In this document: piece by piece, positions 1 through 38,203 of the stretch
Position numbering within the stretch: the stretch's first letter is position 1
Layout: the number at the start of each line of letters is the position of its first letter
Source: Pseudovirgaria hyperparasitica
Lineage: Eukaryota
Assembly: GCA_010093815.1 (NCBI GenBank)
Contig: ML996590.1
Length of the DNA: 38,203 nt
Strand: one strand, 5' to 3'
The notes under the pieces: generated by a model
What the model saw: only the letters and a program-made list of their open reading frames with translations
Database searches by the model: none
What the model was told of the DNA's origin: nothing
Position numbers and translations under genes: made by a program

Positions 1-730
1 TAGCTATACTTCCTTCTATCTATTCTATTAATTATAGAATTATAAGTCTAGGTATTATTCCCTAAATAAAATATATTATACTTTAGTAGAGAAGAGTAGT
101 AGATTATTAAGAAAGTACTTTTTATAGTCTCTTTTCTAGTCTTTCTACTTCTTTTAGTTCTTCTCTATAAATATAGTTAGATCTTTAGATTTTAGTATAT
201 CTAGAGATAGAATAGAGTAAGTTAATAATAAAGTAGCTAGAATTCTAGTAGATTATTATAACTCTAATAGAGGATAAACTAATTCTATCTAAATTAGTAT
301 ATGGAGTTATTTAGCTACTATTATTTAGTATAGTTCTTTAAGAGACTTCTTAAGTTCTTATTTCTTTATAAGAAGTTTTATATATTTAGTCTATTCTTTA
401 AGAATCTAAATCTCTTAGACTTAATTAGTAATATACTTCTATAGTTTAGTAATAGTTTATTATAATATCTTATATAGCTCCGCTACGACTTATTATCTAA
501 CTTTATATTATTAGAAGTTACTTAGTATATCTACTATTTTTTTATTAGAAAGCTATATAATTTAGTCTTATATCTCTACTTCTTAGTTAGAAATAGCTAG
601 ATTTAATACTAATTATAGAGGATCTCTATTATTTAATATAGTATTACTTATCTCTATAGTAGATTATATTAACCTTCTTAGTTCTAGTTAAACTATCTTA
701 ACTATAGTACTATATAGAGAGTAATTTAAA
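1..730 (-). pseudogene. Ty3/Gypsy family B 5' internal region and gag (RIP-degenerate, runs off the window start)
   Basis: Minus strand ~200->10 de-RIPs to PKPKDPTVFTGKNQKEWKDWERDCEKYFLDDPLLFSTEAQRISFGEQYL, a Gypsy capsid-like pattern (PxxFxG..W..W..C..F..P..F..E..RI..YL). It lies directly downstream of the LTR at 731-958 on the minus strand. Confidence 0.7.
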
Positions 731-958
731 TATATAAATAGAGTTATTAGATAGTAGTATAGTTAAATAGAATAATAGAGTATATTCTATTATAGAATAA
801 ATTACTATTAAACCCTTTTAGTAGAAATCTAAGAGTATATATATAAAGGGATACTAGTCTATTTAGTATATAACCGTTTACTATCTATTATACTATCTTC
901 TAACTAAGTTACCTAAGATATATATAGATATAGTTATATCTAAGACTAAGTTCTAATA
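731..958 (-). repeat. 5' LTR of Gypsy family B (228 bp)
   Basis: Colinear with, and the same length as, 14776-15003 (e.g. gagttattagatagtagtatagtt vs gggttattagatagtagtatagtt). Minus-strand termini TATTAG...ATATA are RIPed TG...CA. Followed on the minus strand by gag. Confidence 0.85.
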
Positions 959-3900
959 ACTAACGTTAGAGTAGATTTCTACTATATATTTCTAATTATC
1001 TAAGTATACTAGAGAAGCTTATATCCGCGCTTTCTACGGCTAAAATTCTTAGTATACTTAGAAATATATAAGATATACTAGCTCCCTTACTAGTATTATA
1101 GAAGAAACTAATTTCTAAGCTATTAGAGTAAGTTATTAAAATAGCTTATTAACTTATTTATTACTTTAAAGATAGTCTATTATATAAATTTAATCTCTAT
1201 ACCCTTATCTTACTTTAAGATATTATCTATATATATCTAGAAGTCTTAAGAAATTAAAATTATTTATAGTCTAGAGATAAATAGTCTTAGAAAGATAGAT
1301 ATTCTTCTAACTAGAACTATCTTATAAATAAAGATTATAGAATATATCTAGTAACTACTAAAGCTATAAAGGTTAAAAGGCTAGCTATAAATTTCTATTA
1401 ATCTAAATATTTTAGTAACTTCTAAAACTTTATATAGCTAAGAGAAGTTAACTTACCTTTCTTATCCTCTCTATTATTAATTAAAGTTTCTACTCTACTA
1501 AAGAAAAGATCTATAAGACTATAAGATTTTAAGTTTTATAATAAATCTATAAGACTAGAGAACTCTAATTCTTATAAGATAATAATCTCTACTTCTTATA
1601 AGATAATTATAGTACTAGAGAATTCTTACTAGAGAGAAAGCTTAAGCTAAGAAGCTAAGAGAAGCGGAGAGTAACTTAGAATACCTTAGAGTCTTAAATC
1701 TCTAATCTTAACTCTAATTCCAGTTTCTATTATAGCTTAGTAAGCTTAGCTAAATATACTAAGTATAGAAATAATTATATAAATTATAATAATAGTAATA
1801 GTAGTACTTAATAATCGTAAAAGAGTAAATCTACTAGTAGAATAAGATAGAACTAGCTAAGTTATACTCTCTTAAGAAAGATCTCTAGAAAGATATAAAG
1901 AGAAACCTTCTAGAGACTATTTGTCTAGAAATGACTTCTATAGATAAGCTTAGTCTATAGTTAGAGTTTTAAGAAATAATAATAATCTAAGTAAAGGCTT
2001 AGATAATAATCTATAGAGAGATAATAATAGAGCTTATAGTTACTATTATAGATTATATATATCTCTATATTATTACTAGAGAACTATAGAAACTAGAGAC
2101 TATAATAATAATAATAGTATAAATTCTAGAGATATAAAGTTTAGAATAGAGTATATTAGATTCTTTAATCTAAGTATAGATCTCTTAAGGACGGAAGATA
2201 TTTATAATAAGAATAGAAAAGTCTATTATAGATCCGTTTAGCTATTTATTAATATAATAAGGAATTATTAGTAGACTTACTCTATAAAGATTATTTATTA
2301 TAATCTCTATAAGTATCTAAGGAATACTATATAAATCTAGTATAACTTCTAATTAAGTAATACTATAAAGTTAAGTCTAACTAGCGAAGATAGACTTAAG
2401 TACTAGATTAAGAAACTTAAAAAGAGATTCTCTATACCTCTAAGCGCCGCTCTAAAAAGACTCTAAGATATGACTTATAGTCTAGAGAATCTATATAGAG
2501 GCTAAAGTACTACTAACTATATTATAAAGGTACTTAGAGCTTATAAAGAAGTAAATTTAAAGTCTAAAGTACTTATAATAGCTTAAGTATAGAATAAGCT
2601 TAATCTAAGATTTAGAGTAAGTATAGAGAAGTCTAGATTAAATATAGATCTAGATACCTTTTATAAATAGCTTAAATAGAAGTTATAGACCTAGTAAGAA
2701 CTCTATAAGTAGAGTAAGTTTAACTCCCCTTCTAGTAGAATATTATAAGAATAGTATTAGTTAAACTACTATTCTTAGAAAGAAAAAGAAGTTAGAAATA
2801 ATAACTACTTTTATAGCTATAGAATATAATATACTAGTAGCGGTAGATAAGAGGACCACTCTAATAAGTACTAGATAATAAAAGAAAGTAAGAAAACAAT
2901 CTAAGTTATATCTTCTTAGATAAATAAGTAAAGGTCTAGTAAAGACTATAGTTAAAACTAGTACTAGGGAAGAGACTATCGCTATTATAACTCTAACTAT
3001 TACTCTAAAGAGAATAATAAGTACTAACTAAAGAGCTTTAAAAAGACTATAATAACTTCTATATAGATCGAAAGATAATCTTATATAAAGCTATAGCGCG
3101 TCTATTATAATATAGTTCTAGCTAAGTTTCTTAATTAAGAAGAATTATAGAATAAAGAAGATTTACTAGATAAAAATTAGAGTAGATAGACTTAAGAATA
3201 AGTAGAAGAAAGCTAATTAGACAAAGAACCTTATAAAAAGTTAGCGGGAGTTTTCTTTATAAGAACTAAGAAAGTTAAGACTCTACTAGTATTATTACTT
3301 AAGAAACTATAAAAGAGTAAAAGAATAATAGTAAAAAACTATTATATCTATAGATAGAAGTATCCTTCTAATAATAAGCTTTATTAGTATATTATAGAAA
3401 AGTATCTAAAGAAGCTAGTAGATTTTATATATATAGTAGACGAGTTTCTATTATCTCTACTAGTACTATAAGTTATTAAAAGTACTATAAAGTAGATAGA
3501 ATCTAAAGACTATTATCTTTATTATTAGAACTATATTATAATAAGTATAATACTAAATAGTATAATAGAGTCTAAGTAAATAATTATAGATACTAGAGTA
3601 AAGCTAAGTCTTATTAATAGAAACTAGCTAGCTATAATACTACTAGATTATAAAAAGCACGTTATAAAACTTATATATCTAACTATAGTTATAGATATTA
3701 GTAATAAGGTTTATAATAATAATAAGTCTATTAAAATAACTCTTATAGTATCTACTATAATAGAAGGAACTAATATTATAGTTACTATTAAGTATAAAAT
3801 ATATATTATTAAAAACCTAGTACTAAAACTACTAATAGATATAGATAATATTAGTCTAGAAGAAATAGATATTAAAGTTTAAAACTATATAATTATATTT

Positions 3901-5453
3901 CTATATAGTTAAAATATAATAGCTTCTATAAGTATCTATCTAAGATATAAGAGATAGTTAAATATTATAGTAAGAGCGTAATACTTAGTATCTATTAAGT
4001 CTAATTTAAGAGGTATAGTTCTTATAGATATATATAATCTCTCTAATAATTATAATATACTTTTTAAACCTATAAAAGAGTACCTCTCTACTACTAGAAA
4101 ATAATAAGATATAATTTATATAGTAGTTATTAACTCTAGTTATAGAGGAATTATAATTAAGAATAATAGAAATAAGATAGTTATAATTCTAAGAAATATA
4201 GTACTTAGTAAAATCTATAAACTAGATATTACTAGATATTACTAAATCTCTAATACTAACGTAGACCTTATTATACTATCTTTCTTAGAAACTATAAATA
4301 TTAATCTAAAACTTAAGACTTATCTTCTTAATAAAATAATACTCTATAGTAGAGAAGAGAAAGCTATAAAATATAAGAAGCTTATTAAAGAATTTATAGA
4401 GTTATAGTAAGATAAAAAATCTATTATAAACTCTAGAGAAGTAAAGCTTATTCTTATAGAGGACTAGAGAGAACTTAAGAAGTTATATACTAGAGTATAT
4501 AATATTAGTCTACGGGACTATAGAGTAATTAATAAAACCTTTAATAGACTTTATAATAATAATAAAATAGAATAGAGTAAAAAGTCTATATAATTTAGCT
4601 CTCTAGTTTTTATTATCTAGAGAGAGATATTTAACTCTAAATTAAATAGACTAATATAGAAGCCACGCATAGTAATTAATATTAGAGGTCTTAATATAAT
4701 TAATATTAAGAATTCCTACCCGTTAATTAGAATAGATAATATACTCTAGACTAGTTAAGATTACTACTATATTATAATAATAGATACTATAAGTATATTC
4801 TACTAATAGTTAGTAAGAGAAGAAAATTATAAATAATTTATAGTAAATATCTATAGGGTTTAAGAATATCTAAAAGTTCTTACTATAGGCTATATTAATT
4901 TAGTCTAGTATATATAATAGAAACTTAATAATCTTCTATAAGAGTTTCTATAGATAAAAGTCTATATAGATAATATAGTAGTTTTCTCTAAGATATTTAA
5001 AGAATATATTTATTATCTATAGTAACTATAGAGTATACTATTAGACTTTAATATATCTCTTACTATAACTAAGACATTTATTAGATATCTAAGTACTATA
5101 ATTCTAGAAAAGAGAGTTAATATCTTTAGACTATCTTTAAAGATAGAGTAAATTATAGCTCTAAAAGGAATATAGATTCTAAAAGATACTAAGTTAACGT
5201 ATCTACTAATAAGCTAATCTACTAATATAGTACTTAAATAATATCTAGAAATAGTAGAATATCTACGAGGATAGTTACTATACTATATATAGCTAGTCTT
5301 ACTACTACTAAAAGCTAGTACTAAGCTCTTCTACTATACCCCTTATAAGAAGACTTAGTAGAAAGTATAGACCTTAAAAAGACTAGTTCTATAAACTAAA
5401 GCGCTTATTAAATTATTTTAGATAATATAAGAACTATAGAATAATCTAATCTT
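959..5453 (+). mobile_element. Ty3/Gypsy family A retrotransposon, copy/segment 1 (gag, C2H2 finger, protease, RT); RIP pseudogene
   Basis: De-RIPed motifs: gag EHIGFFDP...GKVYYRSVWLFID (~2150-2255); C2H2 CHIC..KYPSNNKLHQH (~3340-3410); protease D-T-G at 3589; RT V-Y-I-D-D at 4960-4974. The 5' end is cut by the family B LTR and the 3' end by the N gap. Confidence 0.9.
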
Positions 5454-5463
5454 NNNNNNNNNN
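5454..5463. other. Assembly gap (10 N)
   Basis: Run of n characters. Confidence 1.
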
Positions 5464-8400
5464 CTATAAGTAGAGTAAGTTTAACTATTTCTATTCTAGT
5501 AAAGTATTATAAGACTAGTATCTATTAAACTACTATTCTTAGAAAGAAAAAGAAGTTAGAAATAATAACTACTTTTATAGAAACCGCGGAATATAATATA
5601 CTAGTAGTAGTAGATAAGAGAACTACCCTAATAAGTACTAGATAATAAAAGAAAGTAAGAAAATAATCTAAGTTATATCTTCTTAGATAAATAAGTAAAG
5701 ATCTAGTAAAGAGTATAGTTAAAACTAATATTAAGGAAGAGACTATTAACTATATAATATAAACTATTAACTATATAAAGGGAATAGTAAGTATTAGCTA
5801 AAGAGCTTTAAAAAGATAATAATAACTTCTATATAAGTTAAGAGATAACTATATATAAAGCCGTAATATATCTATTATAATATAGTATCTATAGAATTTC
5901 TTAACTAAGAAGGTTTATAGAATAAGAAAGACTTACTAGATAAAGATATAGATAGATAAGCTTAAGAGTAAGCTAAGAAAAGCTAGTTAGATAAGAAATC
6001 TTATAAGAAGTTAGCTAGAGTTTTCTTTATAAGAACTAAGGGAGTTAAGACTCTATTATTACTATTACTTAAGAAACTATAAAGAAGTAGAAGAATAGTA
6101 GTAAAAAACTATTATATCTATAGATAAAAGTATCCTTCTAATAATAAGCTATATTAGTATATTATAGAAAAGTATCTAAAGAAGCTAGTAGATTATATAT
6201 ATATATAGTAGACGAGTTTCTATTATCTCTACTAGTACTATAAATTATTAAGAGTACTATAAAGTAGATAGAAACTAAAGACTATTACTTTTATTATTAG
6301 AACTATATTATAATAAATATAATACTAAATAGTACTATAGAGCTAGAATTAATTATTATAGATACTAGAGTAAAGCTAAGTCTTATTAATAGAAACTAGC
6401 TAGCTATAGTACTACTAGATTATAAAAAGCATATTATAAAACTTATATATCTAACTATAGTTATAGATATTAGTAATAAGGTTTATAATAGTAATAAGTC
6501 TATTAAAATAACTCTAATAGTATCTACTAACTTAGAAGAAACTAATATTATAGTTACTATTAAGTATAAAGTATATATTATTAAAAACCTAGTACTAAAA
6601 CTACTAATAGATATAGATACTATTAGTCTAGAAGAAATAGATATTAAAGTTTAAAACTATATAATTACCTTTCTATATAGCTAAAATATAGTAGCTTCTA
6701 TTAGTATCTATCTAAGATATAAGAGATAGTTAAATATTATAGTAAGAGTATAATACTTAGTATCTATTAAGTCTAATTTAAGAGGTATAGTTCTTATATA
6801 TATATATATAACCTCTCTAATAATTATAATATACTTTTTAAACCTATAAAAGAGTATCTCTTAGCTACTAGAAAATAGTAAGCTATAATTTATATAGTAG
6901 TTATTAACTCTAGTAGTAGAGAAATTATAATTAAGAATAACGGAAATAAGACGCTTATAATTCTAAGGAATATAGTACTTAGTAAAATCTATAAACTAGA
7001 TATTATAGAATACTACTAAATCTCTAATACTTATATAGACCTTACTACTCTTTCTCCCTTAGAAGCTATAAATATTAATTCTAAGCTTAAGACTTATCTT
7101 CTAAATAGAATAATACTCTATAGTAGAGAAGAGAAGACTATAAAATATAAAGAACTTATTAAAGAGTTTATAGAGTTATAGTAAGATAAAAAATCTATTA
7201 TAAACTCTAGGGAAGTAAAGCTTATTCTTATAGAGGACTAATAAGAACTTAAGAAGTTATATACTAGAGTATATAATATTAGCCCTTAGAACTATAAAGT
7301 AATTAATAAAACCTTTAATAGACTTTATAATAATAATAAAATAGATTAGAGTAAAAAGTCTATATAATTTAACTTTCTAGTTTTTATTATCTAGAGAGAG
7401 GTCTATAATCTAAAGATAAATAGACTAATATAGAAACTATATATAGTAATTAATATTAGAGGCCTTAATATAATTACCGTTAAAGATTTCTATCTATTAA
7501 TAAGAATAGATAATATACTCTAGGCTAGCTAAGATTACTACTATATTATAATAATAGATACTATAAGTATATTCTACTAATAGTTAGTAAGAGAAAAAGA
7601 TTATAAGTATTTTATAGTAAATATCTATAGAGGTTAAGAATATCTAAAAGTTCTTACTATAGACCATATTAATTTAGTCTAGTATATATAATAGAAACTA
7701 AATAATCTTCTATAAGAGTTTCTATAGATAAAAGTCTATATAGATAATATAGTAGTTTTCTCTAAGATATTTAAAGAGTATATTTATTATTTATAGTAGC
7801 TATAGAGTATACTATTAGACTTTAATATATCTCTTACTATAACTAAGATATTTATTAGATATCTAAGTACTATAATCCTTACAAAGAGAGTTAACGCCTT
7901 TAGACTATCTTTAAAGATAGAATAAATTATAGCTCTAAAAGATATATAGTTTCTAAAAGATACTATAGTACTTAAAGAATATCTAGAAATAGCGGGATAT
8001 CTATAAGACTAGTTACTATACTATATATAGTTAGTCTTACCGCTACTAAAAGCTAGTACTAAGCTCTTCTACTATATCTCTTATAAAAAGACTTAGTAAA
8101 AAGTATAGACCTTAAAAAGGCTAGTTCTATAAACTAAAGCGCTTATTAAATTATTTTAGATAATATAAGAACTATAGAATAATCTAATCTTCTATTATTA
8201 CTATAAGCTATTAAGATATATATTTCTAGATATTAATACTTTAAAAGAGTATAGCTTTAGAGTCTTTATATACTATATTTATAGAGACCTAGATCTAGTA
8301 ATATTATTAGTTCCGGTTAATAATCTAGTAGACCTAGATAAAACTAATCTTAATCTACTTAACTCTATAAGAATATTATAGCTATACTAGATAGAATTAT

Positions 8401-9854
8401 TTCTAAGGGAGGTAATTTAACTAATATTATTTCTTAGTAAAGCTATTATAGTAATTAAACGAAACTATTAGTCTATAGAACTTAAAATAGCTAGTCTAGT
8501 TTAGTTAGTAACTAAGCTTTAATATTTTATTAAGTTATTAGTATAGTTTATTATATTTATAGACTATACTATAATAATAACTATTATATATTAGATAAAG
8601 CTCTCTAGTATAGCTACTAACTATAAGAATATCTATCTTATTTAAGTAGCTTAATATCTCTTATAATATAAGCTTAACATCTAGTACTATTCTAGTAGAA
8701 ACTATATTATACTAGACGTACTTAGTAGACTTATAAGTATAGTACTAGCTATCGAAGATAATATACTAGATAAGATTAGCTAGACTTTTATAATTAGTAG
8801 TAATAAAGAGATAATTACTAAACTTATCTATATCTATTATATAGTCTTAATTAAGATAGTAGATAAATTTAAGAATTATCTATAGAAAGCTTATAAAGAA
8901 GATAATACTTAGAATAAAGTATATAAAGTACTAATTAAAGAAGATACTCTATAGTAAGAGAATAAGAATATACTAATATATATTAACTTTTCTAAAGGTA
9001 AATTATTATTAAAAGGGAAATTATAATCTCTAAATAGACTAAAATTCTTTATAAAAGATAAGATAATTTATAATATTAATCGAGGTAATAATTAGAAAAG
9101 GCTATTTATTCTCTATACCCTTCTTATTAAGATCTTTAATATACTTTATAATTATAGTTTCTATTAAGAAAAGAATAGACTCTATAAGAGAGTATCTATA
9201 TCTTTCTATATATACTATCTTTTAAAAGAAGTTAAGGCCTATATTACATATTATAAGTAATATAATAAGGTAAGAACGTCTTAGTAATAGCTATATAGAA
9301 GTTTTACTTCTATTATAACTTAGTATATACTATTTAGAACTATATACCTCGACCTTATTACTACTCTATCTAAGATAGTAATAGATTATAATACTCTAGT
9401 ATCTATTATCTATAAAGCTATAAAAAGAGTACTACTTATTCTAGAATATACTAACTAGAGCGCTAAAGAATAGACTAGTCTAATTTTACTAAACCTAGTT
9501 AAATATAATTAGAGAATCCCGGTAGAAATTATCTTAAATAGAGATACTAGATAGCTATTAGCCTTCTAGTAGAAAGTGTTTATAATATTAGAAGTTAAAT
9601 TCCTAATATCTACTATATATCGCCTATAAATAGACGGCTAGATAGAGAGAATAAACTAATCCGTAGAGATTAGAATATAATTTATAGTTACTAAGAATTC
9701 TAATAAAGATTAGAATACCTATCTACTATTTCTATAAGACTTTATAAATAATACTATAAATAAAACTACTAGTATATCTCTTAATAAGTAACTATATAGT
9801 TTTAAAGTTAAAGATAGTATTAATTCCTACGGAATCTTATAAAAAGATATAAGT
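5464..9854 (+). mobile_element. Ty3/Gypsy family A retrotransposon, copy/segment 2 (gag end, PR, RT, RNase H, integrase); RIP pseudogene
   Basis: PR DTG at 6361; RT VYIDD at 7734-7748; RNase H FLDVDASKEHGFG (~8223) and NYWPTELE (~8464); integrase DLITALP (~9350), WGIP.EIISDRD (~9510) and STAYRPQTDGQTERMNQ (~9609). Domain order PR-RT-RH-INT is Gypsy-type. Truncated by the Helitron at ~9855. Confidence 0.92.
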
Positions 9855-12800
9855 TCCCGCTAGCGCCCTTACTAAAACCACGACTAAAAAACTACCTTTT
9901 CCCTTATAATAAATTAACCACGACCTTAATCGAAACTCTATTCTAATAAATCGTGCTCCTAGCTACCCTAAGTAATTCTATATACTTTTTATAACTTATA
10001 GGCGCGGCGTTATAGACGAGTTCTAGTTATAAGCCTCTAGTATCGCGTTTAGTAGTAGGTAAAAAATCTATAGCCCTTAGCGGCGCGGACTATTAATTTT
10101 CTAGCACGCCTAAGGCTTCTTATTATTATCTTTTTCTCTTCTATTCCCTCTTCTATTCTCTCTCGATAATATATTATTATACTACTATAAATAAAGAAAA
10201 AGAGTCTAAAGATTTAAAATATATAATAGTAGTAGTAACGTATATTACTCTCCCTACTAGTCTCTCTTAGTAGTACTAGCTCTATAATAGATTAGGATAC
10301 TCTATACTAATTCCTACTTATATCCTTCTAAGTAGCCTCTTTATAGCTAGATATACGCTAACTCCTTCCCTCTAGTCCTCTATAATATTAAACTATTATC
10401 CCCTTTATACTCTATTCTCTATAATAGTTATATCTTAAGAGCTAGAGCCGCTAACGTCGTCGCTAACTCTATAATACCTTCTAATTATTATTCTACCACG
10501 TTATAAGTAATCTAAATACCCTCTAAATAACCCTATACCACGCTAATAGCCTTCTATATATACTACGGCGCACTCTCTTTAGTATATAGCTAGCTAGACC
10601 TTAATCTATTTAAAAGCTAATTTAATTCGATCTACGATAGTCTTAGATAATAGATAGTTCTATAGATAGATTAGTAAGTATTATAATAGATAAATATCTA
10701 CTAGATAACGTATTTAGAACTCCTTCTATACTATAGTTAGGACTAACGCTTACTCTATAATAGCTACCTTTAGTTATAGAGGAAGACTCTTCTCTAGACT
10801 CTCTATAGTAGATACCACGAAGGCATTTATATAGAGAGAGTCGAATTATTATAATATAGGAATCGCCGTCTTAATAATAGATACTATCTATCCCTTACTA
10901 GTAGTCGCGTTATAACTAGGACTCTTTCTTAGATACTCTCTAGTAAATACTATAAAGTCGTCCTTAGATAGAGTATATTATAAGGCTAGAGTCGCTGTCT
11001 TAGTAATATATACTCTATACTCTATACTAATAGTTATATTATAATTAGAAGTCTTTCTTAGACCCTCTCTAGTAGATACTATAATATTAATTCTAGGTAT
11101 ACTAAATATCTATATATTAGCGTCGCAAAGTAGTAAAGGATTAAGTACTATACTATATAATAGGTATCTACTATAATAAATATAGGCTAGCTACCCTATG
11201 CGCCTATATTACCTACTCTATTATAAGTAACTTTTAGTATATTCTCCGCCGTCTAAGTATAATATATAGATTCTATAATACTCTCTTTTAGTATAAAGAG
11301 ATTCTAGTAATAAGAGTAAATAGAGAGATTTAGATACCTTACTACGGTAATAGTAAAGTATAGATTCTAGTACTATCTAAATATCCTCTAGTCTTATGCT
11401 AGCTTCTCTTATAGATATAATAGATCTAGAATAGTACTACTATTTAGAACTATATAATAGAGAAGTTCCGATAGAGTATATAATACTATAACTAGTTAGT
11501 ATTATTTATTTCTATAAAGATTAATATTAAGAATAGTATACTATAGAATACTCTTCTAAGGAATAGCTATTAAGGCGTATATACTCTAGTTATAAAGGGT
11601 AAGCTTCTCTATTTTATAAGTAATCTATAACTAAACTATAACGACCTAAAGTATATATAGCTATATATCTATAATAACTAGACTAAGTAGAGTAGGCTAC
11701 GTTATGCTACGTTCTATAATCTCTATAATAATATTCTATGGCGTATTAAGGAGGTTCTCTACCATATAAACCCATTTATCTAGATATTTCATATAAACGC
11801 GTAAATACTACACGACTAGCCTACCCTTAGTCTTAGTATTAGTATTATTAAAGACTACGACCACGACCTAAGGAGATAGAATATACTAAACTACGATAAG
11901 ATTACTAGACTTCTTCTAGTTAGACCGTAGAGTAAGCTAGTTATAGAGTAGTATAATATTATACTCTAATATATAGATAGTACTCTACGCTAGATAAGTA
12001 ACCTCTATATAATATATCTTCTAATATACTTTCTACTACTCTTTCTATATAGGTTACTAGGGTAGAACTAGAACTATTCTATATACTAGAATCTCTATTA
12101 TCCTCGAGGCGTAGGCCGCCGTAAGTAGATTATAGCTATTCTAGAGAGAGGTTGTAGTCGTGGTCGTAGTAGTTATAATTATAGTAATTATAGTTATAGT
12201 AGTTATAGTCGTGGTAGTCATACTATTAAAGATAAGTAGACTCTAGTCTAAAATATTACTACTAGGTATAGATCTCGGCTTAGCTATTATAGGTATAAGT
12301 AGAAGTATATTAGCTAGTAGATATAGTAGAATTACTTTCTATAGCGCCGATCTAATTCTCTTAACCTAGTACTCTACGCTAGATATCTATTCTAGAAGGT
12401 TATAATAGACGTATAGGTATTAATCTAGGGAAATCGCCTTACCTAGTAGTAGTAAAACTAGAGTAAGGTCCGTTATATATACTTTACTAGACTTCTAGAG
12501 ACGCTTAGAAACTCTAATATAACTAGTTATAAGCTAGAAAGTACTATTATACTTAGAAAGACTTTCTATAGCGGGCCTCGGTTTATATAAGAGCTATATT
12601 TTAATATAATAGCTATGGCGGCGTATAGTGGGCCGCTAGAGTTCTTTATTACTATAATATATAACCTAGTCTAGTATAAGGTAATAGATAAGCTAGCGCT
12701 AGAAGAATTAGTAATAGATTAAATTAACCTCTACTATCGTGTTTTCTATATAAAGCTAGTATAGCTTCTATATAACCTAATAAAGAGCTATGTCCTTAGA

Positions 12801-14775
12801 AAGTATATCGCGTACTACTACTCTATTAAGCTTTAGAAGTATAGACTACTATATATCTATATTCTTATTATTATAATACTAGATAATTACGCTACTTCTA
12901 TTAAAAAGATTAACGCCGCTATATATATAGAGCTCCTAGATCTAAGCTCTAATCTAGTACTATTTAGAATTATCTATTATACTATACTATATAGGCCTTA
13001 TAGTAATATAAATCTATTAAGTCTATATATAATAATAAGTAAGAGATATTCTAGTCGCCGTAAGTATTACTATTAGTTCCCCTTTCTATATATAAATAAG
13101 ACGTTACTACTAGTTAGGAAAGAGCCATTCTACTAGCGTCGTGCTAGCGTATATATCTACTAGAAGAATAATAATTAGTATATCTACTTAAGTCGTAATA
13201 TTATACTATATAATCCTTATCTTTTAAAACGGTATAATGCGTATATTAATATTAAGTTATACTATAGTATAGATATATTTAAGTACGTATTTAAGTATAT
13301 ATATAAGGGCCTAGATATAGTAAATATCCTTATATAGCGTGATAATCTAAATCCTTCTAGGTCGCACCTAGACCTAGGGTAGTAGATATATATAGGTGGT
13401 ATACGGTATCGCGGCTATAGTAATAGTTATACTTAAGCTAGTTATTAGTAGTAATAGAGTTATTATAGTACTAGCGTAGAGTATCCTCCCTAGAATTAGA
13501 TTCTTAATAAGATAAAGGTCTTTATTAACGTACGCTATCTCTCTAGCTATAAGACTATCTACGGTATTATAAATCTACTATTCTATAGCTAGTTCCCCCC
13601 TATATAGATACTTACTATATATAAGAAGAATTAGTAAATGGTTATCTTCTAATATAGAGACAATAACTTACTAGGGAATATATCTATTCTAGCGCGGGCT
13701 AGGAATATAATACTAACTAAGTTCTTTATTATAAACTAGTAGCGTACTATTATAGGGCTACTATAACTCTATTATATAGAGTTTCCCTAGTATTATATCT
13801 AGATCTAGAATAAGGTATAGTGTAAGCGACGTGGTAAGTTCTTAATTAGTCGTCTACTCTAGATACTATAGATAGCTAGGGAGGTATTCTATCTACGAAC
13901 TCTACTTCTCTATATCCCTAGGTAGATATTATTTAATAATATAAGAATATATAATAGTATAGTATATTCTATATACCGCGACGTATATACTATATAAGGA
14001 CTACTTTATAATAATAGTAAATACTAGCTAGCGCTTATAGAGATTATAGGTACTTAGCCTATAGTAGACCTATAATAGATATTTACTATTATAGTATAAG
14101 CTAATAACTAAGGTAGTAATCGAGATCTCTAGAACTAGTTTAAGAATACCCTTAGTAATAACTATATCTACTAGCTCTATAAGTACTTCTAGGTCCCTAA
14201 GCTAATAGTTATATAGTAATATAAGCTAGTACTCTACTATATTCACGACTATCTCTAGTATATAGAAACGGATATAAACCGTATCGTACTCTCTATACTA
14301 GCCTTTAATTAGCTCTATATAACTATACTAGGTAGAAATCGTATTCTTTATAAGTAGATAAACTAGCGTTATAATAACCTAGCGTAGTTTATTATATAGT
14401 ATCTCCCTAGTCTAAACTAGAAATAGTAACGTGTATACGATACTCTATTAGATACTATAGAGGCTAGTTATAGGGAGGTCTTCTTTCTTAATAGATCTAG
14501 TAGAATAGGGAAGATACTAGTATAGAATCTAGTACTAGATATACTATGACTTTCTAGGAAAGTTATACTAGTAACTACCTCCTCTAGTATTACTATAATT
14601 CTTTTATATAGTAGTATAATAGTATATTCCCGTTTTAAGATTCCCCTCTAGGTAGAGCGCGATACTAGCTATAATATTAGCGCTAGTATCTATCTTAGCC
14701 GTATACTCTACGCTATAGATATATATTTCTAGAATAAGTATATAATATTATATTAATATTCTATTAAGGTAGTAG
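9855..14775 (+). mobile_element. Helitron (RepHel: HUH Rep plus PIF1 helicase), RIP pseudogene, helicase interrupted by an LTR element
   Basis: De-RIPed PKYAQLYIYD (~11645); TFHGGPRFMQE.Y.DAMA and FFITMTCNP.W (~12560-12675, Rep motif 1); IELQKRGLPHVHIL (~12825-12868, HUH); HINVE..FKYVFKYMYKGPD (~13240-13315, motif 3); Walker A FLDGPGGTGKT (~14485-14517); ASSGIAA..GG.TAHSRFKIP; IFWDE; ends at E-A-V-(D) at 14775. The 5' boundary is inferred from the abrupt end of Gypsy integrase homology and a TC start. Confidence 0.92.
10785..11085 (+). repeat. ~130-bp degenerate tandem repeat (about 2.3 copies) in the Helitron N-terminal region
   Basis: Recurring block (g)actct(t)tct(c/t)aga...tagta(g/a)atac at ~10785, ~10921 and ~11051. 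Full units de-RIP to include CC.AG(I/V)AVL. Confidence 0.6.
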
Positions 14776-15003
14776 TGTAAGAATAGGGTTATTAGATAGT
14801 AGTATAGTTAGATAGAACAATAGGGTGTATTCTATTATAGAACGAATTACTACCAAACCCTTTCGGTAGGAATCTAAGAGTATATATATAAAGAGACGCC
14901 GATCTATCTAGTATATAACTATTTACCGCCCTTCACGTCACCTCCTAACCCTATTAGCTAAGGTATATATAGGTCGGGTTCTATCTAAGGCTAAGTCCTA
15001 ATA
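14776..15003 (-). repeat. 3' LTR of a second Gypsy family B copy (228 bp)
   Basis: Homologous to 731-958. Plus-strand TGTAAG start equals the minus-strand ...TTACA end. Immediately preceded on the minus strand by a polypurine tract. Confidence 0.88.
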
Positions 15004-15020
15004 ATTATCCCTTCCCTCTA
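15004..15020 (-). promoter_or_regulatory. Polypurine tract (PPT) of Gypsy family B
   Basis: Plus-strand attatcccttccctcta reads TAGAGGGAAGGGATAAT on the minus strand, abutting the LTR start. Confidence 0.75.
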
Positions 15021-15560
15021 GAAAGCTACCCTTAGTAACCTAGATTATTACCTATCTCTATATCTCTATTCTAAGTCTTATAAGACCTTAGTCGTTCTCT
15101 ACGCTTTATCTTAGATACTTACTAATATTTGCCGATCTAAGATTTATATAAGTGTTTTCCTAATAAACTAGATTTTATCTATCTTAACTTCTTATATAGG
15201 TAAGATTACCTAATTAGGCCTAGCGTATCACGTAATGTAATTAGATAAGCCCGTGTACTACCTATATTAAAATCTTTTCTTAGAAATATTCCTTTCTTTA
15301 AAAAACTTCTTAACTCTTTATAGAGTTTTTTAGATTATTAGGTATATTACCCGATTCTTATAGATATAGATTTATATAGATTTACTATAATTTAGTATGA
15401 TTTACGTAATTTACTAATTTTTATACCGTCCTTAGCTAGTAATAATATAGTTCGTAATAATCTGTATAAATTAGTAATAATTATAATATAGTTTCCTAAA
15501 ATCTTAACGCTCTAAAGTAATCGGCGCGGAAATAGATATCTTTAAATAATCCCTATCTTA
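15021..15560 (-). mobile_element. 3' internal region of Gypsy family B copy 2 (left flank of the Plavaka insertion)
   Basis: Lies between the PPT and the left TIR and has a RIP signature. No pol motif recognised. Confidence 0.55.
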
Positions 15561-15586
15561 CATTAGGAAAGATACAGCGCTCCCAA
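15561..15586 (+). repeat. Left terminal inverted repeat
   Basis: Reverse complement of 37647-37672 with one mismatch. Confidence 0.92.
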
Positions 15587-15694
15587 GTACTCCTAAGTAC
15601 TCCCTAAGTATTCTTTCATCCCATTATATCTATCGGGCGGACCTACTTACTATCTATCCTAACGGGACGGCTTTATATAATTTATACTAAGTAT

Positions 15695-15832
15695 TCCGTT
15701 TATACCAAACGTCCCGTTTATACCGAACGTCCCGTTTATACCGAACATACTAGTTATACTAAACGTCCCGTTTATACTAAACGCACTAGTTATACCGAAC
15801 GTCCCGTTTATACCGAACGTACCGTTTATACC
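15695..15832 (+). repeat. Left subterminal 18-bp tandem array (~7.7 copies, consensus CCCGTTTATACCGAACGT)
   Basis: Read directly from the sequence. Confidence 0.95.
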
Positions 15833-15912
15833 AACGGGATAATTAGTACTAGTTGTTCTCTTAATACTAATTAGCTTACTAGTACTACTTATTTACTATA
15901 TACTAATCACTC

Positions 15913-18119
15913 TCATAGAATAAATAGTATATAGTATTTTAGCTTCTCTATCTACTCTACCTACTCTATCTACTCTATATACTCTATCTATTTTAATAGA
16001 AGTCTCTTTTCTAAAGTAATATCTTTATCTAAAGTATCTCTATAACTCTATATATCTTATTATTCTAAATTATATCTTTAGTATATTTAATTATAGTCTT
16101 TAAATTTAATACTAGAAAGATAGTATATAATAGAGAGTAGAGGTTAAAAATTAATTAGACTAGGAACTTAAATTAAATGGTACTATTCTAAGCTCTCTCC
16201 GACTATATAGCTATAATAAAATATAGTAGACCTTCCTTTCTTCTGCCTTTAGGCGGTGTCCTTTATCTATTAAAAGGTGTCCTTATCTAGAACTACCTTT
16301 GATGACCTTTTCTCCCACTAGACACTTCCCTCTATATTTCTAGTTACTATTTTTATTCTCTCTTATATTATCTATTCGGCCTCGTGGTAGTCTATATAGT
16401 TCCCTAGCTATATACTAATATCCGACTTCTCTTAAAAGTGTATACTCTTTATATATAGGTTAAAGACCCGACTTAAACGTCCGCTACCATCTAACTTTAT
16501 TTTAATTTAAGTATTAGTCGGGGTAGATAGACTACTAGTTAAGGTAGCTATAAGTAGGGATAATAAGTTAGTAATAGACTCATTTATACTACACGTATAT
16601 ATACTATTATTTACCGTTCCCGCGGTTACTTAGAGCGGGTCTATACTTAATACCTAAGATGGTATAATCTTATCCGTAGCCACTACTAGTGGTATAGAAC
16701 TCTCACCTATATCTAATGGCGCATGAGATGATTCGAGGTACTTATCTAACTAGTTTAGAGTATCCGACTTATCCTTTTCATAGTAGTTAGTATCTATATA
16801 GCCTCTATAACTTTAGTATATACTTATATTACCCGATAGCTTAGACTCCTCGCTCTTATCTAAGTTATCTATATCTACTTTAGAGAAGTTATCTAGGTTA
16901 TCTTTATATGGGTTTATATATATAGTATCCGGGTCGATTAGTATTAGTACTATAAATACTAATACTATTAGCGATTTTTAAATATAGTCGATGCGGTAGG
17001 GCGCCTAGTTCGACTAAATTAGGCTTAGCGCTCGTTATTCCTCTATATAATTTAGCACGCGATTAGATAAAGGTATATATATATACCTAGTATTAGTAGA
17101 GAGCGTGTAAATCTATAGCGACTAAAGGACGAGTTCGGCGCCCGCCCGCTACTATATTCGTTAAGGGCATGCCTTATTATAATATATATAATAGTAATCG
17201 TAGATGGTGGGATCGGTCGGAATATACTACTATAGTACTCCTTTAATCTAAGGAATCTTAGGGACTATAGTAGAACTAACTTTAGAGCCTTAATTACTAC
17301 TAGCCCTACGAACATTTTCTAAGTTACGCTAGTATTATACTAATAATTAGTAACACGTCTAACATGACGTAAGTAATATATCTTTACTCCTATATATGCG
17401 TTATTACGTATTAGATTACTTATACTAGCTTTTCTCTTCTCGGCTATCTCCTAGTCCTAGTATTCGGATACTATCTATCTAACTCTAGAGAGGAGTTAGT
17501 AACGGAAGTCTATTATATCTTCCTTTACTAGCGCAATAACATGGGCGGGAGGTGTGTTTTATGAATTATAATTAAGGTAGTAGCTACTAAGATTAATATC
17601 TCCGGCGGCTATCTAGGCTAATTATACTAGTATCCTAAAACTATCTAGGCTACTATCTAGCCATATATTAAGGCGATCGAATACCGGTAGTAACCGGCCT
17701 AAAAACGTTATAGCGATTAAAATCTCTATTATCGTAAGGTACCGGTCTCATTTATAAGGCTAGAGACTATCTCTATAGGACCGCCTCTTTTTATAGATAG
17801 TTAGTTCCCTCTCTACTACTATTTCTCTACCTTCTTCTATTAAGCTAGATGGCTAATATAGTAGAGGAGAGGACGTAAGGCCGTTATATCCCTAGTTACT
17901 ATTATAGTAGGATATTACCGTAACGTCTAAGCTATATAGGGTGTTACTACTATATTCGCTACCGGTATACCTAGACTACTAGGTTATTAGTAGATAAATG
18001 AACGCGTCGAGATAAGCTAGATATATATATATACGTTTTTTATGTCGATGGCTGTCGTGTAAGTCTCTATTATTAATGCTAATACGTGTCTACGTTGTAT
18101 CGTATCTTCGTTTACCTAT
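15913..18119 (-). pseudogene. DUF6532-like protein with acidic low-complexity C-terminal part (RIP pseudogene, boundaries approximate)
   Basis: Minus strand ~17320->17100 de-RIPs to MFAGPAVIEALKLVL...GVFRPIPPSTIAIVCIMMRHALDEYSSGRAPNSSF, matching my recollection of the DUF6532 pattern F.PIP...IAL....I..AL.EW.TG....F. GT..CTAAT..TAG intron at ~17340-17387; D/E-rich stretch at ~16840-16910. Confidence 0.65.
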
Positions 18120-18558
18120 CCCGTTTAGTTTACTATGGTTACTAGATTGTCTTCTATTAGTATTACCGCTACGGTAGCTAGATAGTCCCTTAACCGTCTT
18201 CCGTGTTAGAGGTCCTATAGAGAAGATATATAAGAGATTAGTAGATATTTTCATTAGTAATGGGTCGGTAACCTACTAGGCGATAATATTAGATAGCGGG
18301 ATAATAACTAGCTAGTAGACACGATAAAGGTTTAGGTGTAGACTAATATAGTGTTTTTATAGACGCGTGATGCTTACGCGTTATTATTAATAATTTTAAG
18401 CGAGCGTATATAGGAATCAAGGGGCTAAGAGCCGGGTAGAAGTCGGGGGTTAGTGGGTATATATCGGGCTTTCAACGGGCTTACACCTAACTTCTTCCGG
18501 TATACGCCTAGAATATCCGCCGTATACCGTATTATTACTATCTACTAATAATTATACT

Positions 18559-21500
18559 ATGGTATTTTTTCTTTATAGTAACTATACCTCGAGATGCTAC
18601 GGGCCGTAGTCTTCTACTAATACTATATTAGAAAGATTAGTAGTATATACTATATAATCCGTAGGCACTATAACTCGGAACCGTATAGACGAGCACGGCT
18701 TGCTATATTACTATTATTATTATAACCATTAGGCCCGTAGCTACTACTATCGACCGGGTTACGGCGCGGCTTTAGTACTCGTAGTTATATTAGTCGATAG
18801 AACTCTTTAGTTCGCTCTATTAGTATTTAGCCGTCGAGTATTAATCAGAAGTCTAAGCCTATAGAATTAGGTACTTCTACTACTAATATTACCCTATGTA
18901 AAGATACTACTATTTTCCCTAATCCTGTTTCGGACCTGGAATCTATGGACGGCGTTACTAGTAGCTATGGTACCGATTTAGTATATTAGTCTAATATATA
19001 TAGTAGAAATACTATGTCTATGGCGACGAGGGCGTCTAGTACTATATATTTAACGAAAACGTTCGAAGAGGAGAGCGGTATATATATTATAGTAGACTAG
19101 AGTAGACGTGATAATCCGTCCGACGTAAGTATATATAGTCTAGGTTTATAGTAGTAACTAATTTAGTAGGCCTAATTCGGTTAATTCGATAGTAAGTTTA
19201 TAGAGCGCCTTATAATATAGACGAATCGGTTTAGTATTTCGAATATAGTATACGATAAATTAACTACTATCCTTAAATAGACTTCCGCTATACCCCCCGA
19301 CCTTTTTATACTAAAATCTAATGTCGTGCGTAAGTAGTTATTATACTACCCTAAAGGGATACTGCACGAAAGTTAGTAGCGTAGCTGTGATATATTTAGC
19401 ACTACTATAGTCGAATACTAGTATAGGGATCCGCTTACGTTAGTGGAATTCCTCCTTAGATACTAACTATTCGCTAGTAAGCTCGTGTTTAAGCCGGTAC
19501 GATAATTTACTAGTTTAGGCGACCGGGTATATAGTAAAGCCTATATAGTAGATGGTTAGTAGGATATATACGCTACTATTCCGGATGGTACCGTCGTCGT
19601 CCCTATTATTTTATCTTCGGATAAGATAAACCTTACTAACCATGGTAGTAATAGAGTAGTATAGCTAGTCTATCTATCTATTTATAATCTACCACTAAAC
19701 GTCCGCTTATCTAGGAGTCTACTATTATTTCTACTACTTACTCTATTACTAGTAGTTAAGCTAGAAACGGTAGCGAATCGCTTTATGTTCCATTAGGTTA
19801 TAAGTAAAGTTCTAGCCCGTATATCCGCCCATGATAGAGTCGTTAACTATACTAATTATTATATAGCGTTATAGGCTATATAGAGTACTAGAGTATTAGT
19901 ATTATGTGCCGATGGCGGCTTATGTAAGTGCTATCCGCGTTTAGCTTTATATATTATAGATTTTCCGGAGTAGGTGCTTATCACGGGTGTATCCCATTAG
20001 TATATATATCTAATATATATAGTCCCTAGTAACAGACGATAGTATCTACGAGAAGCTATTACTAGTATATAGGAGTTCCGTATATACTCGTCGTTATAGA
20101 AATAGGTTTACCGTGTACGTCGCGAGTTAATAACTAATGGCTATAGTAGCGAGTATACTAGTAGTAAGATAGATAATAGGACGAGTGTACCTAGTATCTT
20201 ATCGTTTTCGTCGATATCTTTCGCGCTAGTAGTATAGGGCTATTATATTCGCTAATCGGTTAAGAGTCGGTATTCTAGTAGGTGGATAGAGCCATTAGAT
20301 AATTTTGCCTAGTTACTTACTAGAGTTAATATATACCGCGCGGTCGCTCCGGATATTCTACATTAACTATATAAGGGTATATTATAACACACGTTCAATT
20401 GGATAGTCTTATATATTATTAATTAAGAGTGTACGGGACATAAGTTAAAGGGTATATTTACCGGTATACCCCCTATAGAACGAGTAAAGAAGGCGATCGA
20501 TAAGCGATTCGCGTCTATTAGGGTATTCGGTCGTTATAACCTACTTAAGTATATAACTTTAGTAATATAATAGACGGGGGCGATGTTTAAGCGTATACTA
20601 GTAGTGTTTATAGTCGCGTTTAAACCGCTCCTATATCATGATTAACACTTCCTAAGCGTAGTGCGGGCGGTTATTAATATATGTATATTAGCGGCGTACT
20701 ATACGCATAATATATAGATACTAGCATACTTAGAAGAGGCTATATTACGCTTAGATAACCTAAAATACTAGTTTATACTATATCGTGGAGATAAATCGGA
20801 GGATAATTATTTTAACTTTCCGAAGTTCTATACATTATCGCACCTAGTTAATACTATTAAACACCATAGTTCGTTATATCTAATATCGGTAGAGCTACTA
20901 GAGCGATCTTATATCGTAGTAAAGGAATTATATTAAGGTTTAAATAAGAGGGAGACGTTTCTATAGTAGATGCTAGTAGTAGACACACGCACGATAAATA
21001 CTAAAATCTCTAGTAGTATAGAGGTAGCGGCTAGTACTAGTATATTAGTAGCCCCTGGCCTAGAGTAGCTCGATAATATACGTAAGCTAGTCGGCTAGCG
21101 GCGTATTCTAAAGGAGCCACGCTAGAGTAAATATACACTCTACGTCTTATAGAGCCATAGACTATCTACGTCCTACTAGACTACCATTAGCGACCTCTAC
21201 GACGTGTATAGTAGTAGTTTTATATTACTTGATACGGTTATACCCTTTATATATAACTATCGTAATCGGCTTATTAGGGATAATATATTAAAAGGTGCGA
21301 ATGTTAAACATATTAAAAAGGACCCTTCGTAGGCACGGGTCCTTTCTATCTATATATATAAGACCATGTACGTGCTAATACGACTAGATAGAGATATATC
21401 TATAGAGGCCTTCGACCCGATTTAGGTAAGGTATGCCCGTAACTAGTAAAAGAGTAGTAAGGCTAGGGAGGATTATATAATAGTATAGGAGTTTAACGAG

Positions 21501-21920
21501 GGTAGTAACTATCTTAACGGGAAGCGGGTTAGTAAAGTCCGTATATTTCTAGAGGTATACGATATGGAGAGCATTAACGTAACTAGTAGTATGGCGGCGC
21601 GATTCCTAGGTACGTTAGTTAAACTACTTAATAACTCGGGTAGAGGCAATATTAATACTATTAGTGGCCTTATACTATTACGTATAGCGGGTTAAAGGTC
21701 TAGTAATAAGACTTATATAATGGATAGGTTCCGTGTCTACGAGCTAGAGCATGTCCTACGCCCTATATAGATTATATTATATTAGTTAGTTACGGATAGT
21801 TTATTCTAGTTAAATACGTATAGTAATTAGGGGATCTATAATAAGGTATATAACCTAGACTTCTAGGCTATGAATAGACGAAACGTGACCGTAGCGTTAA
21901 AACACGGGCGCGTGTCGTAA
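18559..21920 (+). pseudogene. Plavaka-family transposase (RIP pseudogene; start uncertain, 18559-18945)
   Basis: One frame from 18945 to stop 21918-21920 with de-RIPed motifs YRDP; RVYSEAHTADGWW..VVVPIILSSDKTNLT..G...AWPVYLSI.NLP (SDKT ~19617); CADG..RKCYPRLALYIADFPEQ..CP.C.VP (~19845-20025); APDILHQLYKG (~20346); HFNFPKFHALSH (~20808); LNTYSDW..YNEVYDPDF. These are the motif series of fungal Plavaka transposases (PF18759). Confidence 0.9.
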
Positions 21921-22366
21921 GTCTATCGCTATCTACTACCGCCTACCGTAGTATACCGGCATATACCGGTATATAGCGGAAGTTATAGTTTATATATAGT
22001 AGTACTTAATAGTCGTATCCTATACTAGGATATCTCTAAGGAATAATCGTGGTTTATTACGATCGGTTCTATAAAAGGCTTATATTTAATAACTATCTAT
22101 AATTTTAGCTAAGGAGTATCTAGGGATGCACCTCCTTATTACCTAATAATTACTAGCTAGTATAAAAACTCTACGCCTCTAAAAGGGGTATATAGAACTT
22201 AAAGGATCCTTATTCACGGGTAGAACTAGACGCGGATAGTATTAACCTAACATAGATAGATTATATATATTAATACCCTGAAATCCGAACTATGTCTCTA
22301 GGTCTACTAGACCTAGCTCACACCCGATTCTAATGTTTTCGTTATTCGCGTTTATGCCTCGTTGGA

Positions 22367-22500
22367 TACCGGGCATATAACGAGTCTATAGTTAAGTAAG
22401 TATTAGGTACGTAACGAGTCTATTAATAAATGAGTACCGGGTATGTAACGAGTCTATGTAAATAAGTGTAAATAAGTATATACTAGGTATATAACGCTCT
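22367..22500 (+). repeat. ~34-bp degenerate tandem repeat (3-4 copies, core GG(C/T)A(T/C)(A/G)TAACGAGTCTAT)
   Basis: taacgagtctat occurs three times at ~34-bp spacing, followed by a partial fourth copy. Confidence 0.8.
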
Positions 22501-22739
22501 TACCAGGGAAACGTCTTCCTTAAGTATCTCCCCCTTCTAATATTTCTCCTTCTCTTTCTTTATTCTTTCTCTAGCCTTATAAGTATAGTTAGACTTATAT
22601 CGCTATATTATTAATGTGTACGTTCTTATATAGACCGTTAGAAACTACGGTAACTAGATATATATTCTCGTGATAGATAAATATACCGCACTAATACGTC
22701 GTATTATTCGTGTTTAATATAAGGGTTTACTACTACGAT

Positions 22740-23400
22740 CATTCGTCGTTACGCTCGTCTATCTCTTCTTAACGATAGTACTAATTAATAACGACCTATT
22801 ATAGAGATAATAGTTAGCATTACGTACTTCTCTTAAATATTTATATATTAATATTATATAAGTACATGCTTCGCGGAGGTCCTCTATCCTTCCCTTAAGC
22901 TATCTAGACTATCCCCTAATCGCTAAAAACTCTTATATCTAACTATTTCTACTATTTATTCCTCGGTTCTACTCGTTAGGCTTCGAACGATAGCGAACTA
23001 TAACGGGTTAGCGGTTATCTATATTTCGCGTACGCCGAGTTAGCATGCCTGAATATAATAGATGATAGTGTATTTATAATAGTATATACTAGATCTTATA
23101 GTATTTCTCTTTGGCGGTAGATCCACGTAGTCGTAAAGACGGCCTACTATCCTATTATACCTATATACTACGCTACTCTTTTATTATATATAGACGGTAT
23201 TACCGGAGTAGGGCTATCGCCCGGTAAACTTAACGTTATATATAGAGTATTGTGTATTTAACGTCGTTATTTCACGTGCCCTATGTTAGTGCGGGATCGG
23301 ATGCCGGCCGTATATTTCCCCGCCTCTATTAAATTAACGAGTTATTACCGAAAACTATACGGACTACTCGCGTTAATGTAGCCGTAACGTACGTGTTATA
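22740..23400 (-). pseudogene. Possible small intron-containing orphan gene
   Basis: Minus strand has fungal branch/acceptor signals (CACTAACATAG ~23282-23292; GCTAACCCGTTATAG ~22998-23012) separating coding-like segments. No domain recognised. Confidence 0.3.
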
Positions 23401-23479
23401 CCTACGCCTATTATATAGTATATATATCTCGTCTCTCTATTACCCTAGTAATATATACTATTCCCTATTCCGTCTACCT

Positions 23480-24333
23480 ATAGCTACGTCCGGCTAGCCG
23501 CGAATAAATAGCCGAGTAGAAGCGAGTCTCGACCTACTTTATATATTTAGAGCGTCCGATAGGTAGAAACTTCGGGTATATATAGAAGAGTTAATTTAGA
23601 AGGAATTTACTAGCCTATTACTAAACCTACGTAGTAAGGAAGTAAAGGACCACTATATAAAACAAGAGCGTTGCCTATAGACGGTCGTAGATAAATATAT
23701 ATTTATTAACGGTAGTTATACTATTTCACGGGTAGATACCATATATTAACTTAATACTATATTCTTGGTATTTACACGTAACTAGCGGCGGTTGGCTAAA
23801 TACCATTATATACGTTAAAACGATACCCCGGGCTAGACAAGCCGTTATAATGTTATATATACCCTACGAACCCGCCTAATATATCTAGCTAACCTAGTTA
23901 TTTAACCGTCGGACCACTAGTATCTATATCTCCTAAGGTAGCCGTGCCGCCGTGTTATATATGTATACCTATAGTCCTTATCCGCGATTATACTCGGGTC
24001 ACCCTAGTACTAATAACGGCCATATAGAATGGCACGACGCCGTTAAATATTAAGGGTATAAAAATACGCGATATAGTAGGTCTTAGTATAAATAAACTAT
24101 TAGAATTTATTAGCTCGTCTATAGATATACTAGGGGATGTAGGCGGTTATAGGTATGGTCGTGTCTACCTAGAGTACCCGATCCTACCGAGCGAGTCGAG
24201 TAATATAATTCTTTATAAGGATAGTTTAGACTAGGTATTATAGTAGACTATTAAATAGGCACTAGGCTTAGGACTAGATCGGGTGGTTTTCCGCGTGGGC
24301 GATATAAATAGTATATTTAGAAGCCTACTATAA
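23480..24333 (+). pseudogene. Orphan cargo gene 1 (helical N-terminal domain, linker, alpha/beta C-terminal domain)
   Basis: Coding-like frames whose stops are RIP-type TAA/TAG: MATSGQPRMNSRAEASLDLLCIFGASDRQKLRVYMEELIQKEF... and ...GRVYLEYPILPSESSDMIL.EDSLDQ.L...LDRVVFRVGD. One frame change near 23850-23940. Confidence 0.5.
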
Positions 24334-24599
24334 CGTATTAACTATAATCTAACCATATAGAAACGTCGCGCTATAAGTATAGTAGCGGGATTCATCCGTC
24401 TAGCGCGCGTAGGTAAGCTCGAGATATATATACGCCGATAGATATCGGCATATATTAACATATTACGACTACTAAGTGGTATATACCGATATATACCGGC
24501 ATATCCGGTATATACTAGTATAATACCGTCGCTCTTCCGTGGACATAACACTATTTATATATCTTAGGTTTTCGGTTATCGGTTACGTATAGTATTATA

Positions 24600-25320
24600 T
24601 ACACGGCGGATACCTTACTAGATTTAGGTCTTTCGTCGATAGTATATAGGTACGCCCTAGTCTACTTAATATAGGTATAGTCGACGCTTTACCTACTTAA
24701 ACGATAGACGTTAATAATGACGCGACTAGTATATTTACCTATTATATTATTAGCTAGCTAACGTTATATTAGGAGAGTCGAGCGCCGCCGTCCCGCCTAC
24801 TCTACCCGTCGATGTTAACATACTAGCGATTATAACCTAATCGCCTTATAAATTAATATATAATACCGGTATACTCGAGAGTTTGAGCGAACGTATAAAA
24901 GTCTAATATTATATACTATTTAGGGCCGGGGAGGAAGCGCCTACCGGCGTAGTAGTTATTAAGGCGATAGTAGAAGTCTATATATAACTAGACATACTAA
25001 GTCCGCCTCCTTCTTATGTGGTCCTATCGCTAGATAATATTACCGGTTTTAATATTATGGGAGAGGAGTTTATAGATACGAACCTATGAATATTAGTATA
25101 ATATCGGCTCGATAGTACGTATTATAGTATAAGGTAAGTTATATTTAAGCGGTAGTTAGACACGTGCGCTAGTATACTAATAGATATATAGTATCTCTAC
25201 CATGAATAGAATAGGCAAGGCATGGCTAGTAATATCTTACTACCTAGAAGAGATAGTTACCATAGAATTTAGAAGATAGGCTCGGCGTCTATGGCGTTAG
25301 TGTGTCGGACGGTTGAACTT
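24600..25320 (+). pseudogene. Orphan cargo gene 2 with two apparent introns
   Basis: Acceptor GCTAACGTTATATTAG (~24756-24772) and intron GTAAGT...CTAAT...TATAG (~25134-25190) flank a coding-like exon (GEEAPTGVVVI.A..EV...DIPSPPPSYVVLS.DDITGF). Confidence 0.45.
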
Positions 25321-25758
25321 TCATATAATACTATTTACTTATACCTATATTCACCTAAGCCCCGATTCGATAGCCTTCTATAATATACTATATACTTGGT
25401 TAGCGAGCTACTAGACTCATATAATAGTAGTATACTACCCTACTTTATATACTACTTAAGCTACTATTACTTTAGCCTACGTTAATCTTAGCTTCCTTTA
25501 GTCGTCCCTATATTATAAAAGAAAACTTCTATAAACCTTTCCTCTACTTATCTTGGTTTTTAAACCTAAATCTTACCTTCTATACTTTATTCCGTGTTAA
25601 TTACGACTATATATAAACGCTACATCGAACTCGACTCTATTAACCCTTAAGGTCCATTCTATATAATAGTTAACAAGGTTATATTTATAGTTCATAATAT
25701 GGATTAAGAACTCGTTATATTCGGCGATGTTTAGGACTAGTCTACGCTCGACGTAATT

Positions 25759-26082
25759 AAGCCTTACGTTTAAGCCGAGTCTCACGTTTAAGTCGAGCCT
25801 TATATTTAAGTCGAGCCTTATACTTAAGTCGAGCCTTACGTTTAAGCTAAGCCTTATATTTAAGTTAAGCCTTACGCTTAAGCCGATCCTTACATTTAAG
25901 CCGAGCCTCACGCTTAAGCCGATCCTTACGTTTAAGCCGAGCCTTACGTTTAAGCCGATCCTTACGTTTAAGTCGAGCCTTACGTTTAAGCTGATCCTTA
26001 CGTTTAAGCCAATCCTTACGTTTAAGCTAAGCCTTACGTTTAAGCCGAGCCTTACGTTTAAGCTAAGCCTTACGCTTAAGTC
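25759..26082 (+). repeat. 18-bp coding tandem repeat x18 (de-RIPed GAG CCT CAC GTT CAA GCC = EPHVQA)
   Basis: 18 contiguous units with no spacers, in frame with the helicase gene. Confidence 0.95.
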
Positions 26083-29000
26083 GAAGCTTATAATATAACT
26101 ACCGTCTTAACCGATAATAAACCACTCGTCTTTAGTATACTTACTAGTAACTACTATTCTAACGACGAGTATAAACTCAAGAAGGTCCAAAGTAGTAAGG
26201 CTCCCGTTCCTACTTATACTACCTATTAGATCTCTCTTATATAGAGCGATCTATAGTTAACCTTTGGGAATATCTATGGTATTAGTAGAGAAATAGATGG
26301 ACTTAAGTAGGAATAAGCAAAAACTTAAGCCGAGCTTAAGCTAGTAGTATTTAAGACTCGTGGTAAAGGTCACGGCTTCGAAGAGTCGATTAGTTATATA
26401 TATAGATTCCTTGAATTCCCTAAGTACCGCTCTTAGATTAAGTTACGTACTCGCTTCTAATGGATTAACAAAGGGAAATTAGTATCCTTAATAAGCTTAC
26501 TCCGCTTTAATCGTACTAATATCCTTCTATTATCCGACTACCCTACGGTATAGATCTTTAAGGTTAAGTAAGTAGGCGACTTCATCGAGTATTTTTCTAA
26601 ACTTCCTAATCTTATTATAAGTGAAGCGGATAAAGCTAATATACTATATATTAACACCGGCCTCTACGAAGACCCTCGCGACTTTTAGATTATCGAACTT
26701 ATAGCTAGCGAGCTTCTTAGTATAGGTTTTACTATTCTATTATATATCGGACCCGATATAATATATAAACGAGTAAAGTAATTCTTCGAAGATCTAGTTG
26801 CTTATACTATAGTTCGTATCTTGCTACCGCTACGTAACCCTATGGATCTTACCAGCTTTAATAATAAGCTTAAACTAGAGAGCGATCTAATTAATTCATG
26901 GTATATAGGAGTTACTACTCTCTATATATAATACGGCATAATAAGTAGGCCGGATAGTTGGCCCTAGATCTCTATTCTCCACCGCGAGTCATTCGATAAG
27001 AAATTTAACTACCTAATATATATTACTATAAGTACCTTGTAAGACGAATAGGCGGATCTCCCATTATTCTAATTCTAAGACGTTACTATTAGGTATATCT
27101 AGCTCTTAGGTGTTACTCGGGCGCTCTTAGCTATCGTCTATCCTATTAATGCGAAAGGATTCTATCGCATAGAACTAGGTAGTCGTAGGTACCTTAAAGT
27201 GGATTTAAAGGATTATAATAACGATACGTACCGCTTTAAAGTCCTTTAATTTCGCCTAGGCGTTCTTCTATTCGAATACCTCGCTCTAAAAGTCTTTAAT
27301 AAGGTTAGGCGTCCTCCTAAAGTACCTAAGGTACCGATTATATTAATGGATGCGGTTACTAATATAACTCGAGCTCGTCCTAAATATTTTATTCGGACTA
27401 GCGACACTAGTTTAAGTACGATTAGGTCGTCTCTTACTACGCTTATAGGGTTTATAGACGTTCCGGCTTTAGTTAGCGTATAAACCTACGATAAGCTTAC
27501 TAAGTAATATATTAATACGTGCTAGAAACTAACCTACCACGCCGTATAAGCTTCTAGAGACGGCGGCGTAGACGACTACGCCGCTTAGGATACGTTTAAT
27601 ACGATGGTCCTTAATATTATCGTAGACTTAGTGTCTATGTCTCTAATATATAGGTCCCCTAACCCTAACGACGAGATTCTAGATTATAGTATAGAGCCTT
27701 AGAATACTCTCGTTACTCTTTCTAAATTATCTATATCCCTAGATAATAATAAGGACACGAATATAGAATATAGTCACGATGTTATTAGCGACGAAGGTTC
27801 TATTACTAGCCCCGTCGCCGATATACATACACTTCTAATATCGTCCAAAGTCCACTCTAGTATTCTATCCCCTTTGCCACCCTCTATATAGGATCTAATA
27901 CTCGGTAATAACTATCTAAATCTTTAACCCGTCGACTACAACCGCTACGTTAAAGATTATGAAAGATTCCACGATCTCTAGGATATTATACGTTCGGAAC
28001 TATCTCCCTAATAATAGTATATCTATATATAGGCGACGGACGTACTTAGGGCTTAGTTCCTACTTCACGGCTATAGAGGAGCTAGGAAGAGCTATTTATA
28101 GCTTCGTCTACTACTAGCTATACTTCTAATTAATAAAATAAACGGTGCTTCTATTATCGCTTATACTACTAAGGTAGTTATCCTATCTAGCGATGTAATA
28201 GCGCACCTCCCTACGCCAGGTTCCACCTAAACATATAGAATATATATATATGTTATTATCGGCCTAACTAACGAAACCTACGACGACGCTATAAGAAAAG
28301 CATATAAATATATAAGTAATATATTTACTTACTATAAGTCTCTAAAGATACCGGTTATTCTTCGAAGATACCCCGAAGCCGTTAATTAAGAGGTTTTCTT
28401 TACTATAGCTAGACTATCTCGTCGCGGCGACCCTCTTATTAGGCCAACCTAGAACGATGTAATAGGCGGTACTATCCTCGCGTAAGCCTAGGCCGACTAT
28501 AGTAAACGACTATCAGAATATAGCACGGATCCCCGTGCTCGTCTATGGGAACTATATACCGGTTACGTTACGCTCGAGGTCGTTAGACTCGTTAAATCTC
28601 GATACTAATATAAATAGATCTCTAAGAATTTCGAGAAAGAAACGGCTCGGCTATTACGCGCTATCTATAAACGTTACGCTTATAATAAGGACATGCCTAA
28701 GAAGGAGTATAATAGGATGAACGAGCTATACCTCGCTACCTAGGACCTAGTTACTATCTACGCCTAGATTTATATAGGGACCCTATATGTTATGAATATC
28801 GCTAAGGTAGTCTATAATATATATCCGATTTTAGTCGTGATGGAAGAGGCTACGTGTATCCTTAAAAGTAATACACTCGGGATTATCGTTAATTATACTA
28901 CTATAGAATAGTAACTAACATTTATTTACGTCGGCGACCTACGCTAGCTCGATACCTACTAGCGTAATAGTACTAATATATAGGCCGCGAACTAGAGGAT

Positions 29001-30081
29001 CTCCTTTATAAAGCGCTAGATATAATATAGTTTCCTAACTACTCGCCTTACTAAGTTAGAACGCTTAGTTCCTAGGATAATAAACGTTATATCGCTAATT
29101 ACTTACTCGGGCGAGCTAACGACCTCGCCCCGCATAATGAATAATATTAATATACTACTCGTAGAGACCGTTTAATAAATATTTAGAATCCGCGGCTATT
29201 AATACGTCGTATACGCTAACATTAACGGGGATCACGCGCACATAGTAAATAACTTAATATATAATATAGACTTATTACGTTTCACTTAGTAGATTATTAC
29301 TAAGCTCTTCTATTATAGCGTTATACTCGATCACGTACTCTATATTTCTATATACGCCGCCTAACGTAATCTGTTTAAAGGGATGGTTAGGAACTCGCTT
29401 CTAACTACACTTACCGCAGTAGATAAAGCTCGATTTAATGCCCTACCTAAGCCGGTATAGAAGCTTGTCTAATGGCGTTCATGGGACGGTTCTTAGAGTT
29501 ATAATAACGATATAGTCCTTATTAACCCGGTCTAAACTAATCGCTTTGGCTTCCTCTCGGAAGTAAACTATAACGTTATTACTATTACGCGCGCTAAATA
29601 GATAATAGTTATTATTACTAACTTCGTATCTCTTAAGAGGTAGAAAGTCCTAGACGGCGTACTTGGCGAGATATAGAATAAGTACTCTAAGATTCATGCA
29701 ATATACACGTGCACGACCCCCGACCTAGATAGCCTCCCTCTACTCTCTAACATACCTAATCTCTAATATAGTCGCCCTATACTTAGTGTTAGAGAGAGGG
29801 GAGAATAAAGTAATTAATAAACTACCGATAGTACTAAGCCCTATAAGCCGCTGGTCTACCGTAAATATAACGTCGAAGGATATAAGTCTATTAAGTATCT
29901 AAGAGGGTCGACGCTTACATGTAATAACTATTAGGACATCGGCCATAAAGCTAATGTTTACTCTAAACCCAAGACGCTTACGGGTACGTTTTACTATAAT
30001 TATAGGACTACCGGTTATACTTAGTGTTATTATCCTAGCCGCACTAAATTACTAGCACGTATAAATAGTAATAATCCAGTT

Positions 30082-30165
30082 AATACTACTAGAGCTAATA
30101 CTACTAGAGCTAATACCACTAGAACTAATACTACTAGAACTAATACTACTAGAGCTAATACTACT
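30082..30165 (+). repeat. 15-bp coding tandem repeat (~5.5 copies, AATACTACTAGAGCT; de-RIPed about DATGA)
   Basis: Read directly; lies in the helicase C-terminal tail. Confidence 0.85.
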
Positions 30166-31180
30166 AACGAAGTAACTACTAGTAGCTAGGACGATAGAGA
30201 CTACGAGGATGCCGGCCGAGACGGTAGTATTATAATATATAAAGATATAGAAGTTAATTAGTAATAGTATACAATTAGACTTACGTGTTAGGGCTACTTA
30301 GTTACGGCTTCTTAGTAAGTATACCTCTATATCCATTTTAGATATAGTCATGACATCCTACTAGGTAGATAGTTTAGCTCTATTAAAGACCTATTAAGGG
30401 TATTTCTATTACGTCTACTCTAGTATAGACGCGCTATTAGATAATACGGCGCTACTAGGCATGTTAACTAGTACCTACTAATTAAGAAATAAACACGATT
30501 CTATATCTACCGCGAGCCCCGGCCTAATAACGTAGGCTTCCTTTAGTTATCCCCTTTATACTTTTAAAACTACTTCTAGTCTTTATATCGGGAGATATTA
30601 CCACCTAAAGAGAAAATATAAAAAAACATACGCCCTAATTAAAGCCTCTACCTTTAGACTTTAACCATGATATATACGGGATATAGTAAACCTAAATATC
30701 GCGTACTTTAAAAGTATGGAAGGATACGATACTTAAATACGACGAAATATAGGCTTATAATACTCGGAGAGTACCTAGGGATAAGCACATGAATATAAAA
30801 TAGGATAAGACCAATGTGGCACCTTATACATGTATGGCCATATACCGTTCTAGATGTAGTTACCTACGATATAATATTACGAGATAAGAATCATGGCTAT
30901 CTAATTCTATTAAGGGTATTAGACGACATGAAGTAAATAACTACACGCCCGACCACGCCACGCTAAGTTACATACGTGTTATAAACGCGTGTTCGAGGAA
31001 TAATAAGGATATAAATAAGGTTCACCTAGTAGGTGCCTCGTTATTCCGGCTTCTACCTCTATTATCCGATCTATACCTCCGTCTTCCTCGCGTCTATGAT
31101 ATACTACGTATATACTATATAATTAGTCTATAAATTATAAATACTATATTAACTATATACGTTAACTACATACGATTAAT

Positions 31181-32477
31181 ATATTAAATCCGATTCTATA
31201 ACAAAGTAACCGTCCGAATATAGTAATTACTATAGTACTACTTCGCATCTTAAGCCTAGATATATAAGTAAAGCGTGAAGCTATGGAGGCGCGTGTAAGG
31301 TAGCTATATATAGAAGTATATACGGCTACTCTACTCGTAGACCATAGACGTTAAACTAAGAACGAGCTTAGCGTAAAAAGAGCACGTGAGATTATTAATA
31401 AGGTAGCGGGCGAATTCCTAGTAGTATAGGAAAGAGTAGTAGAGTATATAGAGATGAAGGCGCTATACTATATCTACGACTAGGTACGCACTATAGTATA
31501 GAAAACCGTATATTATAGAAAAACTATCTCTAAGTGTAAGAAGAGGCGTGTAATTATAGCTCTATATCCTATGACCTTATAATCCCCGCCTATCACGACC
31601 TTATAACCTCTATCTATCGCGACCTTATAACCCCCGTCTATCACGACCTTATAGCTCTCGTATACCACGACCTTATAGTCTATACTCGTAGCGGTCCCAT
31701 AGCCTACTAACGTATATACTATAAGAAAAATTAAATTCATGATTAGATTCGACGATAACGCATTCCTTAAAATACTAGTACCTACGTCTAACTAGTGGAA
31801 AGACTATAGCGACGCTTCGTGTATTAATTTAGTAGTATTTATACGGCGAATTAGGGTCTAATACATAACGAAGACTAGGAGGGTACTTAACTAGAGCCGT
31901 ACTACCATGCATTCTATCGTGCTAGTAGTTAAGTATATAATAAGTAAAACGGAACTAGAGGTAGATATTAGATGGCTCCTATAGTTAGTAATTAAATATA
32001 TCCTAGAATATAGTAATAGTATAATACTCCTCGGCCTTAGATAGAATATAGATAGTATACCTAAAGTAAAACGAAATATAAACCAGCGACTAACACATGA
32101 TAGTATAGACGGCTATATATAGATTACGCTTGAATAAATCCGCCCCTCCGTCCCTAATACTACACTTGCTACGATTAGTATAATAATAGTAATAGAAAGC
32201 TACCGTCTACGATGGTAGAGATACCTACGGAGATGGTATTATAGGTAGTAGATAGCATTACCTAAACGACTTAACCCTTCCTCTAGCGATACTATATATA
32301 CTACTATCGGCACCCGGGAAGTCGCGAGACTAATCTATAAGCTCTAAAGATAGTAACTTCGAAAGCCTTAAAAGTACCTTAGATATAGAGGATATGGATA
32401 TCGCTTTTAAAGACTAATAGGATAATGAAAAGGGTGCTAGAGGTAGTGAGAGTGGCGTGCGTACTTGGCTAAGGTAA
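31181..32477 (+). pseudogene. Orphan cargo gene 3 (helical N-terminal domain, TTLQPPSI repeat linker, C-terminal domain, acidic tail)
   Basis: Coding-like frames MSNPI..NRPNAVIAMVLLRI....KREAMEARVRQL... and KIEFMIGFDDNAFLEIPVPTS.WKDY.... Branch/acceptor GACTAACACATGATAG at ~32088-32103; one frame change before the repeat. Confidence 0.5.
31571..31680 (+). repeat. 24-bp tandem repeat (~4.5 copies, core CTATCACGACCTTATAACC)
   Basis: gaccttata recurs five times at 24-bp spacing. Confidence 0.9.
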
Positions 32478-32818
32478 TGCGATCCGACGTAAGACGGCTT
32501 CTATCTACTATATATCGGTATATGCCCGATTCTACTAGCTATATAACTATGGCGTATATATTCGGTTAAGACGTTATAATACTAGTATAAGCCGGCGTCT
32601 ACCTAGTTCACGTCGGGATACGCCCGGTTCTACTAGCTATATTATTACTACGACTATAATCGTATAAGATCTACTCTAATAATTAAATATTTACTTATAT
32701 ACTTTACTTCCTCCGTACTTATTAAAATTACGTTATAATTACTAAACGCGGTAACTTAACTTCTACCGCCTAAATCTAGTTTTTATATCTTATTACCATT
32801 AACGCCGTCTTACTATCT

Positions 32819-35800
32819 ATGGCCTAAGTCGTATATAGGAATAGATAGGTATAATAAGAGTTACGACTATTCTAGTTTAACTACCGGCTATAGAATAGCT
32901 AACTATAATACGCATATACGACGTACGGAGGCCTTAAGCGTTAGCGCCCTTCTACCTTATATCTAGTACCTCTAAGGCCTATACCTAATACCCGAAATAA
33001 GTTATAATATATATAGGGCTACCATTATTAAGATAGTAAGTAAAGAAGTAGTAATAGAGCTTGAAACTAGTGGCATAGACACTACTATACTCTATAGGAT
33101 AGTTAAGGAAACCGTTACTAGAGAATTTAATTGGCATATCGCGGCTATAAATAGTAAGTTAGTACCGACGGTTACGACCATAGATATAATAGAGACTAAA
33201 CTAGATATAGATACTATAGGCATAGGTACGTAGATATAGTTACCGCTAGAACATAAGGAGAAAGATAATATAGAAGATACTGAAATGGAAGACGACGTAG
33301 CTAGTATGCTTAGACACATATATATACACACGGTCCTAGATACTAACATTAGAGTAGTATCGAATACAGGCGCGGTTATGACTACCGACATAGATAATCT
33401 ACCTATAAATATCGTCGTGCCTAGCGAAGCTTATCTACGCGTAAACATACTAGCTATAGAGATATAGTTATAGTTACCGCTAGAATATACGGAGAAAGAG
33501 AACGTGGAAGATACTAAAATGGAAGACGACGCAGCTAGTATACTTAGACACATATATATATATATATATGGTCCTAGATACTAATATTAGAGTAGTATCG
33601 AAGATAGGTACGGCTATAACTACCGACATAGATAATCTATCTATGAATGTCGTCGTGTCTAGCGAAGCTCATCTACGCGTAAACACACTAGCTATAGAGA
33701 TATAGTTATAGTTACCGTCGGAATATACGGAGAAAGAGAACGTGGAAGATACTAAAATAGAAGACGACGTAGCTAGTATACTTAGATATATATATATATA
33801 TATGGTTCTAGATACTAACATTAGAGTAGTATCGAAGATAGGTGCGCCTATAATTACTAATATAGATAATCTACCTACGAATATCGTCGTGTCTAGCGAA
33901 GCTCATCTACGCGTAAATACACTAGCTATAGAGATATAGTTATAGTTACCGTCGGAACATACAGAGAAAGAGAACGTAGAAGATACTAAAATAGAAGACG
34001 ACGTAGCTAGTATACTTAGATATATATATATATATATATAGTCCTAGATACTAATATTAGAGTAGTGTCGAAGATAGATGCGCCTATGATTACCGATATA
34101 GACAATTCCCCTACGAATGCCGTTGTGCCTCTAGATACCGGCGAGACTTATCTATAGCTGCTAGAAATAAAGAGGACACTCTCGGATAATATAGTAAACC
34201 TAGTCGATTCTCCGAAACGCCTAAAACTAGAATATATTATACTACTAGATATCGACTAGTAGACACGTAAAAACCAGGAACTATTCGGGTTAGTAGATAA
34301 TTTATATAGTAGATATATATCGGATAGTATATTAGCGAATAGCCTTAACTTTAAAATCCTTTCTATAGACGATAACTCTAACGGAGATGAAGTAAAGCTA
34401 GATATAGAGGACTTAATTCCGGTAGATAACGATGTTAGTACGAAACTATAGGAAGCGTAAGTTATACTAAGAAGTAAGTAGGAATATATACTACCATACT
34501 AATGTACCTATAGAATATTCGCCGTTAATAACTCTAATAAAGTAGTCTAAGCTATCTCTTATTATACGGAAGAGATGCGGTTACTTACTATAAGTATATT
34601 TAGGCTTGCGCTAGACGACCTAATAAAGGAGTTCGGCCATATACCTACTCTATATCTAGCCTTTAGTATAAGTGGGTTATATAGGCTATAGGCCGGCTAG
34701 TTACTCACGGTAGTTACTATGTTTAAGTAGCGGGCGGGTCTATGGAAGTACTAGATCTTAGTAGATAGCCTAGGGCTAGAGAAGATAATCGTGCTTATAA
34801 CGTTCATCCGCCTCGCGTTTTATTAGGACTTTCTACGCGATAACATAGAACTTAATCTAGGAAATTACCTATAACCGACTTAAGACTCGGGCATGGATAG
34901 GAAGTGCCTAATATAATCTCTGTATCCGATTAAATATCCGTGTAGCTAGACCAATGATTTTGTCTATGTGCCCCGCCTTTAAGGACTATTTATACTATAC
35001 TACCTAAGGTCCCTTCTAATAGCGCATTAGCCGTAGCGCTTTAAATAGATATATAACGATATAGATAGCATGTTTACCGATTAAATTAATAAACGGAACC
35101 CGATAAAGATAATAGTGCGGCTAGCGTACTCGAAAACCCTTACTAACGCCTCTAGTATCCGATAATTCTCGTATATAGACCGATAATACTTAGCTAAGAG
35201 ATGCCTACACCCCGAATGGGAACATAGCGTCGATATTAGTAATACTACTAAATTCAAGACCGACGAGGAGTATATTATTAGAGCATGGTCGATTCCCGTT
35301 AATAGAACCGCTACTACTAAATTTCCGTCGCGATACGCGAAGAACCATATAATCTATAGTACCGTCTAGAGTATGGAACCCTAATATCTTAAATCTTTTA
35401 AGGGACGCGTGGTTATAAGAGTAAAGAGAGCGAAATAATTTAGTACTAAAAATACTTAAACTCGCGAAGTAGTATTCCTTAGTATATTAATAGTAGACGA
35501 GTTCTATTCCGTAAAGAACCCCGATATAAAACAGTATAAATATACGATATATAATGCCCTTATATTTAGTATATAGGTTAGTATAACGCCCCTCTCGAAT
35601 AGTCTAGTAGATATTCTAGCGGCTATCGAGGTAGGTGCTCCGGATAAGTTACCTAACTATATTAACGATAATACTACTAAAAGGGTATTCGAGAGCCTAT
35701 AGAATAAAACTATAAGGAAGATTATTATAACGTGGTCGAATAAACTCCTTAGTTTAATAAAAGGTAAGCTGGTAGATACGATGGCCGCGATAGTCCGTAG

Positions 35801-36990
35801 GGCATTAGAAACCATAGAAGGTAAGCGTATACTACGTATGGTAGCCGATTAGTATTTACTATTCGTTCTATAACGGGAACTACTAACTAAATGGTTTAAC
35901 GGAGAGGCATGTCTATCTACGATATCAAAGCTAGTAGTAGAGTTTATATCCGTCCCGGCTATAGAACTAGAGAAGATAATTATACGGTTATACGAGAATA
36001 GAGGTAGATAGTTTAATAATCTATAGTCTAACGGAACGCCGCGGGACTCGTAGGTATAATCTACCGCCTAGAGTAAATCGAAAGGGGGTACCGGGTCCGG
36101 GCTTAACGTATACTACTATTAGGCTAGGCTAGCTACTATATATATACTACTTATATACCTTACTAATAAAAAGATAGAAGACGAGTAAATTAATATCACG
36201 CTTACGCGTCGGAGGGATAGTAATAATAGTATACCGAGTAAGATAATTACTAATCCCGTACGCGAAGCGCTTCTATAGCTAGATAAGGCTATGCGAAAGG
36301 AGATAGTATTACTAGCTAATAAACACGCTTCGAAGGTAAACTAGATCCGTAACTTTATTAATAATAACGTTTATAATGAAAGTACTAGACGCGCGCGACG
36401 AACATCCGCCGACCGCCTAGAGAAAATCGTACTTATATGTGCCGTACCGGCAAGCTTAATATTCCTATACTTAGTAAGTGTTTATACTATCTACTAGTAA
36501 CGTAATTTACTAATATATATAGGTACTATATCCATATACACAAGCGAAAATGTTAGTATATTTACTAGCCGGCCTAAGTACGTCCGAATTAAATAAGATA
36601 TATAGATTATTTAGGTCGACTAAGTCGGATTCTCTATATATTCTACTAGTATTAGCTTCGTAGGTCTGCGAAGGACAAGACCTAATAGTCGCCGGTTTTA
36701 TAGTATTAGTAGACTAATACTTACGTAAGGAGACGTGGCCGTAGGCAAGTATAAGATATTATCGCCATGGATAATATCGGCCTATAGTATATATATATAC
36801 TTTGATTTTAGACTATTTAGAGGTCGAGGCTAGACTCGCCGCGTTAGGTAAGGTAATCGAAAGCACGAGGACATAAGCCTTAGACCTAGAAAAAGGAGAT
36901 ATAGCTACGGTAGAGATAGCTATACCTAATATACTAGTAATAGGCGTATACTTTAATCCTATAGAGATATAGTAGCATAGAAGTAAGTAA
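32819..36990 (+). pseudogene. SNF2-family (SWI2/SNF2) ATPase with long acidic repetitive N-terminus (RIP pseudogene; ends approximate)
   Basis: Motif I ILADSPGLGKT (34755-34787); Ia L.CPRSL (~34995); II VDEFHSVKNP.T (35493-35530); III SATPLSNS..DI (~35580); IV EKIVL (~36420); V EGQDLT.A (~36670); VI QA..R.HRHGQ (36742-36774). GTAAGT..CTAAT..AG introns at 34457-34513 and 36474-36522 have lengths that reconcile the reading frames. Confidence 0.88.
33236..34130 (+). repeat. 234-bp (78-aa) coding tandem repeat, ~3.8 copies
   Basis: Units start atagttaccg at 33236, 33470, 33708 and 33942. The ORF-track peptides at 33285 and 33742 are fragments of two units. Confidence 0.95.
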
Positions 36991-37116
36991 GGTAGTCGGT
37001 TAATTAGCTTCTAAGAGACTAGATAGCATGGTAGTATAAATACGAACCGCTGTTTACTCGTGATTACATGTCTATATATATCTATACGTGAAGAGAAATA
37101 AGATATTTATTCTATA

Positions 37117-37436
37117 CCGTTATATAGTAGGACGTTACTATATATACCGGCATATAACGGAATGTTCCGACATGCGCCGGTATATTATAGGATATTCCTA
37201 GATACTCAAAGTATAGTCATAGTATAAAGTAGTATTACTATTATATGCCGGCATATAGTAGGACGTTACTATATATGCCGGTATATAACGGGATCATGTT
37301 CTAATATACTATACGCCGCCGGTATATTATAGAATATTCCTAGATACTTAAAGTATAGTCGTAATATAAAGTAGTATCGCTATACTATGCCGGTATTTAG
37401 TAGGACGTTACTATATATGCCGGTATATAACGGGAT
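37117..37436 (+). repeat. Right subterminal ~131-142-bp tandem repeat (2.3 copies)
   Basis: tagtaggacgttactatatat(a/g)ccgg(c/t)atataacgg at ~37125, ~37256 and ~37398. Confidence 0.9.
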
Positions 37437-37460
37437 TAAACGTTTTCTTAACGTTCGATA

Positions 37461-37640
37461 GAACGATTCTAAAAGAACCGGGACGGCTCTAGGAGAACTA
37501 GAACGACTCCGGGAGGACTAGGACGACTCTAGGAGGATTAGAATAACTCTAGAAGTACCGGGACGACTCTAGGAGGATTAGGACAACTCTAGAAGTACCG
37601 GGACCCATTTAGGATAACTTTAGAAGTACCGGGAGACCTA
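37461..37640 (+). repeat. Right subterminal 20-bp array (~8 copies, GGACGACTCTAGGAGGACTA / ..CTAGAAGTACCG)
   Basis: Read directly; abuts the right TIR. Confidence 0.88.
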
Positions 37641-37646
37641 GAAGCA

Positions 37647-37672
37647 TTGGGAGCGCCGTATCTTTCCTAATG
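37647..37672 (-). repeat. Right terminal inverted repeat
   Basis: Reverse complement of 15561-15586 with one mismatch. Confidence 0.92.
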
Positions 37673-37674
37673 TA

Positions 37675-38203
37675 TATACGTTACTAATATATTAAAAGCC
37701 ATTAATCTACCCCGACCTAGGCCGGACTCTAATAATCTAGCTATATATTATTATAGTTATTACTTTCCGTCGTATATTACTTACGGTAGTACTAAATCTA
37801 TAATATATAGTACTTATATAACTAAGAAGCGTTATTACTTATAGATATTTAAGTAAGTTTAAAGAACTTTACGCCGATTTACTTATATTAGTATAGATTA
37901 CTACTAGGCCTCTAGTAACCTCTACTAATAAGGAGTATAGTACTACTAATCGCAACGCGTTAGAGAAGGCTTTCTATAAGCTATATATCTAAGGTAAGGG
38001 TTACGCCTAGAAGTATAATTCTAATAAGATCTATAAGGATTTATTAGAATCTACTATAGCTATTATTACCGCGATTACTAGGTAATATTATTTTTCTTAA
38101 ATTATTATAGATTCTTACTAATATATATTAATCTCTATAATAGTACTAAAATCTCTACCACTTCGGACTTCTTTCTATATACTAGCGATATTAAAATTCC
38201 TAG
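37675..38203 (-). mobile_element. Probable continuation of Gypsy family B copy 2 internal region (right flank of the Plavaka insertion)
   Basis: Inferred from nesting logic (TA-flanked insertion) and RIP signature. No diagnostic pol motif lies inside the window. Confidence 0.45.

What the first reader, a model, noticed from the sequence alone, without database searches (positions are those of the whole stretch)
15561..37672. Complete 22.1-kb cargo-carrying Plavaka transposon: a giant TIR element distinct from Starships
Seen: 26-bp TIRs (25/26 match) 22 kb apart, TA on both outer flanks, subterminal arrays, one transposase and about 6-7 additional genes between the TIRs. Known: the transposase motif series is that of the fungal Plavaka family, described mainly at protein level and often linked to TET/JBP genes in basidiomycetes; the well-known giant fungal cargo elements (Starships) use a tyrosine recombinase. 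Inference: this is a large cut-and-paste element with defined ends that moves an RNA helicase, a SNF2 ATPase, a DUF6532 gene and orphans as one unit. I am not aware of a description of Plavaka elements with this boundary structure and gene set, but I cannot search the literature here.
Basis: partly seen in the sequence, partly recalled or inferred. Interest (0 to 1): 0.92.

Follow-up and report, generated by a model that had tools for sequence, protein, structure and literature searches.

The report
RIP-killed 22-kb Plavaka DNA transposon
A 22-kb cut-and-paste transposon of the Plavaka family, carrying helicase-type passenger genes, lies mutated beyond function in a repeat-rich stretch of a fungal genome; it is real and large for a fungus, but its family and end structure are already in print.

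Summary
The structure is real. Window 15561-37672 (22,112 bp) is bounded by 26-nt inverted repeats (25/26) with TA on both outer flanks and repeat arrays just inside both ends. It holds one Plavaka transposase (Pfam PF18759, E 1.8e-32).

Two other genes are supported: a DUF6532 gene (PF20149, E 5.8e-8, minus strand) and an SF1 AAA_11/AAA_12-type helicase (HMMER E 9.7e-9). The SNF2 ATPase rests only on motifs and a chance-level PDB match. The "orphans" could not be verified. Every frame is full of stop codons, so this copy is dead.

RIP index and GC are uniform across the element and differ from both flanks. Contigs of the source sample show many transition-diverged copies covering all 18 kb that were laid. 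So the unit, passengers included, was repeated in that genome.

The termini CATTA..TAATG plus a 2-bp duplication match published PlavakaB ends (CATCA..TGATG, 2-3 bp TSD) after RIP-type changes. Giant Plavaka elements with accessory genes (red algae) and 16-31 kb fungal KDZ elements are already described.

What may be new is this accessory gene set, the 22-kb size for a fungal Plavaka, and the strongly RIP-mutated setting. Moderate interest. The Gypsy target was not verified: the left flank holds Helitron remnants and a very high-copy repeat.

The parts
15559..15560 (.). TA flanking dinucleotide, left (putative 2-bp target-site duplication)
   Evidence: It also extends the inverted repeat, so TSD and TIR extension cannot be told apart from this copy alone.
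15561..15586 (+). left terminal inverted repeat, begins CATTAGG
15580..15990 (.). left subterminal repeat arrays (10 bp x3, 18 bp x8.6 at 15681-15834, 9 bp x5 at 15946-15990)
17115..17552 (-). DUF6532 domain of a pseudogene
   Evidence: PF20149, E 5.8e-8, 33.3 bits (cut-off 24), profile 43-178 of 194. 7 stops in 146 codons.
18903..22200 (+). Plavaka transposase pseudogene. The Pfam-matched core is 19401-19997.
   Evidence: PF18759, E 1.8e-32, profile 41-237 of 325. 64 stops in 1099 codons.
22401..25750 (.). unassigned interior ('orphan' space). No family found.
   Evidence: no credible Pfam hit in the frames scanned
25760..26084 (.). 18-bp x 18 tandem array, in the same reading frame as the helicase just downstream
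26101..29750 (+). SF1 (AAA_11/AAA_12, Upf1/ZNFX1-like) helicase pseudogene. The HMMER-matched core is 28807-29658.
   Evidence: 65 stops in 1216 codons.
33231..34106 (.). 234-bp x 3.7 tandem repeat inside the long + frame 32403-36900
   Evidence: A contig variant skips one unit.
34755..35648 (+). SNF2-like motifs I (34755-34787) and II-III (35478-35648). Weakly supported.
   Evidence: the only 3 PDB hits are all the SNF2 ATPase CHD1L, but at E 0.56. No Pfam or homolog hit.
37108..37604 (.). right subterminal repeat arrays (71/142 bp and 20/40 bp units)
37647..37672 (-). right terminal inverted repeat
37673..37674 (.). TA flanking dinucleotide, right

Best explanation
Window 15561-37672 is one structurally whole but genetically dead copy of a 22.1-kb DDE cut-and-paste transposon. 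It belongs to the Plavaka lineage (CMC/CACTA-related), with ends of the PlavakaB type.

When the element was alive, its transposase would have bound the 26-nt TIRs and the repeated subterminal motifs. It would have excised the whole segment and reinserted it with a 2-bp staggered cut, here giving TA. This step is inferred from the family.

The same unit carried a DUF6532 gene, a large SF1 helicase and probably an SNF2-type ATPase as accessory genes. The family multiplied to many copies in this genome. Repeat-induced point mutation (RIP) then destroyed every reading frame.

This copy landed in DNA that was already a more heavily RIP-mutated repeat graveyard.

What the accessory genes did is inferred, not shown. 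The most likely role is help with chromatin access or escape from silencing. That would parallel the TET/JBP genes of basidiomycete Plavaka and the PAG genes of red-algal Plavaka.
For: Ends:
- 25/26 TIR, unique in the window.
- Termini CATTA..TAATG equal the published PlavakaB CATCA..TGATG with one C>T and one G>A change. A 2-bp flank repeat fits the published 2-3 bp TSD. Plavaka-11_AB starts CATCAG.
- Subterminal arrays at both ends share inverted cores.

Transposase: PF18759, E 1.8e-32.

Unit integrity:
- (CpA+TpG)/(ApC+GpT) is 0.21-0.30 and GC is 0.33-0.38 in all eleven full 2-kb bins of the element (the last, 112-bp bin reads 0.42 and 0.48). The flanks give 0.02-0.09 and 0.22-0.29.
- RIP acts on duplicated DNA (recalled knowledge), so even mutation across 22 kb implies that the whole unit was duplicated.

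Multi-copy family (contigs of X1 and X2, which are one sample):
- 19,556 contigs of X1 were laid on 13561-33560 at 80% likeness or more. 13,090 of them are below 99%.
- Differing places are almost all transitions: X1 has C>T 442, G>A 430, T>C 320, A>G 276, and no transversion type exceeds 6.
- Summed depth is flat over 15562-32903 (X1 17.9k-30k), against 295k in the adjoining flank bin and 1.7k further out.
- 12-23 distinct contigs cover the listed variant sites: 17851, 19323 and 21593 (transposase), 23252, 26622 (helicase), 30462 and 31295.
- One X1 contig joins other sequence directly to base 15561.

Accessory genes: DUF6532. Helicase: 8 hits at E 1e-3 or better, best 9.7e-9, and 7 of the 8 are AAA_11/AAA_12 helicases.
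Against: - No second full copy, no empty site and no right-end junction of another copy was seen. No genome is held, and the laid stretch stopped at 33560.
- TA is common in this AT-rich DNA and extends the palindrome, so the TSD is weak evidence on its own.
- The single joint contig has only 29 letters on its shorter side.
- Summed contig depth is not a copy number, as the tool itself warns.
- SNF2 got no Pfam hit even at E up to 10 and no homolog hit. Its PDB match (E 0.56) is no better than a plainly chance hit for another query (E 0.79).
- The transposase was not placed in a tree with PlavakaA/B, and its C(2)C / H(3-4)H motifs were not examined.
- The Pfam scan of the interior did not cover all six frames everywhere.
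Confidence: 0.8

Rival explanations
1. Composite or macro-transposon. Two separate short Plavaka-derived ends, or two elements in opposite orientation, happen to bracket 22 kb. The helicase, SNF2-like and DUF6532 sequences are host or foreign DNA caught between them, not regular passengers.
For: Only one copy is seen directly. Accessory genes of this kind were not seen in the passages read from 9 of the 20 papers that hold the word Plavaka.
Against: The RIP index and GC are uniform through the whole interior and differ from both flanks. Depth is flat, and 12-23 contig variants occur at sites spread from 17.8 to 31.3 kb, so all parts are repeated to a similar degree. The flank dinucleotides match.
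Confidence: 0.07
2. The interior holds nested insertions of other mobile elements (for example a helicase-bearing element). In that case the true Plavaka unit is much shorter, and the 22 kb reflects later insertions in this copy or its sub-lineage.
For: Fungal TET+ Plavaka-11_AB is only 9,895 bp. About 3.3 kb (22.4-25.75 kb) and other stretches have no assignable content. Two weak 'opposite strand' joints link flank-type repeat sequence to interior positions 26923 and 32601 in other contigs.
Against: No reverse transcriptase, integrase, second transposase or Helitron domain was found in the interior frames scanned. The same method did find Helitron domains in the flank. There is no step in depth or RIP index inside the element.
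Confidence: 0.08
3. It is an EnSpm/CACTA-proper element whose transposase merely cross-hits the Plavaka profile, as reported for some rust EnSpm families.
For: PMC12730594 notes rust families with similarity to Plavaka proteins that were classed as EnSpm. The subterminal repeat arrays are CACTA-like.
Against: Those EnSpm families have CAC..GTG termini and 3-bp TSDs. Here the termini are CAT(T/C)A..T(A/G)ATG, and the 3-bp flanks differ (TTA against TAT) while the 2-bp flanks match. PF18759 was the only family reported for that frame, at E 1.8e-32.
Confidence: 0.05

Closest known systems
PlavakaB DNA transposons of Agaricomycotina (e.g. Plavaka-11_AB; Kojima 2025, PMC12730594)
   Same: PF18759-type transposase. 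Termini CATCA..TGATG, here with RIP-type C>T and G>A changes. 2-3 bp TSD. Carries non-transposase genes.
   Different: The described TET+ family is 9.9 kb and carries a TET/JBP dioxygenase. This element is 22.1 kb and carries DUF6532, an SF1 helicase and an SNF2-like sequence; no TET/JBP hit appeared in the frames scanned. It sits in strongly RIP-mutated DNA, whereas that paper reports no hypermutation in Agaricomycotina.
Giant Plavaka elements of red algae (Bostrychia, Chondrus; bioRxiv 10.1101/2025.02.11.637652)
   Same: 17-19 kb Plavaka with several accessory genes of chromatin or DNA-modifying type, and internal tandem arrays. The families are high in copy number and mostly degenerate.
   Different: Accessory genes PAG1-3 (N6-methylase+SET, ParB-like+2OG oxygenase) are not the set seen here. 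The host kingdom is different.
Truffle Plavaka (PMC12581995) and Marasmius Plavaka (PMC8290104)
   Same: Fungal Plavaka with 2-bp TSDs and CAT-type TIR starts (CATAC in truffle). The truffle case shows Plavaka in Ascomycota.
   Different: The passages read mention no accessory gene set or 22-kb size. Their supplementary figures were not seen.
KDZ (Kyakuja) TET+ transposons
   Same: Giant fungal DDE transposons, with consensus lengths of 9-31 kb in Table S1, that carry an epigenetic-modifier gene.
   Different: The transposase family is unrelated, and so are the termini and the cargo.
Starship elements
   Same: Large cargo-carrying mobile elements of Pezizomycotina.
   Different: Starships move by a tyrosine recombinase 'captain' and reach up to about 700 kb with many host-benefit genes (search-listing abstracts). 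This element has a DDE transposase, long TIRs with subterminal arrays and a handful of nucleic-acid-enzyme genes.

Membership tests
Plavaka (CMC/CMCT clade DNA transposon) | Transposase matching Pfam PF18759. Hiltunen 2021 used this domain to define autonomous Plavaka. | tested here: met
   E 1.8e-32, 113.3 bits against a cut-off of 26.3, read through stops as X
Plavaka (PlavakaB) | Termini 5'-CATCA..TGATG-3' | tested here: inconclusive
   The observed termini are CATTA..TAATG. They equal the motif only if one C>T and one G>A RIP-type change are assumed. No un-mutated copy was available.
Plavaka (PlavakaB) | 2- or 3-bp target-site duplication | tested here: met
   TA on both sides, while the 3-bp flanks differ. 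Caveat: TA is frequent here and is palindromic with the TIR.
Plavaka / CMCT | [quoted passage not shown] | not tested
   The frame is too mutated to read by eye (64 stops in 1099 codons).
Plavaka | Placement with PlavakaA/B in a transposase phylogeny | not testable with these tools
   No Plavaka reference proteins could be retrieved. The word-based search failed and the metagenome scan found none.
Starship | Tyrosine-recombinase captain gene (DUF3435) near one end | tested here: not met
   No such Pfam hit in the frames scanned. Not all six frames of all parts were scanned.
SNF2 ATPase | Match to the SNF2 N-terminal and Helicase_C profiles | tested here: not met
   No Pfam hit at E up to 10 or up to 1. 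There are only motif I/II/III look-alikes and a CHD1L match at E 0.56.
SF1 AAA_11/AAA_12 (Upf1-like) helicase | Significant similarity to family members, with helicase motifs in order | tested here: met
   Direct Pfam on the pseudogene gave nothing. HMMER against 1.84 billion representatives gave 8 hits, best E 9.7e-9. 7 of the 8 carry AAA_12 above cut-off, and 6 of those also AAA_11 above cut-off. Motifs II, III and VI were seen by eye in order.
DUF6532 | Match to PF20149 above the gathering score | tested here: met
   33.3 bits against 24, E 5.8e-8

The most novel reading that the evidence does not exclude
An ascomycete branch of Plavaka carries a conserved accessory module: an SF1 Upf1/ZNFX1-like helicase, an SNF2-type remodeller and DUF6532. 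This module would serve chromatin access or anti-silencing. If so, Plavaka is a lineage that has captured different epigenetic or nucleic-acid-remodelling toolkits three separate times (TET/JBP in mushrooms, PAG1-3 in red algae, helicase/SNF2 here). It would also be a second, DDE-based class of multi-gene giant transposon in Pezizomycotina beside Starships.
Probability: 0.3. Interest if true: 0.65.

Novelty: new variant of a known kind. Interest (0 to 1): 0.42.

Why it matters
If the accessory set is a regular part of this family, Plavaka transposons repeatedly pick up enzymes that act on chromatin or nucleic acids. It would also mean that ascomycetes harbour large multi-gene DDE transposons besides the tyrosine-recombinase Starships.

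The case also shows a usable trick. Evenness of RIP damage, together with contig-variant counts, can stand in for a copy census when no assembly is at hand.

This copy is dead, so it gives no function directly. Less mutated relatives in the same species label (X3/X4) would be the place to look.

Tried and rejected
- Whole genome: none held.
- Earlier scan notes: none.
- Pfam on long six-frame read-throughs: too large to print. Shorter references with stops as X were used instead.
- Word-based homolog search on the SNF2-like region and on the transposase: no hit. This tool suits RIP-mutated queries poorly.
- Pfam on the SNF2-like region in all three + frames, at E up to 10 or up to 1: nothing.
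- PDB sequence search with the helicase: only a chance hit to an ATP-synthase subunit at E 0.79.
- ESM Atlas: does not take a read-through translation. Not pursued.
- Self-comparison of the window: no second copy of the element or of its immediate flanks, so no in-window empty site.
- Flank continuity test. A PIF1 domain stops at 14702, well before the insertion, and nothing was found in the 529-bp right flank, so the test was uninformative.
- Metagenome scans with a RIP-tolerant TIR pattern and with the transposase: no relatives.
- No RNA holder listed among the sequencing runs.
- X3/X4 leave most of the element without cover, which shows nothing.
- The joint 28323>33193 (shorter side 21 letters) and the two 'opposite strands' joints (sides 27-32) are too short to interpret.
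- Kojima's Data S1 sequences and Figure S2 were not visible as text. Only Table S1, with cells cut at 400 characters, could be read.
Full report
OBSERVATION

The left end reads ...tccctatctTA|CATTAGGAAAGATACAGCGCTCCCAAG. The right end reads ...TTGGGAGCGCCGTATCTTTCCTAATG|TAtacg.

The repeat finder reports arms 15559-15586 / 37647-37674, 28 nt and 96% complementary, 22,060 nt apart. Without the outer TA that is 25/26, and the one mismatch is an A/G transition. The 26-mer has no other site with up to 6 mismatches on either strand of the window.

Only 3 of 100 first-order Markov simulations of the window held any 26-nt inverted pair with at most 1 mismatch. The element is 22,112 bp long (15561-37672).

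Tandem arrays lie just inside both ends:
- 18 bp x 8.6 at 15681-15834
- 20/40 bp at 37459-37604
- 71/142 bp at 37108-37436

The two sides share short cores in inverted orientation: CGTCCCG, TCCCGTT, TATACCG and AACGTCC. This is the layout expected of transposase-binding subterminal repeats in CACTA-like elements (recalled knowledge).

STATE OF THE DNA

The window is AT-rich (GC 0.21-0.38). It holds a single open frame of 120 aa or more, and that frame is the antisense of an 18-bp tandem repeat.

TpA/ApT is 1.65 throughout. (CpA+TpG)/(ApC+GpT) is 0.25 in the element and 0.02-0.09 in the flanks. This is the classical CpA>TpA RIP signature of Pezizomycotina (recalled knowledge).

Every candidate gene therefore had to be read through stops as X. 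The supported frames carry 43-65 stops each.

GENES

- Transposase. Frame 18903-22400 (+) hits PF18759 (Plavaka) at E 1.8e-32, 113 bits, profile 41-237 of 325. The matched DNA is 19401-19997.
- DUF6532. The minus strand at 17115-17552 hits PF20149 at E 5.8e-8, 33.3 bits against a cut-off of 24.
- Helicase. Frame 26101-29750 (+) gave no Pfam hit, but motif II, III and VI look-alikes appear in order. HMMER of 27301-29850 against 1.84 billion representatives gave 8 hits at E 1e-3 or better, the best at 9.7e-9 with 26% identity. Seven of the 8 are AAA_11/AAA_12 SF1 helicases. The best hit also has a sub-threshold ZNFX1 domain. The eighth is a WD40 repeat protein and is taken as spurious. Whether the helicase acted on RNA or DNA cannot be said.
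- SNF2. The long + frame 32403-36900 has motif I, II and III look-alikes at 34755-34787 and 35478-35648. The only 3 PDB sequences matched at E up to 10 are all the SNF2 ATPase CHD1L, aligned on motifs II-III, but at E 0.56. An equally weak and plainly chance hit turned up for the helicase query. Pfam found nothing in any + frame, and neither did the homolog search. I call SNF2 plausible, not shown.
- Rest of the interior. No further family appeared in the frames scanned. Not all six frames of all parts were scanned, so '6-7 additional genes' is unverified.

ONE UNIT OR A MOSAIC?

Two lines of evidence favour one unit.

First, the RIP index (0.21-0.30) and GC (0.33-0.38) are even in all eleven full 2-kb bins of the element; only the last, 112-bp bin departs (0.42, 0.48). 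Both values step at the two ends to the more heavily mutated flanks. RIP hits duplicated DNA, so the whole 22 kb was duplicated. The copy also entered DNA that was already mutated.

Second, Logan contigs of two runs of one sample (X1 and X2, probably the window's own source) were laid on 13561-33560 at 80% likeness or more:
- X1 gave 19,556 pieces: 6,466 at 99% or more, 5,743 at 95-99%, 5,829 at 90-95% and 1,518 below 90%.
- The differing places are almost all transitions.
- Summed depth is flat across 15562-32903 (X1 17.9k-30k, X2 6.7k-13k). The neighbouring flank bin gives 295k and the bin further out 1.7k.
- At the listed variant sites inside DUF6532's neighbourhood, the transposase, the helicase and the unassigned parts, 12-23 distinct contigs are present.

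The tool warns that summed depth is not a copy number, and I use it only for evenness. One X1 contig joins other sequence directly to base 15561 (shorter side 29 letters, one ambiguous letter). That is a hint that another copy starts at the same base with a flank other than TA. The right end was outside the laid stretch.

Two runs of another sample with the same species label (X3, X4) hold only a few low-depth pieces, about 88-90% alike. Their differences are mostly A>G and T>C, which means they are less mutated relatives.

COMPARISON WITH PRINT

'Plavaka' occurs in 20 papers of the library. I read passages from 9 of them.

- Kojima 2025 (PMC12730594; passages and part of Table S1) reconstructs full Plavaka transposons. 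PlavakaA has TGT..ACA termini and 2-bp TSDs. PlavakaB has CATCA..TGATG termini and 2-3 bp TSDs. Plavaka-11_AB is 9,895 bp, starts CATCAG and carries a TET/JBP gene. Kyakuja consensi run to 31 kb.
- The ends found here equal the PlavakaB motif after one C>T and one G>A change.
- The Chinese white truffle paper (PMC12581995, one passage) reports ascomycete Plavaka with 2-bp TSDs and a CATAC TIR motif.
- Hiltunen 2021 (PMC8290104, passages) characterised Plavaka TIRs. Its supplementary figure was not seen.
- The Bostrychia preprint (passages) describes 17.4-19.1 kb Plavaka with three accessory genes and tandem arrays, and cites giant Plavaka in Chondrus.
- DUF6532 occurs in one paper. There it is listed beside the KDZ, Plavaka and CxC2 domains as co-enriched in certain fungi. 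This fits a transposon-linked gene.
- None of the passages read mentions a helicase or SNF2 gene in a Plavaka element (searches).
- Iyer et al. 2014 was not read. It is known here only through citations.

SURROUNDINGS

The claimed Gypsy target could not be checked. The left flank holds a Helitron_like_N domain at 12345-12848 (E 1.2e-12) and the first 98 of 223 positions of a PIF1 domain at 14412-14702 (E 2.8e-7). A very high-copy repeat follows, up to the insertion point. The 529-bp right flank gave nothing.

VERDICT

This is a real, structurally whole, RIP-killed 22.1-kb Plavaka (PlavakaB-like) transposon from a multi-copy family. It carries DUF6532 and an SF1 helicase and perhaps an SNF2 ATPase.

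The family, its ends and the idea of giant accessory-gene-bearing Plavaka are already known. This accessory set, the size for a fungus and the RIP setting appear to be new. Interest is moderate.

Noticed in passing
window 12345-12848 and 14412-14702 (+): RIP-mutated Helitron remnants in the left flank: Helitron_like_N (E 1.2e-12) and the first 98 of 223 profile positions of a PIF1 helicase (E 2.8e-7). The PIF1 match breaks off near 14.7 kb, where contigs of X3/X4 also diverge (loose ends at 14730 and 14776).
   Followed up: partly
window 14228-15561: The DNA that abuts the left end is a very high-copy repeat. Its summed contig depth is 134k-295k, against about 20k for the element and 1.7k further left. 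14782-15007 is 79% like 737-962.
   Followed up: partly
window 2703-5453 and 5464-8191: A 2.7-kb direct tandem duplication, 89% identical, in the most AT-rich part (GC about 0.21). No Pfam family was found in the one frame scanned.
   Followed up: partly
window 25760-26084: An 18-bp x 18 tandem array lies in the same frame as the helicase and directly upstream of it. It reads as a hexapeptide repeat with a stop in each unit. Its antisense is the only open frame of 120 aa or more in the window. A contig variant differs in unit number (goes back 90).
   Followed up: no
window 33231-34106: A 234-bp x 3.7 tandem repeat lies inside the long + frame upstream of the SNF2-like motifs. One X2 contig skips exactly one unit, so the copy number varies among family members.
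   Followed up: no
runs X3/X4 on window 16188-16330, 17883-18195, 21214-21480, 22327-22561, 30510-30604, 31451-31642: Another sample with the same species label holds low-depth pieces about 88-90% like the element. Their differences are mostly A>G and T>C, so they are less RIP-mutated relatives that could give cleaner gene sequences.
   Followed up: no
window 16080-16181: One contig in each of X1 and X2 skips 100 bp here (shorter side 60-61 letters). This is an indel variant among family copies in the left subterminal region.
   Followed up: no

Follow-up and report, generated by a model that had tools for sequence, protein, structure and literature searches.

The 38,203-nt stretch of Pseudovirgaria hyperparasitica contig ML996590.1 (assembly GCA_010093815.1) analysed here, referred to as the window, raises the question of how a Upf1-like superfamily 1 (SF1) helicase gene with Glu-Glu-Ala in its Walker B motif came to lie inside a DNA transposon, and what it did there. 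The first-pass annotation, on the strength of a comparison with ZNFX1, Hrr1 and SAD-3, suggested a captured or diverged factor that may interfere with quelling or meiotic silencing or handle element RNA. Our analysis points, with somewhat better than even confidence, to another origin: a fungal helicase-knuckle family, from which a Plavaka/EnSpm-type cut-and-paste transposon of giant size (22.1 kb) in a RIP-competent fungus drew an accessory gene that RIP has since inactivated.

That the gene is transposon-borne holds for the window copy, which is enclosed by a pair of terminal inverted repeats and accompanied by a Plavaka transposase. The element spans 15559-37674 and its termini read TACA...TGTA. 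The first T of the left inverted repeat stands in a TpA context, hence a CAC... terminus is RIP-compatible. Such ends, compatible with CAC...GTG, differ from the published ends of PlavakaA (TGT..ACA) and PlavakaB (CATCA..TGATG), as given in the available part of PMC12730594. No target-site duplication is visible at the two element ends (TCT vs TAT). The following parts were recognised:

15559-15586, plus strand: left terminal inverted repeat of 28 nt, TACATTAGGAAAGATACAGCGCTCCCAA, with 96% complementarity to the right one at 37647-37674
15664-15870, unstranded: left subterminal 18-nt tandem repeats (family D3)
17115-17552, minus strand: DUF6532-like coding remnant (PF20149, E 2.4e-7, 31.3 bits, cut-off 24; P0072 residues 2850-2995)
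19401-19997, plus strand: the part of the Plavaka transposase remnant that matches best (PF18759, E 2.6e-31, 109.5 bits, cut-off 26.3; P0009 residues 1281-1479)
25726-26139, unstranded: 18-nt tandem array immediately upstream of the helicase frame (family D1)
33208-34130, unstranded: tandem repeat of about 236 nt in four copies within the element (families D2 and D4)
33540-36300, plus strand: possible additional ORF remnant, limits set by eye (translation P0012), with low stop density that is also seen in the antisense frame
37459-37618, unstranded: right subterminal 20-nt tandem repeats (family D11)
37647-37674, minus strand: right terminal inverted repeat, pairing with 15559-15586

The transposase coding region, judged by eye, is wider than the Pfam match and covers roughly 18.9-21.7 kb. 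The possible ORF remnant P0012 gave no Pfam match, and neither element strand matched TET/JBP, methylase, SET or ParB-like domains in Pfam. The tandem arrays on both sides of the helicase (25726-26139 and 30066-30181), together with a 26-nt inverted pair of 85% complementarity (24505-24530 and 32570-32595), could be taken as the borders of a separate mobile element nested within the Plavaka element. This is very improbable, because the 26-nt pair is made of a CCGG-TATA motif that is clustered through the element (22367-22457, 32490-32669, 37044-37436), and both strands between 22 and 33 kb hold no LTR, second transposase or integrase, or other Pfam match.

The helicase pseudogene occupies one frame across 3.97 kb of the plus strand, which is also the transposase strand, without frameshift (26098-30063; about 1,320 or more codons). 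It contains 71 in-frame stops (39 TAG, 32 TAA, no TGA), whereas the remaining plus frames have 95 and 172. Its layout is an N-domain, a RecA core with the E-E-A Walker B and then three C-terminal, RIP-degraded CCHC knuckles:

26098-28068, plus strand: N-terminal region, weakly homologous to the N-domain that characterises P0068, P0014 and P0013
28069-28092, plus strand: Walker A, read as G-Y-R-G-A-R-K-S
28261-28287, plus strand: motif Ia, TN
28840-28851, plus strand: Walker B, M-E-E-A, coded ATG GAA GAG GCT
28927-29598, plus strand: helicase core motifs III to VI, with an AAA_12 match at residues 988-1175 of the frame translation P0001
28927-28950, plus strand: motif III, GDLR*L, in which TAG is one C>T change away from CAG (GDxxQL)
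29482-29499, plus strand: motif V, WDGS*S
29545-29598, plus strand: motif VI, TITRAK, in agreement with TRA[KR]
29857-30033, plus strand: three RIP-degraded CCHC zinc knuckles (29857-29898, 29920-29961, 29992-30033), from the codons and alignment to the knuckles of P0070
30066-30181, plus strand: 15-nt tandem repeat giving pentapeptide repeats in the helicase frame (family D10), which continues to about 30264

The annotation as a Upf1-like SF1 helicase with E-E-A is borne out, with Walker A and motifs Ia, III, V and VI all recognisable. The Walker A sequence GYRGARKS becomes GxxGxGKS, in accord with the GxxxxGK[ST] of Walker A, if AGG was once GGG, a single transition of the RIP type in TpA context. 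The AAA_12 match (E 5e-6, 26.7 bits) fell 0.3 bit short of the cut-off of 27 with a RIP-degraded query; it was the sole Pfam match on this degraded frame, where AAA_11 was not detected. Both AAA_11 and AAA_12 are present in all five matches of the whole-library search with the helicase, and a profile built from these five and the window sequence matched NAM7/UPF1 with E 2.6e-53.

The damage bears the marks of RIP. All 71 stops in the helicase frame are TAA or TAG, and the ratios TpA/ApT (1.65) and (CpA+TpG)/(ApC+GpT) (0.25) are the same in the helicase gene and in the whole element. Other copies were surveyed by aligning contigs from two runs of one sample (X1 and X2) on the helicase stretch 26140-30063 at 80% likeness or more; the survey covers this stretch only. 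It returned 3243 contig pieces from X1 and 1781 from X2, which covered 30 of 30 bins and whose summed depth is not equivalent to copy number. Among the places of difference in X1, 287 of 288 were transitions, and no indels were reported among the aligned copies. The stretch thus forms a repeat family of many variants that differ almost solely by transitions, from which it follows that it was multiplied as repeated DNA. The window copy and every variant seen are RIP-mutated and incapable of making protein.

The same kind of damage bears on how the Walker B motif is to be read. M-E-E-A is coded as described in the first-pass annotation, and ATGGAAGAGGCT occurs once in the window (28840-28851, plus strand), while none of 100 shuffles contained a match. 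The resulting E-E-A-T (28843-28854) deviates from the DExx of SF1 helicases. It follows from the genetic code that RIP could not have derived GAA from an Asp codon, because RIP-type transitions give GAA only from GAA, GAG, GGA or GGG. Moreover, no A>C or A>T difference class was reported among the contig pieces aligned on the helicase stretch, hence Asp stands at this site in no appreciable share of the copies. The proposed context of the motif was confirmed in its first part, P-I-L-V-V-M-E-E-A, whereas the V-L-E that follows results from de-RIPing ATC CTT AAA; as coded, the surroundings are P-I-L-V-V-M-E-E-A-T-C-I-L-K-S.

The three knuckles announced for the C-terminal part of the gene emerge only once RIP-type changes are reversed. 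Strict CX2CX4HX4C had no match in the six frames of the window, and two of the twelve metal ligands are intact, so the claim stands for a RIP-compatible triple array and fails for the strict motif. As coded, the sites read Y..Y....Y....Y, C..Y....H....Y and Y..Y....Y....Y. The other ten ligands are TAY codons, each one RIP-type transition away from TGY or CAY, which makes all three sites compatible with the zf-CCHC motif (PF00098) and none a strict match; the Gly preceding the His position is kept in all three. Across the six frames, about 76,000 residues in all, the loose pattern [CY]x2[CY]x4[HY]x4[CY] was matched 18 times, and three of these matches cluster in the helicase frame at spacings of 21 and 24 codons. 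Alignment of this region to the three knuckles of P0070 scored 75 against a null near 41. Position 30025, within the third knuckle, shows a T>C difference in other copies among the aligned contigs.

In comparisons with other helicases, the RIP-aware scores were highest for one fungal family (P0003 226, P0005 222, P0014 211, P0013 193, P0068 185) and lower for the Eurotiales EEA family (75-147), ZNFX1 (82-122), Upf1 (89-105) and Sen1 (56-105), against a null of 41 +- 3.5. The free tree of the helicase core groups the window sequence with P0013, P0014, P0068, P0069 and P0003 behind a branch of SH-aLRT 98, outside the ZNFX1 clade, in a set without a named Hrr1 or SAD-3 sequence and with a window branch that is very long (4.4) and of odd composition. 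A RIP-aware N-domain profile of the P0068/P0014/P0013 family gave 27.8 bits on the window (shuffled 14.5 +- 1.5, maximum 17.3, n=15), and alignment of the N-domain to P0068 scored 64 (null 37 +- 3.4). Strict CCHC knuckles occur three each in P0068, P0069 and P0070, spaced by 21 and 19 residues, while P0013/P0004, P0014/P0005 and P0003 are without annotated knuckles. In this nearest clade all eight members covering the region have DE[AS] at Walker B.

Scores, tree, N-domain profile and the triple CCHC array therefore favour the DEA/DES clade over the proposed link from E-E-A to ZNFX1, Hrr1 and SAD-3. S. pombe Hrr1 and Neurospora SAD-3 have roles in RNAi heterochromatin formation and meiotic silencing, and a helicase of this kind might serve the transposon against quelling or meiotic silencing or in the handling of its RNA. 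The E-E-A is real, not RIP-made and without an Asp variant class among the copies. It is found in all seven ZNFX1 sequences (as EEAA), but also in 14 of 17 sequences of the Eurotiales family, the sister of ZNFX1 in the tree (SH-aLRT 93), and is therefore not family-defining alone. The best single whole-library match, P0002, belongs to this Eurotiales family, and the AU test did not reject placement of the window with the EEA clade (ZNFX1 plus the Eurotiales family; lnL difference 17.1, p 0.068). According to the available text of bioRxiv 10.1101/2025.10.14.682297, the EEAA motif of ZNFX1 is deviant, and S. pombe HRR1, which is involved in RNAi, is the closest sequence homologue of ZNFX1 for the 1C insertion. 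Furthermore, the TET/JBP genes in Plavaka and related elements are, in the available part of PMC12730594, presumed anti-silencing cargo. On the other hand, the N-domain profile of the Eurotiales EEA family gave no signal on the window (13.8 bits, shuffled 15.4 +- 1.6), and no NFX1-type zinc finger, ZNFX1-family domain (Pfam) or large 1C insertion was detected in the helicase, where RIP may hide weak domains. That the element family was unprotected from RIP is a weak point against an anti-silencing role, because RIP acts at the DNA level. Altogether, a ZNFX1-like silencing factor appears quite unlikely.

The suggestion of a captured or diverged factor is reasonable, because the relatives of the helicase look like ordinary fungal genes. 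They appear single-copy and intact and fall into sequence clusters with 1 to 3 members each; around L001, the only readable locus among them, neither the 0.7 kb upstream nor the 2 kb downstream holds a transposase. Hence, the family may consist simply of host genes, and what the element carries may be a neutral passenger: a helicase-knuckle gene picked up from the host, as such or as a rearranged copy, and of no use to the element. CACTA-type elements often carry gene fragments, and the order of parts unlike that of the relatives as well as the replaced Walker B Asp could both reflect relaxed constraint. However, the gene is whole, one frame on the transposase strand holding the N-domain, the complete set of core motifs and the three knuckles, the aligned copies are without a reported indel, and Glu is described as a workable catalytic residue in ZNFX1 in the available part of bioRxiv 10.1101/2025.10.14.682297. 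We regard passive carriage as a minority possibility, albeit one to be taken seriously.

Under the preferred reading of an accessory gene from the helicase-knuckle family, the gene probably came from a helicase-knuckle gene of the host and is by now dead. Its source would be an unnamed fungal family with three N-terminal CCHC knuckles, the same N-domain and core, and a DEA or DES Walker B; the element probably acquired such a gene and then rearranged its parts. The protein of live copies would bind single-stranded nucleic acid via the knuckles and, by analogy with its Upf1-like relatives, would translocate 5' to 3', either on transcripts or on DNA intermediates of the element itself. A more far-reaching and rather speculative version is that an ascomycete Plavaka/EnSpm lineage recruited the helicase-knuckle protein as a selected accessory factor acting on element transcripts or the small-RNA machinery, which aided spread or blunted RNA silencing, the Walker B Asp-to-Glu change being a convergent tuning of ATPase rate as in ZNFX1. 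If so, the element would be the first case of an SF1 helicase encoded by a DDE-type CMC transposon; our literature search yielded no account of a Plavaka element with a helicase.

Among known systems, the element resembles the giant Plavaka/EnSpm transposons, which likewise measure about 20 kb, end in terminal inverted repeats, contain tandem arrays in subterminal and internal positions, and encode several accessory genes next to a Plavaka-type transposase. Giant Plavaka/EnSpm (CMC) transposons of fungi bear TET/JBP genes (available part of PMC12730594), and the red alga Bostrychia has 17-19 kb Plavaka elements with PAG1-3 (available part of bioRxiv 10.1101/2025.02.11.637652). Unlike both, the cargo in the window consists of an SF1 helicase with CCHC knuckles and a DUF6532 gene. 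With the fungal helicase-knuckle family the window helicase shares the Upf1-like AAA_11/AAA_12 core, a homologous N-domain and three CX2CX4HX4C knuckles of similar spacing, RIP-degraded here; it differs by Walker B and by the position of the knuckles, which are C-terminal in the window and N-terminal in P0068-P0070. The Upf1-like SF1 core and the Glu-Glu-Ala are shared with ZNFX1, Hrr1 and SAD-3, but the window helicase is less similar to ZNFX1 than to the helicase-knuckle family and is without the NFX1-type fingers. The helicase of Helitrons is Pif1-like, and the AcademH lineage is reportedly helicase-encoding, as the title of a study has it. Since Helitrons do encode a helicase (available part of PMC12730594), it is a weak premise that such a protein would be of no use to a DNA transposon. 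The element in the window resembles Helitrons and AcademH as a DNA transposon carrying a helicase gene; whereas Helitrons use an HUH nuclease, it combines a DDE-type Plavaka transposase with a Upf1-like helicase and knuckles.

The window holds a dead full-length helicase-knuckle gene, which lies inside a Plavaka-type element (15559-37674, 22.1 kb) on the same strand as the transposase and belongs to a repeat family. The window is AT-rich, with a GC content of 21-38%. The TpA/ApT index (1.65) and the (CpA+TpG)/(ApC+GpT) index (0.25) are equal for the helicase stretch and the whole element, and values of this kind are the signature of RIP according to the standard RIP indices. Open reading frames that overlap the region 24-32 kb do not exceed 169 codons. 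After masking of stops, one plus-strand frame reads as protein-like from at least 26098 to 30063; its 71 stops comprise 39 TAG, 32 TAA and no TGA, while the remaining two plus-strand frames contain 95 and 172 stops over the same stretch. A frameshift was not seen in the helicase frame (26098-30063), and no insertions or deletions were reported among the contigs aligned to the helicase stretch.

The only Pfam match of the helicase frame was AAA_12, which at 26.7 bits stays just under the cut-off of 27. The search with phmmer against 1.84 billion representatives gave five matches (E 2.4e-6 to 2.6e-4), all five carrying AAA_11 and AAA_12. When a profile of these five matches and the window was compared with solved structures, NAM7/UPF1 was found at E 2.6e-53, together with ZNFX1, SEN1, SMUBP-2, Aquarius and DNA2; by sequence, the helicase core is therefore Upf1-like. 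The stop-masked translation itself gave no match with phmmer against PDB at E up to 1 and none in a word-indexed protein search. Several helicase motifs could be assigned in the frame:

28069-28092, plus strand: Walker A, G-Y-R-G-A-R-K-S, which gives GxxGxGKS once one RIP change is reversed
plus strand: helicase motif Ia, TN
plus strand: helicase motif III, GDLR*L
plus strand: helicase motif V, WDGS*S
plus strand: helicase motif VI, TITRAK

The Arg codon AGG in Walker A is preceded by T, hence the change from GGG to AGG is one favoured by RIP. The string 'PGST*T' (28216-28233), taken as a dead P-loop from a MAFFT alignment, was ruled out, as the RIP-aware alignment to the relative P0003 places Walker A at 28069-28092. 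The first-pass annotation had described an M-E-E-A Walker B that RIP could not have made from an Asp codon, and this description holds: the sequence ATGGAAGAGGCT occurs only once in the window (28840-28851), encodes M-E-E-A preceded by P-I-L-V-V, and its GAA codon cannot be reached from an Asp codon through C>T or G>A changes.

Since the residue changes caused by RIP are biased, the codons were scored as a probability mixture over pre-RIP codons; this replaced scoring by the plain maximum over ancestors, which was dropped because it lost the local-alignment regime. The following scores were obtained, to be read against shuffled references at 41 ± 3.5.

RIP-aware alignment scores of the helicase frame against reference proteins
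P0003 (relative without annotated knuckles): 226
P0005 (relative without annotated knuckles): 222
P0014 (relative without annotated knuckles): 211
P0013 (relative without annotated knuckles): 193
P0068 (helicase-knuckle family, three CCHC knuckles): 185
P0006: 162
Eurotiales family with EEA Walker B: 75-147
ZNFX1: 82-122
Upf1: 89-105
Sen1: 56-105
SMUBP-2: 93-98
Dna2: 61

A RIP-aware profile built from the N-domain of the helicase-knuckle family reached 27.8 bits on the N-terminal 650 codons of the window (shuffles 14.5 ± 1.5, maximum 17.3, n=15), whereas the N-domain profile for the Eurotiales EEA family gave 13.8 vs. 15.4 ± 1.6 for shuffled sequences; with profile HMMs, the match of the latter family was confined to the second half of the core (19.6 bits). 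In a quick maximum-likelihood tree of 37 cores, the window, its row having a very long branch (4.4) and an odd composition, grouped with P0013, P0014, P0068, P0069 and P0003 (SH-aLRT 98), and ZNFX1 and the Eurotiales EEA family appeared as sisters (SH-aLRT 93). Taken together, core scores, tree, N-domain and triple knuckle make it probable that the window helicase belongs with the helicase-knuckle family. The previously proposed tie to ZNFX1/Hrr1/SAD-3 is thus not favoured, although constraining the window to the two EEA groups in an AU test was not rejected (lnL difference 17.1, p 0.068). An EEA Walker B has also been ascribed to Aquarius helicases. All eight sequences of the helicase-knuckle family that cover Walker B show DE[AS] at this site, so that the element would have acquired its E-E-A separately, in convergence with ZNFX1. 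In ZNFX1, the Walker B reads EEAA and the second Glu (E1007) is the catalytic residue, according to bioRxiv 10.1101/2025.10.14.682297. The Eurotiales EEA proteins (P0015-P0030; Penicillium, Aspergillus, Paecilomyces, Onygenales) are about 1,100 residues long and have an Upf1-like core, with EEA[ST] in Walker B in 14 of 17 sequences; they might correspond in fungi to ZNFX1/Hrr1, judged by a tree that includes ZNFX1 and no named Hrr1 or SAD-3 sequence.

The claim of three CX2CX4HX4C knuckles behind the core needs to be modified. The strict pattern is absent from every frame of the window, but three RIP-compatible sites were found in the helicase frame:

29857, plus strand: knuckle 1, Y-x2-Y-x4-Y-x4-Y
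29920, plus strand: knuckle 2, C-x2-Y-x4-H-x4-Y
29992, plus strand: knuckle 3, Y-x2-Y-x4-Y-x4-Y

All Tyr codons at ligand positions are TAT or TAC, one favoured RIP change away from TGY (Cys) or CAY (His), and the Gly preceding the His position is kept in each of the three. The loose knuckle pattern occurs 18 times in six frames, with three occurrences in the helicase frame spaced 21 and 24 codons. Other family copies have C at position 30025, indicating that TGT was CGT, which removes the odd extra Cys of knuckle 3. Hence, we accept these sites as three putative RIP-degraded knuckles, in which 2 of the 12 ligands are intact.

The search from P0014 led to P0068, P0069 and P0070, all annotated with zf-CCHC and each with a triplet of strict CCHC knuckles close to the N-terminus (spacing 21 and 19 residues). 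Their N-domain is conserved as well and Walker B has the canonical form DEAA; an intact gene of the family is found in a soil metagenome contig, and the family seems to be undescribed and unnamed. While no locus was obtained by the metagenome scan with P0013, the scan with P0068 identified one contig of 6.3 kb (L001), on which an intact gene of 1174 codons extends from 714 to 4238. There is no transposase within 0.7 kb upstream or 2 kb downstream of this gene, judged from the ORF list and the scan of two downstream ORFs; the downstream region shows weak, sub-cut-off Pfam matches to fungal N-terminal signalling-type domains. The cluster sizes of the relatives range from 1 to 3. On the basis of one sampled locus, the relatives look like a host gene family, consistent with capture by the element.

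The element is bounded by an inverted pair (15559-15586 and 37647-37674) of 28 nt with 96% complementarity, with tandem arrays just inside each end. Its plus strand carries a Plavaka transposase remnant (PF18759, E 2.6e-31) followed by the helicase. Two further features were recognized:

about 17115-17552, minus strand: DUF6532 remnant (PF20149, E 2.4e-7), inside the element and opposite to the transposase
about 33540-36300, plus strand: possible further ORF with few stops, a protein-like translation and no Pfam match

The DUF6532 remnant is a second passenger gene of the element with an unassigned role. The gene status of 33540-36300 is unsure, because its antisense frame is just as open. No additional Pfam matches, TET/JBP included, were found on either strand when the translations of 15559-26100 and 30001-37674 were scanned. 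Both terminal bases of the element stand in TpA context; therefore its ends are RIP-compatible with the CAC...GTG termini of EnSpm, whereas they differ from the published termini of PlavakaA and PlavakaB. No target-site duplication is visible at the ends, and no inverted or direct repeat pair was found that would delimit the helicase as a nested element. Inside the element, a unit of about 236 nt is present in four tandem copies (33208-34130; spacings 238, 234 and 236), which translate into a peptide repeat of about 78 residues, with the frame shifting from copy to copy. Moreover, a partly palindromic motif around TATACCGG(C/T)ATAT recurs in clusters at 22367-22457, 24488-24530, 32490-32669 and 37044-37436, which are possibly transposase-binding sites comparable to CACTA subterminal repeats. 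Outside the element, the region 1-9000 has a GC content of 21-24% and long direct repeats about 2.77 kb apart (2822-5453 vs. 5589-8191), its stop-masked translation contains reverse-transcriptase-like strings (Y-I-D-N-I-V-V-F-S), and the (CpA+TpG)/(ApC+GpT) index over 1-15558 is 0.05. These 9 kb probably represent tandem or nested retroelement copies that are older or more RIP-mutated than the Plavaka element.

Contigs from two sequencing runs of one sample (X1 and X2) were aligned to 26140-30063, i.e. the helicase stretch only, at 80% likeness. In total 3243 (X1) and 1781 (X2) contig pieces aligned and all 30 bins were covered, with the summed contig depth not equalling copy number. Two other runs (X3 and X4), which come from a different sample under the same species label, gave no aligned piece, a result that does not speak for a lack of the stretch there. 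The differences in X1 (A>G 43, C>T 105, G>A 85, T>C 54, G>C 1) are the picture expected of many RIP-diverged copies. The classes A>C and A>T are absent, so copies with Asp in place of the first Glu of E-E-A can make up no more than a negligible fraction. These data show that the helicase stretch is multiplied as repeated DNA along its whole length, the evidence coming from this stretch and not from the Plavaka ends.

A host helicase-knuckle gene was probably taken up as passenger and then rearranged. In live copies, the knuckles would hold single-stranded nucleic acid while the protein translocates as an Upf1-like motor, and it would work on DNA intermediates or transcripts of the element. That the helicase served the element is our tentative reading, plausible but short of probable. 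The view that it was neutral cargo appears somewhat unlikely to us; RIP has erased the record of selection in this copy. Hrr1 and SAD-3 act in silencing, and the first-pass annotation proposed a helicase that might counter silencing; we regard this as improbable. The proposal leans on a kinship for which the evidence does not speak, and the silencing role is conjecture. With a dead copy and an association seen in one element of one window, the finding is of practical value as a starting point for surveying fungal assemblies. As a side gain, a fungal helicase family has been brought to light that bears three CCHC knuckles and has no name so far.

Cargo of Plavaka elements has been described as TET/JBP in fungi (PMC12730594) and as PAG1-3 in red algae, and according to the latter report TET/JBP is the single accessory gene found in basidiomycete Plavaka (bioRxiv 10.1101/2025.02.11.637652). 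A helicase is not named as Plavaka cargo in the accessible portions of the Plavaka literature searched, Repbase reports and subscription journals being beyond reach. Likewise, literature searches on fungal CACTA accessory genes and on Kyakuja/Dileera/Zisupton elements brought up nothing on such a helicase. To our knowledge, giant DNA transposons seldom carry accessory genes, and those described so far (TET/JBP, methylases, the VANDAL anti-silencing protein) target host silencing. A helicase whose knuckles bind nucleic acid would be a passenger of another sort, if it regularly travels with a Plavaka-type transposase, and a regular association would raise the question whether unwinding is required by, or of advantage to, certain cut-and-paste elements.

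Follow-up and report, generated by a model that had tools for sequence, protein, structure and literature searches.

This locus raises the question of what the degraded gene near its right end once encoded, and whether that gene belongs to the transposon around it or is a stray neighbour. The stretch of DNA analysed (38,203 nucleotides, hereafter the window) consists of RIP-wrecked fungal repeat DNA; it is present in two sequencing runs from one study, with no RNA run listed. An initial annotation had read the gene as an SNF2-family ATPase carried inside a mobile element. The gene, at ~33.2-36.99 kb, is very probably the remnant of an SNF2-type (superfamily 2) ATPase situated inside a Plavaka element, and what it may have done there can be answered more tentatively.

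The element spans 15561-37672 (22,112 bp) and is bounded by 28-nt TIRs, the left at 15561-15588 (+ strand, CATTAGGAAAGATACAGCGCTCCCAAGT, preceded by TA) and the right at 37645-37672 (- strand, ...TTTCCTAATG, followed by TA). The left TIR matches the reverse complement of the right one at 27 of 28 positions over TA and the first 26 bases, and the window holds only these two copies, with no third copy or internal terminus. The ends read CATTA...TAATG, each one RIP-type change away from CATCA..TGATG (CATTA is CATCA after CpA>TpA), which are the ends given for PlavakaB, with TSDs of 2-3 bp, in the accessible part of the study describing that group (PMC12730594). The terminal 10-mer of the right end equals TTTCCTGATG of a related copy (L270) save for one TpG>TpA change. 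TA flanks both ends and the 3-bp flanks differ (TTA vs TAT); because TA is very common in RIPed DNA, the flank match weighs little. GC content and RIP index are flat across 15.6-37.7 kb with a step at both TIRs, the index being 0.27 in the SNF2 gene, 0.25 in the transposase and 0.25 in the helicase against 0.02, 0.09 and 0.06 in the flanks. Three genes lie on the + strand: a Plavaka transposase pseudogene (18880-22377; Pfam PF18759 at ~19401-19997, 112.9 bits against a cutoff of 26.3, E=2.4e-32), the C-terminal RecA lobe of a UPF1-like SF1 helicase, also a pseudogene (29059-29622; Pfam AAA_12, PF13087, E=7.9e-7, covering positions 24-193 of the 195 in the profile, with 29.3 bits where the cutoff is 27), and the SNF2 gene, which is last before the right end and ~11 kb from the transposase. 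The helicase had been called an RNA helicase; the sequence shows no more than a UPF1-like SF1 C lobe, the match being to AAA_12 only. The AAA_11 N-lobe had no Pfam match in the scanned parts, which include the helicase region, and UPF1-like SF1 enzymes work on RNA or DNA.

Tandem arrays are found to the left (15681-15851, an 18-nt unit TTTATACCRAACGTCCCG in ~8.6 copies), directly after the transposase (a short array at 22378-22457), in the interior (25760-26084, 18 nt x 18, AGCCTTACGTTTAAGCCG) and to the right (37044-37618, with 131-142-nt units at 37044-37436 and 20/40-nt units at 37459-37618). Only one copy of the element was seen. The SNF2 remnant lies within this PlavakaB-type DNA transposon, as had been proposed: the matched TIRs enclose it and the RIP level is shared. 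An independent insertion would carry a TIR/TSD of its own, and none was found among the 78 inverted pairs of the 31.0-37.7 kb interval. One pair alone brackets the gene (31900-31935/37001-37036, 36 nt), and it is 72% complementary with unlike flanks (CCG vs TAA); pairs I3 and I9 of the same interval were judged to be chance, and a 27-nt inverted pair in contact with the right TIR extends no further.

The SNF2 gene was initially begun at an ATG at 32819 on the + strand, with a 5' end at 32819-33230, and the frame surrounding this ATG is full of stops. The region that follows (33231-34106, + strand) is made up of a 234-nt unit in 3.7 tandem copies with 89% matches; the acidic unit is 78 codons long, and in each copy one acidic frame is open for 73-75 codons. 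This repeat region is plausibly the coding N-terminal region of the gene, so that of the long acidic repeat N-terminus first described the repeat and its acidic open frame are confirmed, and the coding status is only plausible. Downstream on the + strand, LPY-stop at 34491-34502 corresponds to the SNF2 Q-motif 'PYQ' after RIP, read directly from the translation (residues 97-100 of P0002). In the stop-masked translation there follow, in order, ILVDSLGLEKI in the motif I (Walker A) block (34755-34808, ILVDSLGLEKIIVLITFI vs LLADEMGLGKTIQALALL of the profile described below), LIVDEFYSVKNP with DEFY at 35496-35507, and VSITPLSN (35580-35600), the last two in the motif II-III block (35442-35663) with SITPLSN 25 codons past DEFY. 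The helicase C lobe with motifs IV-VI (36523-36822) then holds CEGQDLI (EGQDL, motif V, 36670-36684) and XASIRYYRHGX (motif VI, 36742-36774), in which both X are TAG/TAA and compatible with Gln. SNF2 proteins are marked by [ST]xTP[LI]xN after the DExH box and by Q..R..R.GQ in motif VI; both signatures are present in the window gene, as TP-L-x-N after DExH and as Q..R..R.GQ with both Q read from stops. The order of motifs I-VI, collinear on one strand, thus agrees with the initial reading, but the spellings first listed (DSPGLGKT, DEFH, SATP, EGQDLT) are not the letters of the DNA; they are de-RIPed reconstructions, each reachable through C>T or G>A changes.

Two frame-consistent introns had been claimed, of which one canonical intron was recovered (36474-36522, + strand, 49 nt, phase 0; GTAAGT at 36474, TTACTAAT at 36507-36514, TAG at 36520-36522). 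It joins the frame of 32703 exactly to the frame of 32701 and, since it shifts the reading frame by +1, is not frame-consistent. The candidate ends of the reading frame (36970-36990, + strand) are stops at 36970-36975 and 36988-36990 in the frame of 32701. The right arrays start between 37044 (a weak copy) and 37110-37175, that is 54-185 bp beyond the last stop depending on the start taken; the initial annotation gave ~130 bp. The reading frame carries 40 in-frame TAG/TAA stops, so nothing functional is possible from this copy: it is a dead pseudogene.

Standard searches recover little from such a sequence. Pfam returned no family in three 1500-aa frames and, in shorter pieces, SNF2-rel_dom as the sole family at E=0.092 and 12.3 bits (cutoff 24.9); Helicase_C had no match in the stop-masked translation of the gene. 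As RIP altered many residues, the missed Pfam cutoff says little about the ancestral protein, and as the cutoff was unmet on a stop-masked pseudogene, the gene is filed as an SNF2-type pseudogene and not as a scored member of the family. The best PDB matches, three of three, were CHD1L sequences (E ~0.5), at motifs II-III, and the C-lobe piece gave weak unrelated matches only. A phmmer search with the 763-residue stop-masked frame gave no match among 1,835,955,588 representatives. Word-index searches with the SNF2 region, the transposase region and the SNF2 gene of a metagenome family (L300, see below) scored nothing. Because the word index finds nothing even for the transposase, which Pfam recognises at 1e-32, it is unsuited to RIPed or stop-masked queries, and its blanks therefore carry no weight on novelty.

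A RIP-aware codon-profile test was more informative. The profile, an SNF2 profile only, was built from 58 phage SNF2 cores, and the RIP parameters were set in advance; it reads LTGTPiLN and QAeDRlHRIGQ at the signature positions. (It replaced an earlier profile, from contigs scanned for DEAHRIKN, that captured one non-canonical bacterial helicase family with a canonical motif VI in 1 of 41 cores.) Over all six frames of the window, the first-ranked match was 36502-36822 (30.7 bits; plain score 18.8) and the second 35442-35663 (27.6 bits; plain hmmsearch E=0.012), while the next best elsewhere reached 20.8 and 150 codon shuffles gave a mean of 18.5 (sd 1.9, maximum 25.9). The Gumbel P values of the two top matches are 1.5e-4 and 1.2e-3 per 7370 codons. 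The motif I block scores 19.3-19.4 bits, which alone is within noise (P=0.26). The chain of motif I, II-III and IV-VI blocks scored 47.2 bits against 24.3±3.2 (maximum 31.6) in 60 shuffles, with P ~6.5e-5 per tile, and among 26 real tiles the one overlapping the gene was top at 36.0, the others reaching at most 31.2. Membership is thus indicated by five motifs (I, II, III, V and VI) that stand in collinear order on a single strand with SNF2-like spacing. Both top matches of the window lie within the gene and in line with motif I, which supports the initial SNF2 assignment; RIP-aware scoring in this way recovers a gene missed by Pfam and by a search of 1.84 billion proteins.

SNF2-like genes also occur in other Plavaka families. 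Near Plavaka transposases of two metagenome families, L300 and L287, such a gene lies 3-8 kb away, divergent from the transposase, within units of ~10-13 kb; the initial annotation had suggested looking for homologues in this position, and the neighbourhood was found while pairwise similarity to the window gene was not. The L300 family (5 contigs, 78-90% DNA identity, transposase 178 bits for Plavaka) contains within its repeated unit a gene that matches SNF2-rel_dom (E=1.2e-9 and 1.9e-8), with an acidic N-terminus bearing repeats, as the window gene plausibly has. The L287 family (4 RIPed contigs, 88-91% identity, transposase 167 bits) is related to the window element by several features: its ends are the same (TTTCC[CT]GATG, the terminal 10-mer), its transposase aligns collinearly with that of the window at 172 bits (double-RIP-aware alignment), its 18-nt array at 998-1290 matches the array at 25760-26084 with 57 bits, and its motif II reads DEFH, as does that of the window gene (in the DNA, DEFY); DEFH is seen in 0 of the 58 phage SNF2 cores. 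Pfam found no match in the SNF2-like region of L287; the RIP-aware chain reached 44-47 bits in 3 of its 4 copies against 30.2±4.2 (maximum 39.5) in shuffles, a support of z ~3.5 that comes from related copies and so is not independent. Pairwise comparison of the window SNF2 with the L300/L309 genes (RIP-aware) and the L287 genes (double-RIP-aware) gave no signal above noise, and the closest homologues of the window gene were therefore not found; in profile-aligned columns it scores 39.5 against L300 and a mean of 44.6 (sd 11.1, n=58) against the phage SNF2s. When the element was compared with 121 metagenome loci by plain tblastn, only the transposase and repeats matched. The L300-type SNF2 gene was detected by tblastn in 7 of 121 loci, an SNF2 gene in 4 of the 5 RIPed loci to which the RIP-aware scan was confined, and most long Plavaka loci examined showed none. 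No UPF1-like helicase was seen in the fetched parts of the L287 and L300 loci, and the left ends of both families were not found inside the fetched loci; a TATTAGGAA site at L287 position 2291 was rejected as a terminus, copy similarity running on past it. In L273 a Plavaka-like ORF has a canonical SNF2 C-terminus close by, at a contig end; this resembles an ordinary host gene and was left uncounted. Taken from sequence comparison, these loci hint that the Plavaka group may sometimes carry its own remodeller.

The SNF2 gene may thus be an accessory gene travelling with the element lineage and not a stray neighbour. The full statement, that the dead gene was an accessory gene of this lineage with a role for the element, is finely balanced and leans slightly towards doubt. 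The strongest competing explanation is that a host SNF2 gene or its duplicate was captured between Plavaka ends, carried and RIPed along with them, and was never of use to the element. Such a capture would fit the retained ordinary fungal intron, a gene order and orientation unlike those of L287 and L300, and the ~15 kb that, relative to L287, separate the transposase 3' end (~22.4 kb) from the right TIR and resemble acquired cargo; the window gene also has no detectable homology to the SNF2-like genes of L287 and L300, though the transposases are clearly related. Against it, an SNF2-like gene in the repeated unit of three Plavaka families goes beyond a one-off accident, and DEFH, absent from the phage cores, is common to L287. 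The phmmer search of 1.84 billion representatives found no host-type SNF2 relative, for which RIP may be the reason. Useless cargo is, on these points, somewhat unlikely, though to be taken seriously.

A composite origin is improbable. Here the ends would be those of Plavaka, and part of the 22.4-37 kb interior would be another mobile element or host DNA, brought in by nested insertion or by the joint end use of two neighbouring elements. Only a few hundred bases lie between the L287 transposase and the right terminus, whereas in the window the transposase is followed by the array at 22378-22457, as at a subterminus, and the TIR comes 15 kb further on; in addition, a weak inverted pair surrounds the SNF2 gene. 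That pair lacks matching flanks, the window has no internal terminus or third TIR copy, and RIP index and GC are level over 15.6-37.7 kb. No other transposon-type Pfam domain was found in the parts of 22.2-32.9 kb scanned (+ strand 22.2-26.0 and 29.4-32.9 kb, - strand 22.2-29.7 kb), and, since the 18-nt array at 25.76-26.08 kb is common to L287 (57 bits), at least some of the interior derives from the Plavaka lineage. It is very improbable that the gene is no SNF2 gene, its motifs having arisen by chance in AT-rich RIPed DNA or coming from a helicase of some other family. In favour of this reading, no standard search reached significance, motif I alone is in the noise, an antisense frame is equally stop-poor (30 stops vs 35 in the coding frame) and the RIP-aware test was confined to an SNF2 profile. 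Against it, the best two of 76,000 codon positions share a strand, 1.2 kb from each other, with the order and spacing expected of SNF2, both SNF2 signatures are present and the intron joins the two frames exactly.

If the gene is indeed an accessory gene of the lineage, the most likely beneficiary of its product would be the element itself. SNF2 enzymes use ATP and track along duplex DNA, and the intact product would have spent ATP in the same way. Such a remodeller could loosen nucleosomes over the repeat-rich ends or promoters, allowing the transposase to bind and cut. Alternatively, the product might oppose heterochromatin silencing, by analogy with the TET/JBP dioxygenases of other fungal Plavaka elements, which are thought to oppose methylation. 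That a fungal Plavaka lineage encodes an SNF2-type translocase (here alongside a UPF1-like helicase) as functional accessory machinery, remodelling its ends or blocking silencing, is possible but rather doubtful. Accessory genes are rare in eukaryotic DNA transposons, and those described so far (TET/JBP, SET, methylases, VANC) suggest a conflict over silencing; were an SNF2 motor to recur in Plavaka elements, a chromatin remodeller would join them. A full-text literature search found no paper tying Plavaka or EnSpm to an SNF2 gene. If true, this would be the first group of cut-and-paste transposons known to have its own chromatin remodeller, and a second, mechanically distinct anti-silencing strategy beside the dioxygenases of sister elements. 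The dead copy in the window is a pointer to the family, of which intact relatives would offer an experimental handle on excision, expression and chromatin state.

Like SNF2 ATPases in general, the window gene runs through motifs Q, I, II, III, IV, V and VI in this order with comparable spacing, has the TP-L-x-N past the DExH box and an arginine-rich motif VI ending in GQ, and lacks a RING insert. It differs in motif II, DEF(H) as opposed to DEAH, DEGH or DESH, in a motif V of the form EG-x-D-L, in lacking the usual D..WNP block ahead of motif VI and in falling below Pfam cutoffs; motifs I and II are ~235 codons apart, against ~85 profile positions in the phage SNF2 cores. JBP2 of kinetoplastids fuses an SNF2 domain to a TET/JBP hydroxylase, and may by analogy be a precedent in which an SNF2 motor cooperates with enzymes of the class found in fungal Plavaka elements. 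According to the part of the report available, some fungal PlavakaB transposons (CMCT/EnSpm-like) carry a TET/JBP dioxygenase (PMC12730594). The window element resembles these in its PF18759 transposase, in its CATCA..TGATG ends (here CATTA..TAATG by RIP), in the TA on both sides (of little weight, as noted) and in bearing an additional gene that may plausibly act on chromatin or epigenetic state. At 22.1 kb it is large, and unlike them it has an SNF2-type ATPase and a UPF1-like helicase as its extra genes in place of TET/JBP, no TET/JBP domain having been found in Pfam scans of the covered parts of the element. The giant Plavaka elements of red algae, as far as the accessible sections of the preprint describe them, are 17-19 kb long with accessory genes PAG1-3, encoding a DNA N6-methylase/SET protein, a ParB/2OG-oxygenase protein and one unknown; the same sections mention no SNF2 or SF1 helicase in the elements, the one mention of SNF2 concerning host gene families (bioRxiv 10.1101/2025.02.11.637652). 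On this partial account they share with the window element the size class, a transposase accompanied by several DNA or chromatin accessory genes and tandem arrays beside an accessory gene, but they belong to a different kingdom and their accessory genes are different. VANC, the VANDAL anti-silencing protein encoded by a DNA transposon according to the accessible text of that Bostrychia preprint (bioRxiv 10.1101/2025.02.11.637652), would by analogy be a precedent for anti-silencing factors that DNA transposons themselves encode.

The whole 38.2-kb window is AT-rich and carries a strong signature of repeat-induced point mutation (RIP): TpA/ApT is about 1.6 throughout, (CpA+TpG)/(ApC+GpT) lies between 0.02 and 0.29, and TAA or TAG stops interrupt all reading frames. 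Among its effects, codons for Gln and Trp become stops, those for His and Cys become Tyr, and those for Thr become Ile. The location of the SNF2-type gene inside a PlavakaB-type element is well supported. The left terminal inverted repeat (TIR) starts at 15561 and reads CATTAGGAAAGATAC[A/G]GCGCTCCCAA; the right TIR, its reverse complement, ends at 37672. The two match at 27 of 28 positions over TA and the first 26 bases and are the only copies in the window; TA flanks both element ends, and subterminal arrays lie inside each. PlavakaB termini are given as CATCA..TGATG, with 2-3-bp duplications, in PMC12730594; a single CpA>TpA change at one terminus and a single TpG>TpA change at the other convert these into the ends seen here, CATTA..TAATG. 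The + strand encodes a Plavaka transposase domain at about 19.4-20.0 kb (112.9 bits, E=2.4e-32) and the C-lobe of a UPF1-like helicase at 29059-29622 (AAA_12, 29.3 bits, cutoff 27). Pfam scans showed no further family in the + strand regions 22.2-26.0 kb and 29.4-32.9 kb, nor in the - strand region 22.2-29.7 kb. The RIP index of the SNF2 gene (0.27) resembles that of transposase and helicase (0.25 each) and differs from those of three flanks outside the element (0.02, 0.09 and 0.06); GC content is 0.36-0.37 within the element vs. 0.22-0.29 outside. The gene and the element therefore share a mutational history that is not that of their surroundings. The gene alone is not bracketed by any inverted pair whose flanks match, which argues against an independent insertion and agrees with the initial annotation, where the gene was placed inside the element.

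The element interior contains several short tandem arrays. An 18-nt unit (TTAAGCC-GAGCC-TTACGT) is repeated 18 times at 25760-26084; it may serve to bind a protein, or it may code for hexapeptide repeats. Others are found at 30081-30188 (15 nt, 5.7 copies), 31554-31677 (24 nt, 4.4 copies) and 22378-22457 (34 nt, 2.4 copies), the last directly 3' of the transposase, where a related Plavaka family (L287) has its subterminal arrays. The left part of the window (1-9000) has a GC content of 21-24% and a RIP index of 0.02, includes a direct duplication with a spacing of about 2.77 kb (e.g., 3127-4322 vs. 5897-7096, 87-94% identity) and a reverse-transcriptase-like YIDNIVVFS in translation, and has an N run at 5454-5463. 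A retroelement that is older than the Plavaka element and has suffered more RIP seems to lie here, with the Plavaka element located within or next to it.

Because RIP recodes Gln, Trp, His, Cys, Thr and other residues, the SNF2 assignment was evaluated on codons instead of residues. For every codon present, taken together with its neighbouring dinucleotides, a likelihood was calculated under each ancestral amino acid and compared between profile column and background, with the C>T / G>A channel set beforehand (0.8 for CpA; 0.3, 0.3 and 0.1 for the remaining contexts). The profile consists of 58 canonical SNF2 cores from viral contigs, found via a motif-VI pattern. A previous profile, built by scanning prokaryote genomes for DEAHRIKN, turned out to represent another helicase family and was discarded; the genome-contig matches to that pattern (L001-L120) are mostly one bacterial family with cores of about 650 residues, spread across many phyla, with GaGKT and LTGTP motifs yet a non-SNF2 C-lobe (ESIsLh...DRiHRvGL). 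Over all six frames of the window, the top local matches fall at 36502-36822 (30.7 bits) and 35442-35663 (27.6 bits), with Gumbel P values of 1.5e-4 and 1.2e-3 per 7370 codons; the next-best match elsewhere reaches 20.8 bits, at the Walker-B region of the helicase gene. Maxima from 150 codon shuffles of the element average 18.5 (sd 1.9, maximum 25.9), and without the RIP channel the C-lobe match drops to only 18.8 bits. Motif I, at 19.4 bits, does not rise above noise when taken alone and is collinear with the two top matches. Chaining with frame changes allowed gives 47.2 bits for 34200-37000 vs. 24.3±3.2 in 60 shuffles (maximum 31.6; P ~6.5e-5), and among 26 real 2.8-kb tiles the one overlapping the gene is highest (36.0; all others at most 31.2). 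Identity as a SNF2-type pseudogene is well supported.

Motifs Q to IV lie in the frame of 32703 and the remainder in that of 32701. A 49-nt phase-0 intron, with GTAAGT at 36474, TTACTAAT at 36507-36514 and TAG at 36520-36522, joins both frames exactly. Two introns had been proposed; this one stands, and the second is tentative. Additional jumps of the chain alignment between motifs I and II score near noise. The reading frame is interrupted by stops at 35 of 661 codons (34491-36473) and 5 of 149 (36523-36969). Those of the first stretch comprise 20 TAG, 15 TAA and no TGA, as expected from RIP of CAG, CAA and TGG. One of the antisense frames of the same stretch has fewer (30 of 660), so that in DNA as RIPed as this, stop counts alone would not have told which strand is coding. 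Upstream of the core, a 234-nt tandem repeat (33231-34106, 3.7 copies, 89% matches) has one acidic frame open for 73-75 codons per unit. The acidic repeats of the initial annotation are present, and their role as the repeat-bearing N-terminus of the SNF2 gene is plausible. The gene start proposed at 32819 is a candidate. The frame ends at 36970-36990, 54-185 bp upstream of the right-hand arrays.

In the stop-masked + strand translation, LPY-stop is followed by ILVDSLGLEKI, LIVDEFYSVKNP, VSITPLSN and, past the frame change, by CEGQDLI and X-ASIRYYRHG-X. This is the order first described; the spellings then offered (DSPGLGKT, DEFH, SATP, EGQDLT) are not the literal letters but reconstructions, separated from them by C>T / G>A changes only. 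The gene is nearly invisible to standard tools. Pfam returned no family for three 1500-residue frames or for the C-lobe piece, and on shorter pieces its sole family was SNF2-rel_dom (E=0.092, 12.3 bits, below the 24.9-bit cutoff). Matches in the PDB were limited to three CHD1L sequences (E ~0.5) over motifs II-III; the SNF2 frame had no phmmer match among 1,835,955,588 representatives, and a word-index search with the SNF2 region found none.

A metagenome scan with the transposase motif WPVYL[ST]IxN gave 121 loci, 111 of which have the motif in translation, mostly in typical Plavaka context. Two families among them carry a SNF2-like gene. The L300 family (L279, L286, L300, L303, L309) is multi-copy and un-RIPed, with 78-90% DNA identity across SNF2 gene, transposase (178 bits for Plavaka) and right end. 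Its SNF2-rel_dom gene (E=1.2e-9 and 1.9e-8; L300 1-3300 and L309 2500-7000, both - strand, and L286 13166-16445) is divergent from the transposase at a distance of 4.5-8 kb, and more distant homologues occur in L307 and L302. The gene is degenerate, with the motifs LLADDCGTGKT, ILDEAHRLR and MLTATPLVNGIEDL, and SSEGLNL replacing the usual GG-GLNL; the N-terminus of its product is acidic and followed by tandem repeats. L273 has, near the end of the contig, a Plavaka-like ORF and, within a few kb of it (about 7700-8840), a canonical SNF2 C-terminus. The latter probably belongs to a normal remodeller gene of the host and shows that proximity by itself is no proof.

The L287 family (L270, L287, L289, L314; copies 88-91% identical) is itself RIPed (index 0.64-0.78). 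Its transposase scores 167 bits for Plavaka and 172 bits against that of the window in a double-RIP-aware alignment, and its ends (...TTTCC[CT]GATG) match the window's TTTCCTAATG. Its 18-nt array aligns with the window array at 25.76-26.08 kb (57 bits); the counterpart, TTAAGCC-TTA-TTACGT-TA in L287 (998-1290), L314 and L289, is placed differently relative to the SNF2-like gene. Pfam finds no family in that SNF2-like region, and the RIP-aware profile gives local scores of 29-32 bits for motif I and 21-29 bits for motifs V-VI, with chains of 45.4, 47.2, 44.0 and 36.8 vs. 30.2±4.2 in shuffles (maximum 39.5, n=40). Motif II is DEFH in this gene and DEFY in the window; DEFH occurs in none of the 58 phage SNF2 cores. 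The site TATTAGGAA, which is CATCAGGAA after RIP and resembles a terminus, is present at L287 2285-2300, L314 2284 and L270 13917, about 300 bp downstream of the SNF2-like gene; the copies remain similar to one another beyond it, up to the array, and the site is either an internal end or part of a nested arrangement.

A test for homologues near Plavaka transposases had been suggested. SNF2-like genes are found in the repeated units of both families; they show no similarity to the window gene by plain tblastn or RIP-aware pairwise comparison (L300/L309 or L287), which speaks against a shared origin. So do the profile-aligned columns, where the window gene scores 39.5 with L300 vs. 44.6±11.1 with phage SNF2s (n=58), the gene's placement and direction, which differ from those in L287 and L300, and the distance between transposase 3' end and right TIR, about 15 kb longer than in L287. 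Also counted against it is that hmmsearch and tblastn detect no SNF2 in most long Plavaka loci, the RIP-aware scan having covered five RIPed loci. Three Plavaka families nevertheless have such a gene within the repeated unit, and the closest one also has the unusual DEFH; for these reasons a working accessory gene of the Plavaka lineage is the reading tentatively favoured here. Capture of the SNF2 gene in the element as a passenger is a somewhat less likely alternative, and a composite structure of the element interior an unlikely one.

Full-text literature searches turned up no description of a SNF2 gene in a Plavaka or EnSpm transposon; Data S1 of PMC12730594 contains Plavaka sequences in which such genes are possible. 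PMC11588098, where only a SWIM domain is involved, and PMC10799480, which concerns host-TE fusions, have no bearing on SNF2 in a transposon. If the gene is an accessory of the Plavaka lineage, SNF2-type DNA translocation may open chromatin at the element ends or promoters, or oppose silencing, judging from what the SNF2 family does. Such a role would parallel the TET/JBP cargo of sister Plavaka elements (PMC12730594) and the accessory genes of the red-algal giant Plavaka (bioRxiv 2025.02.11.637652).
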